A stretch of DNA of 64,000 nt, taken from Candidatus Woesearchaeota archaeon (GTDB lineage Archaea; Nanobdellota; Nanobdellia; Woesearchaeales; ARS49). The DNA is taken from contig JAWCLR010000002.1 in the NCBI GenBank assembly GCA_038850615.1, positions 1,798-65,797 on the forward strand, in the 5' to 3' direction. Below are positions 1 to 64,000 of this stretch, piece after piece; the first letter of the stretch is position 1, and every line of letters begins with the position of its first letter. The position numbers were made by a program, and so were the translations under genes. A model generated the notes under the pieces. The model was not told the DNA's origin. It did not search any database and saw only the letters and a list, made by a program, of their open reading frames with translations.

Positions 1-86
1 GGGGAATCTGTGCCTGTTGAGGTTGTGCAGGCAAATTCAAGCTCTGTTGATGAGCTTCCTGACTTTTTTGCGCAACGGCTTAAGGA

Positions 87-899
87 CTAGCGCATTCTCT
101 TGTAATATTCATTTCGTGCCCTTTCAAGGGCTTCTTTTACCTCTTTCAGCGAGATGTGGCTGTTCCTGTCAGTGTCTGCCTCAAGGTATTTTTCAAGGAC
201 TTTTCTGTCATCAAGCTCGCTTCCTTTTGCTTCGCAGAAGAAAAGGTATTCTTTCAGCGTGCTTGCTGTTTCGCTGTCATAATTGAAGTCAAGCACTCCA
301 TTCTGGGTTATGAATTTTGCGCCTCCTTCATACTCAAGGCGCGTGACTGCTGCTTTGTGGAAGTCGCATGACACAAGTCCTGCAATGCCTCCAAGGCTAA
401 GCGTTGTGGTGATTATTGATGCTGCAATGCGCAGGAATGGCTTTAACGCAGGCCTGAAATGTATAATCCTGCCGTCACGCATCTTTATTTCAGGCTCGTA
501 TATTGAGTATTTTTTATGGTGTATGTCAAATGCGCCGTAAGCCGGGTCTGCAAGCTTCCTTCCTATGGGCAGGTCAACAACAGCGCAGGCGTGCTTAACC
601 GTATTGCCTTTGTGGTCAACTGTTACGGTTGCGTAATGCGCCTTCAGTCCCATGCGCCTTGCCATTGCAACATACAGCACAGCCATGTCGCTGCAGACTC
701 CTGCGCCCCTCTCAAGTGTGACTTCGTGGTGGTACGGGATTCCGTCGTCCCTGCCTTCATCAATTGCATCTGCGCGCTTCCTGTCGTATGTTATGCTTTC
801 TCCACTCCAGTCGCAGATCGCCTCTGCCTTTTCCTTTAGTGTGGCTCCTGGGATCTGCCTTGCTATGTCCTTTACTACCTGTTCAAGCAGTTTTGCCAT
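87..899 (-). CDS. transglutaminase-like (papain-fold) cysteine peptidase domain protein with central TM helix
   Basis: ORF 87..968. The core GAGVCSDMAVLYVAMARRMGLKAHY...KHACAVVDL...LADPAYG gives the Cys/His/Asp order typical of transglutaminase-like domains. Hydrophobic segment FLRIAASIITTTLSLGGIAGLV. I moved the start to ATG 899 (MAKLLEQ) because GGAGG lies about 15 nt upstream and a TATA-like CTTTAATT sits too close to the ATG at 968. Confidence 0.65.
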   Translation of the reverse strand: MAKLLEQVVKDIARQIPGATLKEKAEAICDWSGESITYDRKRADAIDEGRDDGIPYHHEVTLERGAGVCSDMAVLYVAMARRMGLKAHYATVTVDHKGNTVKHACAVVDLPIGRKLADPAYGAFDIHHKKYSIYEPEIKMRDGRIIHFRPALKPFLRIAASIITTTLSLGGIAGLVSCDFHKAAVTRLEYEGGAKFITQNGVLDFNYDSETASTLKEYLFFCEAKGSELDDRKVLEKYLEADTDRNSHISLKEVKEALERARNEYYKRMR

Positions 900-988
900 T
901 TGTTTGGTCCCCCAAGCCTCCCGGGCGACAGGGGGGCTTCCTCTTGTTTCCAAGGGATGACTATTCATAAGCGGTTCAAATTAAAGAG

Positions 989-1066
989 TTTTTTTGCGAA
1001 AAAACCTGTTTTTTTCCGACTGTGCTGCAAGAGTTTCCGGTTTGGGTTGAAGATTTTTCGAAAAAA
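989..1066 (-). terminator. pair of A/T hairpin palindromes (T-runs on both strands) after the giant operon
   Basis: T7-GCG-A6 at 989-1004 and TTTTTCGAAAAA at 1054-1065, in the 123-nt gap downstream of the stop at 1092. Oligo-T tracts are the usual archaeal termination signal. Confidence 0.35.
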
Positions 1067-1091
1067 GTTTTTGAAGCGAAAATTTTCCGAT

Positions 1092-1703
1092 TCAGCCGTA
1101 TCCCCATCGAAGGTATGCAATAGGGCTTATTGCCAGGATGCCGTATTCTGGACTGGCAAGAACGTAAAGGGCTGCAAAGTCAGTTCCTACTGCTCGTGCT
1201 GCAATGTACCTGTCCGGCGTGTATCCGCGTGCAAAGCTCACAATACCGCCCTTGTACGCAAGCTCCACTTGTTCGCACGCGAGTGGCGCCCCTTGTATCT
1301 TGTACGCATAACTGCACAGGTATGCCTGCAGGTATGGCGTTGGGTCTAATGCGTAGTATCCTGCTCTTCCTGAATACGTGTGTATGTCGTTCCTGTAAAG
1401 GGTCAGGTAGTTGTAATGAGTAATTTCAGGTATTGGTATTCTGTTCACGCTGAACTCAACAAATTGGGGCGTCAATAATTCCTTGGGAGGCTGGGGCGTG
1501 AGTGTTGTGTTTGCTTTTGAGAAAAGGCTTGGAGGCAGCGGCGGGTAATTCCTTGGAGCCATCTTCAGCACGTCACTGCCCACGTCAAAATATTCGTAGT
1601 TGCTAACATGCCTGCCTGTCATTGAATTATAGCCTGTCAGTATCATGAATATTAGCGCTGCAATGCTCACAATTCCGAGCAGTATTATTTCCCACTTGTC
1701 CAT
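1092..1703 (-). CDS. membrane-anchored hypothetical protein (last gene of giant operon)
   Basis: ORF 1092..1757 begins at a TTG. ATG 1703 (MDKWEIILLGIVSIAALIFMILTG, an N-terminal TM helix) lies 13 nt after the stop of the 1997-aa gene, with GGTG just upstream. Confidence 0.6.
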   Translation of the reverse strand: MDKWEIILLGIVSIAALIFMILTGYNSMTGRHVSNYEYFDVGSDVLKMAPRNYPPLPPSLFSKANTTLTPQPPKELLTPQFVEFSVNRIPIPEITHYNYLTLYRNDIHTYSGRAGYYALDPTPYLQAYLCSYAYKIQGAPLACEQVELAYKGGIVSFARGYTPDRYIAARAVGTDFAALYVLASPEYGILAISPIAYLRWGYG

Positions 1704-1716
1704 TTTGCACCGCCCT

Positions 1717-4700
1717 TTAGGATACGAATTCCCATTTGTATCCTGAATAAGCCTCAATCAGTTCTTTTGATGAATATGATTTTTGTGATTCTGTCGCGAC
1801 TGGGCTGAATGTTTGTGATGTGCCTGATAAGAATGCAGTGTATCTCCATATGTCTGCCTGCTTTACAATCTTGTCCTTTATGTTTGTGCTGGGTTGTGTC
1901 ATTATGATTGTTGTTCCTTCTGGCATTAGTTCAAGTTCTTCCACTGTTGGCACTCCTGCAGGCGTCACAACAGTCTGTGCCGCTGGCGCAGGCGCTGCGA
2001 GCTTTGTCAGGGCTCTTGTCTTTGCGTTAATAAGCAGGGTGAGATCGCCGCTCCTGATTATTTGCAGGTCTTCCTGAATGCGGGTAGTGTTTATTTTTTC
2101 CGCGTTAAGGTCTGTTATTGTGTTTTGCGTGTCGTTTATTAGCTCTCCAAACAGCTTTTCGCGCTCTGGCATTATGTCTGTCCTTCCTGTTGATTTTATT
2201 AGGCTTTCAAGCTGTGTTTTGAACGTGTTTTCGTCTGCAAGCAGTTGTGCAAGCTGTGTCTTTAGTGCTGAGACAGAGCTGGCAAGGTTTTCTGGTGTCC
2301 AGGTTTCTGGCTTGATTGCTGCAAGCTTTGTCTTCCACGCGTTTTCGTCCGCAATTGCCTTTTCAAGCAATTGCCTGAGTTGTACTGCCTCGACAAGCGC
2401 CTGCGGGACTGCTGGCGGAGCCATTGCCTTGAGCTGGTCTTTTGTTGCGCATTGGACATTGAATGTCACTGTTTTTTGCTGCAGTGTTCCTTCGTCTGGG
2501 TCTGTGCTTACCTGTTCTGTGGGGTTGCCCTGCCTGTCAGCGTCATAAATCGTGAACACTGCTGTCCACGTGATGGGCACTTGCGGGTTGCAGCCTGCAA
2601 TTCCTCTTGTTGCTTCAGCCACTGGCGAGTATCCGACGAGAATTTCCAGCTGTTTTACGTTCGCCAACCGCGGAATATGGTCAAACTCGATATTGAGCAC
2701 ATAGCTCTTGCCGCCGACCTTTGCTGCAGGCAAATCAATCCTGACCTGATTTATCGGCTTGTCAACAGCCTGCTTGAAGGCGGTTGTCAGGGCACCTGAA
2801 CGGTACTGTTGCCAGCCGTTAGCGGCGTTCTTTGGCGGCATCTGGTCGATTCTCGGCGGGTTAATGCGGTGTATCGTGAATGTTTCCTCCCCCTGCGGGT
2901 CAGTGCCGTATGTCGGGAAGTATATTGAGAACCACATTTTTTCTGCTGCCGCCTTGCCCTGCGTGTCATCAACCCTTATGTTGCGCACGTATTTCCTTAT
3001 TTGCGTCACCCCCCAGATGTCTTGCGGTATCTGGACTGCTCCGGGTCCTGTTGCCGAATGCCTTGCTATTGTGTCCTGGTCAAGCACAAAGCTGGCAAGG
3101 GGTGTTATGTCGTTTTGTGCCTGTGGCACAATAAGCCGGTATGCGCCGTTTGTGCTCAGCGTGTACGGCAGTGTTGTGACGTCATCAATGCTTGTCTTGA
3201 GGGGCTTCCGTATCTGGTCAGGCATTGTTGCATCCACAACGTTGCCGGCAGCATCCTTTATTGCGTAGGTGAGGAATTTTTTTGCCTGGTTCTGGTATTT
3301 TCTTTCTTCAGGGTATTTCTGCTTTATGTCGAGTGCGAAGCTCAGCTTGTCGCCGAGCGCGAACACGCTCTGGCCTTCGGGGAGCAAGGGTGTTATTGTG
3401 CCTATGCTTATCCCGCTTTCCTGCTCGCCGAAGAGACACCTGAACTTTCCGCTGAACAGGTCAAGACCGCAGAATGCCGGGGCGTTGCCTCCTTCTGTTT
3501 CGCGGATTGTGCATTCTGTCTTGTCAACGCGCACGGTCCTTGTCTGTGGGTCCGTCCATTCCCATTCAAGGATTGCAGTGTCATATCTTACGTCGCTGTC
3601 TGGCTGGCTTTGGGCGCTTATTGCGAACGGCGCGTCAAAGTTGACAACCTCGAACTTCCTGGCAAGCCCGCGCCCAAGTTCTGGCGGCATGACTGTGATT
3701 ATTCTTTCCTGTGTTGCGCAGTCGCATTTGCCGTCAGGGTAGTCGGTCGGGTCGCAGTTGTAGCCTGAACTGCACTTGAGCTTGAGCCTGTAGCGCACGT
3801 CTGCGCCTGCAATCAGCCCTCCAGCAATGCGGTATGCCCATGTTGTGAGCCCGCTTGGTGATGTCGTTGGGTCGTATGAGACGAATGTGCGCCTGCAGGT
3901 TGTGAGCGCGCCCATTGTGTCAACAGGTATTTCCATCACTTGCTGCTGGAAGAGGCCTTGTATGTTTAAGTCCCACGTGCCTGTGAATGCCCACGTGCAT
4001 ATTGCGTGGACAAGCTTGCGCTCGCTGAACAATGACTTGTAAATTGGTGTTTCGCCGTATCTTTCCGTGACTCTCCTGCTTACTTCGCTTCCCGCCCCTG
4101 TTATTGCTCCAAGTACGTCTCCAACTTCCCCGAGCCCGCCCACGCGCATTCCTGCCCCTGCCGCGTTGAATTTTTCAGTGAAGCACGAGATTGCCTCAAA
4201 GAACAGGTCGCAAATGACTTGCGACAATGCTGCCGAGCAGAATCCTGTGCTTCCTTCGCCTGTCAGGAGTATCTTGCTGAAACAGCCGTGGAAAGCTCCA
4301 AGCACGTTGCGCCACATTTGTAAGTAACTGATTACTGCGGGCAGGCAGATGCATTGTATGCTTCTCAAAAGCCCGGAGTATGGCCTTACTATGTATTGGT
4401 CTTCTGGTGTTCCGACAATGTCATTAACCGCATCATATGCCTTCTTTATGTTTCCCATTTCGCAGGGGTGTATGCTGTACTGGCTTGGATATTCCCTGCA
4501 GAGCGCCTTGTATAGGCAGTCAATTTGTTCTTTTTCTGTTTGTGTTTCAGGCTGTTTTGAGCCTTCTGCGCGCACAGTAGGCTTTAGCCCGAAGCAGTCT
4601 GACACGTCTTTCTCCAGGGCTGCTGTCATTACTGAATTAATTCTGTATTGTTGCGTTTTTGAGAATCCTATTTCTTTTTCAGACATTTTTTCAAACTGCT

Positions 4701-7700
4701 GTGTTTTTGACACGTAGCCAGCAAAGACCCTGTATTGTGTTGCAGTGCCTCCGCCGCCGAGGAATGGGATTGATGGGGTCAAGAGGGATGCCCTTCCTGC
4801 CACGAATCCTGCCGGTATTGCGAACAGGTATACTGCGTTGTCATCAGCCCCTGGCCTTGCAGGCAGTGGTCCTTGCCATATTGCCTCAACGCGGACTGGC
4901 TGCCCGCTTGGCTGTCCTGTTCCTGACTCGCAGAATCCTGCCACGGCATTCCAGAGCCTGTTGCAGTCAAGGTCTTTCAAGTCGGCATTTGCCTGCTGTG
5001 CTGCAAGGCACGTGCTTTCCTTCAGTTCATCAAAGGTATCAAGGCTTTCGCCGACTGTTGTGCCGATTCCGCAGGCAGAGCTCCATTCGCGCTGGTACTG
5101 GACTCCGCAGCAGTTCGGGTGAGCTGGGCGGAGTATTTTCTGGCAGTCCTCAAGTTTTGGTCCAGGCAGTGTTTTTTTGCCTTTTGTGAACTCGTAAAGG
5201 TCAAGTATTCCTATCTTTCCCGGACTCTGGCTGCTCACGCGTCTTGTGTATTCCTCGTATGTCTCGCCGGCTGCGGGTTCAAGCCCAATGTCTTCGCGCA
5301 TTGCAGCCCCAGCAACGCTTTTGTACGTCGTGCTGATATAGTCCATTGTTGGCTTTTTGGGGTCTGTTATTTTGTAAGTGAATGCGCAGTCATTTCCTGC
5401 GTACAGCGTGCCTCCCATCCCTCCTGCGCTTCCGCCAACAGCCCATTCTGGCGCAAGCGCTGGGTTAATGTCAAGGGGTTCTGCATCGCCCATCTTGTCT
5501 TTGATGTATGTCTGGAATGTTGGCGCGCTTGGGCACGTGACCCTGTCGCAGATGCCGTGCATTATTTCTGTTTCAAACTTTCTGCTGGACTCTATTGCCT
5601 TTTCACATTTTTTACAAGCCTGTTGTTGCGCTATTCCTGCTTCCTGTCCCTCCTTTCCGTATTTTGCGTCGCAAAGCCCTGCTTCTGCTATCGGCTTGCT
5701 GAACTTGTTTACAACGCTGCTGATTTCGCATTCAAGCTTTTCCTGCACCCACTTGACGTACAGCCAGACTGTGCTTGCGAGGCAGCCGTAAAGCGCGTAC
5801 TCGCCTATTGTTGTGAGTGGCTTAAGGATTTTGTCAATGCGGTCTATTGCTGTTTCTGTGGCTTCGACTGCCTTTTTCATCAACCCTTTTGGTATTATGT
5901 CTGAGGGTATTGTTTGGTCTATTGCGACCTCGACGGGTATGCATATGCGTTGCACGCGGGGCTCGATTCTTGGCGTGACGACAGGCATTCGCGGGTCAGC
6001 CGGCTTGAGCTCAATTATTTCCTGGAACTGGATTTCCATTTGCAGGAAGAGCTTGATGCAGCCTGTGCCCGGCACAAGGCATTCCCCCCTTCGGTGTCCT
6101 GAAAGCGCCCTTTCTTTCTCGTTCGGTCCTGCTTCTGGCTTTTCAGGCAGGGGGTCGACATTTTCAAACTGCACCTGCACGTATCCTATCAGGTCTTTTG
6201 GTCCTTTAGCGCGGGTGTATTCCTGCACCTGCACCCAGTTGTGGTCGTATTCGTCTTCTGCCTGTTTGGCAAGCGGTATCGGGCGCACGTCCACTTTGAT
6301 GAGTTTTGCGTTGTGGCTTCCCACATAGGTTATGTTGAATGGAATTCCTATTTGTTGTACGCCGTCAAGCATCATTCTTGGGAGGAGGATGCTTGGCATT
6401 GCCTCGCCTATTCTTGCCTGCCACCACGTGCCTGTTCCGCAGAGCAGGAAGTCAACGTCAACAGGGCCGTGGCTGGCCTTGTTTCCTGCAAGGTCAACTG
6501 CCTCGAGGCGTATCTTGTTCGCCCAACCCTCTCCTGCCTCGACTGTTGTTTTTGTCGCGCCTTTCTTTATGCGCACGTCTGTCCTGAGCGTTGTCTTGAT
6601 TTCAAACGAGCCGTCAGGGAGCGTGACCTCGTACGCGCTTGGCTTTTTCTCGTCATTGATGTAAACGAATACTGTGGCCTGCTCGTCAAGCCTGCCTTTT
6701 ATTTTTATGTCAGGCGAGTAGGACGGGCTTAATTCCTCAAGGTTTGTTTCGAGGAATTTTGGTCCTGTGTTGTCCATCACGACTGTTTTTTCTATGACTT
6801 CCCTGTTTCCTGCAGGGTCTTCAAAGATTATCTCAATGTCGTTTTGCCCTGCTGTGAGCGGGATTGTGAGGGAGAAGGGGCTTCCTGCTGTCATTATCTG
6901 GTATTTTGGCTCGCAGCTGAGATTGATTTCCGGCAGTGCAGGAAGAGGTGCTGTTGAGCCGCCTGTTTTTGTTGCGAGCGTAATCTCTGCAGAAGGACCG
7001 ATATTGCAGCTTGCGTCAACAGCAGAAATGCTGTAAGAATACTGCTTTCCTGTCAGCAATGCCTCGTCCTTGTAGCTTGGGAGGGTTGTTGTTGCTATGC
7101 GCTTTCCATTGCGTATAACAAGGTATTCTTTTACGTCTGCATCAGCGCTCGGGTCCCATGCGAGCTCGACAGCGTTTGCCTCAATCTTGGTTGCCCTGAG
7201 CCCGCCTATGATTTTTGGTGGCGTTCTATCCTGGCGGTTGATGACGCGCCACTTTATGGTCACTTTTTCATTGACATCGCCTGAGACAGTGATGCTGTTC
7301 TGGGTTGTTGCGGCGGGGATTTCCTTGTCCAGTTTTACGATTGGCGGGTTGGGGTCAAAGGTTGTTGTGAATTCCTTTTTCGCAACTGTTTCTCCTTCGT
7401 GCGCCTCAAGCCTAATTGTGTTGCTTCCTTCCTTTAGCACTATTCCTGTGAACTTGAACCACCCGTCTGGGGATGCTGTGCCAACCCTTTGGCGCGCCTC
7501 GTTGACAAAAACGTGCACTGCTGCAGACGGCTTTGTGTTGCCTTCGATTGTTATTGTGCCCGTGCTTGATTGTTGGGGGATGCTTGCCTCTATTGTGAAA
7601 GTTCCGGGTGCTGTTGCAGTGGTGTTTTCAGCTGCTGCAAATGGCAGTGCTGCAATTAGCACAACCATCAACAACGCCGTTGCCTTATTCAAATTCCGGC

Positions 7701-7710
7701 TGTAATGCAT
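1717..7710 (-). CDS. giant secreted Cys-rich surface protein (1997 aa), unknown family
   Basis: Uninterrupted 6-kb ORF. Sec-type signal peptide MHYSRNLNKATALLMVVLIAALPFAAAEN. Ig-like stretches and an Fn3-like segment (aa ~164-248, LRATKIEANAVELAWDPSADADVKEYLVIRNG...YSYSISAVD). Cys-rich central core. C-terminal coiled-coil-like region (aa ~1772-1905). Confidence 0.9.
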   Translation of the reverse strand: MHYSRNLNKATALLMVVLIAALPFAAAENTTATAPGTFTIEASIPQQSSTGTITIEGNTKPSAAVHVFVNEARQRVGTASPDGWFKFTGIVLKEGSNTIRLEAHEGETVAKKEFTTTFDPNPPIVKLDKEIPAATTQNSITVSGDVNEKVTIKWRVINRQDRTPPKIIGGLRATKIEANAVELAWDPSADADVKEYLVIRNGKRIATTTLPSYKDEALLTGKQYSYSISAVDASCNIGPSAEITLATKTGGSTAPLPALPEINLSCEPKYQIMTAGSPFSLTIPLTAGQNDIEIIFEDPAGNREVIEKTVVMDNTGPKFLETNLEELSPSYSPDIKIKGRLDEQATVFVYINDEKKPSAYEVTLPDGSFEIKTTLRTDVRIKKGATKTTVEAGEGWANKIRLEAVDLAGNKASHGPVDVDFLLCGTGTWWQARIGEAMPSILLPRMMLDGVQQIGIPFNITYVGSHNAKLIKVDVRPIPLAKQAEDEYDHNWVQVQEYTRAKGPKDLIGYVQVQFENVDPLPEKPEAGPNEKERALSGHRRGECLVPGTGCIKLFLQMEIQFQEIIELKPADPRMPVVTPRIEPRVQRICIPVEVAIDQTIPSDIIPKGLMKKAVEATETAIDRIDKILKPLTTIGEYALYGCLASTVWLYVKWVQEKLECEISSVVNKFSKPIAEAGLCDAKYGKEGQEAGIAQQQACKKCEKAIESSRKFETEIMHGICDRVTCPSAPTFQTYIKDKMGDAEPLDINPALAPEWAVGGSAGGMGGTLYAGNDCAFTYKITDPKKPTMDYISTTYKSVAGAAMREDIGLEPAAGETYEEYTRRVSSQSPGKIGILDLYEFTKGKKTLPGPKLEDCQKILRPAHPNCCGVQYQREWSSACGIGTTVGESLDTFDELKESTCLAAQQANADLKDLDCNRLWNAVAGFCESGTGQPSGQPVRVEAIWQGPLPARPGADDNAVYLFAIPAGFVAGRASLLTPSIPFLGGGGTATQYRVFAGYVSKTQQFEKMSEKEIGFSKTQQYRINSVMTAALEKDVSDCFGLKPTVRAEGSKQPETQTEKEQIDCLYKALCREYPSQYSIHPCEMGNIKKAYDAVNDIVGTPEDQYIVRPYSGLLRSIQCICLPAVISYLQMWRNVLGAFHGCFSKILLTGEGSTGFCSAALSQVICDLFFEAISCFTEKFNAAGAGMRVGGLGEVGDVLGAITGAGSEVSRRVTERYGETPIYKSLFSERKLVHAICTWAFTGTWDLNIQGLFQQQVMEIPVDTMGALTTCRRTFVSYDPTTSPSGLTTWAYRIAGGLIAGADVRYRLKLKCSSGYNCDPTDYPDGKCDCATQERIITVMPPELGRGLARKFEVVNFDAPFAISAQSQPDSDVRYDTAILEWEWTDPQTRTVRVDKTECTIRETEGGNAPAFCGLDLFSGKFRCLFGEQESGISIGTITPLLPEGQSVFALGDKLSFALDIKQKYPEERKYQNQAKKFLTYAIKDAAGNVVDATMPDQIRKPLKTSIDDVTTLPYTLSTNGAYRLIVPQAQNDITPLASFVLDQDTIARHSATGPGAVQIPQDIWGVTQIRKYVRNIRVDDTQGKAAAEKMWFSIYFPTYGTDPQGEETFTIHRINPPRIDQMPPKNAANGWQQYRSGALTTAFKQAVDKPINQVRIDLPAAKVGGKSYVLNIEFDHIPRLANVKQLEILVGYSPVAEATRGIAGCNPQVPITWTAVFTIYDADRQGNPTEQVSTDPDEGTLQQKTVTFNVQCATKDQLKAMAPPAVPQALVEAVQLRQLLEKAIADENAWKTKLAAIKPETWTPENLASSVSALKTQLAQLLADENTFKTQLESLIKSTGRTDIMPEREKLFGELINDTQNTITDLNAEKINTTRIQEDLQIIRSGDLTLLINAKTRALTKLAAPAPAAQTVVTPAGVPTVEELELMPEGTTIIMTQPSTNIKDKIVKQADIWRYTAFLSGTSQTFSPVATESQKSYSSKELIEAYSGYKWEFVS

Positions 7711-9661
7711 CGCGGTATTCCCCCTCCATTATGTATGACATCATTTTGAGCTTTTGGTCGTCAGTGACGGGCGTGGGCAGGTATTGCACAAGGTGTATTA
7801 TTGCTGTTTCCTTGCCTGCGATTGAATCGTAAGGTATTCTGAGCGCCTGCGCGTTGTACCCACCCATTTGGCTGTTGCGCAGGAACAGCAGTGCGTCAAT
7901 GTCATAGTGCGCGTCGTCAAGCACGAGCTCCAGCGTTTCGTTGGTTGTTGGGAAACCGATGAATTGGTCAAAGGTCCTGTTTACCAGGCTCACGTGCAGA
8001 GAGACGCGCTCGTTTTCTTTCAGCGCCCTTGGTGCTCCCCATGTCTTTGTCTCGCCGTGGTATGGGTGCACGACAAACTTGAGTTTCATTGGCTGGAGTT
8101 TCTTGAGCTCAATGTCAAGCCTGTCATTCCTCATTTGCGCGGTTGTCGTGAGGTAGCCTTCCTTTTCTGCTGTTATGAATGGGTTTGTACATCCGCGCGG
8201 CAAATATGTTAGCAATCTGTAAATGCCTCCTTCTGCTGTTGTTGTGCCGAGTTCGCATTCTTGGTCAAAGCACTTGTATGTGAGCCTTACGTCTGGCAGT
8301 TCCATGAGCACGGGCGCACCCGGCATTGTGGCGCCTATTGCACGGATTTCAGCAAGCCTGTCGCCGAGTGTTGTGCAGAATTCCGGCGCTCCGAAGTCTG
8401 CTGCCTGGAACCTTCTGAGCCCGAAGGCAATGCGCTCTGGCGCGTTCTGGTTTATTAGGACAGGGAATGCAAACTGGAATATGAATCCCTGGCCGTTGAA
8501 TGCTGTGTCGTCGCGTATTGATGCCTTCACGTAATATATTATGTCGTACGCAAAGTGCCATTGGTTTAGGCATAGGAATCTCAGGTATTTGCTTGCGCCC
8601 TTTGCTGCGTTTGACTTGAGTACTGGTCCTTCGCTTGGCTGGGCATTGAGCTGCATTCCCCACGCAGGTTGGTACTCAAATCCTATTTTGAGGTCTGTCG
8701 GTCTTGCGCCCACGTCATAGAATTGATGGAAGTATGCAAATGCGTCATCAGGCGCCTGCGTTTTTGGCTCCTTCATTTCCCTCCCCTGCTCAAGCTCCTT
8801 TGTCATACGCGCATAATCCTTCCTGAGGGTTTCATAAGTGCTCTTGCTTGCAGTGAATGGGAAAAAGTCAGTGTTTTTGATGCGCGTGAGCGGTATGTTG
8901 TAATACAATATTTTTTGCAGCCTGTCTTGGATGTCTTCAATCCTCCATTTTTTTACTCCGCATTCCAATGCAAAGCCGTCAAGGGGGATGTTTTCGCTGT
9001 CAGCAGCCATAAGGTCTATTGTGAGGTTTTCAAACATTGCCAGTTCGTTTTCTTTTGCCATTGTTGCGTTCGCGAGCTCCCATATCTGCTTGAGCCGCAC
9101 AGGGGTCCTTGTGATAAAGTCAGGAATTTTTATTGTTCTTTCGCCTGACGCAAGGGATATGGGCCAGGAAACCCGCATTATTACTTCATTGTCGCCGATT
9201 ATTGTCATTGTGCTTATGTTGCCTTCTTCTGTTATCCTGAACCGGTCCTTGAACGCCTCGAATTCGCCGGTGCACTCTTTCAGGCGCTTGTTGACGTGCC
9301 TTGAAATTTCGCGTTCCATAAAGCTGAGGCTCGGGGTGCGGTCTTCCCCTTCATAATACCACAATGGGACCTTGAACTGGTTGAAGGTGTCTATCGGGAT
9401 GTATGCTGTTGGTGTTCTTTCAATTATTCCGGGCAACTCTATGAATCCGCCTTGCAGACCAAGAATTCCTATTCCCTCGCGTGCAACCTCATCCACGCAG
9501 CCCTCTATGAAGTCATAGAATGGCCGAACGTCTTCCGGCACCATGATTTCTTCCTCGACGGGCTTTACTGCCTTTTCTGTCACGAGGTATATGACTATTG
9601 ATGCGCTTACCAGCAGGATTAGCCCGATGATTATGAATAGCGTTATCTGCCCTTTTTTCAT
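7685..9661 (-). CDS. class-III-signal-peptide-like N-terminus protein (658 aa), paralog of 15760..17934
   Basis: N-terminus MKKGQITLFIIIGLILLVSASIVIYLV (KKG followed by a hydrophobic helix). Collinear similarity to the 724-aa ORF. CarboxypepD_reg-like beta-sandwich stretch. The start overlaps the upstream stop as TAATG (9659-9663). Confidence 0.9.
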   Translation of the reverse strand: MKKGQITLFIIIGLILLVSASIVIYLVTEKAVKPVEEEIMVPEDVRPFYDFIEGCVDEVAREGIGILGLQGGFIELPGIIERTPTAYIPIDTFNQFKVPLWYYEGEDRTPSLSFMEREISRHVNKRLKECTGEFEAFKDRFRITEEGNISTMTIIGDNEVIMRVSWPISLASGERTIKIPDFITRTPVRLKQIWELANATMAKENELAMFENLTIDLMAADSENIPLDGFALECGVKKWRIEDIQDRLQKILYYNIPLTRIKNTDFFPFTASKSTYETLRKDYARMTKELEQGREMKEPKTQAPDDAFAYFHQFYDVGARPTDLKIGFEYQPAWGMQLNAQPSEGPVLKSNAAKGASKYLRFLCLNQWHFAYDIIYYVKASIRDDTAFNGQGFIFQFAFPVLINQNAPERIAFGLRRFQAADFGAPEFCTTLGDRLAEIRAIGATMPGAPVLMELPDVRLTYKCFDQECELGTTTAEGGIYRLLTYLPRGCTNPFITAEKEGYLTTTAQMRNDRLDIELKKLQPMKLKFVVHPYHGETKTWGAPRALKENERVSLHVSLVNRTFDQFIGFPTTNETLELVLDDAHYDIDALLFLRNSQMGGYNAQALRIPYDSIAGKETAIIHLVQYLPTPVTDDQKLKMMSYIMEGEYRDALQPEFE

Positions 9662-10542
9662 TATATCTGCCTCAAAACGTTTCTCATATATATTCTATAC
9701 CATGCCATGAATGCGAAATACGCTGTGAACGCTATTGCGAGCGCGAACTTGCCCGTCCCTATGTGTATTGCCTGGCTGATGATTACGTAAACGATTAGTA
9801 TGTAGCAGTACGGTTGTGCGAATGCTGGAATCTTCCCAAGCCCCTTCCTGAACGCTTCAATAAGTGATTTTTTCATTTCCTGCACTTTTGCGTATGAATA
9901 ATGGAGCGCTGTGGTAAGGTGGGTGTACAAAAGCAATAGCACAATTATTACAGGGACTCCGCCTTCTGGCTTCATTGTTATCATAAAGAACAGCGCAAGC
10001 ACGGTCCATATGGTGTACCATACAAGGTTCAGCAGGCCAAGGCGCGCAAAAAACCCAAGTTCCGGCTTTTTGCCGAGCAAAACCAGCCAGACAAGCCCGC
10101 GCGATATTGTGTATACGATGATTGTGGCAAGGTAGAATGCAGCAAGCGCAATTCCTGAATAGAGGAAGAACTTGCCGAGAATTGTGTTGTATGCTGCAAG
10201 GCTTTCGGGTGCAAGCGATGGGCTTGCTGGTATTGCGTTGAGGGCTTCTGCATTTGCAAGGATTATTTTGTAAAGCAAGATTGTCAGCAATGCGCACGCA
10301 ACAAAAGTCATTGCGTCAATGAACATTATTATTGCAAATTCCTTTTTGAGCCTGAACGAAGTGATGACGTCCTTCAGGTTTTTCTTTGCAGAAGTGTTTG
10401 GTGCCAGCGCGAGTATCAGGCCTGCTATTGCAAGGATTATTGCATGGGACAATTGCTGCAGTTTCACTTGCACAATGATTGCGAGAATTATTAGAACGAT
10501 TCCTATAATTCGCGGTATTGTGATGATGTCTTTTGTTTTCAT
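9661..10542 (-). CDS. polytopic integral membrane protein (~293 aa, ~7-8 TM)
   Basis: ORF 9661..10656. ATG 10542 (MKTKDIITIPRIIGIVLIILAII) forms an ATGA overlap with the stop of the 680-aa gene. Repeated ~20-aa hydrophobic segments run throughout. Confidence 0.8.
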   Translation of the reverse strand: MKTKDIITIPRIIGIVLIILAIIVQVKLQQLSHAIILAIAGLILALAPNTSAKKNLKDVITSFRLKKEFAIIMFIDAMTFVACALLTILLYKIILANAEALNAIPASPSLAPESLAAYNTILGKFFLYSGIALAAFYLATIIVYTISRGLVWLVLLGKKPELGFFARLGLLNLVWYTIWTVLALFFMITMKPEGGVPVIIVLLLLYTHLTTALHYSYAKVQEMKKSLIEAFRKGLGKIPAFAQPYCYILIVYVIISQAIHIGTGKFALAIAFTAYFAFMAWYRIYMRNVLRQI

Positions 10543-12581
10543 ACGGTTGCTCCTGGAGCTGCCCCTGGCTGAGTGCCTGGCGGTGCAAGTTTTGTTTTTT
10601 CCGTAATTCCGTATGGCGCTGTTGCTCCGCCTGTGTATTGCACGATTTGGTTGCATATGTGGTCTTTGTGCTTGCCGTCAAATGTGTCAATGCTTGGATC
10701 AAACTCAATGCATACCTCTCGATAATCATTGGATGAGAGCTTCATGAGTGCTGCTGCGCCTGTTGCGCTCACGCTTCCACGCTTAGGCAGGTATTGGGGC
10801 TCTGGCCACCATCTTGCTGACCTTGTTGGGCCGTTGAAGACGATGTTGTATGTCATTCCTTCTTCTTCGCTTGGGTCTGAGAGCCCTAAAGTGACAGTGT
10901 ACACCCACATTGTCTCGTTTGGCGTTATGAACGGCAGTGAGCGCTGTCCCTCTATGTGCGCGACTGCCTCTGGGAATCCTCCGGCAGGCGATGAATAAAG
11001 TATTCCGTCGCGTGGCTCCTCAATGTCGTAATACCGCCCGCAAATCTTTGATATCAGGCATTGCTTGCCAAGCAGGCCTTTTGTGTATTCGCACATTACC
11101 TTGTTTATGCCGTCTCTCCACTTCTGGAGGAATTCCTCGTCAAAAATCAGGGATGACCATCCTGCCATTCCTGAGTACATCTGATAAAGCGCAACGGCGT
11201 CTGTCATGATGCCCGCGAGTGTTTGTCGTGCTGACTTTAATGCGTCTTCTGCTTTGGCAAGGTTCTGCCGTGCAATTGCCTCGTCCTTTACTGCCTTGTC
11301 TGCTGCCGCGACTGCCTCGTTGTATTTTTTTTCAGCATTCTTGATTTTGTTTTCGTCCCCTGTCGAGATGGCCTCTTCATATTCGTTTGATGCGTCTGCA
11401 AGCGCGTCCTGCTTGCTTTGCAGTTCCTTTGCTGCCTGCCTGACCTGGTTTTGCGCTTTTAGCACCGCTTCCCTTGCTTCTTTCACTGATAATTCCGCCG
11501 CCTGTATTTTTTCAGGCTCTTTTGCCCTTTCCGCCTGAGCTGCTGCTTTTGCGTCTGCCTTTTTGTTTTCATCTCTCGTTATTACAGCAGCTTGCAAGTC
11601 GCTCTCAGTTTCTGACTTTGGGGCTGCACTGGTGAACGCAACGTATTCCATGTTAGCCATTGTTTCAGGATCGCTTTCTTTAAGCGCCTTAATTTCTGTT
11701 TCTGTCAGGTCAAATGTTTCTTCATCCCTTGTCACGTAATATGTGTACTTTTTTGTTTCAGGGTTGTATTTTACTTCCACCATGGAAACGTCAAATGGCA
11801 GTTGTTCAGGCGATTTTGGCGCTGAGAGCCCGAAGGCGTTGTTTTTTGCCGAGAGTTCCTTGTAATACAATATTCTGGGCTCGCTTTCCCTGAGCGCTTC
11901 AACTTCAAATTGGGAAACAGGAACTGTCTCTCCTGACGGCGTTGTCCTGAAATAATCGTATTTGTCATGGGTGGCATCATACACTACGGTTATTGTTTCT
12001 ATGTCTGCTGTGTATATTCTTGGTTCTGCTGGTTTGGCCATTATTTCGGCTAGTGCCATTTGTGCTTCATTTAGTTTTTGCTGTGCTGCAATAATGTCTT
12101 CCTTGCTTGCTTCTCCCCTGCTGGCTGCTTCTTGGATTTCTGCAAGGTCCTTTTCTGCTTCCTGTACTGCGTACGCTCTTGTTATTGACAACGCCTGTGG
12201 GTCGGTCAGTTCTTCAGGAACTTGTTCAGGGGCTTGTGCTTTTCTTTCTGCAATTTCCCTCTCAAATTCCCTGCTCACTCTCGCAACGTATTCTTCCATT
12301 GTTTCTTTTTGGGTTGCAGAAGGCCCGCTGACTGCTTCAAAGCCTTGTTCAGGGCTTACATCGTATCTTATGACAACATCTGGCTCTATCAATCTGCCTT
12401 CGCGGTCGCACTTTTGCAGGCCGTAAATGTAGCCGCCGGCAGGATTATACCCCCAGCCGTAAACCTTGTAATACGTTTTGCCGTCAAAAATAATGTCATT
12501 GCCCACCCAGTGCTCTTGTGCAGCCGCAATGCTTGCGCTGAGCAAAAGGAAGATGATTGTTGCTGTTGCGAGCCTGTTCAT
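10539..12581 (-). CDS. secreted coiled-coil / Cys-rich protein (680 aa), unknown family
   Basis: Signal peptide MNRLATATIIFLLLSASIAAAQE. Two ~39-aa internal repeats. Long Ala/Glu/Lys-rich helical region. C-terminal Cys-containing domain carrying FLQKWRDGINKVMC. ATGA overlaps at both ends. Confidence 0.9.
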   Translation of the reverse strand: MNRLATATIIFLLLSASIAAAQEHWVGNDIIFDGKTYYKVYGWGYNPAGGYIYGLQKCDREGRLIEPDVVIRYDVSPEQGFEAVSGPSATQKETMEEYVARVSREFEREIAERKAQAPEQVPEELTDPQALSITRAYAVQEAEKDLAEIQEAASRGEASKEDIIAAQQKLNEAQMALAEIMAKPAEPRIYTADIETITVVYDATHDKYDYFRTTPSGETVPVSQFEVEALRESEPRILYYKELSAKNNAFGLSAPKSPEQLPFDVSMVEVKYNPETKKYTYYVTRDEETFDLTETEIKALKESDPETMANMEYVAFTSAAPKSETESDLQAAVITRDENKKADAKAAAQAERAKEPEKIQAAELSVKEAREAVLKAQNQVRQAAKELQSKQDALADASNEYEEAISTGDENKIKNAEKKYNEAVAAADKAVKDEAIARQNLAKAEDALKSARQTLAGIMTDAVALYQMYSGMAGWSSLIFDEEFLQKWRDGINKVMCEYTKGLLGKQCLISKICGRYYDIEEPRDGILYSSPAGGFPEAVAHIEGQRSLPFITPNETMWVYTVTLGLSDPSEEEGMTYNIVFNGPTRSARWWPEPQYLPKRGSVSATGAAALMKLSSNDYREVCIEFDPSIDTFDGKHKDHICNQIVQYTGGATAPYGITEKTKLAPPGTQPGAAPGATV

Positions 12582-15500
12582 GAGACCACCCTTGATTGCC
12601 TGCTTGCCTCAAATGACTTATACGCTTCCTTAAAGTCATCGCACCAATTGCTGCTTATTGAGCCAAAGTCGTCTTTGACGCTCTTGAAGCTTTTTATGTC
12701 GCGGACAGTGTCGCCGAGCTGCGCTATTATTGACATGACTGCGCAGGCCGTGTATGCCCAGTGCGTTCCTTTTGGCAAATTGCAGGCTGTCTGGCAGTCA
12801 AGTATGTATCCGATTCCGGCCATTGCAAGCACAAGCGGGTCAGAGAATATTCTTTTCCAGATTGTGATGTAATAATCGATGAGAGGCGCGAACGGAATGA
12901 GGTTGAATATTTCGCCGGTCACGAATGTGCACTGCATGTAGTGCCTTTGGTCCTTGCACACGCTGATAGGCATTCCTTGTTCGCGCACATCCTCAAGCAG
13001 GCAGAGCCCGTACCTGCATTCTATCTGGCGCCACTTGTCCAGGTTGTAAATGATTCCAGGAATGCATAACGGCGGTATTGCAATGCTGAATACGAGGCTG
13101 TCTTTCACGTTCAGGTACGCGTCAGGGTCTTGTATGTCAATGCCTGCCTCAGCTGTGGTTGCTCTCAAGCTACTCGCTCCAGGGTATCCCGAGATAAGCT
13201 TGTCCCATATTCCTTGCCCCGCAGCACTTGCGCCCTCAATGCCCAGCCCCAACGAGCTCATGAATCCTTCCTTGTCAAGGAAATCAAAGATTCCTGTCTG
13301 GCAGGTTATGAAGTTGCAGAATTTTTTTAGTGTTTCTAGGAGCTTGCTGTTGTACAGTTTGCGCGTGGTTTCTGCACTGTTGCATGATGTTCTTTCTACG
13401 GCGTGTATTGCCTGGCCGAGGTTCAGGCCTGCAATTCCGACTATTGGCAGGTTGTCTATGGTGTCTGCAGTGGCGCCGAGCAGCACCATTATGGAGGTCA
13501 TCAAGGATATCATGCCCATTACCATATTCAGTATCTGGCACAGGTTTTCTGAATACCTTATGTATTTCTGCATCTGGCCGATAAGATTCCATACGCCTTC
13601 TACCTTGTCAGCAACATCCTTGACGTCGCCGGCAACACTGTCGTGCGCCTCGCCAAGGGGTAGGTTGTAGAATTTGAGCATTACTGTCATGTTGTCGTGC
13701 TCAAAGTTCTGCGGGATAAAGCTGCCCACCCTTGTGAGTATTGATATCGGGCAAGTGAATGTGAGATTGTTGATTTTGTAGTCCCTCGCAACAAGTGAAA
13801 GCACAAGGTAGGGCTCTGTGCTGCCTGCAAAATTGTTCTCAATGCGCATGTCAGAGATGTATTCCATCTGGCCTGTGCATTCGCTGAAGTAGTCAAGCGG
13901 CCCTTGCACTGTCAATGGCATTGCGTTCTTGTTCGTGCTGGCGAGCTTTATGTGGCAGAATACGGGGTGCTCAAAGACAGAAAGTGTTGTGCGGTCAAGC
14001 AGTTCAGGCGAGCATTCTGTTGTTGCGGTCCAGTAGTTCGGGCTTGTCTCGTTGCTTATTCCAAGTATGTAAAGCTTGTTTGTTGCCAGCACCGCCTTGT
14101 TGCCTGCCTGGTCGAAGGAGCCAAACCTTATGAGTGTTGGCTGCGGCCCTGAAACAGCATTTGTCACGCCAAAAGTGCAGGTCCTTTGCGTCAGGTCGCC
14201 TTCGCAGCGCTCTGGCGCAACATCCTTGCCGCCGCCCAAGTCAGTGAAATCAGCGACTGCGCTTGTGAAGCCCATTCCCTGAACGACGAACTCAAGTGTT
14301 TCGCCAAGGGTGGTATAGTTTGTTTTAACGCGCTGTTGCCCCCTGAACGCTGCTATTTCTAAAAGCCTTACCCCCTCCGGGGCTGTCTTGTCAAACCTGA
14401 TTTTTGTTTGCAGTGTCTTTGTGACTTGGTTGTTGAGGTTGTCGCGTGTTGTGGGCAGAAGCTTTATTTCGTAGGTTCCGCTTGCTACTGTTGGCCTTAC
14501 GTTCCACTGGCATTTCCAAGTGCCTGTTGTTGTTTTTTCGCAGGCGTCTGCTTTTACTTCTGTGCCGATTCCGAACTGCCTGAGGTCAAGGAACGCATTG
14601 CGTTTGCTCATTCCAGAGCCTGTTTCAGTGAATTCGGCAAATATTGTGCCGTTTATGCCGAGCAACGGCGTTCCGTCTTCGTCTGCAAACTGCGTGCCCA
14701 GTGTTAACGGCTCTGGCGGGGTGTCATCAATGCCTATTGTGCACGTGAGTGTTTTTGCGTCCTTGTTGCCCATCAAGTCAGAGGCGTTCACTGTTACTTG
14801 GCATGTGCTTGGGGTTGTTATTGCAATGTTGCGCCAGACAAACCAGTCCCCTTTCTGTAGGTCCTTTGGCTTTTTGCCAAGCAAGGGATTGAGCTTTGAG
14901 AGGTCTGCGTAAACGCTTGCGGGATTGATGTCAGCATCAGGAATCCTCACGTACACGTCTGCTGTTATTTGCTGGTTGCTCCTGGCGTGCGTTATTGCAT
15001 ACCCTTCTGCGTCCCGGATTTCAAGCGCGTCAGGGGTTGGCTTGCGTGAGTCAATAAATATGTCCTGGCACGCAGGCATGCTCTTGTGATTAACATAGTC
15101 TGTTGCAACAGCGCACACAGTTAGCCTGCCGCTCTGCCCCTGTATTTGGGGCGTGAATGTGTAATTGCCGTCTTTAGTGCAGTTTGCAACGCCTGCTGAT
15201 GCCTGTAAGATTTGCGTGTTGTTGGCAGTGATGCTTACCTGCTTGATTCCGGAGCAGCCAGTTGTCTTGCCTGTTTCATAGCCGTAGTCTTCTGCTTTAT
15301 AAGTTATTTTCACAGGTTTTGCGCTTGAGCTCATGTTCGGCGTGACGCTAAAATGGGTGATTTTTGGTGGCAAAACATCAACCGTCAGCGTTTTTTCCAC
15401 TGAGGCGATTTCCCTGTTTTCCGCGTCAAAGAGCTTTATTGTGTAGGTGTCTGTTCCGCCGTAAATCAGGTTTGTTGTCTTGTAAGTGCACTGGTACACT

Positions 15501-15763
15501 GCCTGCGCTTGTGAAGTGCACGTGTTCATGAATGAATACGTGTCCTCGTAATACACGCGCGCTCTCTGCCTTGCAACCTCAGGCGTGGGGCTGCCGAGCA
15601 TTTCGGCAAGCACCTGTATTGTGAGTTCGTCATTCTCCTTTGCAAACCCGTTCACGTTGCTGGTGCCTGCGAATTTCTGCACTGTCAATTGCTGGGCAAA
15701 TGCTACAGGAAGCATCACTACTAGCCAGATTATGAGCCATGCCTGTAAAATTTTTTGTTTCAT
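12578..15763 (-). CDS. secreted Ig-like-repeat protein with hydrophobic Cys-rich C-terminal core (1061 aa)
   Basis: Signal peptide MKQKILQAWLIIWLVVMLPVAFAQQ. About 650 aa of beta-sandwich-like sequence. The C-terminal ~350 aa has hydrophobic helices and many Cys, including CIPGIIYNLDKWRQIECRYGLC. Confidence 0.9.
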   Translation of the reverse strand: MKQKILQAWLIIWLVVMLPVAFAQQLTVQKFAGTSNVNGFAKENDELTIQVLAEMLGSPTPEVARQRARVYYEDTYSFMNTCTSQAQAVYQCTYKTTNLIYGGTDTYTIKLFDAENREIASVEKTLTVDVLPPKITHFSVTPNMSSSAKPVKITYKAEDYGYETGKTTGCSGIKQVSITANNTQILQASAGVANCTKDGNYTFTPQIQGQSGRLTVCAVATDYVNHKSMPACQDIFIDSRKPTPDALEIRDAEGYAITHARSNQQITADVYVRIPDADINPASVYADLSKLNPLLGKKPKDLQKGDWFVWRNIAITTPSTCQVTVNASDLMGNKDAKTLTCTIGIDDTPPEPLTLGTQFADEDGTPLLGINGTIFAEFTETGSGMSKRNAFLDLRQFGIGTEVKADACEKTTTGTWKCQWNVRPTVASGTYEIKLLPTTRDNLNNQVTKTLQTKIRFDKTAPEGVRLLEIAAFRGQQRVKTNYTTLGETLEFVVQGMGFTSAVADFTDLGGGKDVAPERCEGDLTQRTCTFGVTNAVSGPQPTLIRFGSFDQAGNKAVLATNKLYILGISNETSPNYWTATTECSPELLDRTTLSVFEHPVFCHIKLASTNKNAMPLTVQGPLDYFSECTGQMEYISDMRIENNFAGSTEPYLVLSLVARDYKINNLTFTCPISILTRVGSFIPQNFEHDNMTVMLKFYNLPLGEAHDSVAGDVKDVADKVEGVWNLIGQMQKYIRYSENLCQILNMVMGMISLMTSIMVLLGATADTIDNLPIVGIAGLNLGQAIHAVERTSCNSAETTRKLYNSKLLETLKKFCNFITCQTGIFDFLDKEGFMSSLGLGIEGASAAGQGIWDKLISGYPGASSLRATTAEAGIDIQDPDAYLNVKDSLVFSIAIPPLCIPGIIYNLDKWRQIECRYGLCLLEDVREQGMPISVCKDQRHYMQCTFVTGEIFNLIPFAPLIDYYITIWKRIFSDPLVLAMAGIGYILDCQTACNLPKGTHWAYTACAVMSIIAQLGDTVRDIKSFKSVKDDFGSISSNWCDDFKEAYKSFEASRQSRVVS

Positions 15764-17934
15764 GTTATTCTTGGCGTAAGTATGTCCTTGTATTGTTCTG
15801 AGTAGCTGGCCAGGTTTCCCATTACCTGTACGTCTTCTATTTTTCTTTTGTCTATTGGAAGTACCTTGTCAAGTGCGAAATTGATGTAAGTGAACTCAAT
15901 GTTTTTTGCGTTCTTAAGCTCGTTTTCCGTGATGGTCCAGTCGTATTCTGCGTATCCTGAAAGCATTTGTTGTTCCTGCGTGAAGCGCACTTCGGGCAGG
16001 GTGTAGCTTCCTTTCCTGAACATGTCCTTGCGGTAGTAGCGCTTTTCAGCTGGTATCACGAGGTCCGGTGAGGGGTACAGGAAGCTGTAAATCGTTACGT
16101 GGTAATCGCCTGCATAGACAGGTATGTTTTTTGAGTTGTCTGCAGGCGGTGTTCCGCAGGGAATGTTTGCTTTTGAGACGGGTGCTCCGCAGACTTCGCC
16201 AAGGATGACAACCGGCTCCTCAAACTCAGGCCCTTTTCTTTCAAGCATTATGAATGTCTGCTCGCGGGGTCCCTGATTGAAGACTTGGCTGGTGTCAACA
16301 TCCCAGTTGCCATAGTTGTCATTTTTTGGGTCTGTTTCTTTTTTAAGCAGCCATTTTTTGACCGAAAAGTTAACTGGGTATGCGACGTTAAGTGTTAGGT
16401 CTATTGTTCGATCGCTGTTGTCTGTTATGTCAAGCGGCATTGTTGCTGGGGCATAGTCAGGGTGGCTTGCTGATACAAACCCGCCAATGCATCGCGGGAA
16501 TGTTGCAACAAGCGTTCCTTTGGCTGTTGAACCGATATGGCAGCTTTCTGTTCCGCAGGCATATGTGATTTCTGCTCCATCAACAGGCTGTCCTGCGCTT
16601 GTGACTGCATTGATTGTTATTTTTCCGCTTGCGCGCTGGTCAGGGTCGCAGAGCATTGATCTGCGCTCTTCCAGCGCGGGCATTTCAGGGAGTGTTCCAA
16701 GCTTTGCAAGGGGTTCGTTGTTGCGCAGGTTTGCCTCAAGGGCTATTCTGAATGTGTATCCTTCGCCTCCGAATGCGCCTGTGTCTGTCAGCTCCACGAT
16801 TACAGGATAGCTGATGTCGTATGCAAAATTGTATCTTTTTATTCCAAAGGCAAAGACCAGAAGGTTGTTAAACCCTTCTGCCTGGCAGAGCTGGCCGTTG
16901 CAGTTCAGGTCCATGTATGGCTTCCACCAGGGGAGGTAAGCGAATTTTGCGCTTATTCCTCTGTTTGTGCTGTCAAAGAGGGGGATTGTGAATCCTCTGT
17001 TGTACAGGGCATCGTAAAGCTTTGCGTCTTTGCCTGCTGGCGCGGTCAGGTAGATGTAATTGCTTGTGTCAGTGACTTTGAGCAGCGGTATGTGGCTTGC
17101 TAGCATCTCCCTTATTTTTTGCAGAACGCCGTATTTTGTCCATATTGTTCCAGGACCGTACTTGAATTCAAGGTCAGATACTGGTGGCAATGCGTTCTCG
17201 TCAGCTCTGCCGAAGACGTCAATGAGGGCACGTGTTGCGCGCTCAAGGAATGAGTGTTCTGCCTCCAATGCAGTGATTTTTGTTGCGAGGGAATACAGTT
17301 TTTTGAATGCAACAGGCAGTTCTGCGGCATATTTATCAAGCTTGAATGTTTCCCCTGCCCTTTTTACTTCAAGTGGATAAGTAAGTAGCACTATTATGTT
17401 TTCGTCAGTGATTTGCGTTTCTGTCTTCATCTTGCCTGTTGGCGTTATTGTGAATTGTTGTTCCTTGAACTGCTTTAATTCGCCAAGGCATTTTGGAAGT
17501 GTTCTTGTAATGTAAGTGTCAAGCTGTAATTTTATTTGTTCAAGGGTTGGGCGCTCTGTTGCAAACGTGCAGTCTTTCTTGCATGTGTTTTTTGCGTTCA
17601 TGTGCCACCAGTACGGCACAATCAGCTGTGATTCTGGTGCGAGCTGCAATGCTCTCCCTGCAGTGGGCTCAAACGTGTTGTATGGGTGGCGGGGGCTTAT
17701 GTAGCCGCCTCGCTGGCCAAGGCGCATTAGGCCGTCTTTTGCTGTTATCTTCAGGCAGTCCTGTATGAAGTCCCTTAATGGTTGCATTTCAGCAGGCACT
17801 TCTGCCATCCTAATGCGCTCTGCCTCAACAGGCGCTATTGCCGCTCTGGTTGTGAGATAAACATATATGCTGATTCCGATCAGGAGAAGTAGGCCGACAA
17901 TTATGAAAAGCGTCAACTGCCCCTTTTTTGTCAT
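15760..17934 (-). CDS. class-III-signal-peptide-like N-terminus protein (724 aa), first gene of giant operon
   Basis: N-terminus MTKKGQLTLFIIVGLLLLIGISIYVYL. Paralogous to 7685..9661 (for example VPYWWH / VPLWYY and FAYDISYPVIVELTD / FAYDIIYYVKASIRD). CarboxypepD_reg-like stretch GKITINAVTSAGQPVDGAEITY. Confidence 0.9.
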   Translation of the reverse strand: MTKKGQLTLFIIVGLLLLIGISIYVYLTTRAAIAPVEAERIRMAEVPAEMQPLRDFIQDCLKITAKDGLMRLGQRGGYISPRHPYNTFEPTAGRALQLAPESQLIVPYWWHMNAKNTCKKDCTFATERPTLEQIKLQLDTYITRTLPKCLGELKQFKEQQFTITPTGKMKTETQITDENIIVLLTYPLEVKRAGETFKLDKYAAELPVAFKKLYSLATKITALEAEHSFLERATRALIDVFGRADENALPPVSDLEFKYGPGTIWTKYGVLQKIREMLASHIPLLKVTDTSNYIYLTAPAGKDAKLYDALYNRGFTIPLFDSTNRGISAKFAYLPWWKPYMDLNCNGQLCQAEGFNNLLVFAFGIKRYNFAYDISYPVIVELTDTGAFGGEGYTFRIALEANLRNNEPLAKLGTLPEMPALEERRSMLCDPDQRASGKITINAVTSAGQPVDGAEITYACGTESCHIGSTAKGTLVATFPRCIGGFVSASHPDYAPATMPLDITDNSDRTIDLTLNVAYPVNFSVKKWLLKKETDPKNDNYGNWDVDTSQVFNQGPREQTFIMLERKGPEFEEPVVILGEVCGAPVSKANIPCGTPPADNSKNIPVYAGDYHVTIYSFLYPSPDLVIPAEKRYYRKDMFRKGSYTLPEVRFTQEQQMLSGYAEYDWTITENELKNAKNIEFTYINFALDKVLPIDKRKIEDVQVMGNLASYSEQYKDILTPRIT

Positions 17935-17979
17935 ACCAAACCCTTTTTTTCAATTATGCACGGAACAACCTTTGTTGGG

Positions 17980-17987
17980 TATATAAA
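17980..17987 (-). promoter_or_regulatory. TATA box candidate for giant operon
   Basis: Reads TTTATATA on the minus strand, about 46-53 nt upstream of ATG 17934, in the 137-nt divergent intergenic gap. Confidence 0.4.
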
Positions 17988-18041
17988 TTTAACTGTATAA
18001 TATAGACGGTGGCTGTTACCGTTTTGGAATGACGATAAATA

Positions 18042-18049
18042 TTTATATA
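18042..18049 (+). promoter_or_regulatory. TATA box candidate (leaderless 18072 gene)
   Basis: TTTATATA lies 23 nt upstream of ATG 18072. Confidence 0.5.
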
Positions 18050-18071
18050 CATTCCTGCAGGAAGGCAGGGC

Positions 18072-18356
18072 ATGGTTATTGGGGAACTGGTTGATTATTT
18101 GAAGGAGCACCTTGCTCTTGGTTATGATCTTCACGAGCTTAAGCTCCAACTGGTGCGGTATGGTCATTCTCCAAAGAATGTTGAGGAGGCGCTTGAGATT
18201 TTGAAGAGGGAGGCGTTGAATGAGCTTCCACAGCCGCCTTTGCCGCCAGCGAGTTCTGTTTCTGCTCACACGTGGCTTTTAATGCCTGCAATATTGTTTG
18301 TGTTGTTGTTTTCTATTGGCATGATTGTTTTTGTGCTTAGAAATCCAGCGCTGTAG
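18072..18356 (+). CDS. small C-terminally anchored membrane protein (94 aa)
   Basis: ATG ORF with a TATA box at -23. C-terminal TM helix WLLMPAILFVLLFSIGMIVFVL. Confidence 0.55.
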   Translation: MVIGELVDYLKEHLALGYDLHELKLQLVRYGHSPKNVEEALEILKREALNELPQPPLPPASSVSAHTWLLMPAILFVLLFSIGMIVFVLRNPAL

Positions 18357-18403
18357 GTTTGTTGGTTCTGAAGTTGTTTGAGTAAAATTAATTGTTTTGA
18401 TTT

Positions 18404-18562
18404 TTACATCTTTGCCCTTATCATTTCAAGGGTTGCCGCGACATTGCGCAGAATTTCAGCATCTTCTTCTCTTGCTATTCCGTCTTCTATCCTTTTTGCA
18501 ACGCTCCTGATTAGCGCAATCGCGTTTCTCATGTTTGTTTTTTCAACAGATTCAATTGCCAT
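18404..18562 (-). CDS. small helical protein (52 aa), not in ORF track
   Basis: ATG at 18562 lies 8 nt after the stop of 18570..19229. Translation: MAIESVEKTNMRNAIALIRSVAKRIEDGIAREEDAEILRNVAATLEMIRAKM. Confidence 0.35.
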   Translation of the reverse strand: MAIESVEKTNMRNAIALIRSVAKRIEDGIAREEDAEILRNVAATLEMIRAKM

Positions 18563-18569
18563 TTTTCAA

Positions 18570-19229
18570 TTATTTTGTGTATTCTATTGTGTAAATCGTG
18601 AGTGCGGAGTTTTCTATCTCCACATCAAGCTGAATGTCTTGCGTGTCAAGATTTTGGTTGCATGTTTTCACGCACGCTGCAGTGAATGTGCCGTCCTTGT
18701 TGATTTTGACGAGGTCCTTGTCAAACAGGAGTGTCCTGCTGTTTGGAGTGACTGCGTAAACGCTGACAAATCCGTTTCCGTCAACTTTTCCGCTGATGCT
18801 TAATGATTTTGGCACCGCTTCGAGGTGCAGTTGCCTTGATTCTGATTCCACAAATGCCCAGTTCAGGTCCTGCACAACTTTTTCTTTTGGGATCATTGTT
18901 ACTGCGCCGAAAACAACCGGCTTGAAGAACACCATGAAGCTGAACAGGACGAGCAGGATTGCGGCTGCTATTATGTGTGTTGTTGCGTGGATGCTTGGCT
19001 TTGGCGGGTTTTGTATCGTGTTGTAGACTTTTACGAGCTGGTCGTATGCGAGTTCCTTGTGCATCGGGTCAAGCTTTGACGATGCGATTTCTTTGTAAAT
19101 GTCAAGGAGTTCGCTGTATTTGGTTGTTGCGCCTCTTATGTCTTTGTTGTCAATGCAGTCCTGGGTTTCGTGGTATTTGTCAACAAACCTCTGAACAAGC
19201 TCTATTTTTTCTTCAGGAATAATAATCAC
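18570..19229 (-). CDS. single-pass membrane protein with extracellular beta-rich domain (219 aa)
   Basis: ATG ORF. Helical N-terminal part, TM helix HIIAAAILLVLFSFMVFFKPVVFGAV, then a beta-rich C-terminal domain. Confidence 0.7.
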   Translation of the reverse strand: MIIIPEEKIELVQRFVDKYHETQDCIDNKDIRGATTKYSELLDIYKEIASSKLDPMHKELAYDQLVKVYNTIQNPPKPSIHATTHIIAAAILLVLFSFMVFFKPVVFGAVTMIPKEKVVQDLNWAFVESESRQLHLEAVPKSLSISGKVDGNGFVSVYAVTPNSRTLLFDKDLVKINKDGTFTAACVKTCNQNLDTQDIQLDVEIENSALTIYTIEYTK

Positions 19230-19253
19230 CTATTGTTTTTGTTTGCAATCTTC

Positions 19254-19261
19254 TATATAAA
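19254..19261 (-). promoter_or_regulatory. TATA box candidate (leaderless 19229 gene)
   Basis: Reads TTTATATA on the minus strand, 24 nt upstream of ATG 19229. Confidence 0.45.
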
Positions 19262-19281
19262 CCTTTTCTATTATTTTTTTC

Positions 19282-19380
19282 GAACCGCTGAATGAGGTGA
19301 GGAGCAAGCGGAATAAAGTGAAGCGCAGCGACGAACCGAATTCGCGGTGAGTGTATTGTTCGCCCGCAGGCGCCTGAAGT
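19282..19380. repeat. GC-rich intergenic element, copy 1 (possible ncRNA or MITE-like insert)
   Basis: A ~100-nt GC-rich block inside an AT-rich spacer, bracketed by TTCTATATAAACC at 19251-19263 and 19398-19410. By eye it is ~65-70% identical over ~95 nt to the reverse complement of 34265-34375. Shared blocks: AGCAAGCGRAAT, AGCGCAG, CCGAA, GTGAGTGT. Confidence 0.5.
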
Positions 19381-19458
19381 AAGTTTTCTATATAATTTTC
19401 TATATAAACCAGTTGTTTGGCAAAAGCTTTTATACTTTGCTTTTTGACAATTGTTTTC

Positions 19459-19596
19459 ATGAATGGCAAATTGCCTGAAAGGCTTCCTGCTGGGGTGTTA
19501 TGCCCTAAGTGCAGGAAGCCGTTGCAGTTCATTGAGGCATCATCAGAGTATGTTTGCACGAATTGCGGGTTCAGGCAGCCAGTAAAAAAGGTGTGA
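19459..19596 (+). CDS. zinc-ribbon small protein (45 aa), not in ORF track
   Basis: Translation: MNGKLPERLPAGVLCPKCRKPLQFIEASSEYVCTNCGFRQPVKKV. It has CPxC...CxxC, and the stop lies 3 nt before ATG 19600. Confidence 0.55.
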   Translation: MNGKLPERLPAGVLCPKCRKPLQFIEASSEYVCTNCGFRQPVKKV

Positions 19597-19599
19597 TTA

Positions 19600-20196
19600 A
19601 TGGCAAAGAATCTTCCAAAAGCCCAGCGCGTGGGGGTTTTTGTTGAGGTGCAGAAAATGTATCATTCGGAGATAGACATGTATAATGCAGAGGTCACGTT
19701 AAAGGCGTTGCTTAATGAGGCGGTTCAGGGCAGGACTCTTGTCCGCGCAATAGCGTATGTTATTAGGACTGAGGATGTTGGGAGGGAAGAGTTTTTCAAG
19801 GTGCTTGAGAACATTGGTTATGAGGTGAAGGGAAAGGACATTCAGGTTTTTGTTGACGGCTCAAAAAAAGGGGATTGGGATATCGGCATAGCGATGGACA
19901 TGATTGAGCTTGCTCCAAGGCTTGACACGCTTGTGCTTGTTTCAGGTGATGGGGATTTCATACCTCTTGTTGAGCACTTGCAGCGCGCAATGGGTTGCAG
20001 GGTTGAAGTGATTGCCTTTGGCAAGAGCGCCTCAGGAAAGCTTAAGGAAGTGGCAAACAACTTCATTGACCTTGATGAGAATCCGAAAAAGTTCCTGATA
20101 TCGCGGGCTGCAAAGCCAAGGCCTGTTGCTCCCGCAGGACCTTTGGAAACGCATCATGAGGGGATTGGGCAGAATGCTAGAAGTCAGCGCAGGTAA
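19600..20196 (+). CDS. NYN/LabA-like (DUF88) domain protein, putative RNase
   Basis: VFVDGSKKGDWDIGIAMDMIELAPRLDTLVLVSGDGDFIPLVEHLQRAMGCRVEVIAFG matches the NYN/LabA acidic-residue pattern. Confidence 0.85.
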   Translation: MAKNLPKAQRVGVFVEVQKMYHSEIDMYNAEVTLKALLNEAVQGRTLVRAIAYVIRTEDVGREEFFKVLENIGYEVKGKDIQVFVDGSKKGDWDIGIAMDMIELAPRLDTLVLVSGDGDFIPLVEHLQRAMGCRVEVIAFGKSASGKLKEVANNFIDLDENPKKFLISRAAKPRPVAPAGPLETHHEGIGQNARSQRR

Positions 20197-20488
20197 TTTC
20201 AAGAAAGAGGTGCTGGAAAGCAAACTGCCTGTTGCTGTTGATTTTTGGGCAGGATGGTGCGGTCCGTGCAAGGCAATGGGTCCTGTGTTTGAGAAGGTTG
20301 CAGAAGAGCTCAAGGACCAGATTAAGTTTGCAAAATGCAATATTGATGACAATCAAGGCCTTGCGCAGGAGCAAGGCATTATGAGTATTCCGTGTGTTGT
20401 TGTTTACAAAGACGGACAAGAGGCTGGAAGGATTGTTGGCAATCAGTCTGAGGATGCATTAAAGCAGCAATTGCTTGCTCTTCTTTAG
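20174..20488 (+). CDS. trxA: thioredoxin
   Basis: WCGPC active site (FWAGWCGPCKAMGP). ~104 aa from ATG 20174. Overlaps the NYN gene by 23 nt. Confidence 0.9.
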   Translation: MLEVSAGNFKKEVLESKLPVAVDFWAGWCGPCKAMGPVFEKVAEELKDQIKFAKCNIDDNQGLAQEQGIMSIPCVVVYKDGQEAGRIVGNQSEDALKQQLLALL

Positions 20489-21264
20489 TGGGCGTGCACC
20501 ACGAATTTTGTCAGCGCCCACATTACGCCGATTCCAAATGCGAAGAATATGAACTGGATTATTGCCTTCTTGAATTTTTGTTGCTGGTGGAGTTCAGGCA
20601 GTAGGTCAACGCTTGCTATGTAGATGAAGCCTCCTGCGACGAAGGGAAGTAGCCAGGGGGTGATATTTTCTACCATTGTTGAGAAGAAATATGCAATAAC
20701 AGCGCCCACGACAGCCACAAGCGCGCTGAAGAAGTTATAAGCAAGTGCTTCAAGACGTGAAAAACCGCCGTAAATCAGTATGCCAAAGTCGCCTATTTCT
20801 TGCGGTATCTCGTGAAACAGTACTGCGAGCGTCGTGACAATTCCAAGAGGGATGCTGACGAGGTAGCTTGTTGCAATAATTACTCCGTCAAGGAAATTGT
20901 GCACTCCGTCTCCGATGAGGTTCAGGTATGTGAACGGCAGCTTGACGTGGTGATGGCCGCCCCTGATGTGGCTGTGGCGCTCGCACCGCATACTATGACA
21001 GTGGTACCAGTAAAGGAATGTTTCTATCACGAAAAAGAACACGATTCCCGCAAGGACCAGTCCGAAAATGCCGTCTTCTGCATGCTCAACTGCCTCAGGA
21101 ATCACGTCAAGGAATGCAGCTCCAAGGAGTGCTCCTGCTGCAAAGCTTACGAGGATGAAAAGAATGTTGTTTAGTGCTTTTTTGCTAAGTGCGAATGTCG
21201 TAACACCAATCAGTGAAACAACGCTGACTATGAATACTGATGCAATGATGTAAAGCAATAACAT
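20485..21264 (-). CDS. ZIP family divalent metal transporter
   Basis: HEIPQEIGDFGILIYGGFS signature, a His-rich loop (HCHSMRCERHSHIRGGHHH), and a multi-TM profile. Confidence 0.9.
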   Translation of the reverse strand: MLLLYIIASVFIVSVVSLIGVTTFALSKKALNNILFILVSFAAGALLGAAFLDVIPEAVEHAEDGIFGLVLAGIVFFFVIETFLYWYHCHSMRCERHSHIRGGHHHVKLPFTYLNLIGDGVHNFLDGVIIATSYLVSIPLGIVTTLAVLFHEIPQEIGDFGILIYGGFSRLEALAYNFFSALVAVVGAVIAYFFSTMVENITPWLLPFVAGGFIYIASVDLLPELHQQQKFKKAIIQFIFFAFGIGVMWALTKFVVHAH

Positions 21265-21351
21265 GTTTTGTTTTGTTTGCGTGATTGGTATAAAAGGTTT
21301 TTGCTTTGTTTTTTGGAAAAGATTAAAAACAAGCTAAACCCCATTGGCGTT

Positions 21352-22014
21352 ATGCTTAGGCTTCCTCTGGTTGTTGTCAACTGCAAGGCGTACGAGAATT
21401 GCATTGGTGAGGGTGCTGTGAGGATTGCGAAAGTTTGTGAGCGCGTGGCAAGGCTGACGCAGACAAGTATTGCTGTGGCTGTTGAGACGCCTGATATTTA
21501 TCATGTCAGGATGGCTGTGCAGATTCCTGTTTTTGCCCAGCACGTGGATTCAGAAAGCCCGGGTGCTCACACAGGGGTTGTGCTTCCTGAGTCAGTCAGG
21601 GATGCAGGGGCTGTTGGTACGTTGCTTAATCATTCTGAAAAAAGGCTTGCGCCTGCTGTTCTCTCAAAGTCTGTTGAGCGCGCAAAAAAGGCAGGCTTGT
21701 TGACAATTGTTTGTGCTGCAAAGCCGGGCGAGGCAAAGAGAATTGCAGGACTAAAGCCGGACCTTATTGCGATAGAGCCGCCTGAATTTATCGGTGGCAG
21801 TGTTTCTGTCAGTACTGCAAGGCCTGAAGTCGTGACGGAAACAACAAGGGCAATTAAGGATGTTCCTGTCCTTTGCGGAGCGGGGATAAAGACCAAGGAG
21901 GATGTTGCAAAAGCAATGAAGCTCGGAGTCAAAGGCATTCTGGTTGCTTCTGGAGTCACGCTGGCAAAGAATCCTGAGCAGGTATTGAGGGATTTTGCGC
22001 TTGCAATGCGATAA
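21352..22014 (+). CDS. tpiA: triosephosphate isomerase (archaeal type)
   Basis: VVVNCKAYE...LLNHSEKRL...IAIEPPEFIGG...VLCGAGIKTKEDV. ~220 aa from ATG 21352 (the ORF track starts at 21268). Confidence 0.9.
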   Translation: MLRLPLVVVNCKAYENCIGEGAVRIAKVCERVARLTQTSIAVAVETPDIYHVRMAVQIPVFAQHVDSESPGAHTGVVLPESVRDAGAVGTLLNHSEKRLAPAVLSKSVERAKKAGLLTIVCAAKPGEAKRIAGLKPDLIAIEPPEFIGGSVSVSTARPEVVTETTRAIKDVPVLCGAGIKTKEDVAKAMKLGVKGILVASGVTLAKNPEQVLRDFALAMR

Positions 22015-22023
22015 TGCCTGTTT

Positions 22024-22623
22024 TTATTTTATTTTCACGAACACCTGGTTTATTCTGTCATAAACTTCCTTGTTTGCAAGCCCGCACTCTCCTCCTGGGT
22101 TGTTTGGAAAGACGCAAACGTTAAAAACCGCAAGTGAGTTCCTTGGGGTTGCTTCTGTGCTGCTTATCATTGTTCCTGCCCTTATGCGCAATGGCACAAC
22201 CTCGTACTTGTTGCGCTCGATTGTTATGGGTCCTAATTCCTGGAAGCCTCCCAGCCATTCTCTTTCAATGAGTTCGGGGTCTGGAAAGACATCTAGCCTG
22301 TACCCTTTGCTGTCATAAATGCCTTCAAAGTCGATGCGTACATAGAATTCCTGTGTTTGGTGTATGTTCCTTATGCCGAGACCGAAAACAGCATCCTTGC
22401 CCGCAGGCGCTGCCTTTGTGTTTATGGGTATTGCCACCAGTTCTGTGCCTTCCCTTAGCATCGCCTCAATCTGGTCTCTTGTCTGCTTGTCAATTCCTGC
22501 CTTGATTTCCTCAGCCCCTGCAAAAATTTTCCAGACGAGCGCTATTCCTCCGATAAGGATGATTATGCTGATGATTACGACGACAATTACCGTCAGCGAC
22601 AGCTCAAGTCCTTTCTTGTTCAT
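22024..22623 (-). CDS. archaeal type IV pilin-like protein (class III signal peptide), 199 aa
   Basis: N-terminus MNKKGLELSLTVIVVVIISIIILIGGIALVW. Paralogous layout to 24497..25129. Confidence 0.75.
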   Translation of the reverse strand: MNKKGLELSLTVIVVVIISIIILIGGIALVWKIFAGAEEIKAGIDKQTRDQIEAMLREGTELVAIPINTKAAPAGKDAVFGLGIRNIHQTQEFYVRIDFEGIYDSKGYRLDVFPDPELIEREWLGGFQELGPITIERNKYEVVPLRIRAGTMISSTEATPRNSLAVFNVCVFPNNPGGECGLANKEVYDRINQVFVKIK

Positions 22624-22634
22624 ATCAGTTCACG

Positions 22635-24008
22635 TTACACGTCCGGGTTCAGGAGCACGACTTTGCCCAACTGCTTTGTGTAGTCGCCCTGCTTTGTTTG
22701 CCCGTCCTGGACGTACTCGTACCAGACCCTGAGAGCAAGGCTGCGGTCCTGCTCCAATGGCCCGCCAGCTGGCAGGCTCAGCTCAACTGTTTGCTTCTGC
22801 CCTGCTTCGGTGAATTCCTTGCCTGCGCTCGCAAATGCGATTTCCTCAGTTCCGTCAAGCAGGCGTATGTCCTTTATCTTTATTGATGCGACATTTTCCT
22901 GCTTTGTGTAAATGGAGAATTCCAATGCAAACTTGTCTGTCTTTGTGTTGAAGGGCCTATTGTACTTGTAGGTGTTCTGCATGTGGAATGCGTTGAGGTC
23001 GCGGTCATCAAACAATGATTGCGGCTGTATGGTTATTCCCGGCTTCATTTGCGCAACGCACTTGTTTGCAATGCAGCTGAGGGTGAGATAAGTGCCTCCT
23101 CCTACGCATGGTCCGCAGTCCTGCGGGCAGGTGCACTTGTTTTCCGAGCCGTCGCACATTCCGTTTCCACATGCGCCGGCTATCGGTTCATTAATGCAGA
23201 AATAGTTCGTTTCAGGACCGCAGTAGTCCCTTGTTCCAGGGTTTTTATCATCGCAGCTTGTGGGGCAGCCCGCCGGCTTTTCAGGTCTTGCCCACACGAA
23301 TTTCAGCGCCTGGTAATTGTTCTGCAGTACTGCGCTCTTTGGTGTTGTTGTTGTGCCTGATGTCAGCACATAATCAAGGTATATTTTCAGCAGGAGGTTT
23401 GTGAGCTCGCCGTCAGGGTCTGTTGTTGGGAAGTCAATGATTAGCTTTTCCTTGGTCTTTCCTGTTACAAAGAGACTTTTGCTTGTAACCTTGTCAGAAA
23501 GCGGTATTGTTCGCTTGTCAGGGGTTGTTCCTGTAAGCTCAAGGCGGGTTATTTTGAGGTCGTTCATTGTTGGCGCAAGGAAATTTATGCCGAAGTCAAG
23601 CTCAATCTGGTCTTTTTTTATGTTGAACGGCTGGTTGAATGTTGTGGTGACGCTTATCTTGGTGCCTCCTGTCGAGAGCTCGCGGGTTGTTGTTATTGGC
23701 TTTTGTATGGCTGGCGGAATGTCCTGCACGCATTCCTTTTGCGCATTGCAGGATTGGACAAGGTATTTGCCTATTTTGCCTTCGCATTTTCCGCAGTCCT
23801 GTGGGCAGCTGCACTTGTTTTCCTCTTCCTCGCACTTCAGGTTGCCACACTCATTCGGTATGGGTGTGTATGCGCATTTTTTGTCAATACACTTGCCTGT
23901 AAAGTGGGGTTTTATGCAGTCCGCGTCCTTTCTGCATTCTGCTTTTGTGCAGCCCACAAGAACTATGAGCAGGACAATAACCGCTATAACTGCGTATTTG
24001 CACCTCAT
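22635..24008 (-). CDS. Cys-rich putative lipoprotein with internal duplication (457 aa)
   Basis: Signal peptide with a lipobox-like LVGC. Two copies of the module CGN.(K/M)C....ENKC.CPQDCG.C (aa 54-75 and aa 280-301), each followed by a beta-sandwich-like region. Confidence 0.8.
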   Translation of the reverse strand: MRCKYAVIAVIVLLIVLVGCTKAECRKDADCIKPHFTGKCIDKKCAYTPIPNECGNLKCEEEENKCSCPQDCGKCEGKIGKYLVQSCNAQKECVQDIPPAIQKPITTTRELSTGGTKISVTTTFNQPFNIKKDQIELDFGINFLAPTMNDLKITRLELTGTTPDKRTIPLSDKVTSKSLFVTGKTKEKLIIDFPTTDPDGELTNLLLKIYLDYVLTSGTTTTPKSAVLQNNYQALKFVWARPEKPAGCPTSCDDKNPGTRDYCGPETNYFCINEPIAGACGNGMCDGSENKCTCPQDCGPCVGGGTYLTLSCIANKCVAQMKPGITIQPQSLFDDRDLNAFHMQNTYKYNRPFNTKTDKFALEFSIYTKQENVASIKIKDIRLLDGTEEIAFASAGKEFTEAGQKQTVELSLPAGGPLEQDRSLALRVWYEYVQDGQTKQGDYTKQLGKVVLLNPDV

Positions 24009-24069
24009 TTTACACCAAACTGGCAGATGTATGTATATAAATATTACTTAAAAGAACTTCTGCAAATGC

Positions 24070-24273
24070 TTATTGTTTCGTGTTGTCTATTTTAAGCCAG
24101 TCCATCATCGGGCACCAGCCTATAAAGCTTTCAACCAGCGCAATTATGCCGATGATGACAATCAGCATGTTTGCCCATCCGCAGTGCCAGAATCTTGGCG
24201 CCAAAGGACCAAGCAACCACAGCGCTAGGATAAACCTGAGTATTCGGTCCAGTTTTCCAAGGTTTTGTTTCAT
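24070..24273 (-). CDS. DUF2892/YgaP-like small membrane protein
   Basis: GKLDRILRFILALWLL...ESFIGWCPMMDWL pattern. The start overlaps the upstream stop as TAATG. Confidence 0.65.
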   Translation of the reverse strand: MKQNLGKLDRILRFILALWLLGPLAPRFWHCGWANMLIVIIGIIALVESFIGWCPMMDWLKIDNTKQ

Positions 24274-24494
24274 TATCTTAGCCTCTCAAATTCCGATATT
24301 ATTATCCAGGCGAACAAGAGCATTATTATTGCCCCTGCTACTATGAACCACGCCCCTTCTGTGAATGTTGCGGTGATGCTTTTGTACAATCCCCAGCCGA
24401 TGAATGCAGTGCCGAGCCAGAGGAATTTGTCAAGCACGAGCTTCATTATGTCAAATTCCTCTGAATGCGTCAGCCTTCTCTTGATTTTTGCCAT
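24273..24494 (-). CDS. small two-TM membrane protein (73 aa)
   Basis: ORF 24273..24539. ATG 24494 (MAKIKRRL) lies 2 nt after the stop of the pilin-like gene. Confidence 0.55.
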   Translation of the reverse strand: MAKIKRRLTHSEEFDIMKLVLDKFLWLGTAFIGWGLYKSITATFTEGAWFIVAGAIIMLLFAWIIISEFERLR

Positions 24495-24496
24495 TT

Positions 24497-25129
24497 TCAG
24501 CTCAGTATTATGTGGAAGCGCTTTGACTGCACGTCCCAATCTGCCGTGACATCACAGCAGTTGACTCCTTCTTCGCATTCTGTCTTGCCTTGGTACACGT
24601 TAAGCTTCATAAGGTAAGTGTCAGGGTCTGCAGCCCCGATCTGGAGTGTTGCAGGCGAGACGGCAATCTCATTGCCTGCGACCTCAAACTCGGACAGCAA
24701 TCTTGGGAACCAGTTCTCTCCAGGATTTGGGGTCACTCCATTCTCGTCTTTTCCGCCGACAACAACATTATTGCCGCTTGGCGTGCACGAGTGCACGTCC
24801 TCCTTGAACGGTTTTTCGCACTCTATTGCAATCCTGAAGCATTTTGTCCTTGCTGCATTATTGCGCGCTCCTATGTGGAACTCAAACCTTTCGCCACGCT
24901 TGACCTCAAGTTCTGCGCCCTTGCTCATTACGACAAGCTCCCCTGACTCTTCCATATTTTTTCTTAGCTGGTCTTTTATTTTTGCCAGCTCTGTCGTGAA
25001 AATCTCTGTTCCGCCCTTGAAAAGGTTCTTGATGAACACTACGGCAAGCGAAAGCACTGTTATTGCAATGATTAGAACAACAATTGCAGTTATTGAGAGC
25101 TCCAGTGCCCCTTTCTTGTTAAAGCGCAT
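24497..25129 (-). CDS. archaeal type IV pilin-like protein (class III signal peptide), 210 aa
   Basis: N-terminus MRFNKKGALELSITAIVVLIIAITVLSLAVVF. GAGGTG Shine-Dalgarno sequence 5 nt upstream of the ATG. Confidence 0.75.
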   Translation of the reverse strand: MRFNKKGALELSITAIVVLIIAITVLSLAVVFIKNLFKGGTEIFTTELAKIKDQLRKNMEESGELVVMSKGAELEVKRGERFEFHIGARNNAARTKCFRIAIECEKPFKEDVHSCTPSGNNVVVGGKDENGVTPNPGENWFPRLLSEFEVAGNEIAVSPATLQIGAADPDTYLMKLNVYQGKTECEEGVNCCDVTADWDVQSKRFHIILS

Positions 25130-25264
25130 ATTGCACCTCTCTTTTGTATAAGTGCGGTGATAACCAAATGCGTTTATAAACTTTTCCTTGCCGTTCTTCT
25201 CGCGGGCATCACAAAGCCTAAAGTTCTAGAATAGTGGTCCTTTTTGCCACTACAAAGAATTATA

Positions 25265-25633
25265 ATGCAAAAGGCACTTTTTAATGTCATGGACCAGCCT
25301 GAAATCATTAGGCGCGATGGAAATACTTATGTTACGGTTAAAGTTGCCTGGCAGACGCCAATTCGGTGCATGACTAAGTTTTATGAGGAGCTCAAGAAAA
25401 TCCACGAATCAGGAAGGAATCTGTTGTTCAGGCATGCAGGAGCATGTGAAACATCGTTGCAGTCAGATGGCAAAAACATTTTTGATTTGCTGTGTGTCAT
25501 TGCAGGGGGAACCCTTGAAGTTATGGTGCAGGGCGAGGACTTGGTTGCTGAGAACATTGCAAGACAGATTTATTCAGGGCTGACGTCCCCAAACAGCTGT
25601 GAATTTGACATGCACAGGTATGACAGAAAGTAG
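25265..25633 (+). CDS. hypothetical protein (122 aa)
   Basis: The ORF track starts at TTG 25244; the first ATG is at 25265 (MQKALFNVMD). No motif recognised. Confidence 0.6.
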   Translation: MQKALFNVMDQPEIIRRDGNTYVTVKVAWQTPIRCMTKFYEELKKIHESGRNLLFRHAGACETSLQSDGKNIFDLLCVIAGGTLEVMVQGEDLVAENIARQIYSGLTSPNSCEFDMHRYDRK

Positions 25634-25669
25634 AAATATTTTTATTCCTTGATTCACTGCCTGCTTGTT

Positions 25670-26362
25670 ATGAACAAGGTTGTACTTGTAACAGGTGGCA
25701 ACACAGGGATTGGCGCTGCAATAGTCAAGGCATTTGCCAAAAAGGGATATTTTGTAATAATTCATTATTACGAGCTTGAAAGTGAGGCTGAAAAGCTTGC
25801 TTCTTCCTTGAAAGGAAATTGTGCAATTGTCAAAGGGGACATCACTGAGAAAAGCACCGTCGAGGCATTGGTGGAAGCAGCGAAAAAAATGGGCAGGCTT
25901 GACGTGCTCGTGAACAATGCAGGCATTAACGTGAGAAAGGATTTTCATTCCACTGAGCCGAATGACTTGATGATGTCCTTCTCGGTTAATGCCATTGCGC
26001 CTTTGCAGCTCATGCAGGCTTTTGCGCCGTTGCTGAAAAAATCAAAAGGCGCAGTGGTTAATATCGCCTCAATAAGGGCAGAACTGCCGAGAACCGCAAA
26101 CATTGCTTACGGCGCCTCAAAGGCAGCGCTTGTGAACCTGACAAAGTCAGCTGCAAAGGCCTTGGCTCCTGAAGTAAGGGTTAATTGCATAAGCCCAGGC
26201 CCTGTCAAGACAAGAATGCAAACAACGGACGATAGGAAAAAGGAGGTTCTTTTCGGCAGGCTTGCAGAGCCGTCGGAGATAGCAGATATTGTTGTGGCAG
26301 TCGCCGAGAACACGTTCATGACTGGCTCAAACGTGATAATTGACGGCGGGGCTTTGTTGTGA
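25670..26362 (+). CDS. short-chain dehydrogenase/reductase (FabG-like)
   Basis: TGGNTGIG Rossmann motif, NNAG, and the YGASK catalytic Y-x3-K. Confidence 0.9.
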   Translation: MNKVVLVTGGNTGIGAAIVKAFAKKGYFVIIHYYELESEAEKLASSLKGNCAIVKGDITEKSTVEALVEAAKKMGRLDVLVNNAGINVRKDFHSTEPNDLMMSFSVNAIAPLQLMQAFAPLLKKSKGAVVNIASIRAELPRTANIAYGASKAALVNLTKSAAKALAPEVRVNCISPGPVKTRMQTTDDRKKEVLFGRLAEPSEIADIVVAVAENTFMTGSNVIIDGGALL

Positions 26363-26534
26363 ATAACTGATGCGTTGTGAAGAATTCATGACCAGTGCAT
26401 GTTAATTGCAACTTGCCTGTTGTTGCAGCAGAAATCCATGAGGGAAATGTTTTCTTGCTGACGTTCTCAGGCTTTTAGGAAATAAGAGCCTGGCGGGCGC
26501 CATTAATCTTCTGCAGAGCAGTACATCAGAAAAC

Positions 26535-26542
26535 TTTATAAA
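26535..26542 (+). promoter_or_regulatory. TATA box candidate (rpl10e, leaderless)
   Basis: TTTATAAA lies 23 nt upstream of ATG 26566. The 16-mer TTTATAAACACCTTGT is identical to 58619-58634. Confidence 0.5.
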
Positions 26543-26565
26543 CACCTTGTGGGCGGATAAGGGAT

Positions 26566-27090
26566 ATGGCGCGTCTTCGCAAATTCGTTGCTTACAGGCA
26601 CCTTGAAAGGCCTTACACGAGGTTTTCCAAGTACAAGAAGCTCTCTTATGTGCGCTCAAGGCCTGTGTGCAAGGTTGTGAGGTTTGATGTTGGAGAAGTA
26701 AACAAGACCTTTCCTGTCGCGTTGCATTTGGTTTCAAAATCAGACCTGCAGATACGCGACAATGCGATTGAGAGCGCAAGGCAGACAAGCAACAGGCTGC
26801 TTGAAAAGACCCTTGGCAAGACTGGATACAGGTTTATGACGAGGATTTATCCCCACCACGTGCTCAGGGAGAACCCACTTGCCGCGGGTGCTGGTGCAGA
26901 CCGCTTGAGCACAGGAATGGCTCACTCTTTTGGCAAGTCTATCGGCATTGCGGCGCAGGTCAGGGCTGGCAGGCCGTTGTTCACGATACATGTTGACAAA
27001 GAAAACATTGGTGTTGCGCGAAAGGCGTTGAAGCGCGCAAGCTACAAGGTGCCCTGCAAGTGCTCAATTATCACTGTTGAAAACAAATGA
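26566..27090 (+). CDS. rpl10e: 50S ribosomal protein L10e (uL16)
   Basis: MARLRKFVAYRHLERPYTRFSKYKK...RIYPHHVLRENPLAAGAGADRL is typical of L10e. Confidence 0.95.
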   Translation: MARLRKFVAYRHLERPYTRFSKYKKLSYVRSRPVCKVVRFDVGEVNKTFPVALHLVSKSDLQIRDNAIESARQTSNRLLEKTLGKTGYRFMTRIYPHHVLRENPLAAGAGADRLSTGMAHSFGKSIGIAAQVRAGRPLFTIHVDKENIGVARKALKRASYKVPCKCSIITVENK

Positions 27091-27100
27091 GGTGGTATTT

Positions 27101-27268
27101 ATGGCAGTACGGCCGGATGTGAAGGAAGCTGAGAACGCGGTAAGGGACTTGAAGAACTGGGTTTTTGTTTTTGCAAAGGAGTATGACTTGCCTGAGGAGG
27201 CAATAAACATGCTCCACAAGAAGATTGACGAGCTCGCCCTGAAGATTGCAAATGTTAAGTGTGTTTGA
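27101..27268 (+). CDS. small hypothetical protein (55 aa)
   Basis: ATG 27101 is preceded by GAGGTGG. The ORF track starts at TTG 27077. Confidence 0.5.
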   Translation: MAVRPDVKEAENAVRDLKNWVFVFAKEYDLPEEAINMLHKKIDELALKIANVKCV

Positions 27269-27270
27269 AT

Positions 27271-27429
27271 ATGTTTAAGTGTCACAAGTGCGGAAAGACA
27301 AGCTTGAAGACTGGCGTCTGTCCTGTTTGCAATGTTGCTCTTGAAAAGGCATGTCCTGTGTGCGGTTATGGGTTTGACCAGTGCATCTGCACGGGCGGTT
27401 CGACAAAGGAGCCGAAAATAAAACATTAG
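27271..27429 (+). CDS. zinc-ribbon small protein (52 aa), not in ORF track
   Basis: Translation: MFKCHKCGKTSLKTGVCPVCNVALEKACPVCGYGFDQCICTGG... It has CxxC three times plus CxC, and starts 2 nt after the previous stop. Confidence 0.5.
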   Translation: MFKCHKCGKTSLKTGVCPVCNVALEKACPVCGYGFDQCICTGGSTKEPKIKH

Positions 27430-28385
27430 AGTTGTTTTTTTAGTTCCTCAATCAGGCGCGTGTCTGCGGGATCAACGCCGTATTTTTCTGCAAGATAGTA
27501 TGATGTGAGGTCTCCCATGTAGAGCGCTGTGAAGATTTTCACGAGGGGGTGGATTCCCTTGAGCATTATTTCAGTGACGGGTATTCTTTTTTCCTTGAGT
27601 AATTGCTTGAGGTGGTCCATTCTTTTCTTGTTCTGGGCGTGCTCGCGTTCGTCCCTTAGGAGGATTATGTGGAATGTGTTTTTTGCGTTCTGGTATGCTG
27701 TTATTTCGTTGTGGTCAAGCTCGGAAAAGACGTTGTAGAATGCGTGCACCTTGCTGTTCTCGTTGAATTCCTGCTTCCACCTCAAGGCCACGGCTTCGTG
27801 CTGTGGTCCTGCATAAATCAGCGGTATTTTTCCTTTCAAGTGTTCCGCGAGCTCTTTTGCTTTGCTGTCAAATTCAGGGTTTTTCAGCGCTTCAATGGTT
27901 TCTTTGATTTCGGCAGCATTTATTTTTATAATTCCTGAATTGTGCAGGATTACGATCAGTGGGAACAATAAGTATGCTATTGCGCTTCTCGGAGGCAAGC
28001 CTTGTGGAATTATTATCAAGGGGCATTTTGCATCCCTTGCAAGCTCTCGGAGCTTTCCGCCGGACGTAATCACAACAATCGTTGCCCTCTTTTTCTGCGC
28101 GTCCTTGAATGCAGAAATTGTTTCTTCTGTGTTTCCTGAGTATGAGATCGCGAATACGAGAGTGTTCTTGCTGACAAATCCGGGCAGGGAGTAATCCTTG
28201 TTCACTATTATTGGAAGCTTGCAGTCGCGCAACACTGCTTTCAGCAAGTCTCCGGGAATTCCAGAGCCGCCCATTCCTGTAACGACTATGCTTGAGAATT
28301 CGCCTGATAATTTCACGTCTTTTGCCAATTGCACCCCCTCGCGTATCTGCTGGGGAAGCGAGTGGATGATGTCGAGCAGGTCCAT
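27426..28385 (-). CDS. bifunctional phosphoglucose/phosphomannose isomerase (SIS domain)
   Basis: VVTGMGGSGIPGDLL and AISYSGNTEETI SIS motifs. ~320 aa, typical of the archaeal PGI/PMI family. Confidence 0.85.
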   Translation of the reverse strand: MDLLDIIHSLPQQIREGVQLAKDVKLSGEFSSIVVTGMGGSGIPGDLLKAVLRDCKLPIIVNKDYSLPGFVSKNTLVFAISYSGNTEETISAFKDAQKKRATIVVITSGGKLRELARDAKCPLIIIPQGLPPRSAIAYLLFPLIVILHNSGIIKINAAEIKETIEALKNPEFDSKAKELAEHLKGKIPLIYAGPQHEAVALRWKQEFNENSKVHAFYNVFSELDHNEITAYQNAKNTFHIILLRDEREHAQNKKRMDHLKQLLKEKRIPVTEIMLKGIHPLVKIFTALYMGDLTSYYLAEKYGVDPADTRLIEELKKQL

Positions 28386-28502
28386 GGTTTTGCCGCTGTT
28401 TTGCTGGTATATTAATGTTGTGATGGTGTGTTTTGGTAGATGGGCAAAATGCGCTCTCTTTGACCGCTAAGTTTATTAAGTCATTTTCAGAAGGGGGCTT
28501 GC

Positions 28503-28949
28503 ATGGCAGGAAGGCGTGGAAAACCAAGGGTTAGGCGCAAGGCAACAGCGGAGTCCAGCGAATACCTGGAGTGGCTTGATCACTTGACTGACGCTTCAAA
28601 AACGCGGACGGTTGTTGTGGGTCACAAAGCAGATGCCGATGTGCTTACGAAGCTTGGTGTGGAGAATGTTTATTACCTGCAGGAGCCTTACTTCCGGTTT
28701 ATTGACTTGCTTGTGAGTCTCAATCGCGAGTGCATCCTGCTTTTTGATGCAAATCATGCAGGAAATGTTGCATGCGAGCGCGTGGGAAGCGACCTTCTAC
28801 AGCACGGCATAAAAATCAACACGCGCTTCAGGAAGATGCTGTTTTTGAGCGCGAACAAGGACTTGTGCGGTTTGTTGAAATTCCTGCACAAGCAGGTTAT
28901 GGCTTCAGAGCGCAGGCACGTGGCAGGACCGCCTCACGGGTTGGCATGA
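28503..28949 (+). CDS. Toprim-like domain protein
   Basis: VVVGHKADADVLTKLGV...ILLFDANHAGNVACERVGSDLLQHGIKI resembles small archaeal Toprim proteins. The acidic DxD is degenerate here. Confidence 0.55.
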   Translation: MAGRRGKPRVRRKATAESSEYLEWLDHLTDASKTRTVVVGHKADADVLTKLGVENVYYLQEPYFRFIDLLVSLNRECILLFDANHAGNVACERVGSDLLQHGIKINTRFRKMLFLSANKDLCGLLKFLHKQVMASERRHVAGPPHGLA

Positions 28950-29407
28950 TGCTTGATTCTTTAATGCAATGGGTTTCTGACTGGGGCATAATCGTGCCGC
29001 TGATTTGCGTTATTTTGATGCGGGACAAGAGGCTGGTTTTGCGTGCTGCAGTGGCGCTCGTAATTGCCTTTTTCCTTGCGGATGTCTTAAAGGTTGTTGT
29101 TGCAAGGCCAAGGCCTGGGGGAAGCGCAAATGGTTGGTTTTTTAGTACCCCTGCTGACGTGTGGGGTTTTCCAAGCAAGCATGCGTCAACAAGTTTTGCG
29201 CTTGCAGTATCTGTTTTGTTGCACAGAAAGGTTCTTGGCTGTGTGGCGGCTGTTTTTTCAGTCCTTGTTGCTGTGTCCCGTGTTTATTTGAACGCGCATT
29301 ACTGGAGTGACGTGATTGGAGGGGCTGTTTTGGGCATTGTCATCGCGTATGCCACAGACAGGCTTGCGGTTTATTTCGAGCAAAGTGGCCAGAGTGGAAA
29401 GAGGTGA
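28946..29407 (+). CDS. PAP2 family phosphatase (membrane)
   Basis: KVVVARPRP, PSKHAS and SRVYLNAHYWSDV match the three PAP2 motifs. ATGA overlap with the upstream gene at 28946-28949. Confidence 0.85.
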   Translation: MMLDSLMQWVSDWGIIVPLICVILMRDKRLVLRAAVALVIAFFLADVLKVVVARPRPGGSANGWFFSTPADVWGFPSKHASTSFALAVSVLLHRKVLGCVAAVFSVLVAVSRVYLNAHYWSDVIGGAVLGIVIAYATDRLAVYFEQSGQSGKR

Positions 29408-29498
29408 AAATCCTTTTGTCAGTGGTATCTGCCCTGTAATGCGCCGAATTAGGATAATTTTTTAAATACTGAATAAGAGGATTATTGTGCAACTAGTT

Positions 29499-29581
29499 GC
29501 GCCGGTGCCGGAGCGGAAAACGGGCAAGCTTCAGGAGCTTGTGGCTTAGTGCCTACGCAGGTTCGAATCCTGTCCGGCGCA
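29499..29581 (+). tRNA. tRNA-Leu (anticodon CAG), class II with long variable arm
   Basis: Acceptor GCGCCGG/CCGGCGC. Anticodon stem CAAGC/GCTTG with loop TTCAGGA. Variable arm GGC-TTAGT-GCC. T-loop TTCGAAT. TTTTTAAATA box about 30 nt upstream. Confidence 0.9.
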
Positions 29582-29641
29582 TAACGCAGTTAGCGACGGC
29601 AGGTCCGTCAATCGCGGTTGACCGCTACCTGGTCCGGCGCA

Positions 29642-31360
29642 TCATTTCTTTGCCATCCTGAGAATTTCTTTTGTCGTTGTTGCCTGTTCTGCTGATTTTT
29701 CGGGCCTGTATCTTAAGAAGCGGGGGAATCTTAATGCAAGTCCTTGTCCTTTTTTGAGCCCGCAGGTGTGGTTGGGTGACCTTGTTATTTCTGCGCCGGT
29801 TACCTCGATGACGACTGCTGGCTCAAACCAGACGTCAGGAATCATTAGCTTGCTCACTTCAAGGAGGGCGGGCTTGTGCGGAATCTCGTGTTTCTTGAAT
29901 TTTTTTGGCAGTTCTTCAAGGTCTTTGTCTGTGAATCCTGAGCCGAGCTTGCAGAATGTTTCAAACCGGTCTGCAGAGTCGTTGTAAACAGCGCAGAGCA
30001 GGGCTCCGTATGTTCCTGCTCTTCTTCCCCTGCCCTTGTATGCCCCCACGACAACCAAGTCAAAAGTGTCGCGAAGCCCTTTCACGTATTCTGGCTTCCA
30101 TTTTACCCAGTGCCATCCCCTGACTCCTGCTTCATAGGTTGAGTCTGGTTGCAGGCTTTTGATGACTATTCCTTCTCCCCCGCGCTGGACTGTTGTGTTG
30201 AACAATTCCTCTGCACAGTCAGGATTGTCGCAGATTACTCTCAGGGCGAGTTTTATCCTGTCTGATTCCTTGATGTTCTTTAGTAACACTTCGTATCTTT
30301 TTGGGTATGGTTCGCGGATTAGTGATTTGCCGTTATAATACAGCATCTCAAAAACAAAAAGGCACACGGGAATCCTCTTGACGTATTCCTCAATGCCGTG
30401 CTTTCTTCTTCTCTGCATTAATACTTGGAATGGGAGGAGGTTTCCTTTTTTGTCGACAGGCATGCATTCGCCTTCTATGACGCAGTCCCTTGCCTTCACG
30501 TTCTTTCTTACCGCTTCAACAATGTCAGGGAATTGCGAGGTGATGTTTTCAAGCCGTCTTGAGTAAAGCGTTATTTTGTCCCCCTTTTTGTGGGCTTGTA
30601 TTCTTTCTCCGTCGTATTTTTCTTCTACAGCAAACGGCTTGCCCATTTTTTCAGGAATTTCGTCAAGGTTCTTTACCCGTTGGCAAAGCATCATTTGAAT
30701 TGGTACTCCGAGTGTGACTCCAATCTTCCTGATTCCTGCAAGCCCTTTGGTCGCGATTGTGCGTGCAATCACTCCGACGTCTGGCGAGATTGTGTAGGCG
30801 TGCTCAACTTCTTTTTTTGCTGCCTTTGAGCCTGTGAACGTTATGCACAACGCGTCCAGGACTGTTTTGTCGCCAACGCCGAGGCGCAGGTTGCCTTGGA
30901 CTATTCTTGCGAGATAGCGTGCTTCTCTTGCTGAGGCATTCTTGAGGAGTCCTGCAAGAAGGCTGATTTTTTGTTCCTGGCTTCCTGCACCTGATGCTGC
31001 TGCTATTTTGTGGAACGTGTCAAAGACTTCTGTTATTGTTAGGTCTTTTCTTTTTCTGCCAACAAGCTGTTCTGCAACAAGACCTATGTCGCCAAGTTTT
31101 TTGTACAATGCAAGAACCGCTTTTTCGTCTTTATTTGATGCCAGCGCAACTGCCCTTAAGACCATTTTTTCAGCCATTCCAAGATTGATGTCTGAGTAAT
31201 CGCTTGCTATCCTTCCAAGAGTGAGGTATGCGACCTTGTCAATCTCAGCTTTTGAGACTTTTTTGAAAAGTTCTGCAAGAATTGCTCTCAGGGTGTTTCC
31301 TGAGCTTGTTTTTTCGAGTTCCTCAAATGTTTCGGCGAGGTCTTTGAAGAGCAGGCTCAT
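29642..31360 (-). CDS. lig: ATP-dependent DNA ligase
   Basis: Adenylation motif EEKYDGERIQ. ~570 aa archaeal Lig1-like layout. Confidence 0.95.
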   Translation of the reverse strand: MSLLFKDLAETFEELEKTSSGNTLRAILAELFKKVSKAEIDKVAYLTLGRIASDYSDINLGMAEKMVLRAVALASNKDEKAVLALYKKLGDIGLVAEQLVGRKRKDLTITEVFDTFHKIAAASGAGSQEQKISLLAGLLKNASAREARYLARIVQGNLRLGVGDKTVLDALCITFTGSKAAKKEVEHAYTISPDVGVIARTIATKGLAGIRKIGVTLGVPIQMMLCQRVKNLDEIPEKMGKPFAVEEKYDGERIQAHKKGDKITLYSRRLENITSQFPDIVEAVRKNVKARDCVIEGECMPVDKKGNLLPFQVLMQRRRKHGIEEYVKRIPVCLFVFEMLYYNGKSLIREPYPKRYEVLLKNIKESDRIKLALRVICDNPDCAEELFNTTVQRGGEGIVIKSLQPDSTYEAGVRGWHWVKWKPEYVKGLRDTFDLVVVGAYKGRGRRAGTYGALLCAVYNDSADRFETFCKLGSGFTDKDLEELPKKFKKHEIPHKPALLEVSKLMIPDVWFEPAVVIEVTGAEITRSPNHTCGLKKGQGLALRFPRFLRYRPEKSAEQATTTKEILRMAKK

Positions 31361-31419
31361 TGCGGTGTTGGAGGAATGCTGGTTTTAAAACCTTTCTGGT
31401 GTTTTTGTTAGCAAAATGT

Positions 31420-31427
31420 TTTTATAA
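31420..31427 (+). promoter_or_regulatory. TATA box candidate (leaderless 31450 gene)
   Basis: TTTTATAA lies 23 nt upstream of ATG 31450. Confidence 0.45.
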
Positions 31428-31449
31428 GCAACTGCGTGTTGCAGGGGGC

Positions 31450-32211
31450 ATGTCTCAGAATGATTCTTTTTATTTGCTTGAGGAAACGATTGAACTGATA
31501 AGGAGAATTGAGAGAAATCTTGAGCTTCACAAGCTTGATCCGCGCAAGGTGCTTGATTTTGGCGATGTCAATACTCGCAAACAGGTTACTGAACTCATAA
31601 AGAATCTTGACGTGTTGTTGTCTGCAAAAGAACGTGACCCGAGATTATTAAGACTTGTTGTGCAGGTTAAGGGATTGCGGGACTTTCTTGAGATTCTTCG
31701 CAAGGCATTGGAAGGAAGTCCTGAATATTCTGCTTGGTTGCGGAAGCAGAAGTTTGTTAAGACCAAAAGGGAAATCAACAAGGCGATTGACAGGATTGTT
31801 GCAGGGCTTGAGGATTGGGCAAGGATTGCTGAAGAAAAGGTTCACGCGCACAGGAAGGGTGTTGCAAAAAATGAGTATTTGGAAAATCTCCCATCTCCTG
31901 CTTCTCCTGATTATTTTTATGTTATGGTTAAGGAGCTTAATCCTCTTCAAACAAAGTATTTGCATCCTTTTGATCCAAGGCAGCTTGAGGCGCAGAAAAA
32001 ACGGTCTACCAATGAATTGTTGAATCCTGACCCAACAGACCCTATTTCAGGATATCGTGTTTTTGAGCCGGGCGATAAGACTGTTTATCCTGGTTCGGGA
32101 ATCAGGATTGTTGGTGGTCATCACAGGACTTTTGAGCTTTACCGGAGATACTTGAAAGGCGAATTGAGTGGCGACACGCTTATTCTTGTCAAGAAAAGGT
32201 ATGCTGCCTGA
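31450..32211 (+). CDS. hypothetical protein with possible ParB/Srx-like C-terminal motif
   Basis: ATG 31450 (MSQNDSFYLLEE). C-terminal IRIVGGHHRTFELY resembles the (D/G)GHHR motif of ParB/sulfiredoxin-fold domains. This is a weak call. Confidence 0.6.
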   Translation: MSQNDSFYLLEETIELIRRIERNLELHKLDPRKVLDFGDVNTRKQVTELIKNLDVLLSAKERDPRLLRLVVQVKGLRDFLEILRKALEGSPEYSAWLRKQKFVKTKREINKAIDRIVAGLEDWARIAEEKVHAHRKGVAKNEYLENLPSPASPDYFYVMVKELNPLQTKYLHPFDPRQLEAQKKRSTNELLNPDPTDPISGYRVFEPGDKTVYPGSGIRIVGGHHRTFELYRRYLKGELSGDTLILVKKRYAA

Positions 32212-32212
32212 C

Positions 32213-33193
32213 TTATTTTTTTTTGTAAAGGGGTTGCTGGCTTAGGAATTCGTCGGTAAAATAGCCATTTGGAGGGTAATTTGCAGAAAATTCCTTTAGT
32301 GGGCAGTTTATTCTTGCTCGGTCTAGGGCGTTTTTGACCCATCTGAATGATGTTTTACCAGGCAGGTAGCCTCCTGAATGGTTGTCAACATAGTCCACTT
32401 CAAGCGTTTCCTTGTTTATTCCTATTTCTCCTGCACCGAGCACATCCTGTCCTTTTGCCACACAAACATGCTCGCTGCGTCTTGGTGCAAGCACAAGATA
32501 ACATCCTTTTCCCTTGCCAAATGGAATATCCTTGTCGATTGGTAAAATGACGTATGTTGCGTAATATGCTCCATTTTTCTGTTCGTCTTTAATCATGGAA
32601 ATTGCTTTCTTTAAGTCTTGTGCGCTCCAGATTGCTCTTCCTATGTTCTTTCTGGTTGCTTCATTGCGTTGTGATTCAGGACCATTGAACGTATAGAGCA
32701 TTTCGGATGCAAACCTGCACGCATTTAATGCTTCTCGTGCAAGGCGTGCTGTATTGGTATCTTTGGATGTGCAAAGACTCTTGAGGAATTCTGTTGCTCT
32801 TGAGTCCTCTGATGCGCCGAGAGCTCGGATTATTGCATAGCGCTCAATAGACTCTTCTTCGTTGTTTGGGTTTAGTTGGTTGTAAATGTTCACGAGGGGG
32901 AAAAGGATTCTGCTGTCATTAAGGAGGTATGCACTTGCTATTGCTTCCAGCCTGATGTCTTTGTTTGCATTTTCAAGTGTTTTGAGGAGGATTGGGTAAG
33001 CCTCGTGCTTGTCAAGGTTGCATAATGCCCTTACTGCGTGAACTCTTGCTTCAAGTTCGTCATTTTCATCTTGAATTATTTTGGCGAGTGTTTTGTATGC
33101 TTGTGGCTCTTTTTTTCTTCCTGTAAGCATAATCGCGTCAATTCGTTCTGCTATTCCGTTCATTTTGTTTTGGGCGATTGTTGCGTATTCCAT
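32213..33193 (-). CDS. HEAT-repeat protein with unknown C-terminal domain
   Basis: Repeated helical units (ARVHAVRALCNL, DIRLEAIASAYLL, RYAIIRALGAS). C-terminal ~150 aa unassigned. Confidence 0.7.
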   Translation of the reverse strand: MEYATIAQNKMNGIAERIDAIMLTGRKKEPQAYKTLAKIIQDENDELEARVHAVRALCNLDKHEAYPILLKTLENANKDIRLEAIASAYLLNDSRILFPLVNIYNQLNPNNEEESIERYAIIRALGASEDSRATEFLKSLCTSKDTNTARLAREALNACRFASEMLYTFNGPESQRNEATRKNIGRAIWSAQDLKKAISMIKDEQKNGAYYATYVILPIDKDIPFGKGKGCYLVLAPRRSEHVCVAKGQDVLGAGEIGINKETLEVDYVDNHSGGYLPGKTSFRWVKNALDRARINCPLKEFSANYPPNGYFTDEFLSQQPLYKKK

Positions 33194-33269
33194 TAAAAAT
33201 CCCCCTGCTTATTCTTAAGGAGGGGGCGTTTATAAAGCTTCGGGGGTTTGAGAATCTGCATTTATTGCA

Positions 33270-34202
33270 CTATGGCACAACAAACTTTCTTTCGTGGTGG
33301 AGCCCTGAAATCACTTTTTTGGGCTTTCCAAGCTTTATGTTGGCATAGGTGAATTTGTTTGTTATGCTTGCTGGCAGTATTGTGCCGCGCTCAATGAATT
33401 TTTTTGTGAGGTAACTGAGTATGTAATAATGGTCGTCCAGTTTTTTGAGCGTGACGAGGCTGTATTCGTGCCCATCTTTTACAGGAAACACTGGCGCGGT
33501 GCTTCTTATTCCATACACGACGTCCTGAAGCAATTCTGACTCGTTGTCGACAATGACGTCTGTTGAGTATTTTTTTGTTGAAGAGAATATTTTCCAGAAT
33601 TTCGGGGCGAATTTTTTCAGGACATATGCGTATTTTTCATTCATTTTCCTTGTCGCCTTGCATTTTGTTGAGCATGGCGTATGCATTACTAAAGGAAATT
33701 TCCTCTCCACGTCATACATGTGCTTGTAGTACGAGTAATGGGTGTACTTCTTTCTCAGGAATGCAAGGCTGTGCTCTTTTATGTAATGGTTGATGCAGCA
33801 TTTTGGGTAGTCATAAACCCGTCCTGATATTTTGTCTGCCTGTGCGTGTTTTTGTTTTTTGACCAATCCGAGGTATTTCTGGAATAGCCTGAAGCTTTTG
33901 TTGCCATCAAAAAGGTCATAGCCATACCACGAGCCCATTATTTTCCATTTGATGGCATTTCCCCTTATCGCGGTTATTTCCTCGTATGCCTTTGGCCTGC
34001 TGACGAGGAAGGGAATCCTGAGCGCCTTGAGGTGTTTTTCAAAATGCGCCTTTTCATCAATGTTTTCAGGACTTATTTTCAGCTGGATGAATGTTGCTGG
34101 CTTGATTCCTGTTGCAAAAAGAATAAGCTTTACCTTGTTGTAGTTGTCTAGACCTTTTGCTTTCTGGGCAAAATCAATCAATTGTTTTCTTTGTTTGTCC
34201 AT
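33270..34202 (-). CDS. hypothetical protein (310 aa) with YPKCC motif
   Basis: ATG ORF with protein-like composition. DYPKCCINHY...HTPCSTKC suggests a Cys/His metal site. Confidence 0.7.
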   Translation of the reverse strand: MDKQRKQLIDFAQKAKGLDNYNKVKLILFATGIKPATFIQLKISPENIDEKAHFEKHLKALRIPFLVSRPKAYEEITAIRGNAIKWKIMGSWYGYDLFDGNKSFRLFQKYLGLVKKQKHAQADKISGRVYDYPKCCINHYIKEHSLAFLRKKYTHYSYYKHMYDVERKFPLVMHTPCSTKCKATRKMNEKYAYVLKKFAPKFWKIFSSTKKYSTDVIVDNESELLQDVVYGIRSTAPVFPVKDGHEYSLVTLKKLDDHYYILSYLTKKFIERGTILPASITNKFTYANIKLGKPKKVISGLHHERKFVVP

Positions 34203-34264
34203 CTGCCACCCCTTTTGTGCAGAAATGTCGAGGATAGTATTTAAACATTTTCATTGGGGGATCA

Positions 34265-34375
34265 ACTCAAATTTGCTCGCTTCGCTCGCATAAGGACACT
34301 CACTTCTCGTTCGGCTGCTCACTGCGCTCCATCGCATTTCGCTTGCTTGCAGCCTCGCAAGTCGCTCGGGAACAA
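34265..34375. repeat. GC-rich intergenic element, copy 2 (inverted relative to copy 1)
   Basis: The reverse complement aligns with 19282-19380 (see copy 1). It lies in the 296-nt spacer upstream of rpl15e. Confidence 0.45.
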
Positions 34376-34467
34376 TAAAATGATAATGAAGGACTATTTT
34401 TCATCTTGGACAGCAGCAGGCATTGTTGGGTTGTTTGTTGCGGTTTACTCTTTCTCCTATCGCAAGC

Positions 34468-34475
34468 TTTTTAAA
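34468..34475 (+). promoter_or_regulatory. TATA box candidate (rpl15e, leaderless)
   Basis: TTTTTAAA lies 23 nt upstream of ATG 34499. Confidence 0.5.
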
Positions 34476-34498
34476 GGCGCCACTGCTCCCGCGACGTT

Positions 34499-35065
34499 AT
34501 GGGGATGTATGATTACATCGGCGAGTTGTGGAAGCAGCCGAAGCAAAAAATGCCTGCCCAGTACAGGCAGTATTTGATAAGCTGGAGGAAAGGCCCTGCT
34601 ACTGTCAGGCTTGAGCATCCGACAAGGCTTGACAGGGCGCGTTCGCTCGGTTACAGGGCAAAGCAGGGTATTCTTGTTGTGAGGCAGCGCGTTCCTGCAG
34701 GAGGGCACAAGCGCCCTGACTTTTCAGGAGGCAGGCATTCAAAGCACTTCCGCAGGACCCAGATTCTTTCAAAAAACTACAGGCTTATCGCAGAGGAGAG
34801 GGCAAACAGGAAGTTCCCAAACTGTGAGGTTCTTAATTCGTATTTCGTGGGTGGAGACAGCAAGCACTACTGGTATGAGGTCATCCTTGTGGACCGCGGA
34901 AGCCCTGTTGTTGCAAAGGATAGCCGGATTGGCTGGATTGCGAAGCCAAGCCAGAGGGGTCGCGTGTTCAGGGGAAGAACTTCTGCCGGAAGGAAGATTC
35001 GCGGACTGAGGCACAAGGGTAAGGGTGCCGAGAACCTGCGCCCGAGCAAGGACGCAAATAACTGA
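34499..35065 (+). CDS. rpl15e: 50S ribosomal protein L15e
   Basis: MGMYDYIGELWKQPK...RLDRARSLGYRAKQGILVVRQRV is typical of L15e. Confidence 0.95.
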   Translation: MGMYDYIGELWKQPKQKMPAQYRQYLISWRKGPATVRLEHPTRLDRARSLGYRAKQGILVVRQRVPAGGHKRPDFSGGRHSKHFRRTQILSKNYRLIAEERANRKFPNCEVLNSYFVGGDSKHYWYEVILVDRGSPVVAKDSRIGWIAKPSQRGRVFRGRTSAGRKIRGLRHKGKGAENLRPSKDANN

Positions 35066-35076
35066 GGGGATGAGCC

Positions 35077-35385
35077 ATGGCCACCAAGAGGGCAGCCAGA
35101 AGGAAAACAAGGCAGAGAGCGCCAAAGCGCAAAGTTTCCCACAAGGTTGTAGGCAGGCGCGCACACAAGCCGGAAAAAAAAGCTCCGCCAACGGAGACGA
35201 AGATGCAGGCTTTACTTCCGCCAATGGACAGGGAGCTTTTTGAGGAAGAGCCCAAGCCAAAGGATGATTTTTTCGACGAGGAAGAACTGAAGGAATTCAG
35301 CATTGTTGACGAGGAAGAAGGCGCGGACGAGGATTCTGGCGAGCATGCTGAGAGCGAGCCTGCCTGGGACGAAGAAGAATATTAG
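35077..35385 (+). CDS. bipartite basic/acidic small protein (102 aa)
   Basis: GAGGGGATGA lies upstream of the ATG. The N-terminal half is Arg/Lys-rich and the C-terminal half is Asp/Glu-rich. Confidence 0.6.
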   Translation: MATKRAARRKTRQRAPKRKVSHKVVGRRAHKPEKKAPPTETKMQALLPPMDRELFEEEPKPKDDFFDEEELKEFSIVDEEEGADEDSGEHAESEPAWDEEEY

Positions 35386-37599
35386 TTGTTCCTCTTGAGT
35401 GCTAACATTCCGAAGTTTTATAAATACCTGTATTCTAAATGCCCTTTCAAGGGGGAGTTGGGATTGGCATACAACAGGGATTTCGCAAGAAGCAACGGCT
35501 ATGCCGCAGGTCCTTATTCTCAAACTAAAGACCGCGCTCTTGACCTCGTCGTGGCTTCAGCAATATGCAGTGAACTGCTTTCTCCTGACGGGCGCTCTTA
35601 CGCTTCAAAGCCGCGTTACATCCTTGTTTCTGAGTGCGGCAAAACAAGGCGCCATCGCTTGCCACAATGGTATGACCCTCTTGTCAGGGGCGCTTTGGCA
35701 GCAGGGGGACTCCTCGTTGTGCTTTCAGGACCTGCCGGCGCGCAGGAAGTGAAGGAAAATGGTGCTGATGCTGCCCTTGATGCAGTACTGCAGGACCACC
35801 AGAACACAGAGGCAGACCTTGTAAAGAAGGCAGAAGAGGAATACCTGCGCGGCACTGTAGAGACTTTCTCTGTAGAACAGCGCAAGGTGTTTTTGAAGAA
35901 GGCTTTTGAGTTGCTTAATCGCGCAGAGGGGATGACTCCTGGCGTGCAGCATGAATGCCTGAGGGTGCAGGTGAACAATGCGTATGCCCGCATCGTGAAA
36001 GGCACGCTGTATTATGATTTGAGTGCTGAAGAACAGAAGCAGATTGACAAGGAACTCAGCGAGCCGGCTGCTGTGCCAAAACAGCCCCAAGCTCCACAGA
36101 CTCAGCCGCCTGAACAGTCGCCAAGCCAATCACAGCCTCCTGCTCAGACGCCTGAACAGCCTAAGCCTCCTCAGCAGCCTTCTGATCAGCAGTCTAAACA
36201 GCCTCCTGCTCAACCTCCAGCTCAGCCTCCTGTTCAGCCGCAGGCAGTGCCAGGGCAACTGATTCTTCCTGATAACCCTCTTTTCTGGTCAACAATTACT
36301 GCAGCCAGCTACAAGTCGTTGCAGACGCGGGAATCAGAGGCTGTGCTCAGGACAGGGCTTATTGATGTTTACGCGCAAGGCCACATAAGGAAGGACAAGG
36401 AGGAATTCAGCGGAGACAGGCGAAGGACGCAAGGCGCAGGCGGTCACGCATACCTTGACATTGGCTTTTTTGAAGCAGGCGCCACAGGCAGCTACAGCAA
36501 GTACCGCAGGGGCTCCAATGACAGCGACACGTCATCCTCTGGCGGGGTCACAATCACAACAAACACAGAGGTTCTTGAGGAGATAGAGCGCGAGTATCTT
36601 GCGCTTATGGCAGGATTCAGGTTTGGGGATTTCAGGATTCGCGGAACAGTCCGCAGTGCAACAGAAAAAAACAGCATTACGACAACAGTTGATAGCTTTG
36701 TTGACAGCCCTGACCCGATTGGCGATTATCATTTCAGAATAAATGATGAGAATGATTTTGACATCACAACTCGTGGAGCACAGGTCCTTTTCGGATACGA
36801 CTGGGCATTTAAGGAAGATGACCGCGTTTTGGACGCTATCAGGGCAAAGGCTGTTGGCGATGTTGAGGAGACGGAAATAGGGCTTAATGACACAAAATAC
36901 AGGACTTGGCGCGTTGATTTCATGCTTGACGCTCTGAGAAAGAATGCATTGTGGGGCGCGTCGGCGTCTGTCGGCACCCGCCTTATAGAAGACGCAGAAG
37001 AGCAGAGCAGGTACAGCCGCGTGCACGGCTCATTGAATGCAGCAGCAGACCTTGACGGCCTTTTGAGCGGAAAATTGGGAATTCCTGTTCCTGCCACGGT
37101 GTTTGGCTCATTCTGGCGCCTTGCCCAGCCGGGCGGGGGCGCAGGGCTTGTGATTGGCAAAGGCAATGCTGTGAAGCTCATGATGGATTATGCAAACCAG
37201 CGCGCATGGCACGAGCTCGAGCTCAGCAAGGAGCTTGGGCCTGAAGAGCGCAAGGTTAAAATGGACCTGCTGAATTATGACCTTTTGAGGGGTTTGACTG
37301 CTGATCCAAAACTGCGCCTGCTCCTGTTTGGAGGGGCGCGCAGGAATGAGGATGCTGGCGAGCACAAGTACGACTGGACAGCCCAGGCTGCGCTTGTACT
37401 GCCGGCAAGCAAGGATGTTGTTGTTGCTATTGACGGGCTGCGCGACAAGGTTGGCATTGAGGAAATAATCCGCGGAGGGCTCAGCGTGAAGCTGCCTGGC
37501 GGCTGGCGCTTTGGGTTCTGGGGCGGAAAGTACAAGGTGGATGGGGCAAAGCATGATGATGCGCCCATTTTCGGAATCAGCGGAGGGGTGGACTTTTAA
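35386..37599 (+). CDS. secreted PQ-rich protein with beta-barrel-like C-terminal half (start uncertain)
   Basis: Open frame of 737 codons. There is no in-frame ATG before aa ~182. TTG 35659 would give MPQWYDPLVRGALAAGGLLVVLSGPAGAQE, which looks like a signal peptide. PQ-rich tract at 36076-36250. The C-terminal ~430 aa has alternating-hydrophobic strands and ends in F. Confidence 0.75.
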   Translation: MFLLSANIPKFYKYLYSKCPFKGELGLAYNRDFARSNGYAAGPYSQTKDRALDLVVASAICSELLSPDGRSYASKPRYILVSECGKTRRHRLPQWYDPLVRGALAAGGLLVVLSGPAGAQEVKENGADAALDAVLQDHQNTEADLVKKAEEEYLRGTVETFSVEQRKVFLKKAFELLNRAEGMTPGVQHECLRVQVNNAYARIVKGTLYYDLSAEEQKQIDKELSEPAAVPKQPQAPQTQPPEQSPSQSQPPAQTPEQPKPPQQPSDQQSKQPPAQPPAQPPVQPQAVPGQLILPDNPLFWSTITAASYKSLQTRESEAVLRTGLIDVYAQGHIRKDKEEFSGDRRRTQGAGGHAYLDIGFFEAGATGSYSKYRRGSNDSDTSSSGGVTITTNTEVLEEIEREYLALMAGFRFGDFRIRGTVRSATEKNSITTTVDSFVDSPDPIGDYHFRINDENDFDITTRGAQVLFGYDWAFKEDDRVLDAIRAKAVGDVEETEIGLNDTKYRTWRVDFMLDALRKNALWGASASVGTRLIEDAEEQSRYSRVHGSLNAAADLDGLLSGKLGIPVPATVFGSFWRLAQPGGGAGLVIGKGNAVKLMMDYANQRAWHELELSKELGPEERKVKMDLLNYDLLRGLTADPKLRLLLFGGARRNEDAGEHKYDWTAQAALVLPASKDVVVAIDGLRDKVGIEEIIRGGLSVKLPGGWRFGFWGGKYKVDGAKHDDAPIFGISGGVDF

Positions 37600-37602
37600 G
37601 CC

Positions 37603-40600
37603 ATGAACAAGCTCTCAATTTTGTTTGCGGTTTTGATGGCGGTTTTTGCAGCGCAAGCCCTTGCCCTTGATGTTCCTCCTGCTGTGTCAATATCAGCAGC
37701 CCCCGGCACCATAGTAAATGATACTGTTGCAATAACTGCGGTTGCGGTTGATGTCATGGATAATGCAGGGCTTGTCAACATGACGCTTTACGAGGATGGC
37801 ATTATTGCTGATGTCCAGATATGCATGGCTGCCACAACCTGTTCGGTAAGCAGGGCATTCTCGTATGTTTCTGCAGCAAACCACACATATCATGCTGTTG
37901 CGATTGACGTCAGCGGCCACGTTGTTGAAAGCAACAAGGTTAAGGTAACCTTCTTGGGCATTAATACACCGCCGAAATGGATTAATCTTCCGACCAATGT
38001 TAATGTTTATGAGGACTCAGGGCTTAACCTGAATTTGATAAACCTCAGCGCATTTGCAAAGGACAACCAGACGCAGTCTGACAATCTCTCTTACGCAGTG
38101 ATTGCGGAAAGCAATGCAAGCCTTGTGAATTGTTCTGCAGGCCCAACGCGCTTCCTTGACTGCCGTGTCAATGCTGCAAACAGCTCAGGGGCATCTGTTG
38201 TTAATATAAGTGTCTCTGATGGCCAGCTCCATGATGAACGCCTTGTTACGGTTACCGTACTTCCTGTCAATGATGTTCCTTTCAACAACAGGACGCTTCC
38301 AATAATAGCATTCCCTGAGGACACTTACTTTGACCTGCTTAACCTTAGCAATTATTTCTTTGACATCGACGGTCCTGCAGCAATAACTTACTCGTTCATT
38401 ACAAACCCGAACACGACTGTTTTTGTGTCGCCTGGGGCAATCCTGAACATTTCGTCAACAAGAAATTATACGGGCCTGTTTGACCTGATAATAATTGCAT
38501 CAGACGGCCTAAACAGCACAAATATCACGACGCCTGTGAACGTGACACCTGTCAATGACGCGCCGTGGTTCAATCCACCTTTGCAGAACCAGATTGCATT
38601 TCTCGGAAGCGTGTTCACTTATGACATTAATGCAAGTGATGTTGACACGCCGACTATTTTCACTTTCAGCACGAACAGCAGCTCATTGTTTGCCATAGAC
38701 CCCGCAACAGGTCTTATCAACCACACTTTCCTTGCTGTCACAAACTATACTGTTAATGCAACAGTATGCGACGATGCAGGCCTGCCGAACAGCTGCGTAA
38801 GCGGCGAATTCAATATCACGGTGATTGACATTACGCCTCCAAGCGTTGTTGCAGTAATTGAGCCGCCAGACCCGTCTGTGTTCAGCGAGACTGCAAATTA
38901 CACGTTCTGGATAAACCTACTTGACTACAGCGGCGTTGCAAATGCCTCGCTTAATTTCAATGGCATTTTGTTCAATGATACGCAGAATGTCAGCAACAGC
39001 CTGTTCAATGCCACAATAGGCAACCTCGCAGCAGGGAATTACACGTACAGATGGCTGTTTGCGGATATTTACGGCAATGCAAACACAAGCCTGCTCCAGA
39101 ACTTCACAGTCCTTAAGGCAAACTCAAGCATCAATGCAACCCTTAACGGCACAGCAGGAAACATCACCCTATTCACAGGCGTGCCTATTGAGATTTATTC
39201 CTGGCTTGACATCCCTGAAGGACAGCCGATTAGCTTGTTCCAGAACGGCGTCCTGATAGGAAGTGGCAACGGCTCAATTAACCTGACAAGGTATTATAAT
39301 AGGTCTTACGCTGGTCTTGTCAATCTTACCTCGGTTTATAGCGGGAACCAGAATTACACAAACGCAAGCATAACAAGATATGTTAATGTTATTGTTTCAA
39401 ACTCAACGGTTAACATGCTCTTGAATGGTGTTGATGGGAATATCACTGCAGGGACTGGTGATGTTGTTAATTTCAGCTTCACTGTTTCGCCACCTGGCTT
39501 GCTTTTGACTTTCTGCGTTAACGGGTTTGGTGTTAGTCGCTGTGATTTTGAGAACGCAACTTCAACAGGCTATGTCTCTTGGCTTGATCTTGTTTGGGTT
39601 GATCGTATTGGAATATTCAATATTACGGCGTATTACGATGGCAATGAGAATTACACTGTTTCAACTGACACGCACTTCATTAAGGTTGTTGACACAATTC
39701 CGCCAAATATGTATTATAATTCCACAACGCCCGCATCGCCCAAGACGTATTCTGATGTCGTGCTTAACCAGTTCTTCAGCCGCTGGCAGGACAATATCAA
39801 GGTTGACACGGTCCTGCTTGAGTTTGAGGGTGTAAACAGGACGGCGAATATCACGCTGTACGGAGATTATTACGTGAATATCCTGCCAGACGCGCTTGGA
39901 GTAGGAAACTATTCTTACAAGTGGTATGCGAATGACACGAGCAACAACTGGAATGTTTCACCGACAGGCATTTACACAATAGTTCCTGCACCATCATCGC
40001 TTTCGCTCAGCGTGTCGCCAGCAAGCACTGTTATTATCGGCACTTCAACAACAGTTGGCTGCAATGCTTCAACAACGCAAATAACCCCTATTTTGGCAAG
40101 GAATGGTGTTGTTGTCAGCAATCCTGACACTTCAGCGCTTGCTGTCGGCGTGTACAATTATTCCTGCACTGCTGCCGCAACCCAGAACTACACAGCGCCC
40201 GCACCTGTATCAGCAATGCTTACGGTCATTCCGACTCCTGCAACAGTTAACCTGCTCCTTAATGGCACTGATGGAGACATTCTTGTGCCTGAGAACAGCA
40301 CTGTGAACATTACGGGAATGCTTGTAACTCCAAGCACAGGCAACGTAGACATTTATGTTAATGGCACTCTTGTTGCTTCTGGGGCGTCTCCGCAGTCAGC
40401 ATTGAGGTTCTTTGGCAATCCAGGGGCTTATCCTGTCATTGTTAACTTCACTGGCAACGTGAACTACAGCACTGCAAGCGAAACGCACTACGTTTTTGTC
40501 GGCGAGAACCTTGTCAAGTACAACTTCCAACCGCCCAATGGCGCATTCCTGAACGCAAGTTATGTTGATATGAACTTCAGCACAAACCTGAACACAACTT

Positions 40601-42393
40601 GCAGGTGGGCGCTTACAGACTTGCCATATGGCGCAATGACTAACACGTTCAATGGCGTGCTCACTTTCCATTACGGCAGGGTGACGGGGCTTGAGCCATT
40701 AGGACTGCATACTATTTATGTTGCCTGTGAGAATGACACTGCAGCAACAAACACGGAAATAACATACGATGTGACTAACATAATTGAGAACTCTAACATT
40801 GATACTGCATTTATTGACTGGAGCATTGTCAGGTGGGTCAATATCACGCCTGCTACAAGCATTTTCGACAGCGAACTGTATTATGACAGGATTCTCAACA
40901 GCAACCTTGGCTCGATATATGCCGAGCATTCCCTGATAAACAACAGCTTCCTGACAAACTGCATTGTCATCAATTCAACAGTGAAAGACATCATTGCAAG
41001 CGAGTGCATATTCATAAACAGCGTTGTTGACCCGAGCAACCTTACAGGAAGCAACCTTTCAAACACGTTGACGCTTGACTCCAATGTCACGTGGTCGACT
41101 GCTGTTGACTCAATGATTGACCTCAGTACGGTAGAGGACTCAATAGTGGTTGATTGCACAATAAACCGCTCAACAATCCGCAACGGCGTGCTTATGCACT
41201 GTAGTGTCAGGAACAACTCAAATGTCCTTGACAGCGTCGTTAACAACACAGTTCTTGTTAACACAAACCTGACCAATTCGACGATAACCAACAGCAACCT
41301 GAACTGCGTCAACGGCGCAGGGGTTTACGTTGACAACAACATCCTGATTGACGGGAACATCACTGTGTGCACAGGTGCTGTTGTTTACAATCTTTCAAAC
41401 AACAACACCAACATTACTAACTACATGGAATTGCCGCCCGTTGCATCATTTACGCTTTCCCCTGGTTCGTCCGTGTACACGGGCACAAATGTTACTTTCA
41501 CATCAACAAGCACAGACCCGAACATTCCAGGACCTCTTAATGATTCTTTGACTTACTTGTGGAGGTTCAGCGACGGAACCACGTCAACATCTGCGGTTAC
41601 GTCAAAGGTTTATGACACTGCAGGAACTTTCCCGTTCAACCTCACAGTGACTGACTCCTTTGGCATGTCAAGCACTGCCTTTGGTATAATAACAGCAAGC
41701 GTTTATGTGCCGCCAAGCGGCGGTGGCGGTGGGGGTGGCGGCGGAGGCGGCAGAGGCGGCGGAAGTGGCATCGGCAGGGTGTTCTACTACAACCTGAGCA
41801 AGGGCAAAACGCAATTAATGACCCTTGGCCAGCTTGACAGCCTGCTGATAGAATACAATGATGTGGTTTATCCGCTCGAGAACATAAGGATTGCCAGAGA
41901 CCACGCTAACTTCACGATTACAGGAAGGCAGTCAAGGATGATTCCTGCCGAGGTGCGCAAGTACAACCTCAACAACGACCAGTATTATGACCTTGTGATC
42001 ACGTTTACAAAGAACTATGTAACAAGGGCGGAGTTCAAGCTTGAGCCCACTCACGAATACGCGCCTGGCATGAATGTCTTGCCATTGCCCTCCAGTCTCG
42101 AAAAATGGGAGCCAAAGGCGCCTGAGCCTGTTGCTCCTGCAGAGCCTAAGCCTGCTGTCCAGCCTTCAGCACCTGTTGTGCAACCGCCTGCTGCGTCAGG
42201 GCAGGAGGTTGAAATCAGGGCAGAGGTCAAGCCAGGATTGTTAAGCAGGCTGTGGAATTCCACAAAGGGCATAACAGGCAGCATCACAGCAGGCGCTGGC
42301 AGCATTCAGCTCAGCGGCTGGATGATAACCCTGCTCGTGGTTGTGTTCGGCGTGGTTCTGTATTATGTCCTGGCAGAATTGTTTGACTGGTAA
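37603..42393 (+). CDS. giant N-glycosylation-sequon-rich surface protein (1596 aa) with PKD domain, beta-helix-like repeats and C-terminal TM anchor
   Basis: Signal peptide MNKLSILFAVLMAVFAAQALA. VNDVPF / VNDAPWF cadherin-like junctions. PKD-like segment at ~41434-41700. Gly run at 41716-41769. Pro-rich stalk. TM helix MITLLVVVFGVVLYYVLAELF. Starts 3 nt after the upstream stop. Confidence 0.9.
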   Translation: MNKLSILFAVLMAVFAAQALALDVPPAVSISAAPGTIVNDTVAITAVAVDVMDNAGLVNMTLYEDGIIADVQICMAATTCSVSRAFSYVSAANHTYHAVAIDVSGHVVESNKVKVTFLGINTPPKWINLPTNVNVYEDSGLNLNLINLSAFAKDNQTQSDNLSYAVIAESNASLVNCSAGPTRFLDCRVNAANSSGASVVNISVSDGQLHDERLVTVTVLPVNDVPFNNRTLPIIAFPEDTYFDLLNLSNYFFDIDGPAAITYSFITNPNTTVFVSPGAILNISSTRNYTGLFDLIIIASDGLNSTNITTPVNVTPVNDAPWFNPPLQNQIAFLGSVFTYDINASDVDTPTIFTFSTNSSSLFAIDPATGLINHTFLAVTNYTVNATVCDDAGLPNSCVSGEFNITVIDITPPSVVAVIEPPDPSVFSETANYTFWINLLDYSGVANASLNFNGILFNDTQNVSNSLFNATIGNLAAGNYTYRWLFADIYGNANTSLLQNFTVLKANSSINATLNGTAGNITLFTGVPIEIYSWLDIPEGQPISLFQNGVLIGSGNGSINLTRYYNRSYAGLVNLTSVYSGNQNYTNASITRYVNVIVSNSTVNMLLNGVDGNITAGTGDVVNFSFTVSPPGLLLTFCVNGFGVSRCDFENATSTGYVSWLDLVWVDRIGIFNITAYYDGNENYTVSTDTHFIKVVDTIPPNMYYNSTTPASPKTYSDVVLNQFFSRWQDNIKVDTVLLEFEGVNRTANITLYGDYYVNILPDALGVGNYSYKWYANDTSNNWNVSPTGIYTIVPAPSSLSLSVSPASTVIIGTSTTVGCNASTTQITPILARNGVVVSNPDTSALAVGVYNYSCTAAATQNYTAPAPVSAMLTVIPTPATVNLLLNGTDGDILVPENSTVNITGMLVTPSTGNVDIYVNGTLVASGASPQSALRFFGNPGAYPVIVNFTGNVNYSTASETHYVFVGENLVKYNFQPPNGAFLNASYVDMNFSTNLNTTCRWALTDLPYGAMTNTFNGVLTFHYGRVTGLEPLGLHTIYVACENDTAATNTEITYDVTNIIENSNIDTAFIDWSIVRWVNITPATSIFDSELYYDRILNSNLGSIYAEHSLINNSFLTNCIVINSTVKDIIASECIFINSVVDPSNLTGSNLSNTLTLDSNVTWSTAVDSMIDLSTVEDSIVVDCTINRSTIRNGVLMHCSVRNNSNVLDSVVNNTVLVNTNLTNSTITNSNLNCVNGAGVYVDNNILIDGNITVCTGAVVYNLSNNNTNITNYMELPPVASFTLSPGSSVYTGTNVTFTSTSTDPNIPGPLNDSLTYLWRFSDGTTSTSAVTSKVYDTAGTFPFNLTVTDSFGMSSTAFGIITASVYVPPSGGGGGGGGGGGRGGGSGIGRVFYYNLSKGKTQLMTLGQLDSLLIEYNDVVYPLENIRIARDHANFTITGRQSRMIPAEVRKYNLNNDQYYDLVITFTKNYVTRAEFKLEPTHEYAPGMNVLPLPSSLEKWEPKAPEPVAPAEPKPAVQPSAPVVQPPAASGQEVEIRAEVKPGLLSRLWNSTKGITGSITAGAGSIQLSGWMITLLVVVFGVVLYYVLAELFDW

Positions 42394-42394
42394 T

Positions 42395-42751
42395 TCAGCC
42401 AAGATAAGTCGGAGTTTCTGATACTGTGTCTTTTGCAGCAGCAATTGCCTTTTTGTGCTTTTTTTCAGCAATCTCAACAGGCTTTGGCTTCTTTATCACG
42501 CCATATTCTTCCTCATATTTTTTTATCACGTTGCTGAGCACTCCGAGAATCATTTTTGCATGGTATGGCTCGACCATTATTACGTTGTGCTTGAGCAGGA
42601 AGCTTGGCTTCTTGCTTCGTGGGTCAACCCTTGGCGTAATGCACTTGAAGTCAAAGCTGAATTGCGTTGGTGTGAAGTTAGCAGTCATTTCGTGGGCGAA
42701 AAAAGGCTCGCCGTCAATTATCTGGATGTTTATTGGTTCCTTGTCAGGCAT
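42395..42751 (-). CDS. DUF3467-like protein
   Basis: FAHEMTANFTPTQFSFDFKCITP resembles the conserved DUF3467 core. The C-terminal tail is Lys-rich. Confidence 0.7.
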   Translation of the reverse strand: MPDKEPINIQIIDGEPFFAHEMTANFTPTQFSFDFKCITPRVDPRSKKPSFLLKHNVIMVEPYHAKMILGVLSNVIKKYEEEYGVIKKPKPVEIAEKKHKKAIAAAKDTVSETPTYLG

Positions 42752-42808
42752 TTGTTACCACCTCTTTTTGTGGTTTTTAATAATTACTTAATATGCCTTT
42801 CTTTTTTT

Positions 42809-43255
42809 TTAGCAGTCTTCCACAGGCACTCCTTTTGTGATTGAACGCCTGTTGTATTCTGCAGTGATTGTTATTGTGTGCTTTTTTTCCGTTATAAGGC
42901 ATGGTTCTGTGAATGTCCTGCATTCCCCTTCGTCAAGCAAGGAAGGTATTTTGCGGTTGAGCCTAAGGGATTTGCTTTCAATCAAGATGTTTCCTTTTTC
43001 CTCGTTGCAGCCTGTGTTTTCAAGCCGTGCTGTAATTCTTCCATTTTCATCGCGTGCTGTTGCCTTTGCCTTTCGTATTGTGATTTCGTGCGACGGCTTG
43101 TCAATTTTCAGCGCAAGTGTTTTCTTTATTCTTATCCCGTTCTCCCTGATTGCTATTTCTAATTTGTATTCTTTTGCGAGTCTTCTGTAATAAACTTTTT
43201 TTTGCTTTCGTGGTGGAGCTGAACTCTCCTCGGGTTGCTGCCTGTTGGCGCACAA
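42809..43255 (-). CDS. hypothetical charged protein (148 aa, TTG start)
   Basis: The only long ORF here with protein-like composition. It has no in-frame ATG, so the start would be TTG at 43255. The overlapping plus-strand ORFs are Ser/Leu/Phe-rich and look like shadow ORFs. Confidence 0.5.
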   Translation of the reverse strand: MCANRQQPEESSAPPRKQKKVYYRRLAKEYKLEIAIRENGIRIKKTLALKIDKPSHEITIRKAKATARDENGRITARLENTGCNEEKGNILIESKSLRLNRKIPSLLDEGECRTFTEPCLITEKKHTITITAEYNRRSITKGVPVEDC

Positions 43256-43330
43256 GTCACTTATTGTTGTCTGCAGAGCTGATATTTCTGCCCAGAAACT
43301 CTTTTATACCGCCTTGCAAACCTTCTTAGT

Positions 43331-43984
43331 ATGAAGCTTGTGATTTTTGACCTTGACCAGACTATTGTCAACATATTCCGCGTGCATGATTCTGCATTCC
43401 ACAGGACAATGATGGATGTTTTCGGCCTCAAGGCGTGCTACAGGCAGATGGACTACACTGGCAAAAGGATTCAGGACCTGATAAGGGAGTTTGCGCTCAA
43501 AAAAGGGGTGCCGAATGCAGTTATCGACATGAATATCGATGAGGCAGTCAGGGTTTATGAATTATGTTTTGCAGCACTCGTGAAGAACGTCAAAAAGCAT
43601 TTGTTGCCTGGCGTGAAAAAACTTGTTGAGAAACTAAGCAAAAAGCACAAGCTGGCAATCGTTACGGGTGACTTGAAGCCGATTGCAGAGATTGTGCTGA
43701 AGGAGTCGGGACTGATGAATTATTTCTCCGTGATTGTTACTGCTGATGACGCGCCTACAAGGGAAAAAATGATTAAGAAGGCAATCAAGAAATCAGGCAA
43801 GGTGTCTGAAGTGTGGGTGATTGGCGACAGCACAAGGGACATTGATGCGGGCAAAGCAAATGGTGCAAAAACAATCGGCGTAATGACAGGAGAGCATGAC
43901 AGAAAGACCTTGATGGCTCACAAGCCGACAAAAGTTTTTAAAGACCTCTCAAATACTGCAAAAGTGCTTGAGGTTATAGGATGA
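43331..43984 (+). CDS. HAD superfamily hydrolase (phosphatase)
   Basis: DLDQT motif I (FDLDQTIV), VTGD, and GDSTRDIDAG motif IV. Confidence 0.9.
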   Translation: MKLVIFDLDQTIVNIFRVHDSAFHRTMMDVFGLKACYRQMDYTGKRIQDLIREFALKKGVPNAVIDMNIDEAVRVYELCFAALVKNVKKHLLPGVKKLVEKLSKKHKLAIVTGDLKPIAEIVLKESGLMNYFSVIVTADDAPTREKMIKKAIKKSGKVSEVWVIGDSTRDIDAGKANGAKTIGVMTGEHDRKTLMAHKPTKVFKDLSNTAKVLEVIG

Positions 43985-44142
43985 ACATAACAGTTGCTCT
44001 TGGAATTTTGGCAGGGCTAATTATTGCATACCATGCATCCAAGTGGCTTGCAAGGAAAAACCTTGTGATGCTTGAGTACAGGAGAATGATGCATGACCTT
44101 CTCACGAATGAGAAATACCAGGTTAAGGGAAAGTTTGATTGA
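43981..44142 (+). CDS. small membrane protein (53 aa), not in ORF track
   Basis: ATGA overlap with the HAD gene stop. Translation begins MNITVALGILAGLIIAYHASKW... Followed by T8. Confidence 0.5.
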   Translation: MNITVALGILAGLIIAYHASKWLARKNLVMLEYRRMMHDLLTNEKYQVKGKFD

Positions 44143-44273
44143 TTTTTTTTGAGTTAATGGTAATACTCCTGATTAATGCGTAAACGAAAAATAGGAACAG
44201 CCCTTTCGGGCCGCCCCTTTAGAATGCAGTTGGTTGGGACTGCTTAGTGTTGCGTGAGAGAGGTGGTAAGCCT

Positions 44274-44362
44274 AAAAGCGGAGAGCGGTAATTCTCCGCC
44301 GGAGAGGTGTTTGAGTGAGCATAAAAGCGGAGTCGGCAGGGCTCCGCAAAAGAGGTGTTGAG
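44274..44362 (-). terminator. tandem pair of hairpin + T4 units (~42-nt duplication)
   Basis: On the minus strand: CTCAA(A)CACCTCT, then GCGGAG...CTCCGC hairpins (44279-44299 and 44328-44347), each followed by TTTT. Located directly downstream of the small ORF 44374..44499. Confidence 0.45.
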
Positions 44363-44373
44363 ATTGATGATTT

Positions 44374-44499
44374 TCACAAGAGGCTTTGGACGTATTTCCT
44401 CATGTCTTGCGCGTCCTTTTGTGTTATCGCGCCTGCCTTTAACAGCCAGTCTATCACCTGCAAATCGTTGCTGGCGTGCTTGGGGGTGTATGTTTTCAT
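44374..44499 (-). CDS. small protein (41 aa), not in ORF track
   Basis: GGAGGTGATGG Shine-Dalgarno sequence 4-5 nt upstream of the ATG. Translation: MKTYTPKHASNDLQVIDWLLKAGAITQKDAQDMRKYVQSLL. Confidence 0.5.
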   Translation of the reverse strand: MKTYTPKHASNDLQVIDWLLKAGAITQKDAQDMRKYVQSLL

Positions 44500-44647
44500 G
44501 ACCATCACCTCCTTGTGTTGGTTTTTCGTCAGCCATGCATTTTACCTGGGCGGGCATTTATAAATACGTTATGAAAGGGCAATCAAGACCTCGCGTCAGG
44601 ACAGGGTATGCATAAGCTTTATAAAGCGTGTCACGGTGGAATAACAC

Positions 44648-45289
44648 ATGGGCGTAAGCATTATCGTGAGGGGTCCTGAATGGTTTTTTGGGATCGACAG
44701 CCTTTTTGAGGGTTTTGCAGCAATTGCCCTGCTTCTTGTGATATTGTTCAGCTACAAGGCATACAAGCTCACAAAAGACAAGCGTTACAGGACTTTTGGA
44801 ATTGCATTCGGGCTTATGCTGACAGGGATTGTTGCAAGGGCGCTTGCAGACCTTTGCGTTTATGCCAAATTGAGCGTGCATCCGCTTGCGCTTATGATGC
44901 TTTATGCAGGCTATATGGGACTCACGTTGGTGTCAATAATTGTCCTGTTTGCCCTGACCCTGAAGATAAAGCAAAGGGCTCCTATTGTTGCACTGCTTCT
45001 TGTCTCGCTCGTGCTTGTCCTGCTGTCTTCATCTTATAGGCTTTCATTCCACTCGATTTCTGTAATCCTTCTGGCATTCATTGCGTACCATTTCATACGC
45101 AACTATCTCGAGAAGAAGTCATTGAGCGCGCTTCTTGTCTGTATTTCATTTGTTTTGCTTACACTCACGCATGCGGCTTTCATTGTGGACATTGTCAAGC
45201 AGAGGTTTTACATCATAGGGCACCTGCTCCACCTCGTCGCTTTCGGGCTGTTGTTTGTCGCGCTGATAAAGGTGCTTAAGAAAAGATGA
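44648..45289 (+). CDS. polytopic membrane protein (213 aa)
   Basis: Six to seven hydrophobic helices. TTTATAAA box about 22 nt upstream. Confidence 0.75.
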   Translation: MGVSIIVRGPEWFFGIDSLFEGFAAIALLLVILFSYKAYKLTKDKRYRTFGIAFGLMLTGIVARALADLCVYAKLSVHPLALMMLYAGYMGLTLVSIIVLFALTLKIKQRAPIVALLLVSLVLVLLSSSYRLSFHSISVILLAFIAYHFIRNYLEKKSLSALLVCISFVLLTLTHAAFIVDIVKQRFYIIGHLLHLVAFGLLFVALIKVLKKR

Positions 45290-45558
45290 CAGGGCGCAGG
45301 ACTAAAATGGACATAGTGTATGACATGCTCAAGGCAATCCAAGATAAAGGCGGCGCTATTCTTCCCACGCATTTGCTTTACAAGTCCAACCTTTCCCACG
45401 GCAGGCTGAAGCAGTATGTTGAGGAGCTCAAGACAAAGGCTCTTGTTGCAGAGACAGAGCGCAAGGGAAAGACTGTTTTTGTCCTTACAGACCACGGCGC
45501 AAAATTTCTTGCTGATTACAGGCAACTGCGCGAGTTCACGGATGCGTTTGGCTTGTAG
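45286..45558 (+). CDS. winged-helix DNA-binding protein (small)
   Basis: MDIVYDMLKAIQDKGGAILPTHLLYKSNLSHGRLKQYVEELKTKALV is a wHTH-like pattern. ATGA overlap with the upstream gene. Confidence 0.65.
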   Translation: MTGRRTKMDIVYDMLKAIQDKGGAILPTHLLYKSNLSHGRLKQYVEELKTKALVAETERKGKTVFVLTDHGAKFLADYRQLREFTDAFGL

Positions 45559-45572
45559 ATAAATTATTATTT

Positions 45573-46118
45573 ATGCTGTTTTTTCCGCTTCTAATGCGAA
45601 AACAGGTGTTGTTTTGCATAATAACAATTTTATTATACTCCTGCTCCTCACCTGATGGCAACACGACAATGGGTGATTCAATAATGAGGCTCTCAAGCCC
45701 TGCATTTGGCGACAAGCAAATGATTCCTTCTGATTACACTTGTGACGGAGCAGACAGGATTCCGCCTTTGGAAATCTCTGATGTTCCTGCAAATGCAAAA
45801 TCACTAGCTCTTGTTATGGACGACCCTGATGCCCCTATGGGCACGTGGGACCACTGGGTTGTGTGGAACATTCCACCCACGATAAAAAGAATTGATTCAG
45901 AGCCTGAAGGAGTGCCTGGCAAGAACAGTTGGGGTCGCACTGGCTATGGGGGGCCATGCCCGCCGTCAGGAACTCATAGGTATTTTTTCAAGATTTATGC
46001 CCTTGACACGATGCTTGACCTGCCTGCTGGCTCAAACAAGGCTTCATTGTTAAGCGCAATGAGGGGACACATTATTGCAGAGGCCTCATTAATGGGGACT
46101 TATCAAAGGAGGAAATGA
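45573..46118 (+). CDS. YbhB/YbcL (PEBP) family protein with signal/lipobox-like N-terminus
   Basis: LVMDDPDAP...WDHWVVWNIP...GYGGPCPPSGTHRYFFKIYALD. N-terminal hydrophobic stretch ending in LYSC. Confidence 0.9.
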   Translation: MLFFPLLMRKQVLFCIITILLYSCSSPDGNTTMGDSIMRLSSPAFGDKQMIPSDYTCDGADRIPPLEISDVPANAKSLALVMDDPDAPMGTWDHWVVWNIPPTIKRIDSEPEGVPGKNSWGRTGYGGPCPPSGTHRYFFKIYALDTMLDLPAGSNKASLLSAMRGHIIAEASLMGTYQRRK

Positions 46119-46121
46119 AAC

Positions 46122-46304
46122 ATGCCAACCATGACAGAATCAGAAACAGGAATTGCGATTGTGAGGAATTTTCTCACTGCTGCACTTTTGAAGGCAAAGG
46201 ATTTTGAGCGGCAGCCAAACATTGCCAACAAGGACGAATTGCTGAAAACAATCAGTGCAGCCCTAGCAGCAGCAAAACAGCTCAAGATTCCGCCGCCTGT
46301 TTAA
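46122..46304 (+). CDS. small hypothetical protein (60 aa)
   Basis: AGGAGG lies 8 nt upstream of the ATG. Confidence 0.55.
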   Translation: MPTMTESETGIAIVRNFLTAALLKAKDFERQPNIANKDELLKTISAALAAAKQLKIPPPV

Positions 46305-46328
46305 TTTCAACATTTATTTTGCTTTGGC

Positions 46329-46733
46329 TTATACAGCATTGAATCCCATATTCCTTAATGCCTGCTTCCACATCAGGCCGACCTTCATTAGGTCGTTTGA
46401 GAACTTCGTGCTTATCTTGTATGTTTTCTTGTAGAGGTCATAGTCTATGAGGCCCATTGCCTTCATTGGCGTAAGGATTCTGTCATAGAACTGCCTCTTG
46501 TTGTAAGAGAGCTTTACGCGCTTGCCCTTGTACGGCGCCTCCTCAAGCACGCATTCGTACTTGCCATCGTGCAGTTGCGTGGCAAAAATGCTCATTTCTG
46601 TCTTGGTGATCTCGCCATTGTTGCCTATGATGTATTTGACAAGCTCTTTTGCCACAATCTTCTGCTGGTTCGTAGAAAAGATGACGTCGAAGACGTCTTC
46701 GGGCAAATTGAACCGGTCAAATAGGATTACCAT
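46329..46733 (-). CDS. hypothetical protein (134 aa), divergent from ftsZ
   Basis: ATG ORF with protein-like composition. No motif recognised. Confidence 0.65.
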   Translation of the reverse strand: MVILFDRFNLPEDVFDVIFSTNQQKIVAKELVKYIIGNNGEITKTEMSIFATQLHDGKYECVLEEAPYKGKRVKLSYNKRQFYDRILTPMKAMGLIDYDLYKKTYKISTKFSNDLMKVGLMWKQALRNMGFNAV

Positions 46734-46904
46734 ACTCCACCTGCTTCTTCCACCACACCCCTACTGTATTGTGATAACGCGAGTGCACTTACTATATAAA
46801 TGTTACGATTTCCGATACTGGAATACATAAATTTGCTTTTAAACCTTAAAAGGAAACATTTATATACAAGTAGGATATTAGTATACAAAAATATGACATT
46901 TGTG

Positions 46905-46929
46905 ATACCGTACCTCGACGATACGGTAT
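46905..46929. promoter_or_regulatory. perfect 8-bp inverted repeat upstream of ftsZ
   Basis: ATACCGTA-(9 nt)-TACGGTAT in the 319-nt AT-rich spacer, about 125 nt upstream of the ftsZ ATG. Confidence 0.35.
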
Positions 46930-47052
46930 AGAGGCAGTGACGCTCAAAAAGGAAGGCTCTCCACTGTTTCTTCACAACCACCCCCAAACCCACAATGGAG
47001 AGTCCTTCTTTTTTCATGCTCACACAAAGACAAAAAAAGGAGGAGAGGGAAT

Positions 47053-48120
47053 ATGGATTTGCTCGTCAAGAGTGCATTGGCGCAGGAACCTATCAGCAAG
47101 GAGGTTGCCGACTTTGGTCAGGCAAGCATAAAGGTCATTGGAGTGGGAGGGGCTGGCAACAACATGGTCAGCTGGCTCTACAAGAAGGGAATCAAGGGTG
47201 CAGAAGTGCTTGCAGTAAACACAGACAAGCAACACCTTGACATTACAGAGGCTGACAAGAAATTCATAATTGGCAGGGATGTGACAAGAGGTCTTGGATG
47301 TGGCGGTTACCCCCAAAAGGGTGCAGAGGCAGCGCAGGAAAGCATGCTCCAGTTAAAGGAGACCCTGCGGGGAGCAGACATGGTTTTTGTCTGCGCAGGG
47401 ATGGGAGGAGGAACGGGTACAGGAGCAGCGCCGATTGTGGCACAGGTCGCGAAAGAAATGGGTTCAATTGTAATCGGCACAGTGACCATGCCATTCAACA
47501 TTGAGAGGGCAAGGATTGACAAGGCAGAATTCGGATTGCAGCAATTGAGAAACGTGAGTGACACTGTTGTCGTTATAGACAACAACAGGCTGGTTCAGAT
47601 CGCAGGAAACCTGCCAGTGCAGCAGGCATTTGCGGTCGCTAATGAGCTTATTTCAACTATGATTAAGGGCATTGTGGAAACAATAGCAATACCCAGCCTG
47701 GTTAACCTGGACTACGCGGATGTTAAGGCAATAATGACAAACGGAGGAGTTGCCGCAATAGGAGTGGGCAGCTCCGACACAAACAACAGGGTTGAGGAGG
47801 CAGTGCGTGGCGCGCTCTCAAACCCCCTCCTTGACATCAGTTACAAGGGAGCAACAGGCGCCCTCATTCACGTGGTTGGCGGTCCTGACATGACCCTTGA
47901 CGAAATCAACCGTGTCGGAGAGCTTGTCACAGAAACAATGGATGAGGACGCGAATGTCATCTGGGGAGCAAGGGTGCAGGATGACATGAAGGGCAAGATA
48001 ATGGTGATGACAATAATCACCGGCGTCACCTCGCCGTGGATACTGGGCAAGCCGACCGCAAAGGACGTGGCTGCCAAGGCCCAGCGCCTGCACGACGACC
48101 TTGGAATAGAAACAATTTGA
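47053..48120 (+). CDS. ftsZ: cell division protein FtsZ
   Basis: GVGGAGNNMV and the tubulin signature GMGGGTGTGAAPIVA. GGAGG Shine-Dalgarno sequence upstream. Confidence 0.95.
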   Translation: MDLLVKSALAQEPISKEVADFGQASIKVIGVGGAGNNMVSWLYKKGIKGAEVLAVNTDKQHLDITEADKKFIIGRDVTRGLGCGGYPQKGAEAAQESMLQLKETLRGADMVFVCAGMGGGTGTGAAPIVAQVAKEMGSIVIGTVTMPFNIERARIDKAEFGLQQLRNVSDTVVVIDNNRLVQIAGNLPVQQAFAVANELISTMIKGIVETIAIPSLVNLDYADVKAIMTNGGVAAIGVGSSDTNNRVEEAVRGALSNPLLDISYKGATGALIHVVGGPDMTLDEINRVGELVTETMDEDANVIWGARVQDDMKGKIMVMTIITGVTSPWILGKPTAKDVAAKAQRLHDDLGIETI

Positions 48121-48165
48121 TTTTGTCTTTCAATCACCAAATAGGTTTACCTATCGGAGGCGATT

Positions 48166-48615
48166 ATGGCTGAAAAACCAGTGGTTGCTTATGCCGCAGA
48201 TGAAGCGACAATCAAGGATCTTATGCAAAGGATAATTGAAAAGGCGGCAAAAGACCAAAAACCGTTGAGCTTCATTGTGGCAACAGCAGAACACCCGCTT
48301 CAGGAGTTGAATCTTGGAAAGGTCATCAGGAATTTTCTTGCTGAGGACAACGGCAGGCAGGAAAAGGACTGGGTGATAAGGCAGGCTCCTGAAAGGAGGT
48401 ATTTTGTGGCAGTCTATGCCGACGGCAATTATTTGAAGGGCTTTACGGAGCGGCTTGACCATTCATTAAATGCAGCAGGCATAAGGGCGTATACTTCCAT
48501 ACTGAGCGTGGAGGTTCAGAAACGCATGCCGGCGGATATTGCAGAAGAGGTTTATTCTGGGTTGTGTGCTGGCGCTTCCAAGCCTTCTGGAGATGTTGTT
48601 TTCACTGAAGTTTAA
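48166..48615 (+). CDS. hypothetical protein (149 aa) downstream of ftsZ
   Basis: ATG ORF 45 nt after ftsZ with GGAGG upstream. No motif recognised. Confidence 0.65.
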   Translation: MAEKPVVAYAADEATIKDLMQRIIEKAAKDQKPLSFIVATAEHPLQELNLGKVIRNFLAEDNGRQEKDWVIRQAPERRYFVAVYADGNYLKGFTERLDHSLNAAGIRAYTSILSVEVQKRMPADIAEEVYSGLCAGASKPSGDVVFTEV

Positions 48616-49772
48616 GCGGAAAGGCTGTTCTCAACGAGCTTTTCAACGCGCTGAAGGTCTGCCTGAGTGACTTTGTCCCGTAATTCCATCCGTGCAGATG
48701 CCTTTGCAAGGTTCATGAGTCCGACAACTATTCTTGGCGATATTTCAGAAACGTAGCGCTTTTCGTTTGCCTTTAGTTTTTCTGCAAATGCAACCACTTC
48801 GTCCTCAAGCGCCTTGTCAAAGTTGACCTTTATTTTGCTGGCGTGCTTAACATATGCTTTTACGAAGTCAATGTCTGCTTGGGCAACGCTTTTCTTTTCT
48901 CCCCTGACTATTTTTCTGCTTATTTCAGAGAATTGCCTGATGTCTGGCTTTCTGATTATGAACATTAAATGAAACCTTGTCAGCAATGCGGAATCAAAGG
49001 GCAATTGCTTCTTAAAGCCCTTTATGTCATCGCCTATGAACTTGTCTCCTCGCGGGTTTGCCGTTGCTATCACGTTGATTCTTGCGTCAAACCTTGCGTG
49101 AGTTCCGCCCTTGCTGTACGTGACAAAGCCTTTTTCCATTGCGTTGTACAGTCCTGCCCTGTTTTCGTCCTTCATGAGGTTGAGCTCGTCTATTGCGCAC
49201 AGGCCTCCGTCTGCCATTGGAAGCAGTCCCTTTAGTATTTCCTTGCCTTTTACTGTTGCCACAAGTCCTACTCCGCTTGTGCCTGATCCAAGGCCGAAGG
49301 CGCTGATTGGCGCAAGCTGTGACGCGCTCCTAAGAATGTCTGTTTTTCCAGTTCCAGGATCGCCTATTAGGAGTATGTGCACTGGTTCTGTTGCAAACAA
49401 CTGGAGAGCTGCCGCCCTCTTGATGTCGTCCATGCCCATTATGTTTGGCGCGATAATGGTTGGAAGCATTTCGTATGCTTCTTTTGCAAAGTCCTGGAAC
49501 AGCCTTTGCATTACTGCTTGCTTGATTTTCTTGTTTGTTTCTTCTTCAAAATCCTTGAGCAAGGGGTCCTTGGCGATTATTTGGGGTATTTCAGGGTTCA
49601 TTGTGATTGTTGTGCCGAGCTTTGTTACTGTGAAATCAATCTTGAACTGCTTCTTGTATTTTGAGACCTCTTTTGAGTCCTTGTAAGGAAGCATTTCTTC
49701 TATTTGGTTCACGAGCTTTTTTTCCTTTCCCACGAGCGGCCTTGCCCTCAAAAACAGGTTTCCTAGACCCAT
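48612..49772 (-). CDS. MCM-family AAA+ ATPase, short form (386 aa)
   Basis: Walker A is LLIGDPGTGKT and Walker B is CAIDELNLM. YNAMEKGFVTYSKGG...RINVIATANP and LLTRFHLMFII match the MCM sensor and arginine-finger regions. Only ~130 aa precede the ATPase core. Confidence 0.85.
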   Translation of the reverse strand: MGLGNLFLRARPLVGKEKKLVNQIEEMLPYKDSKEVSKYKKQFKIDFTVTKLGTTITMNPEIPQIIAKDPLLKDFEEETNKKIKQAVMQRLFQDFAKEAYEMLPTIIAPNIMGMDDIKRAAALQLFATEPVHILLIGDPGTGKTDILRSASQLAPISAFGLGSGTSGVGLVATVKGKEILKGLLPMADGGLCAIDELNLMKDENRAGLYNAMEKGFVTYSKGGTHARFDARINVIATANPRGDKFIGDDIKGFKKQLPFDSALLTRFHLMFIIRKPDIRQFSEISRKIVRGEKKSVAQADIDFVKAYVKHASKIKVNFDKALEDEVVAFAEKLKANEKRYVSEISPRIVVGLMNLAKASARMELRDKVTQADLQRVEKLVENSLSA

Positions 49773-49830
49773 GCCTACTATGAACAGTTCATTGCTTTAT
49801 AAAACTTATACAAAATTTATTATGCTTAGA

Positions 49831-49965
49831 ATGCATAATATGAATGGGATGGTTGAGCGATGTTGCATGTGCGGAAATGAGGCCTATGTGCTTATGGACG
49901 GGCGCTGGATGTGCAAGGAGCACTACAACCTTGAGGTTGCAATGTCTCCTGACGCAAGCGGCTAA
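49831..49965 (+). CDS. small Cys/His protein (44 aa)
   Basis: ORF 49771..49965 would overlap the divergent MCM-like start. ATG 49831 lies ~25 nt downstream of TTTATAAA. Contains CCMCG...CKEH. Confidence 0.35.
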   Translation: MHNMNGMVERCCMCGNEAYVLMDGRWMCKEHYNLEVAMSPDASG

Positions 49966-51242
49966 ATATCAGAAATCCTCTTTTTTTCCTCTTTGCCCGT
50001 TTTCATGTCTTTTATTGTGAATTTATTTGACTTTAATTCTTCAGGACCGACTACAAGGACTTTTTTTGCGCCTATGCTGTTTGCGTACTCGAACTGCTTG
50101 CTTATCTTTCGCCTCATAAGGTCGATATCAACGGAGTGTTTCTGCCTCAGTTGGCGCGCTATTTTGAGCGCTTCCGGTATCATTTCCTCGTTTACAGGCG
50201 CTATGAAAAATTCAGGTCCGATGGCTGGCTTTGGGAACAGATTTTTGTGCTGCAATAGGAGCGAGAGCGTTGAGTAGCCGATTGCAAATCCTGTTGCAGG
50301 GCAGGGTTCTCCGCCGAACAACTGCACGAGCTGGTCATATCTTCCCCCGCCTCCAAGAGCCCTGAACAATCCTTCGCTGTCAAACGCTTCAAATACTGCC
50401 CCTGTGTAGTATGCGAGCCCGCGCGCTACTGAGAGGTCAATCTTGATATTTTCGTGGTTTACAAGCTTTAGCACTGCCTTCAAGTTGTTCCAGCCGTGCT
50501 GCGCTGTTGTGTTAAGCGTGAGGTGGTTTTTTATTTTATTTTCGACTTCTGCAGGAGTGCCGTTGATTTCTGTTGCGTGTCTTATGCGTTCTGCCTTTGG
50601 CTGGCTGATTCCTGCTTGCGCCATTTCCTCAAAATATTGCTTTTCCTCAAGTTTTGAGCTCTTGTCGATTATGCGCATTGCAACTTCCATTTTTTGCTTT
50701 GGCACAATGTCTTCAAGTATTCCTGTGAGGAGCTGCCTGTGGTTTATTTTGAGGGCGAAGTCTTTCGGCTTTAGTCTTGTTGAGAGCAGGCAGTCGATGA
50801 ATAAATTGATTATTTCCGCGTCTGCCTCTGGCTTGTCGCTGCCATACTGCTCAACGCTTATCTGGAAGAATTCGCGCTCCCTTCCTTTTTGCGGCGCTTC
50901 ATACCGCCACATTCTATCAATGGAATACCACTTTACTGGCTTGGGGGTTTGCCTTTGTGTTGCAACAAACATCCTTGCCATTCCTGGCGTGAGCTCTGGC
51001 TTGAGGCTTAGCTCTTCTGCACCGCGCTTTTCAAGCATGAAAATTTGGCTTTTTACTTCCTCTCCTGATTTTGCTGACAACAGCCTGAATGTTTCTATGC
51101 TTGGTGTCAGCACAGGCAGGAAGCCATAGCTGTCGCACACCTTTGCCATTTTTCCCATTATTTCCTGGTGTGCGTAATAATCATTAGGATAGAAGTCATT
51201 CGTGCCCTTGACTCTCTGAAACATGTGGCTTAAGGACACCAA
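49962..51242 (-). CDS. hisS: histidine--tRNA ligase
   Basis: KGTNDFYP, RYEAPQKGREREFFQ and GGGRYD are class IIa HisRS motifs. Confidence 0.95.
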   Translation of the reverse strand: MVSLSHMFQRVKGTNDFYPNDYYAHQEIMGKMAKVCDSYGFLPVLTPSIETFRLLSAKSGEEVKSQIFMLEKRGAEELSLKPELTPGMARMFVATQRQTPKPVKWYSIDRMWRYEAPQKGREREFFQISVEQYGSDKPEADAEIINLFIDCLLSTRLKPKDFALKINHRQLLTGILEDIVPKQKMEVAMRIIDKSSKLEEKQYFEEMAQAGISQPKAERIRHATEINGTPAEVENKIKNHLTLNTTAQHGWNNLKAVLKLVNHENIKIDLSVARGLAYYTGAVFEAFDSEGLFRALGGGGRYDQLVQLFGGEPCPATGFAIGYSTLSLLLQHKNLFPKPAIGPEFFIAPVNEEMIPEALKIARQLRQKHSVDIDLMRRKISKQFEYANSIGAKKVLVVGPEELKSNKFTIKDMKTGKEEKKRISDI

Positions 51243-51285
51243 ACGCTATAAAAATGTTTCTCCTGCACCCCTGCCAAATGGTTGT

Positions 51286-51747
51286 TTACTTTGAAGCCAG
51301 GTGCTTGTAAAGGCTTTCCCTGATTTCCTTGTATTGCGCCATCAGCTTTTTGTAGTTGTTCGCCTTCAGCGATCTTATGAATTGCGATGATTCGCCATCC
51401 ACTTTCTGCAATGATACGGAATATAATTGCGGGTTTGCAAGAACGCTTGCATACAGCCTTATTTCCCTTCTTGTTGCCAAATTCTTTGCTGAAATGCAGA
51501 GTTCATACGGCGGTGTTCTCAGCTGTGCAACTCCGATGTTGCTTCCTGCTGCTTTGTTGACAGCCTCCTTAAATGCCTTTGCATATAGCAGCTGCTCGTA
51601 GGAGCGAGGTTGTGCCCATATTGCCCCAAACCTGAGCTTGCAGTCCTTGCCTGTAATATATGGGCTAAGTATTGATCTTTCTCCATCATTTATTGCTTGA
51701 ATGCGCCTTCTTGGCGCTAACTGCATTGCGATTTCGTCAATACTCAT
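51286..51747 (-). CDS. hypothetical protein (153 aa)
   Basis: ORF 51286..51858. ATG 51747 (MSIDEIAMQLAP) is preferred because the upstream extension is hydrophobic junk that runs over the promoter region. Confidence 0.55.
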   Translation of the reverse strand: MSIDEIAMQLAPRRRIQAINDGERSILSPYITGKDCKLRFGAIWAQPRSYEQLLYAKAFKEAVNKAAGSNIGVAQLRTPPYELCISAKNLATRREIRLYASVLANPQLYSVSLQKVDGESSQFIRSLKANNYKKLMAQYKEIRESLYKHLASK

Positions 51748-51906
51748 CAAAATCAGTCCTCCCTCACAACCGAGAATCCAGAGAGAAAAGGCACTAATTC
51801 TTAAACCTTTGCTTTTTATATAAATTATATAGTATTTTGTTGGTGGTGAAACCAACAAAACACCGAATGTTTTATAAGCCTAATTGTGGCGTTAACGTTT
51901 ATTGTT

Positions 51907-52023
51907 GGGGCTGTAGTCTAGCTTGGTAGGACACACCCTTGGGGTCCCTTTGGTGTCAGGCATCCTGCCTTTGGCGTCAGGGCGAATCTGGGTGTAGCCC
52001 GGGTTCAAATCCTGGCAGCCCCA
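51907..52023 (+). tRNA. tRNA-Pro (anticodon GGG) with 44-nt intron at 37/38
   Basis: Acceptor GGGGCTG/CAGCCCC. D-arm GTCT-AGCTTGGTA-GGAC. Anticodon stem CACCC...GGGTG, interrupted after TTGGGG (intron 51945-51988). T-loop TTCAAAT. TTTTATAAG about 30 nt upstream. Confidence 0.85.
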
Positions 52024-52094
52024 TTTGGTTTAATTAATCATGAGTTTATGGGAATAACGGGTGCGTACCGCGTCGGCATGCTGATTCCTGAAGT

Positions 52095-52691
52095 TTATTT
52101 CTTCTTGTTCCTGCCGCGTGATTCCACTGTTTCAAGGCGCTTAAGAACTTCTTGCCAGTTGGGATTTCCTTCTTTGTAGCCTTCTAGGACTGCAGAAATG
52201 CATTCATCGTAAATGTCGTGGTGTTTTGACTGAAGGGCTTGGTCAAGCAAGTGCAGGTCTACTGCTTTGTCCTCTGCTTTGCGCGAGACAAAGCTAAGCC
52301 CGAAGTCAATGAAGTGCACTTCGCCATTGCAGTGTATCATGTTTGAGGTTGTCAAGTCAGAGTGGATTATGTTGTTGGCGTGCAGTATCCCGATTTTCCT
52401 GCCGATTTCCTTGCTGAACTTAGACGGCTTTGTGTGCAAAATTTCCTTGAGCATTGGTCCTTCAACGAAGTCCATTATTATGTTCATGTTTTTGTCATCT
52501 ATTTTTTGAAGTCTTGGGGCTGGAAATTTGAGCTCTTCAAGCTTTTTCAGGATGTTTGCCTCCCTTCTTGTCCTTGTTGTCCTCAGTTTTTCATCTATTT
52601 CAGGAACGCGGTAATCCTTTGCTATTCGCTCCTTGATGACTTTGTTTTCCTGTTTTCGCAGTATTGCTTCTGCCCCTTGTCCTATAATCAT
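52095..52691 (-). CDS. bud32: Bud32/PRPK (Kae1-associated) serine/threonine kinase
   Basis: IIGQGAEAIL, TRTRREANILKKL, IIHSDLTTSNMI and FIDFGLS. ~200 aa, which is the small RIO-like Bud32 size. Confidence 0.9.
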   Translation of the reverse strand: MIIGQGAEAILRKQENKVIKERIAKDYRVPEIDEKLRTTRTRREANILKKLEELKFPAPRLQKIDDKNMNIIMDFVEGPMLKEILHTKPSKFSKEIGRKIGILHANNIIHSDLTTSNMIHCNGEVHFIDFGLSFVSRKAEDKAVDLHLLDQALQSKHHDIYDECISAVLEGYKEGNPNWQEVLKRLETVESRGRNKKK

Positions 52692-52736
52692 GATTCATCC
52701 GACTGCTTTTGCATTTAAAAAGGTAATGAGAATTAT

Positions 52737-53441
52737 TTATTGTGGCACTGCTTCTGTGCTCTTTTGCTCTTCTGCAAGATGTTGTGTTGGTTGTTCTTGT
52801 GTGGGCTCTTTTTTCTCTGCCTGCTTTGGCAGCGATGGCGCGGAAATGATGTTTTTCAGCCTTTTTTCGCTTGTCTCTATGTGCACGGCCCTTAGCTCGC
52901 ATGCCTGCAACGGGTATATTTTGCGGAGGGCGTCCTGCAGTTGGCGCTGGAATTTGTGGGCAACAAGGTCCTTTATGAAGTCCACAAAGCTCATTGATGC
53001 AACAGACTTGGCGACAAATGTGCGCATCTTGCTCCTTAGATCTTTGAGCACGCTGCTTTTTGTCTTCCCGCGCGTTATCATTGTTGGCTTGACGCGCACA
53101 ACGACGCCGTCCTTTGTTTTCACGCAGAATGAGTCGTCAATCCTTTCTCTTGCGCGCCTCATCATCTTGCGCACTGCTGCAGGTATGATTGAGTAGCCGA
53201 CTATCTTTGTAAGCAGCTGGTTGTTTTCCTTCTTTATAACATCAAAGCTGATGTGGACATTCTGCTTTTGCGGGTCGCCTGTGAGGACCGTCAGGCTTAC
53301 AGTGACCCTCCTTCCAGCAGGGTCTGCGTCCTCTGCCAGGTACATTTCGCCAATTATTTGGTTGTTGAAGAGCCCCGGCGCAATTATGGGCAGCCAGACT
53401 TTCTTCTTGACAATCACTGTTGCTTTTGATTGTTTTGCCAT
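52737..53441 (-). CDS. rps3ae: 30S ribosomal protein S3Ae (eS1)
   Basis: KKKVWLPIIAPGLFNNQIIGEMYLAEDADPAGRRVTVSLTVLTGD is typical of S3Ae. It also carries a Glu/Gln-rich C-terminal tail. Confidence 0.9.
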   Translation of the reverse strand: MAKQSKATVIVKKKVWLPIIAPGLFNNQIIGEMYLAEDADPAGRRVTVSLTVLTGDPQKQNVHISFDVIKKENNQLLTKIVGYSIIPAAVRKMMRRARERIDDSFCVKTKDGVVVRVKPTMITRGKTKSSVLKDLRSKMRTFVAKSVASMSFVDFIKDLVAHKFQRQLQDALRKIYPLQACELRAVHIETSEKRLKNIISAPSLPKQAEKKEPTQEQPTQHLAEEQKSTEAVPQ

Positions 53442-53637
53442 TTGCAGACGGAAAATCAGGGAAGGGGTTTATAAAAGTTGTGGAAATCCGCAATATGCAA
53501 GCGCATGTTTAAAAATAGCATTGCAATCTAATACGTTATGATTGAGTATGACGTCCTTTTGCATAAACTAATCAGTTCTGAGGCGAGAATGCATTATTTC
53601 AAAGAGAGCGGTTTTGCGTGTGCCTTAAAAAAAGGAG

Positions 53638-53964
53638 ATGGAAATTTATGCAAGATACAAGTCAATGCTTGAAACTCATCCTTTCCGTTTGCAAAGAGCA
53701 GACGAATTAGAGACGATTCTAAAAATTATTGATGAAGAGCTTGCAAGAAAGGATTCCCTTCCATGTTGCACGTCCTGCGTGAACAACAATGAGGATGCAG
53801 TTGTTGTTGCTTTTGGAAAGAAGTGGGTTGCAAGGAATTATTCCTCTCTTGCCGGAAAGGCTAAAAAGTCAAAAGACTTGAATGAATTTTTAGGCAATCT
53901 TTCACAAAAAGGACGCGATTGTTTGCAGAGGGCTTTGCGTGATTCTAATCCTGTAATCTGCTAG
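53638..53964 (+). CDS. hypothetical protein (108 aa)
   Basis: ATG ORF. No motif recognised. Confidence 0.5.
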   Translation: MEIYARYKSMLETHPFRLQRADELETILKIIDEELARKDSLPCCTSCVNNNEDAVVVAFGKKWVARNYSSLAGKAKKSKDLNEFLGNLSQKGRDCLQRALRDSNPVIC

Positions 53965-53967
53965 AAA

Positions 53968-54156
53968 GTGGGTCTTAGGTATAATGATGCGCCGCTTTAT
54001 ATTTGTCCTCGCTTTAAAAATCACCCTTATGACGCATCAATTGGGATATTTGATGAAGTTCAAAAACGCGATAGAAGGATTCTTGCAGGGATGAGGAAAA
54101 AATATGTTGAAGAACTTGAGAAATTGGTGGGAAACCCGCCTTCCAGAAGAATCTGA
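53968..54156 (+). CDS. hypothetical protein (62 aa)
   Basis: Starts 3 nt after the previous stop. No motif recognised. Confidence 0.4.
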   Translation: MGLRYNDAPLYICPRFKNHPYDASIGIFDEVQKRDRRILAGMRKKYVEELEKLVGNPPSRRI

Positions 54157-54159
54157 TAA

Positions 54160-56758
<2,599 letters not shown>

Positions 56759-56780
56759 AAAATATCATAAACCCGCAGGG

Positions 56781-56790
56781 TATTTAAAAA
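56781..56790 (+). promoter_or_regulatory. TATA box candidate for tRNA-Arg
   Basis: TATTTAAAAA lies 22 nt upstream of tRNA position 1. Confidence 0.5.
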
Positions 56791-56812
56791 AGTGGGCATT
56801 AAAACAGCCAGT

Positions 56813-56884
56813 GCCCCTGTAGGCTAGTGGATAGACTTAAGGGTTCCGGTCCCTTAGACCCGGGTTCGACTCCCGGCAGGGGCG
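56813..56884 (+). tRNA. tRNA-Arg (anticodon CCG)
   Basis: Acceptor GCCCCTG/CAGGGGC. Anticodon stem AAGGG/CCCTT with loop TTCCGGT. T-arm CCGGG-TTCGACT-CCCGG. Followed by T5. The D-stem pairs imperfectly by eye. Confidence 0.8.
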
Positions 56885-56887
56885 TTT

Positions 56888-57067
56888 TTATTCTTTTTGG
56901 ATGGCTTTCCTCCTCATTGCAGGAATGCCGTAGTATGCAATTATTGCTGTTGCTATTGCAATAATCCAGAATAATTTTCCGCTCAGCCTTCCAAGTGCGA
57001 CAAGCGCAAGGGAAACAACAAGCACTGCAATCACTGCAACCGCAATCGCTTTTATTGCGGTTTCCAT
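56888..57067 (-). CDS. small two-TM membrane protein (59 aa), not in ORF track
   Basis: TAATG overlap with the stop of 57067..57915. Translation begins METAIKAIAVAVIAVLVVSLALVALGRLSGKLFWIIAIATAIIAYYG... Confidence 0.5.
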   Translation of the reverse strand: METAIKAIAVAVIAVLVVSLALVALGRLSGKLFWIIAIATAIIAYYGIPAMRRKAIQKE

Positions 57068-57915
57068 TATGTCACCTGCTTCAGCGCTGCAATCGCGACT
57101 TCTATCTGTTTTTTGTCAGGTTTTTTTGTTGTTATTTTCTGCGCCCACAAGCCAGGCTGCATTAAGACCTTTAGTATTGTGTTGTTTGGCCAGCGCGCGC
57201 TCAGTTTGAGCAGCTCATAAGAAACTCCTGCAATCACAGGTATGAGCAGTATCCTGATAGGCACGTTCACATACCATCTTGGACTGTAGATTAACGAGAA
57301 CAAAATTATGCTTACGATTATCACGAACATGAGCAACGATGTTCCACATCGCGAATGCACTGTTGAGTATTTTCTCACGTTCTCAGGCGTTAATGCGCGC
57401 CCCTGCTCCATGCAGTGCACTGCCATGTGCTCTGCGCCGTGGTACTGGTACATCCTGCGCACGTCCTTGAAAAACCCTATGAACCAGATGTATGCAAGGA
57501 AAATAACAACCCTGAACGCACCGTCTATCAGGTTGAATGCAATCCCACGGGTTTCTGTGAAGAACCTTGCAAGATAATATGGCGCTATGACAAAAATTAC
57601 TATTGCAAGCGCAAGCGAGAGCAGGATTGTGAGCCCTGTCTGCCAGAATTCAAGCTTTTCCCTCTCTTCTGCCTGCTGGTTTGCGCTCCAGTTGAGCATT
57701 TTTATTCCCACAACCATCATTTCTCCGAGGAAAATCACTCCACGGATTATTGGCAGCTTTAGAATCAGGCTTTTCTGCGTTAATGAGACGTGCCTTTTCC
57801 TTGTTTTCACTATCTTGCCTTCAGGGGTTCTGGCTGCAGCGCCCACCCAATTAGGTGTTTTCATCATTACCCCCTCGATGAGCGCCTGGCCGCCGACATA
57901 GAATTTTTTCATCAC
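57067..57915 (-). CDS. DUF1385 (YqhQ-like) membrane protein
   Basis: VGGQALIEGVMMK N-terminal motif, HGAEH, and several TM helices. Confidence 0.8.
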   Translation of the reverse strand: MMKKFYVGGQALIEGVMMKTPNWVGAAARTPEGKIVKTRKRHVSLTQKSLILKLPIIRGVIFLGEMMVVGIKMLNWSANQQAEEREKLEFWQTGLTILLSLALAIVIFVIAPYYLARFFTETRGIAFNLIDGAFRVVIFLAYIWFIGFFKDVRRMYQYHGAEHMAVHCMEQGRALTPENVRKYSTVHSRCGTSLLMFVIIVSIILFSLIYSPRWYVNVPIRILLIPVIAGVSYELLKLSARWPNNTILKVLMQPGLWAQKITTKKPDKKQIEVAIAALKQVT

Positions 57916-58559
57916 ACTGTCACCATTTCTCCTGGCTTGAGGATTACTGCCCTGTGCTCTTTTTCTCGCTCAATGATTTCCTTGAACAATTCCGCGTCAT
58001 CCCGCGTGCCTTCAGTGTAGCCCCAGTGCGCAGGTATTGCAATTTTTGCCTTCATTGCGCAGACTGCTTTTGCCGCCTCTTCAGGGGTCATTGTCATTGT
58101 GCCTCCGACAGGAATAATCACCACGTCAGGGGCAAGCCCAATCATTTCCGGAAGCAAGTCTGTGTCCGATGTATAATAAATTTTCTTCATCTCGCTTTCA
58201 ATCAAGAACCCGATTACAAAACCCTCTTCATCATGCCCGCCAATGTGGTGCAATGTTTTTGCTGGCATTGCCCTTATTATTATTATCCCATCTGCTGTTT
58301 TTTTGTCTCCTGCTTTCATTGCTATGCAGCCGTTGAACTGCCGAGCCACCTCGGCAGTGCCAAAAATCATTGTGTCATCGCCAAGAAGCCTTTCCACGCT
58401 TTCTCTTGTGCAGTGCTCAGGATGCCAGTGCGACACAAGGATTATGTTTGCCTTGGGGAGTTTTAGAGGCGAGAATGGGTCGATGCGAGGGTCTATATAG
58501 ATTGCCTTTCCTATTGTCTCAATTAGGAATGTTGCATGGCCGAGCCACGTTATGCGCAT
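57912..58559 (-). CDS. metallo-beta-lactamase-fold hydrolase (UPF0173-like)
   Basis: MRITWLGHATFLIE...IYIDP...ILVSHWHPEH. ATG 58559 is preferred over TTG 58580. Confidence 0.85.
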   Translation of the reverse strand: MRITWLGHATFLIETIGKAIYIDPRIDPFSPLKLPKANIILVSHWHPEHCTRESVERLLGDDTMIFGTAEVARQFNGCIAMKAGDKKTADGIIIIRAMPAKTLHHIGGHDEEGFVIGFLIESEMKKIYYTSDTDLLPEMIGLAPDVVIIPVGGTMTMTPEEAAKAVCAMKAKIAIPAHWGYTEGTRDDAELFKEIIEREKEHRAVILKPGEMVTV

Positions 58560-58618
58560 GCATATCGCGTCGTATTTCAATATAATAATGTTTCTGTATG
58601 ACTCCCTTAAGCGAAAGT

Positions 58619-58626
58619 TTTATAAA
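58619..58626 (+). promoter_or_regulatory. TATA box candidate (psmB)
   Basis: TTTATAAA lies 50 nt upstream of ATG 58676. The 16-mer is identical to the rpl10e promoter. Confidence 0.45.
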
Positions 58627-58675
58627 CACCTTGTTTCTATTGGTTTTTAGAAAAATTCTGGATAAGTGGTTATTA

Positions 58676-59323
58676 ATGACTGAAGCCAAGGATTTGCAAC
58701 CGAAGACCGGGACAACAACCATTTGCGTGATGTGCAAGGATGGTGTCGTTCTGGCAGCAGACAGGAGGGCAAGCGGGGGAGGGATGGTTCTCCACAAGCG
58801 CGCCCAGAAGATTGTGCCAATTACTGACATGATTGCGGTTACGACTTCAGGAAATGTTTCAGATGTCCAGCTCATAACCAAGCTGGCAAAGGCAGAAATC
58901 AAGCTCAAGGATGTTCAGGTTTACCGCCCAACAACTGTGAGGGAAGCGGCAAACCTTGTGGCAGGTATGCTTTACAGCACGTTCCGCAGGCCAAGCATGA
59001 TACTCAGTGTTGCTTCCTTGATGATGGCAGGCAAGGATAATGAGGGCTTCCACGGGTATGAGCTGAGCCCTGATGGCAGCGTGATGGAGATAAAGGATTT
59101 TGCTGCAGATGGGTCAGGAATGGTTTTTGCCCTTGGCGTCCTTGAAACATTATACCGGAAGAATATGACCTTAGATGAGGGCATCAAGCTTGCTGTCAAG
59201 GCGGTCAATGCAGCCCTTCAGCGTGACACTGCATCTGGCAATGGCATTGATGTGGTGACCATAACTGATAAGGGAATTCAAAAAGTGCTTGAGAAGGAAC
59301 TCGAGATAAGGCTTGAGGCTTAA
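58676..59323 (+). CDS. psmB: proteasome subunit beta
   Basis: Propeptide MTEAKDLQPKTG followed by the active-site TTTICVMCKDGVVLAADRRAS. Confidence 0.9.
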   Translation: MTEAKDLQPKTGTTTICVMCKDGVVLAADRRASGGGMVLHKRAQKIVPITDMIAVTTSGNVSDVQLITKLAKAEIKLKDVQVYRPTTVREAANLVAGMLYSTFRRPSMILSVASLMMAGKDNEGFHGYELSPDGSVMEIKDFAADGSGMVFALGVLETLYRKNMTLDEGIKLAVKAVNAALQRDTASGNGIDVVTITDKGIQKVLEKELEIRLEA

Positions 59324-59378
59324 GACCCGCTTTCTTTTCTGCAGGGTCTTTTGGAAGAACAAGAGGCAAAACAAAAAC

Positions 59379-61268
59379 ATGGCAGATATCATAAAGGAAA
59401 TTCTGAACATGCTGCCAGAAGGCAAGATCTCAGACGCAGTCTTCGAAGGCGCGAACATAGTCTTGTACACCAAAGACAAGAAGTTTTTTCTTGATGATGG
59501 GGGCGCTGTGAGGGCAGCTGTCAACGCGTTAAAGAAGCGCATTGAGCTGCGCCCTGATCCTAAGATTTCTGAGGACCAGGAAAAGGCAGAGAAAGCCATC
59601 AAGAAGATACTTCCTGCAGAGTCAGGCGTCACAAGCATATCCTTTGAGCCGCAACGCTCAATAGTCACGATTGAGGCAGAAAAGCCAGGGCTTGCGATTG
59701 GCAAGCAGGGCGCACTGCTCAGGGAAATCAGGGAAAAGTGTCTTTGGGTGCCTGTGGTCAGGCGCACTCCTGCAATAAGGTCCGTGCTGATTGAGAACAT
59801 CAGGGCTGTGCTTTTCCAGAATTCAGAATACCGCAGGAAGTTCCTTGACAAGGTCGGCCACAGGATTTATGACGGGTGGATAAGGGAGAAGAAGAACGAA
59901 TGGGTAAGGCTTACTTTTCTTGGTGGTGCAAGGCAGGTTGGGAGGAGCTGCATTTTGCTTCAGACTCCAGAGTCAAGGGTGTTGATTGATTGCGGGATAA
60001 ACGTTGCTTCAGACCAGGAGCCCTACCCGTATCTTGACGTACCTGAATTCCATTTGAATGAGCTTGATGCTGTCATCGTGACGCATTCGCATCTTGACCA
60101 CTCTGGATTTGTCCCTTACCTGTTCAAGTACGGCTACCGCGGTCCTGTTTACTGCACTGCGCCGACAAGGGACGTGATGTCCTTGTTGCAGCTTGATTAC
60201 GTGAAGTTAATGAAGGCGGAGAACAGAGACCCGCTGTATGACACAGACCATATCAAGGAGATGGTTAAGCACACGATCACGCTTGAGTATGATGAGGTCA
60301 CTGACATCACGCCGGATGTGCGAATCACGCTGTACAACTCAGGACACATTCTTGGCGCCTCAATGGTGCACTTTAACATAGGCAATGGTTTGCACAACCT
60401 GCTTTACACGAGCGATCTTAAGTTTGGCAAGACTCCTTTGCTTGAGCCGGCAATAACGCAATTTCCTCGTCTTGAAACGGTAATCATCGAGGCGACGTAC
60501 GGCGGAAAAACAAATGTCCTTGGCTCGCCGCACGAGCAGGATGACCTTCTTAAGAACATCATCAAGGAAACAATCAATCGCGGTGGAAAGGTATTGATGC
60601 CTGTCCTTGGTTCGGGGAGGGCGCAGGACGTAATGGTCATGATAGAGGAAATGGTGCGGAAAAAAGAGCTTGACCCGATTCCTGTGTATGTTGATGGGAT
60701 GGTTTGGGATGTTACTGCAATCCACACGGCATATCCCGAATACCTTAACAAAGTTATCCGTAAGGCAATCTTCCACAAGGATGAGAACCCATTCCTCAAC
60801 CCAATATTTAAGCATGTTGGTTCGCCAAAAGAGCGTCAGCAGGTGCTTGAGGAAACAGGGCCTTGCGTAATACTTGCGACTTCAGGAATGATGGTGGGGG
60901 GTCCGTCTGTGGAGTACTTCAAGAACCTTGCAGACAATCCGAAAAACAGCATAGTTTTCACGTGTTACCAGCCAGAGGGCGCGCTTGGCTACCGCATAAT
61001 GCACGGCGAGAAAGAGTTCGTTTTCACAGAGGAGGGCCAGCAGCGCGTTGTGCCTGTAAAAATGGAGGTGTGCCGTGTTGAGATTTCAGACCATTCTGAC
61101 AGGAAGCAATTGATGAACTTTATTTTCAAGTCAACGCCGCGGCCGAAGAAAGTCGTCGTAAACCATGGCGAGAACTCAAGGGTGCTTGACCTTGCCTCAA
61201 GCATTCACAAGCTCGGCAGGATAGAGACAGTGGCTCCAAGGAATCTTGAGAGCATAAGGCTGAAGTGA
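59379..61268 (+). CDS. aCPSF1-type KH / metallo-beta-lactamase / beta-CASP ribonuclease
   Basis: N-terminal KH-like region, HSHLDHSG MBL motif, ~630 aa from ATG 59379 (MADIIKEIL). Confidence 0.9.
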   Translation: MADIIKEILNMLPEGKISDAVFEGANIVLYTKDKKFFLDDGGAVRAAVNALKKRIELRPDPKISEDQEKAEKAIKKILPAESGVTSISFEPQRSIVTIEAEKPGLAIGKQGALLREIREKCLWVPVVRRTPAIRSVLIENIRAVLFQNSEYRRKFLDKVGHRIYDGWIREKKNEWVRLTFLGGARQVGRSCILLQTPESRVLIDCGINVASDQEPYPYLDVPEFHLNELDAVIVTHSHLDHSGFVPYLFKYGYRGPVYCTAPTRDVMSLLQLDYVKLMKAENRDPLYDTDHIKEMVKHTITLEYDEVTDITPDVRITLYNSGHILGASMVHFNIGNGLHNLLYTSDLKFGKTPLLEPAITQFPRLETVIIEATYGGKTNVLGSPHEQDDLLKNIIKETINRGGKVLMPVLGSGRAQDVMVMIEEMVRKKELDPIPVYVDGMVWDVTAIHTAYPEYLNKVIRKAIFHKDENPFLNPIFKHVGSPKERQQVLEETGPCVILATSGMMVGGPSVEYFKNLADNPKNSIVFTCYQPEGALGYRIMHGEKEFVFTEEGQQRVVPVKMEVCRVEISDHSDRKQLMNFIFKSTPRPKKVVVNHGENSRVLDLASSIHKLGRIETVAPRNLESIRLK

Positions 61269-61319
61269 GTTTTTCACTACTTTTAAAAAGACCCATTCAC
61301 TTTCAGTATAGGGGTTGAG

Positions 61320-61538
61320 ATGATGGCAAAACTTACGGGATTGGCTTTATTGCTTTTGATTTTGGGAGTGGGATCACTTGTACTGCCACTGGTGGGGCTG
61401 CAGTTCAAGATATTTATGATATTTGAGCTCCTTATGGGCGCTAATGCATGGGTTGCATCAGTAACATGCATAGTTCTTGGAGTAATGCTTATGGCAGTCC
61501 AGGTGATAACGTCAAGGCAAAAGCGAAGGGCGCAATAA
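61320..61538 (+). CDS. small membrane protein (72 aa)
   Basis: Two hydrophobic helices and a basic C-terminus. Confidence 0.5.
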   Translation: MMAKLTGLALLLLILGVGSLVLPLVGLQFKIFMIFELLMGANAWVASVTCIVLGVMLMAVQVITSRQKRRAQ

Positions 61539-61540
61539 TC

Positions 61541-61801
61541 TCAGAAAGGCGGCAGGTCGCAGTTCCACCTGCAGGCGTCATAGTCTGCTTGGCATCTTCT
61601 TAGGGCTGTTTCGAGAACACTGTCGCACACTGTTTTTTCAGCATCGCATTTTGCACGCACCTTGTACGCCTTTTCAGCGCACACATCGCCTTCTGCCCTG
61701 CACGCATTAAGGCACTCAATCCTCTTGCCTTGCGACAGAACAGTTCCTGCAAGGGCAATGATGAGGACAATGCCGACAATAGCAATTACCAAATGCCTCA
61801 T
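61541..61801 (-). CDS. small secreted Cys-rich protein (86 aa)
   Basis: ATG 61801 (MRHLVIAIVGIVLIIALAGTVLSQG, a signal or anchor sequence), then 8 Cys in ~55 aa. TATA-like box about 25 nt upstream. Confidence 0.55.
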   Translation of the reverse strand: MRHLVIAIVGIVLIIALAGTVLSQGKRIECLNACRAEGDVCAEKAYKVRAKCDAEKTVCDSVLETALRRCQADYDACRWNCDLPPF

Positions 61802-61881
61802 GATGATTTGTTTTCGTGCTTGGGTATAAAAATGTTTTCCAAACGATAACTTTTTATACAGCCCAGAGGCAAGTCCTTGCC

Positions 61882-63102
61882 GTGGGAAAGCCAAATCCTT
61901 TTGAAAACGCGATAAGGAATCTTGAGCAGGCAAACGAATACGCAGGAGTCAAGGACGAAATTTTTGAGAAAATAAAAAAGCCGGAGAAAATTCATGAGTT
62001 CACGATTCATGCTGGCGGAAAAAAGTATCAGGGCTATCGCGTCCAGCATAATTCTGCAAGGGGGCCGTACAAGGGGGGAATACGGTTCCACCCAAAGGTT
62101 GACATTGATGAAGTGAAGGCATTGGCAACGTGGATGTCATTGAAGTGCGCTGTTGTTGACATTCCTTATGGTGGCGGCAAGGGTGGTGTTGCGTGCAATC
62201 CAAAAGAAATGACCAAGGATGAGCTTGAGGCTGTTGCGAGGGGTTGGGCTAAGGCAATGGTTCCGCATATTGGCGCGTGGAAGGATGTTCCTGCTCCTGA
62301 TGTTAATACTGATGGTCAGGTTATGGCTTGGATTCTTGATGAATATGAGAAGATCACTGGAAAAAAAGAGCCTGCTGTGATTACGGGAAAGCCATTGGAG
62401 CTTGGCGGCTCGCTTGGAAGGGACAAGGCAACTTCGCAAGGCGGATTTTTCGTGCTTAGGGAGGCAATGAGGACAAACAAGATTAGGCACAACACGGTCG
62501 CAATACAGGGTTTGGGTAATGTTGGCGGCTGGCTTGCAGAAATACTTCATAACGAAAAATTCAATGTCGTGGCTGTCTCTGATTCAAAAGGCGGGATTTA
62601 CAATGAAAAAGGTCTTGACATCCCGAAAGTGCTTGAGCAAAAGGAAAAAACAGGCACTGTCAAGGACTTCCCTGGAGCAAAAAACATCACAAATGAGGAA
62701 ATTCTTACGTTGCCTGTTGACATTCTGGCGCCTTGTGCTTTGGAGAATGTCATTACTGGACTGAATGCTGGCGCGATTAAGGCAAAACTGATTCTTGAAA
62801 TGGCAAACGGCCCGACAACCCCTGAGGCAGATGAAGTTCTGAACTCAAAAGGCGTTATTGTCATCCCAGACATCCTTGCAAATGCAGGCGGAGTCACAGT
62901 CAGTTATTTTGAGTGGGTACAGAATTTGTCAGGCTATTATTGGTCTCTTGAAGAGGTTGACAAAAAGCTTGAGCGCCAGATGACAAAGGCATTTGACGAT
63001 GTCCACAAGACTGCGCAAAAGCACAAGATTTCTTACCGGCTTGCTGCCAACGTGCTTGCGCTTGAAAGAATAGCAAGGGCAATGGAATTGCGGGGCTGGT
63101 AG
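61882..63102 (+). CDS. gdhA: glutamate dehydrogenase
   Basis: KGGIRFHP and GGGKGG motifs. No in-frame ATG near the 5' end. GTG 61882 (MGKPNPFENA) matches the usual GDH N-terminus better than GTG 61816. Confidence 0.9.
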   Translation: MGKPNPFENAIRNLEQANEYAGVKDEIFEKIKKPEKIHEFTIHAGGKKYQGYRVQHNSARGPYKGGIRFHPKVDIDEVKALATWMSLKCAVVDIPYGGGKGGVACNPKEMTKDELEAVARGWAKAMVPHIGAWKDVPAPDVNTDGQVMAWILDEYEKITGKKEPAVITGKPLELGGSLGRDKATSQGGFFVLREAMRTNKIRHNTVAIQGLGNVGGWLAEILHNEKFNVVAVSDSKGGIYNEKGLDIPKVLEQKEKTGTVKDFPGAKNITNEEILTLPVDILAPCALENVITGLNAGAIKAKLILEMANGPTTPEADEVLNSKGVIVIPDILANAGGVTVSYFEWVQNLSGYYWSLEEVDKKLERQMTKAFDDVHKTAQKHKISYRLAANVLALERIARAMELRGW

Positions 63103-63103
63103 A

Positions 63104-63286
63104 TTATTTCATTCTTCTGAGAATCCTGAACAGCATAATGATTATCAGCACGTGCAGTATCATGATGATTTCCGCAAGAGGAAGGTTAAGCCCGAAAAGT
63201 ATCATTCTCCCACCCTTTCTTCCTTCATCCTCATTTGGACTTTCTTGTGCTCCTGTTGTTTTTTGAGCTTCATTAATATTTTCCAC
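63104..63286 (-). CDS. small membrane peptide (60 aa, or 33 aa from ATG 63205)
   Basis: C-terminal TM helix ILFGLNLPLAEIIMILHVLIIIMLF. ATG 63205 forms an ATGA overlap with the stop of the alternative ORF 63202..63369. Confidence 0.3.
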   Translation of the reverse strand: MENINEAQKTTGAQESPNEDEGRKGGRMILFGLNLPLAEIIMILHVLIIIMLFRILRRMK

Positions 63287-63369
63287 ACGAGCATGAATTC
63301 AACAAGCACTGCCAGCAGGTTTAGTGCAACAAGGATGTTCAGCTGGACATCAATCCCGAACAAGTACAT
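63202..63369 (-). CDS. small membrane peptide (55 aa), not in ORF track
   Basis: ATG 63369 lies 5 nt after the upstream stop. Translation begins MYLFGIDVQLNILVALNLLAVLVEFMLVWKILMKLKKQQ... It overlaps 63104..63286 in another frame, so at most part of each is real. Confidence 0.3.
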   Translation of the reverse strand: MYLFGIDVQLNILVALNLLAVLVEFMLVWKILMKLKKQQEHKKVQMRMKEERVGE

Positions 63370-63373
63370 TTTT

Positions 63374-64000
63374 TCACCTCAAAGTGTATGTTTCCCTTCC
63401 TGTCATGCTTGGCGCGTAAAGCCTTGCGTCAATTATGTCTGCATTCATGCCTGCCTTTCCAAGCCTGTATTCGTGGCCGTAAATGGCAACACTGTTAGCA
63501 GGAAGCCTTAATGGTCCAAGCAGTTCTGCCAAAAGCGTGCTTCTTCCATGGTTGAGGTCGACCTCAATATTTATGCTTTTCTCCTTGTTTCCGCGGTTGT
63601 CAACAACAAAGTAAAGCACAAGCACCCCTGGGCTGAGCCATTCTCCTGCAACCTCAAAAGGGTGCACGTCAACAATGAACGGCGCAATTGTAGACTTAAC
63701 CCTTGACGGCCCTGAATAAGCGCTGATGCCTATGTCAACTGTCTTTGGCTGCATTACAGGAGGGATAAGGATGAATTCATATGGCTCTGTTTTTCTGGGC
63801 ATCAGCCTTGGGAGGGGCTCTGGCCCGATGACTTTCCAGTCAAGGGCTCTTGCTTCTGCCTGTCCGTGGTTTTTCCACCCTCCGATCATTGTGTTCCACA
63901 AAACCATTGGGGCAGGGTGAGCGTTTGCGAATGCGGTGTAAATGCGCGGGGTTGTGACCCTGTACGTGACGTCCTCGACAGACAGGTAGTTGTTGTTCTG
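63374..64000 (-). CDS. hypothetical protein, 5'-partial (runs off window)
   Basis: The frame stays open from 63907 to the window end (...QNNNYLSVEDVTYRVTTPRIYTAF...). C-terminal part is beta-rich. Confidence 0.7.
   Translation of the reverse strand, partial: QNNNYLSVEDVTYRVTTPRIYTAFANAHPAPMVLWNTMIGGWKNHGQAEARALDWKVIGPEPLPRLMPRKTEPYEFILIPPVMQPKTVDIGISAYSGPSRVKSTIAPFIVDVHPFEVAGEWLSPGVLVLYFVVDNRGNKEKSINIEVDLNHGRSTLLAELLGPLRLPANSVAIYGHEYRLGKAGMNADIIDARLYAPSMTGRETYTLR

Follow-up and report, generated by a model that had tools for sequence, protein, structure and literature searches.

Organization of the locus

The window, i.e., the whole stretch of 64,000 nucleotides that was analyzed, comes from the chromosome of a Woesearchaeota (DPANN) archaeon, in agreement with the DPANN origin guessed in an earlier sequence-only reading. 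Positions 1092–17934 are occupied by seven minus-strand genes, here called A to G (Table 1). The earlier reading had described six open reading frames and a seventh one, and by direct reading we confirmed their sizes, strand and junctions. The A/B, B/C and C/D junctions are ATGA overlaps, the D/E junction is TAATG, and 13 nt separate the stop codon of F from the ATG of G. With M1 as its start, F overlaps E by 26 nt. If M15 is taken as the start, as in a public gene call, the protein has 1983 aa and is preceded by a 17-nt gap. The longer start is favored by the N-termini of the F homologs. Among relatives, the −4 overlap is the commonest junction (A–B in 28 of 41, B–C in 17 of 43, C–D in 16 of 56 and E–F in 34 of 72).

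Table 1. Genes and signals at the locus (positions in the window).
Feature	Positions	Strand	Remarks
A	15760–17934	−	724 aa
B	12578–15763	−	1061 aa
C	10539–12581	−	680 aa
D	9661–10542	−	293 aa, counted from M39 of a 331-aa ORF
E	7685–9661	−	658 aa
F	1717–7710	−	1997 aa
G	1092–1703	−	203 aa, counted from M19
TATA box TTTATATA	17980–17987	−	archaeal type, 45 nt before the start codon of A
Putative terminator region	999–1066	−	T6 runs 1061–1066 and 999–1004; inverted repeat 983–1011
U, conserved upstream neighbor	18570–19229	−	start uncertain: GTG 19229 or ATG 19064
Canonical-looking pilin gene, MNKKGLELSLTVIVV...	22024–22623
Canonical-looking pilin gene, MRFNKKGALELSITAIVV...	24497–25129

The TATA-like box noted earlier upstream of A is the sole match to TTTAWATA on either strand of positions 1–17987. 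The whole window contains 13 such matches against 2.3 expected, and among the gene starts checked several others have one close upstream. The box is likely to be the single promoter of the operon. T-rich palindromes had been reported after the operon; there we located T6 runs and an inverted repeat, the oligo-T runs coming after the stop codon of G (1092–1094). The genes form one unit, bound by a single promoter and by conserved start/stop overlaps of 4 nt, and this arrangement supports a predicted co-transcription and translational coupling of the operon. Gene U is probably a separate transcription unit. Members of its family precede A, on the same strand, in 14–16 loci. The U protein is helical in its N-terminal part and rich in beta structure in its extracellular part; it has one TM helix and no match in Pfam.

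Products of the operon

An export or anchor signal had been claimed for every product, and a Kyte–Doolittle scan did find corresponding segments in all of A–G. Four products are membrane-anchored: A and E, by an N-terminal hydrophobic helix behind a KKGQ site, D, which is polytopic (6–7 hydrophobic segments), and G, which is bitopic with one N-terminal anchor. B, C and F have Sec-like N-termini and lack a C-terminal anchor. D has no match in Pfam or NCBIfam; its homologs (250–300 aa) occupy the same position in the cluster. Most relatives have an eighth gene, D', which encodes a second polytopic protein and lies between F and G. The G homologs are 196–238 aa long, and G is the last cluster gene in 25 loci.

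A and E had been read as a pair of prepilin-like paralogs. Their blastp alignment (E = 4e-35, 27% identity across 570 aa) identifies them as paralogs, and the N-termini of both (MTKKGQLTLFIIVG in A and MKKGQITLFIIIG in E) are class-III-like. Their conserved motif is M-x(1-3)-[KR]-[GA]-Q-x-T-x-F-hydrophobic. The pattern [KR][GA]Q.[TS] is found within the first 30 residues of 30 of the 38 A homologs and 67 of the 75 E homologs, mostly 3–5 residues from Met, and Q at +1 and T at +3 are conserved in at least 90%. The Epd pilin sites of Methanococcus are KGQV, KGQL and RAQI, and EppA cleaves only with Q at +1 (PMC4371748). The A/E sites are identical to these in form and match EppA-type prepilin processing sites. 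The likeness to EpdB–D (KGQV/KGQL) includes the 3–5-residue leader, [KR]-[GA], the invariant +1 Gln and a hydrophobic helix of ~20 residues. However, the Glu at +5 of the EppA substrates is Phe in A/E, and the Pfam Class_IIIsignal score of E (10.3 bits, E = 0.72) is below the cut-off of 23.7.

A and E also resemble modular type IV pilins, in which a large functional module follows the helix, but they are 650–720 aa long, compared to 60–200 aa. In the AF2 model of A (pLDDT 89), a flexible, low-confidence linker connects the N-terminal helix (3–38) with the globular part, and there is no continuous pilin alpha-1. The globular part consists of an alpha/beta domain (~48–420), which is new, and beta-sandwich domains (~439–720). 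Foldseek against PDB and BFVD gave only generic beta-sandwich matches (TM at most ~0.15), and A has no match in Pfam, NCBIfam, PHROGs or PDB profiles. The 91 homologs of A are all annotated as 'hypothetical' and named Woesearchaeota. An exhaustive HMMER search with E returned 4624 cluster representatives at E ≤ 1e-3 and 445 at E ≤ 1e-30.

The products may belong to a true type IV pilus and form its tip or priming complex, with A/E as large 'modular' minor pilins, B, C and F as pilus-associated adhesins, and the filament built by an ATPase and platform machinery encoded elsewhere. The EppA-type K-G-Q N-termini conserved in both A and E speak for this, as do the two canonical-looking pilin genes 4–7 kb upstream (Table 1). 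Large adhesin-like proteins rich in Ig domains are frequent in archaeal TFF loci, and some DPANN have the TFF 'system 1' (Epd type) (bioRxiv 10.64898/2026.04.22.720090); bacteria have modular pilins with large adhesive modules (PMC8179133). The analogy would be with the type IVa pilus tip, where the genes of pilin-like subunits accompany that of a very large adhesin which is not a pilin. There, minor pilins and PilY1 are proposed to make one stoichiometric complex (cf. PMC7541494). However, we detected no sequence or fold relation to that complex, the archaeal envelope here has a single membrane, and the cluster contains polytopic membrane subunits. The operon encodes no ATPase, peptidase or glycosyltransferase, as had been stated, and the 64-kb window has no gene for a pilus ATPase, a platform protein or a peptidase. 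Nor did such machinery show up among the conserved flanking families of related loci, as judged without a Pfam scan of the flanks. The linker in place of a pilin fold in A also argues against a true pilus, and polytopic D/D' with bitopic G suggest a membrane-embedded base of its own. We regard the pilus explanation as rather unlikely.

B carries a Sec-type signal and Ig-like domains arranged in an array; its C-terminal domain, with a hydrophobic helix (744–769), is helical and rich in Cys. About 27 Cys of B are invariant, and B has no PDB profile match. In C, the Sec-type signal is accompanied by an internal repeat of ~75 aa and by two stretches rich in E/K/A/Q, and the C-terminal domain contains Cys. 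Its family ranges from 424 to 1205 aa, and neither the window copy nor 40 homologs match Pfam. F begins with a Sec-type signal and an Ig/Fn3/Glucodextran_B stalk (~30–420), followed by a conserved Cys-rich core (~420–1500, ~40 invariant Cys), a beta-rich region, a coiled coil (~1760–1900) and a variable C-terminal end. The identity of the core between distant genera is ~55–60%. The AF2 model of residues 400–1599 (pLDDT 67) has no Foldseek match in PDB at E < 1e-3, the core giving generic beta-sandwiches only.

A Cys-rich core shared by B, C and F had also been proposed. BLAST gave no match in mutual comparisons of the three. Using hhalign, we found that the N-terminal Ig arrays of B and F match with a probability of 97%, and these arrays are homologous on that alignment. 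A Cys-rich motif of 66 columns (B 877–945, F 1100–1176) matches weakly, at 61%. C matches neither B nor F in hhalign. Thus, a weak B–F motif is what stands of the shared core, and C falls outside it.

Conservation and genomic context

Among ~80–84 loci, essentially every one that is long enough has A-B-C-D-E-F-(D')-G in this order, joined by ATGA overlaps, down to ~30% identity, and a relative is present in at least 235 species genomes. Loss of this order in related genomes had been named beforehand as a refuting result; the order is conserved across Woesearchaeota. Homologs were found only in genomes labeled Woesearchaeota/Nanoarchaeia, in a search that lay outside Nanobdellales genomes. The flanks contain housekeeping genes (TIM, L10e, L15e, DNA ligase, FtsZ, MCM and GyrB).

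F matches a PHROGs 'major tail protein' weakly, over the Fn3 domain only, which could hint at a provirus or another mobile element. We found no relative among 2.9 million contigs of IMG/VR and saw no integrase or other mobile-element hallmark at the locus, and the flanks are housekeeping genes. Full-length homologs of every gene are present, in identical order, in dozens of independent assemblies; the long ORFs are unlikely to be chimeric. An origin as a provirus, mobile element or assembly chimera is effectively refuted by these observations, and we give it almost no weight.

The core families have no match in Pfam, NCBIfam, PHROGs or PDB, and Foldseek was run on two models (A and the F core). 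Beyond Ig/Fn3-type beta-sandwiches, no family could be recognized, just as the first reading had it. Judging from the sequence, the operon looks new and encodes very large exported or anchored proteins outside any characterized family.

The near-universal, syntenic, single-locus occurrence in a core chromosomal context in at least 235 species, together with the high conservation of the F and B cores, would also suit a scaffold of the cell's own envelope, i.e., an S-layer or wall-like layer with membrane anchors rather than a device for cell–cell contact. Such strong conservation of the F core is expected of a structural machine more than of a host adhesin that evolves fast, but a 'self-envelope' role would suit it equally well. 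The beta-sandwich domains of A match Sulfolobus SlaB in Foldseek (E = 9e-7), but TM is only 0.11–0.16, and this is a generic beta-sandwich match. To our knowledge, the archaeal S-layers known so far consist of one or two proteins each, in contrast to the seven or eight coupled proteins here. There is no S-layer family match in Pfam or NCBIfam. N-glycosylation sequons are mildly enriched (4.3 vs 2.7 per 1000 aa), but their density is low compared to an archaeal S-layer glycoprotein. In addition, the murein hydrolase domains fused to the C-terminus of some F homologs would make no sense for an archaeal self-wall. A scaffold seems unlikely, slightly more so than a pilus tip.

A possible complex for contact with other cells

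The signal and anchor segments, the Ig/Fn3 stalks and the many invariant cysteines point to the cell surface. We put at about an even chance that the operon encodes a multi-subunit surface complex specific to this lineage (Woesearchaeales, DPANN), most likely for attaching to, and possibly breaching, the envelope of a host or prey. Processing by a prepilin peptidase of EppA/PibD type would leave A and E membrane-bound via the N-terminal helix or as a short pilin-like stub. Together with D and G, and with D' in most relatives, they would hold the soluble giants. Of these, B and F may project Ig-domain stalks with Cys-rich heads, and C may act as a spacer, the length of its coiled coil varying ~3-fold between species. 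The variable far C-terminal end of F would be the business end that touches another cell; in some relatives, this end appears to be replaced by or extended with peptidoglycan hydrolases. As suggested in the first reading, the subunits may be stoichiometrically coupled and might form a pore or a bridge.

The hydrolase-ended F homologs are the sole functional clue available. Murein hydrolase domains (SLT+VanY, NlpC/P60 and SLT) occur in 3 of ~79 F homologs examined and are C-terminal where mapped. In the homolog P0146, SLT (1985–2031) and VanY (2260–2381) are at the C-terminus; the homolog at locus L057 has a C-terminal NlpC/P60, and the third one, with SLT, was found among 50 homologs. The rarity of these domains counts against the surface-complex reading, as do their absence from the F of the window, the mild enrichment of sequons and the imperfect likeness of A/E to pilins. 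Peptidoglycan hydrolases in this position suggest that the end of F reaches the wall of a bacterial partner, and hence that the complex most likely serves to attach to, and possibly breach, the envelope of a host or prey.

Another reading of the hydrolase domains is that B and F are secreted as giant enzymes or toxins, e.g., antibacterial or wall-degrading ones, and that the remaining products are accessory factors for export or immunity. Bacteria-killing peptidoglycan hydrolases have been documented in archaea (cf. PMC12352652). However, the F of the window and ~96% of the F homologs have no hydrolase domain, and it is the non-enzymatic core that is conserved. The fixed order of four membrane-anchored partners argues for a retained complex. 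We consider a secreted enzyme or toxin very unlikely.

For the proposed surface complex, the Sulfolobus bindosome (Bas) offers a parallel: large surface proteins of ~500–700 aa in which the class III signal peptide serves as a membrane or oligomerization anchor and not for long pili. Bindosome subunits are mentioned as peptidase substrates (PMC4371748). In contrast to them, A/E have no solute-binding fold or family, basEF-like genes are absent, and the partners are giant Ig/Cys-rich proteins instead of ABC transporters. Some Nanobdellota (YN1, Nanobdella aerobiophila and YN4) reach their host with a large, discrete, envelope-embedded attachment organelle that extrudes a filament and whose proteins are still unidentified (PMC11420986; bioRxiv 10.64898/2026.06.04.730037). 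The archaeon that carries the operon belongs to the same phylum, but the organelle is known only from Nanobdellales and as a structure, whereas the operon of Woesearchaeales is known from genes alone. The operon is a candidate for the still-unidentified cell-contact machinery of these tiny DPANN archaea.

The 'large lytic murein transglycosylases' of Woesearchaeota (AR20; Lake A MAGs) were read as a sign of predation on bacteria (PMC9723730). P0146 (2386 aa, 31% identity to F over 45% of F) is evidently of the same class. The earlier descriptions do not include operon membership, and the conserved part is the uncharacterized F core rather than the hydrolase domains, which most F homologs lack. 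At one further locus (L001), an SLT gene comes directly after a short A/E-like gene, 2 kb upstream of the operon.

Layout and conservation of the operon

Genes A to G, all seven on the minus strand, form an operon that is real, strongly conserved and uncharacterised. The sequence-only reading had described consecutive minus-strand ORFs of matching sizes, joined by ATGA overlaps, a TAATG junction and a 26-nt overlap and followed by a seventh, anchored ORF. Reading of the junctions in the sequence bore this out. ATGA overlaps are present at A/B, B/C and C/D, TAATG is present at D/E, and the 26-nt overlap is present at E/F when F is read from M1. The seventh ORF, G, follows F after a 13-nt spacer, and a hydropathy scan gives its product one N-terminal anchor. 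In a public gene call, F starts at M15, which results in 1983 aa. We kept the start at M1, because an extension of ~10 residues similar to that of F precedes the hydrophobic core in homolog N-termini, and the longer start yields a proper signal peptide.

The single TATA-like box that had been claimed for the operon is TTTATATA at 17980-17987 (-), 45 nt ahead of the start codon of A. It is the sole match to TTTAWATA within 1-17987. Across the window, TTTAWATA was observed 13 times (2.3 expected), and the motif can be used as a promoter marker for the source genome. Several of its copies were checked and sit a short distance upstream of a gene or tRNA start, for example at 24034, 29461, 34238 and 56134. 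The T-rich palindromes noted after the operon were found as two T6 runs and an inverted repeat. An ORF at 17931-18269 overlapping the start of A was dismissed as spurious; it covers the promoter, which is AT-rich, and most relatives lack a gene directly adjoining A.

Features of the operon and its flanks (window positions)
Feature	Position	Strand	Description
Gene A	15760-17934	-	724 aa ORF
Gene B	12578-15763	-	1061 aa ORF
Gene C	10539-12581	-	680 aa ORF
Gene D	9661-10542	-	293 aa from M39 of 331-aa ORF
Gene E	7685-9661	-	658 aa ORF
Gene F	1717-7710	-	1997 aa ORF
Gene G	1092-1703	-	203 aa from M19
T6 runs after G stop	1061-1066, 999-1004	coding strand (-)	
Inverted repeat 3' of G stop	983-1011		
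U, upstream TM protein	18570-19229		same strand as operon in 14-16 loci
Transglutaminase-like gene (Transglut_core/DUF553)	87-968	-	central TM segment; directly downstream of G past T-rich spacer

The genes next to two distant homologs of A (34% and 29% identity) are the same in kind as those of the window. A scan of one genome per GTDB species with the E-family alignment as the query was positive in 235 genomes, which places relatives in at least 235 species genomes, and 80 loci were retrieved. The ORFs of 84 loci were assigned with family HMMs. The sequence-only reading had let its claim depend on conservation of the gene order in related genomes. It turned out that the order A-B-C-D-E-F-(D')-G is kept in essentially all sufficiently long loci among the 84. 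The commonest junction is the -4 (ATGA) overlap (A-B 28/41, B-C 17/43, C-D 16/56, E-F 34/72). Since the set and its order recur in relatives, a chimeric assembly is very unlikely. D' is a D-like polytopic gene of ~270 aa located between F and G in most lineages. It is absent from the window and from its closest relative, L009; these two have lost D' or never had it. Only two flanking families recur outside the cluster, namely U and the transglutaminase-like gene, and the latter is kept at its position in the five closest relatives only. Thus, the earlier description was accurate and its interpretation reasonable, but it missed D', the upstream neighbour U and the hydrolase fusions found on relatives of F. 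Many operon-bearing records (L005, L006, L013, L039, L058 and others) bear the title 'uncultured Methanosarcinales archaeon'; 'Binatia bacterium' is the title of two and 'Aenigmatarchaeota' that of one. These odd titles are probably placeholder names or reflect mis-binned contigs.

The window contains the housekeeping genes for L10e, L15e, S3Ae, MCM, FtsZ, aCPSF1/FttA, DNA ligase, GyrB, TIM and PGI. At 51907-52023 (+), Rfam finds a 117-nt tRNA match that was missed by ARAGORN and is most likely an intron-containing archaeal tRNA. The named homologs of A, B and F are all 'hypothetical protein' entries from Candidatus Woesearchaeota or Nanoarchaeia MAGs. Taken together, the housekeeping genes, the tRNA and these homologs indicate that the window is chromosomal DNA of a Woesearchaeota (DPANN) archaeon. 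A look-up of the exact A product in public assemblies gave no match. A search of IMG/VR contigs for relatives of the operon found none. Among the viral families, PHROGs matches F at an Fn3 domain only, and BFVD gives the model of A only generic beta-sandwich matches with TM <= 0.15. A provirus or mobile element was ruled out by the archaeal housekeeping genes flanking the operon and by the IMG/VR result; that the operon is a mobile element or an artefact is extremely improbable.

Families and folds of the products

For the seven proteins, Pfam and NCBIfam gave sub-threshold or generic matches to Big_3_3, fn3 and Glucodextran_B, in the N-terminal parts of B and F only. For the A, B and F families, PDB sequence profiles had no match besides Fn3. 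Pfam, NCBIfam, PHROGs and the PDB profiles therefore agree with the claim that only generic Ig/Fn3-like stretches can be recognised. When 109 homologs of C, D, D' and G were scanned one by one with Pfam, no family was assigned to these proteins. A stray cupredoxin/plastocyanin-like domain (E = 4e-12) was seen in one of the 109 (alignment A7).

The hydropathy scan confirmed the export or anchor signals proposed for the products. A and E have an N-terminal hydrophobic helix, B, C and F have Sec-like signals, and G has an N-terminal anchor. The polytopic membrane protein of the set is D, with 6-7 hydrophobic segments. A C-terminal sorting signal is absent from B, C and F. The D of the window matched neither Exosortase_EpsH and the archaeosortase models of NCBIfam nor CPBP (Abi) of Pfam, and 44 D/D' homologs scanned singly had no archaeosortase, exosortase or CPBP match. 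C contains an internal tandem repeat of ~75 aa (residues ~181-325, 31% identity, E = 2e-8). Through E/K/A/Q-rich stretches and this repeat, members of the C family vary in length between 424 and 1205 aa.

The paralog pair with prepilin-like N-termini was identified as A and E (E = 4e-35). An exhaustive HMMER search with E as the query returned 4624 cluster representatives at E <= 1e-3, of which 445 reach E <= 1e-30; the weaker matches may in part be due to generic beta-sandwich domains alone. The A/E superfamily is a large family without a curated model. The AF2 model of A (64 sequences, pLDDT 89.1) consists of a helix at 3-38, a low-confidence linker (33-40), an alpha/beta domain at ~48-420 and beta-sandwiches at ~439-720. 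Against PDB and BFVD, its Foldseek matches stay at TM <= 0.16 and are all generic, of the beta-sandwich, transthyretin-like or pilin-Ig kind. The model of the F core (residues 400-1599, pLDDT 67) shows long beta-hairpins and helices of 35-60 residues; its Foldseek matches in PDB, none of them at E < 1e-3, are generic as well (beta-sandwich or transthyretin-like, TM <= 0.16). No class II fusogen fold (fusexin/HAP2/Fsx1) was found by Foldseek of A and the F core against PDB.

A Cys-rich core shared by B, C and F had also been claimed. BLAST among the three proteins gave no match, and the profile-profile comparison with small alignments reached a probability of 9.5%. Richer alignments derived from the loci showed homology between the N-terminal Ig arrays of B and F (97% probability). 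In addition, B 877-945 and F 1100-1176 may be related by a 66-column motif of the form ...SL[VL]xS..C[IL]P[GA][IV]...L..WR.I...C.... (61% probability, E = 8e-5). C matches neither protein. Thus, B and F may share a module and C apparently does not, and the paralogy of the three was overstated.

Prepilin-like N-termini of A and E

Both the A and the E family start with M-x(1-3)-[KR]-[GA]-Q-[ILV]-T-[ILV]-F-I-I-[IL]-G. Within the first 30 residues, [KR][GA]Q.[TS] is present in 30/38 A and 67/75 E homologs, most often at residues 3-5, and Q+1 and T+3 are each conserved in at least 90%. These N-termini share the form of the Epd pilin processing sites of Methanococcus maripaludis, KGQV, KGQL and RAQI, where the prepilin peptidase EppA requires Gln at +1 (PMC4371748). 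If the motif were the mere edge of a membrane anchor, its conservation would be hard to explain.

A true pilus-tip complex, with the assembly machinery encoded elsewhere, could account for such N-termini; several results make it doubtful. The Glu that bacterial pilins and EppA substrates have at +5 is replaced by Phe (QxTxF) in nearly all A and E proteins. Pfam PF04021 Class_IIIsignal scores 10.3 bits (E = 0.72) against a cut-off of 23.7. In the model of A, the linker that follows helix 3-38 leads to helix 48-74 in a 370-residue alpha/beta domain, and there is no continuous pilin alpha-1. The best 50 Foldseek PDB matches of A include no type IV pilin structure; the pilins listed there are Gram-positive (sortase-type). 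Pfam and NCBIfam found neither a secretion ATPase (PilB/ArlI-like) nor a platform protein (PilC/ArlJ-like) in the operon or in the ORFs scanned across the 64-kb window, though both may be encoded at another place in the genome, and no prepilin peptidase gene lies within the window. Class III signals also occur on large proteins outside pili, namely the subunits of the Sulfolobus bindosome. In view of this precedent and the missing traits of type IV filaments, we treated A and E as pilin-like anchored subunits, for which filament membership is at most predicted.

Two ORFs encoding ~200 aa, at 22024-22623 (-) and 24497-25129 (-), have canonical-looking archaeal pilin N-termini (MNKKGLELSLTVIVV... 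and MRFNKKGALELSITAIVV...) and no Pfam family. Located 4-7 kb upstream of the operon, they might encode filament subunits. Between them, 22635-24008 (-) encodes a Cys-rich protein of 457 aa that has a lipobox-like VLVGC and no Pfam family. Further away, an ORF at 35386-37599 (+), 737 aa and without a family, adjoins one at 37603-42393 (+), whose 1596-aa product has a signal peptide and PKD domains. The large surface genes at 35386-42393 and 22635-24008 were ruled out as relatives of the operon, being unrelated to its families.

Murein hydrolase domains and a candidate surface complex

In A-G of the window, Pfam and NCBIfam found no hydrolase catalytic domain. Such domains are present in 3/~79 F homologs. 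P0146, a 2386-aa F homolog from Nanoarchaeia, has the stalk and the Cys-rich core in common with F and carries C-terminal SLT (1985-2031) and VanY (2260-2381) domains. Of 50 complete F homologs, one has NlpC/P60 and another has SLT within the last 600 residues. The NlpC/P60 protein is that of locus L057, where the domain forms the extreme C-terminus. The substrate of SLT, VanY and NlpC/P60 domains is bacterial peptidoglycan, a polymer that archaea do not synthesise. The least conserved part of F is its C-terminal ~240 residues. This variability, together with the fusions, suggests that the C-terminus of F would be its distal, partner-facing end. The murein hydrolase fusions are sparse and are the only functional clue to the operon. 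A search of the loci by single-sequence phmmer with the SLT and VanY segments of P0146, which is of low sensitivity, found no more hydrolases. At locus L001 (GCA_016185945.1), a gene for a 253-aa protein with an A/E-type N-terminus (MVNKAQVSLFFIFG...) lies 2 nt before a gene for a 450-aa SLT-domain protein. This mini-module (6281-8396) sits 2 kb upstream of the operon and, judging by the N-terminus, would link the A/E family to murein lysis. 'Large lytic murein transglycosylases' of Woesearchaeota were already known, and a predatory lifestyle was proposed with no operon placement (PMC9723730). They are now tied to a multi-gene apparatus, which bears on the question of whether Woesearchaeota attack bacteria. 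That the operon encodes secreted enzymes or toxins with accessory factors is quite improbable. Sequon density was uninformative.

It is established that the operon has one promoter and conserved translational coupling, and that four of its products are anchored and three Sec-exported. The claim of one multi-subunit envelope structure is reasonable, and what this structure does stays a prediction. The reading that we prefer, to which we give an even chance, is a surface complex. A membrane-embedded base of D, D', G and the helices of A and E would keep B, C and F on the cell surface. The Cys-rich heads would be presented on the Ig stalks of B and F, C would be a spacer, and the tip of F would touch the wall of another cell. 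A scaffold of the cell's own envelope is unlikely: Pfam and NCBIfam gave no S-layer family, and the Foldseek match to SlaB (TM 0.11/0.16) involves generic beta-sandwiches only.

It is likewise an unlikely, if far-reaching, proposal that A-G and D' are the protein parts of a Woesearchaeal counterpart to the DPANN/Nanobdellota host-contact apparatus, whose base would extrude or present the giant stalks B and F to pierce the partner wall. If true, this would be the first molecular parts list for a structure class that was seen by cryo-ET and whose proteins are reported as unknown. For the Nanobdellota attachment organelle, the component proteins are stated to be unknown (PMC11420986; bioRxiv 10.64898/2026.06.04.730037). 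The likeness to this organelle is at the level of cell biology. The EppA-type class III signal proteins with modular pilins, the Sulfolobus bindosome and the bacterial minor-pilin/PilY1 tip complex are near in concept, but no core family is detectably common to any of them and the operon. The defining parts of type IV filaments are absent from the operon locus, and the gene set is undescribed in the published literature searched. Therefore, we rated the operon as categorically new in composition, with folds compared for A and the F core, and a link may yet emerge from deeper fold searches (AFDB, HHpred); its function is what we infer.

A large part of archaeal diversity falls to the DPANN archaea, which are believed to live in attachment to other cells. 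The Woesearchaeales are the largest uncultured order, and we know of no cultured member. Even in the few cultured DPANN systems, the proteins of the contact structures are unknown (PMC11420986, PMC11329633). The seven or eight proteins of the operon, found in at least 235 species, are a concrete set that can be put to the test in Woesearchaeales, and several large protein families without Pfam coverage are thereby defined.

Follow-up and report, generated by a model that had tools for sequence, protein, structure and literature searches.

The 64,000-nucleotide stretch of Woesearchaeota DNA analysed here (the window) carries a gene whose product is confidently predicted to end in an outer-membrane-type beta-barrel, although neither closure between strands 1 and 20 nor an outward face was seen in the model. 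We regard the gene model and the archaeal origin as established, as well as the existence of the family, its synteny and the fact that a barrel-like fold is confidently predicted. Our preferred interpretation, in which we have slightly more belief than doubt, is that the protein is a stalked, porin-like barrel in the outer envelope layer, working with a giant protein encoded by the next gene. Its topology, location, pore function and partnership are all inferred.

Transmembrane beta-barrels are regarded as characteristic of outer membranes, whether those of diderm bacteria, of mitochondria or of plastids. To our knowledge, beta-barrel outer-membrane proteins are not established in archaea. The one well-studied archaeal outer membrane, that of Ignicoccus, relies on a helical pore protein. 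A conserved, vertically inherited family in DPANN archaea with such a prediction would offer a molecular handle on whether certain ultra-small archaea possess an outer membrane or sheath, and would pose the question of large-barrel assembly in the absence of BAM. The barrel and the giant protein are likely to be main surface components of Woesearchaeota, and hence a likely interface with hosts or viruses.

Gene model and translation start

A preliminary description of this DNA reported an open reading frame at positions 35386-37599 of the forward strand. This frame is present in the window sequence and is real; it contains RGALAAGGLLVVLSGPAGAQE and ends in ...PIFGISGGVDF. As also stated in that description, no in-frame ATG is found upstream of the hydrophobic segment. 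The TTG start codon suggested there (35659) was wrong, since this codon is TTA or CTG in the relatives. TTG 35464 was invariant in an alignment of five loci (5/5). A stop codon was found eight codons upstream of it in four of these five loci, and gene callers begin proteins P0001, P0002 and P0004 at the equivalent codon. From these comparisons, we conclude that TTG 35464 is the true start of the gene and that the protein comprises 711 aa. Position 35386 was rejected as a start because it is merely the first TTG past the stop codon of the upstream gene, and because the stretch that follows holds a promoter and a Shine-Dalgarno sequence. The features of this region were the following.

35410-35426, forward strand: archaeal promoter, in which a BRE-like CCGAAG precedes the TATA box TTTTATAAATA; near-invariant in five loci despite being intergenic
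35451-35457, forward strand: Shine-Dalgarno-like GGGGGAG, 6 nt 5' of the start codon; invariant in five loci
35464-37599, forward strand: coding sequence of the 711-aa protein, with a TTG start and a TAA/TAG-type stop at 37597-37599

The conserved stretch 35386-35680 was also considered as an RNA element. This was discarded, as Rfam gave no match there and codon analysis indicated that the sequence is coding from 35464. No sign of expression, as RNA or as protein, was obtained, which counts against our preferred interpretation; the sequencing runs listed for the barrel gene were DNA runs only. No second copy (paralogue) of the gene was found in the window or in the loci that we fetched.

N-terminal tail, hydrophobic segment and stalk

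The protein can be divided into five parts. A 72-aa tail and a hydrophobic segment come first, followed by a helical region and a PQ-rich spacer, and the C-terminal domain of 448 aa completes the chain. The first four parts are as follows.

35464-35679, forward strand: 72-aa N-terminal extension, ending in the conserved motif RRHRLPQWYDP; a cytoplasmic location is inferred
35680-35745, forward strand: single, weakly hydrophobic segment LVRGALAAGGLLVVLSGPAGAQ, a putative signal-anchor or signal peptide with an AGA/QE-type site
35746-36063, forward strand: charged helical region (33% charged residues), variable in length and sequence and repeated in relatives
36064-36252, forward strand: PQ-rich spacer of 63 aa (35% Pro, 29% Gln), the length of which varies between relatives

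Judging from the sequences alone, the N-terminal extension is coding and under purifying selection. Its frame is open in 5/5 loci, with in-frame indels only, and its dN/dS (0.10-0.37) is near that of the C-terminal domain (0.17-0.23). P0006 and P0007, two distant members of the family, carry the motif RRHRLPQWYDP as well. A Tat signal was considered because TRRHRL resembles a twin-arginine motif, and was rejected because the RR pair is not kept in P0006 or P0007.

The segment LVRGALAAGGLLVVLSGPAGAQ is the only hydrophobic peak of the protein (1.59 on the Kyte-Doolittle scale with a 19-residue window), and one such segment is found in every full-length family member. A lipobox-like Cys lies just past it in 7 of 25 members. 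Other members have 100-150 aa ahead of the segment, or the lipobox-like Cys behind it. The preliminary description had taken this region for a signal peptide. The hydrophobic segment is indeed there, but it is preceded by a conserved coding extension of 72 aa, which is atypical for bacterial outer-membrane proteins. The PQ-rich spacer reported earlier was also found, with the limits given above. Stalk length differs widely between the members of the family.

Predicted fold of the C-terminal domain

The fifth part of the protein and two elements within it have the following positions.

36253-37596, forward strand: C-terminal 448-aa domain, predicted to form a barrel of about 20 beta-strands, bacterial outer-membrane-like
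37159-37314, forward strand: helical hairpin inserted after strand 14 and before strand 15, with modelled helices at domain residues 307-321 and 330-348
37561-37596, forward strand: last strand APIFGISGGVDF with a C-terminal Phe, beta-signal-like (strand 437-447 in the model)

With an alignment of 17 sequences, AlphaFold2 modelled this domain with a pLDDT of 85.9 and a pTM of 0.80, the pLDDT of the five models ranging from 80 to 86. With only five close sequences, the pLDDT fell to 29 and the model was unusable. The model comprises an even number (20) of antiparallel strands, each joined to the next by a hairpin, and one helical hairpin. The predicted fold is neither a sandwich nor a solenoid, two outcomes that would have refuted the barrel originally proposed.

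A Foldseek search of the PDB gave 154 matches at E <= 1e-3, dominated by closed barrels. The best 50 of these 154 were all bacterial outer-membrane barrels, with a probability of 1.00, and included FpvA, Fiu, BtuB, PfeA, LptD and CdiB. The TM-scores were modest (0.26-0.46), and no sequence similarity to the matched outer-membrane barrels was found. When BFVD, a viral structure library, was searched with Foldseek, the top matches were likewise outer-membrane barrels.

The helical hairpin segment (MDY...AW...LGPEERKVY) is the best-conserved stretch of the family, and it supplied the pattern used to search for carriers of homologues. The terminal Phe had been likened to a bacterial beta-signal. 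The window protein does end in ...IFGISGGVDF, and an aromatic end proved to be a trait of the family: the last residue is F or W in 12 of 19 members, and in the remainder the aromatic residue is found 4-5 positions before the C terminus.

The alternating pattern of the strands exceeded chance, significantly so for the family profile and weakly for the single sequence. In the latter, the hydrophobic moment at period 2 was only weakly above that of shuffled sequences (z = 1.9). For the profile of 19 members, z amounted to 3.3-3.8; no more than 0-2 out of 2000 shuffled versions scored as high, and the spectral peaks were at periods of 2.07-2.24. At least four alternating, conserved positions occupied by uncharged hydrophobic residues or Gly, facing a charged side, were present in 15 of the 20 strands. 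The strands have a conserved, uncharged face and, opposite it, a polar and charged one. Four strands reach past the belt on the side opposite the termini, and the helical hairpin is at the same end as the termini. The uncharged face is mostly made of Ala and Gly, not of Leu, Val or Phe, and 27.5% of the residues of the C-terminal domain are charged. The Ala/Gly-rich face, this charge and the modest TM-scores count against our preferred interpretation.

One may ask whether the barrel is an AlphaFold artefact caused by a repetitive beta-hairpin sequence, the domain being really a soluble beta-rich fold on an ordinary stalked surface protein. The alignment was shallow (17 sequences), the model made from five sequences could not be used, the dyad signal of the single sequence was weak and closure of the predicted barrel was not seen. 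However, all five models were confident, the number of strands was even with connections by hairpins only, the significant structural matches were dominated by closed barrels, and the periodicity was significant in the family profile. We consider such an artefact quite unlikely. A soluble mimic, which the preliminary description had left as an option, has become unlikely too in view of the predicted fold. Its main suggestion, an outer-membrane-barrel-like protein in an archaeal genome, is supported by AlphaFold2, Foldseek and the synteny described below.

Distribution of the family and archaeal origin

In a search of 1.84 billion representative proteins, the barrel family amounted to 18 clusters. 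The carriers were titled Ca. Woesearchaeota or Nanoarchaeia, and all members for which the locus or source was examined were archaeal; P0006-P0012, P0014, P0016, P0017, P0020 and P0022 were not traced to a source. A profile word search for homologues returned only seven proteins, and a metagenome scan only the locus already known. Neither the window protein nor the 19 family members had sequence matches in Pfam, NCBIfam, PHROG or the PDB, and no bacterial homologue was found, either among the 1.84 billion representatives or in the searches of Pfam, NCBIfam and PDB sequences. We found no description of the family in the literature. As far as such searches can tell, the protein of the window founds a small family whose occurrence is so far limited to Woesearchaeota. 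The organism from which the window derives is a tiny hot-spring archaeon.

The fold is otherwise bacterial, and the GC content is slightly higher at the gene (0.51-0.53) than nearby (about 0.46), as would be the case for a bacterial gene that had been acquired recently by horizontal transfer or joined to archaeal DNA by mis-assembly. The higher GC content is explained by the PQ-rich coding stretch. Furthermore, at least 10 independent assemblies show the order rpl15e, small gene, barrel gene, giant gene, which places the same archaeal genes at its flanks, and the promoter of the gene is an archaeal one with a TATA box. Both junctions are spanned, with zero differences, by contigs from three further samples. 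A bacterial origin of this kind is hardly credible. Because bacterial homologues were lacking in these searches and synteny was conserved, we reject both the bacterial acquisition and the contig chimerism that had been envisaged at the outset, in favour of vertical, syntenic inheritance within Woesearchaeota.

Two close genomes, with 88% nucleotide identity in the flanks and 95% amino acid identity in DNA ligase, were found to have barrel genes that are just 26% identical. The breakpoint of this divergence is the promoter of the barrel gene. Such a cassette-like swap between near-identical genomes marks the gene as a target of strong diversifying pressure, and we counted it as support for surface exposure of the protein.

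Neighbouring genes

The genes on either side of the barrel gene are the following.

35077-35385, forward strand: upstream 102-aa protein, with a basic N-terminal half and an acidic C-terminal half
37603-42393, forward strand: giant partner, a 1596-aa surface glycoprotein encoded 3 nt 3' of the barrel gene

The giant partner has a signal peptide, a PKD domain and a beta-helix-like block. It contains 88 N-X-S/T sequons, as well as a Pro-rich stalk and, at the C terminus, a transmembrane anchor. In every locus examined, the giant gene is directly 3' of the barrel gene and co-oriented with it, even where identity in the barrel domain drops to 24-26%. Across loci, the giant glycoprotein is C-terminally membrane-anchored and 1,250-1,900 aa long; homology to the giant of the window was checked for L005, L006, L010 and L011. 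A small gene of similar size is present upstream in every locus listed, with a BLASTP match in 5 of 6 tested loci and none in L013. The upstream 102-aa protein is a constant neighbour. It has not been shown to belong to the system, because of the promoter boundary downstream of its gene.

Proposed arrangement and alternatives

In the arrangement that we favour, the barrel gene would be transcribed from its own TATA promoter. The short N-terminal tail is inferred to stay in the cytoplasm, and the hydrophobic segment, with the lipobox-like Cys of some members, would tether the protein to the cytoplasmic membrane. The variable-length stalk, made of helical repeats and the Pro/Gln-rich spacer, would project outward and hold the C-terminal barrel of about 20 strands at its tip. 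The giant partner would be heavily N-glycosylated and anchored C-terminally via a similar Pro-rich stalk, and the two stalks would place the bodies of both proteins at a similar distance from the membrane. The barrel would then sit in the outermost layer, which may be a lipid-containing outer sheath or a protein canopy, and may serve as a porin-like channel, as a site where the giant protein is anchored, or as both. The varying length of the stalk fits poorly with a fixed distance between two membranes, which speaks against this arrangement.

We know of no archaeal machinery for inserting barrels, and of no outer membrane shown for Woesearchaeota. A more far-reaching possibility, which we regard as doubtful, is that a Woesearchaeota clade builds a second, lipid-containing layer with a native beta-barrel family, either independent of bacterial outer-membrane proteins or diverged from them beyond recognition, N-terminally tethered and assembled without BAM. 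In that case, transmembrane beta-barrels would no longer be exclusive to bacteria and organelles. Of the options named in the preliminary description, a double-membrane lineage may still apply.

The barrel could also be real and yet lie outside any lipid membrane, as a structural unit of a surface layer built of protein alone, in which barrels would pack laterally or abut the giant protein. The Ala/Gly-rich uncharged face would then make protein-protein contacts. Such a layer, of which the protein-rich 'toga' of Thermotoga is the closest parallel, would agree with the small size of most belt residues (Ala, Gly) and with the strict association of the barrel with a giant S-layer-type glycoprotein (Ig/PKD). 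Known archaeal S-layer proteins, however, include no large outer-membrane-like barrel, and what marks out a membrane barrel is just such a dyad pattern, opposed by a charged face and combined with an aromatic residue at the terminus. In our opinion, this alternative is unlikely. It also draws support from the S-layers of those cultivated DPANN archaea that have been studied by electron microscopy; in Nanobdella, the S-layer is putatively formed by a glycosylated protein with an Ig fold (bioRxiv 10.1101/2023.10.27.564410).

The highly variable length of the stalk between members and the cassette replacement between near-identical genomes, which is expected of host-interaction or virus-receptor genes, would also suit a barrel that acts on the membrane of a host. 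Held by a long, flexible stalk at the contact site, it would insert into that membrane as a pore for feeding, or draw lipids from it as a scavenging vessel. As far as we know, DPANN archaea generally lack lipid synthesis of their own. Yet large monomeric barrels are not known to enter foreign membranes spontaneously, the dN/dS of about 0.2 within the close group denotes purifying selection, and the lineage has no known host. We consider an action on host membranes very unlikely.

Comparison with known systems

We compared the stalked, porin-like barrel of our preferred interpretation with several known systems. The best structural matches to the model were TonB-dependent transporters (FpvA, BtuB, PfeA and FepA; Foldseek E 7e-8 to 2e-5, probability 1.00), which share with it a large antiparallel meander barrel with extended strands on one side. 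The sequence identity is 6-10%, and these transporters have 22 strands as compared with about 20 here. In the present case, the organism is archaeal, and the barrel is preceded by an N-terminal membrane tether and a stalk with its PQ spacer. The plug domain (PF07715), a TonB box and PF00593 were absent from the window protein in Pfam searches, even at E <= 5. Bacterial outer-membrane proteins that are BAM substrates have a short cleavable Sec signal and no inner-membrane anchor, unlike the window protein with its 72-aa extension and tether.

OmpM of Negativicutes and SlpA of Deinococcus-Thermus consist of an SLH domain, a coiled-coil stalk and a C-terminal outer-membrane barrel. The window protein resembles them in its inferred design, with an anchor at the N terminus, a long stalk and a predicted porin-like barrel at the C terminus, so that one polypeptide would span from the inner to the outer layer. 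The anchor is a membrane segment or a lipobox here and a peptidoglycan-binding SLH domain there; similarly, helical repeats and a PQ spacer make up the stalk in place of a trimeric coiled coil. The window protein had no SLH match and no sequence similarity to OmpM or SlpA.

Ihomp1 is a small alpha-helical protein, not a beta-barrel, and the window protein is unrelated to it in sequence and lineage. The likeness is that of a proposed pore in an archaeal outer layer, Ihomp1 being the only well-documented archaeal outer-membrane pore former. Ihomp1/Imp1227 is the pore protein of the outermost membrane of Ignicoccus (PMC4243693; bioRxiv 10.64898/2026.09.08.750209).

The contiguity of the barrel gene with a gene for a giant exoprotein with a beta-helix-like block recalls two-partner secretion (TpsB and TpsA, CdiB and CdiA), and CdiB ranked 34th among the Foldseek matches. 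The barrels of that system have 16 strands, versus about 20 here, and the present giant is devoid of a TPS domain. No match to PF01103, PF07244, PF03865 or PF05860 (POTRA, Omp85, TPS) was obtained with the barrel protein or the giant. Since the giant keeps a C-terminal membrane anchor, it is not released via a translocator in the manner of two-partner secretion.

SlaB, the smaller component of the two-component S-layer (SlaA/SlaB) of the Sulfolobales, has a C-terminal anchor, beta-sandwich domains and a coiled coil. The smaller of the two proteins described here is inferred to be N-terminally anchored and predicted to end in a barrel, the large one has its own anchor, and there is no sequence similarity to SlaA/SlaB. 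The likeness lies in the pair of adjacent, co-oriented genes, seen here in every locus examined, for a very large canopy-type protein (putatively glycosylated here, with its 88 sequons) and a smaller stalk protein, for which a membrane anchor is inferred here.

Gene model and domain layout

The preliminary description had placed an open reading frame at 35386-37599 (+) and proposed a TTG start, for example at 35659. The frame is present, but 35386 is merely the first TTG past a stop codon, and at 35659 relatives have TTA or CTG. Both starts were rejected when the upstream DNA of the window was aligned with that of four related loci (five loci in all), the invariant TTG being at 35464. The DNA directly 3' of the stop codon of the preceding 102-aa gene is near-invariant in this alignment and holds the following elements:

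35410-35426 (+): BRE/TATA element, CCGAAG-TTTTATAAATA
35451-35457 (+): Shine-Dalgarno sequence, GGGGGAG
35464 (+): TTG start codon, invariant

Four of the five loci have a stop codon 8 codons 5' of this TTG. Between the TTG and the hydrophobic segment, no stop interrupts the frame in any of the five, and indels are multiples of three only. dN/dS was 0.10-0.37 for residues 2-72 and 0.17-0.23 for the C-terminal domain. On the strength of the invariant TTG, the upstream stops, the open frame, the in-frame indels and the dN/dS values, we assign the barrel gene, from sequence evidence alone, to 35464-37599 (711 aa), with an N-terminal stretch of 72 residues that is predicted to be translated and under selection. 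Composition and hydropathy divided the protein as follows:

Residues 1-72: N-terminal tail, ending in RRHRLPQWYDP
Residues 73-94: hydrophobic segment, the only one in the protein, with a weak Kyte-Doolittle score (1.59), followed by AGA/QE
Residues 95-200: charged helical region
Residues 201-263: spacer, 35% Pro and 29% Gln
C-terminal 448 aa: domain with 11.6% Gly and 27.5% charged residues

Predicted fold

With five close sequences, AlphaFold2 gave a pLDDT of 29. With a second alignment of 17 sequences, which included more distant members, the mean pLDDT was 85.9 and the pTM 0.80 (80-86 for the five models). The model has 20 antiparallel strands, successive strands being connected by hairpins. 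Four of them (domain residues 73-185, numbered within the C-terminal domain) are 24-27 residues long, and a helical hairpin (domain residues 307-348) lies between strands 14 and 15. A Foldseek search of the PDB returned 154 matches at E <= 1e-3, the best 50 of which were bacterial outer-membrane barrels only (TonB-dependent transporters, LptD, CdiB), with a probability of 1.00, TM-scores of 0.26-0.46 and 6-10% sequence identity; outer-membrane barrels were also found in a viral structure library. The antiparallel model and these best 50 matches thus bear out, short of barrel closure, the earlier reading of the domain as outer-membrane-barrel-like.

The strands with alternating hydrophobic residues that had been described before were poorly supported by the single sequence, whose period-2 hydrophobic moment was just z = 1.9 above shuffles, but they were recovered in the family profile (z = 3.3-3.8, a moment reached by 0-2 of 2000 shuffles), where helical periodicity was depleted. 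Of the 20 strands, 15 have four or more conserved, uncharged residues in alternating positions. The positions between them were frequently Arg, Asp, Lys or Glu, and many belt residues were Ala or Gly. An outward orientation of the uncharged face is inferred, because a hydrophobic lining is implausible for a 20-stranded barrel unless it is lipid-filled; neither the direction of this face nor closure of the barrel was seen in the model. The four long strands have an uncharged run at one end and are otherwise polar, from which we infer that a four-stranded extension projects opposite the termini. Among the long loops at the termini side is the helical hairpin, the best-conserved part of the family.

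Family members

Four close homologues were retrieved from 5.8 billion proteins by a word-indexed search. When 1.84 billion representatives were searched exhaustively with HMMER, the C-terminal domain being the query, no more than 18 clusters reached E <= 1e-3. No member matched Pfam, NCBIfam, PHROGs or PDB sequences, and a literature search found no description of the family. The full-length members are all built alike, with a single hydrophobic segment, a helical and Pro-rich stalk that varies between members, and a ~430-aa C-terminal domain; several have 100-150 residues N-terminal to the hydrophobic segment. The terminal Phe, previously likened to the bacterial insertion signal, has counterparts in the family, 12 of 19 members ending in F or W.

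Of 25 members, 7 carry a lipobox-like Cys after the hydrophobic segment (L-[AS]-[AGS]-C in P0006, P0007, P0009, P0010, P0013, P0023 and P0024). This motif suggests, though only as a sequence pattern, that some members are lipid-anchored. Several of these proteins have >100 residues before the segment, an odd pairing for a lipoprotein signal. At one related locus (L008, 8625-11365), the homologue is spread over two overlapping ORFs of 471 and 543 aa; a frameshift, a pseudogene or misassembly accounts for this.

Neighbouring genes and archaeal origin

The barrel gene is flanked by the following genes:

34499-35065: rpl15e, archaeal ribosomal protein gene, 5' of the barrel gene (Pfam E = 7e-64)
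35077-35385: 102-aa gene, between rpl15e and the barrel gene
37603-42393: giant gene (1596 aa), three nucleotides 3' of the barrel gene

The giant has a signal peptide, a PKD domain, a Pro-rich stalk, a C-terminal transmembrane helix and 88 N-glycosylation sequons, compared with 2 in the barrel protein. The order ~95-aa gene, barrel gene, giant (1250-1909 aa) was kept in every locus fetched, with rpl15e directly 5' in all loci in which this stretch could be inspected, and it persisted even where the identity of the barrel domain fell to 24-26%. The giants of the compared loci are homologous (43-80% identity).

The species-representative carrier genomes are titled Candidatus Woesearchaeota or Nanoarchaeia, except for one labelled Methanosarcinales that has the same synteny; the source given for P0013 is a Woesearchaeota MAG. 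The window sequence was present in four hot-spring metagenome runs, and both gene junctions were bridged with zero differences by contigs from three of these runs; the runs listed with the barrel gene included none of RNA. A contig chimeric with bacterial DNA, which the preliminary description had considered fatal to its reading, and a recent bacterial acquisition, which it had left possible, are therefore both rejected in view of the conserved synteny, the archaeal carriers and the bridging contigs. The slightly raised GC content was also discarded as a sign of foreign DNA, its source being the PQ-rich coding stretch.

The exceptional locus, L007 (CAYGVI010000001.1, 'uncultured Methanosarcinales archaeon'), has rpl15e, small gene, barrel and giant in the same order as the Woesearchaeota loci, and its label or binning is probably wrong. 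A 117-nt tRNA match at window 51907-52023 is long enough for an intron and fits an archaeal genome. The 102-aa protein, extremely basic in its N-terminal half and acidic in its C-terminal half, had no family match and no BLASTP match in L013, the most distant locus tested. A gene of similar size always lies between rpl15e and the barrel gene, and the protein may be linked to the ribosome rather than the envelope. A convergent DUF3467 gene (117-119 aa) directly follows the giant in at least four fetched loci (L001, L003, L004, L011), the corresponding region of the window being 42394-42760. Near two loci, a CHASE2-guanylate/adenylate cyclase gene lies beside a FecR-like gene (L010, 1544-4101; L014, 3209-5736); both domain families are known mainly from bacteria.

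Comparison with known systems

The data best fit a membrane-tethered, stalked, porin-like barrel, its topology, location and pore function being inferred. It would work with the giant glycoprotein in the outermost cell layer, a partnership that is likewise inferred. The protein resembles the OmpM/SlpA tethering porins in its design of anchor, stalk and barrel, but lacks their SLH domain; its barrel domain resembles TonB-dependent transporters in predicted fold, but lacks their plug. The barrel/giant pair resembles two-partner secretion or SlaA/SlaB in gene arrangement, but has neither the POTRA nor the TPS domains of two-partner secretion. The absence of sequence homology and the N-terminal anchor set the protein apart from all of these, and it fails the defining tests of the OmpM/SlpA porins, the TonB-dependent transporters and two-partner secretion.

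The layer that holds the barrel may be lipid, protein or the host's membrane. Among archaea, reports of double membranes concern Ignicoccus, ARMAN, the SM1 euryarchaeon and Methanomassiliicoccus (PMC4243693); a 2026 preprint accepts Ignicoccus alone as double-membraned (bioRxiv 10.64898/2026.09.08.750209). A possible porin-like relative has been mentioned in Altiarchaeales (PMC12228718).

Divergence from a close relative

Locus L011 comes from a very close relative (amino-acid identity of 95% for DNA ligase, 91% for a 310-aa protein and 89% for L15e), neighbouring proteins being 86-95% identical. Its barrel protein is only 26% identical to that of the window and its giant 62%. In DNA, the two loci were 88% identical as far as 34256 and 79% identical as far as 35430, where the TATA box has its 3' edge; identity was undetectable over 35430-38152 (L011 8379-10974) and then returned at 73%. 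The gap thus starts at the promoter of the barrel gene and takes in the first ~550 nt of the giant gene. The more distant L005 showed a uniform 78-82% identity across the same region. Because similarity is lost here between otherwise very close genomes, the barrel gene is taken, on this DNA comparison, to exist in two deep allelic classes at one locus, exchanged as a cassette. Exposed surface proteins under virus or host pressure typically show such exchange.
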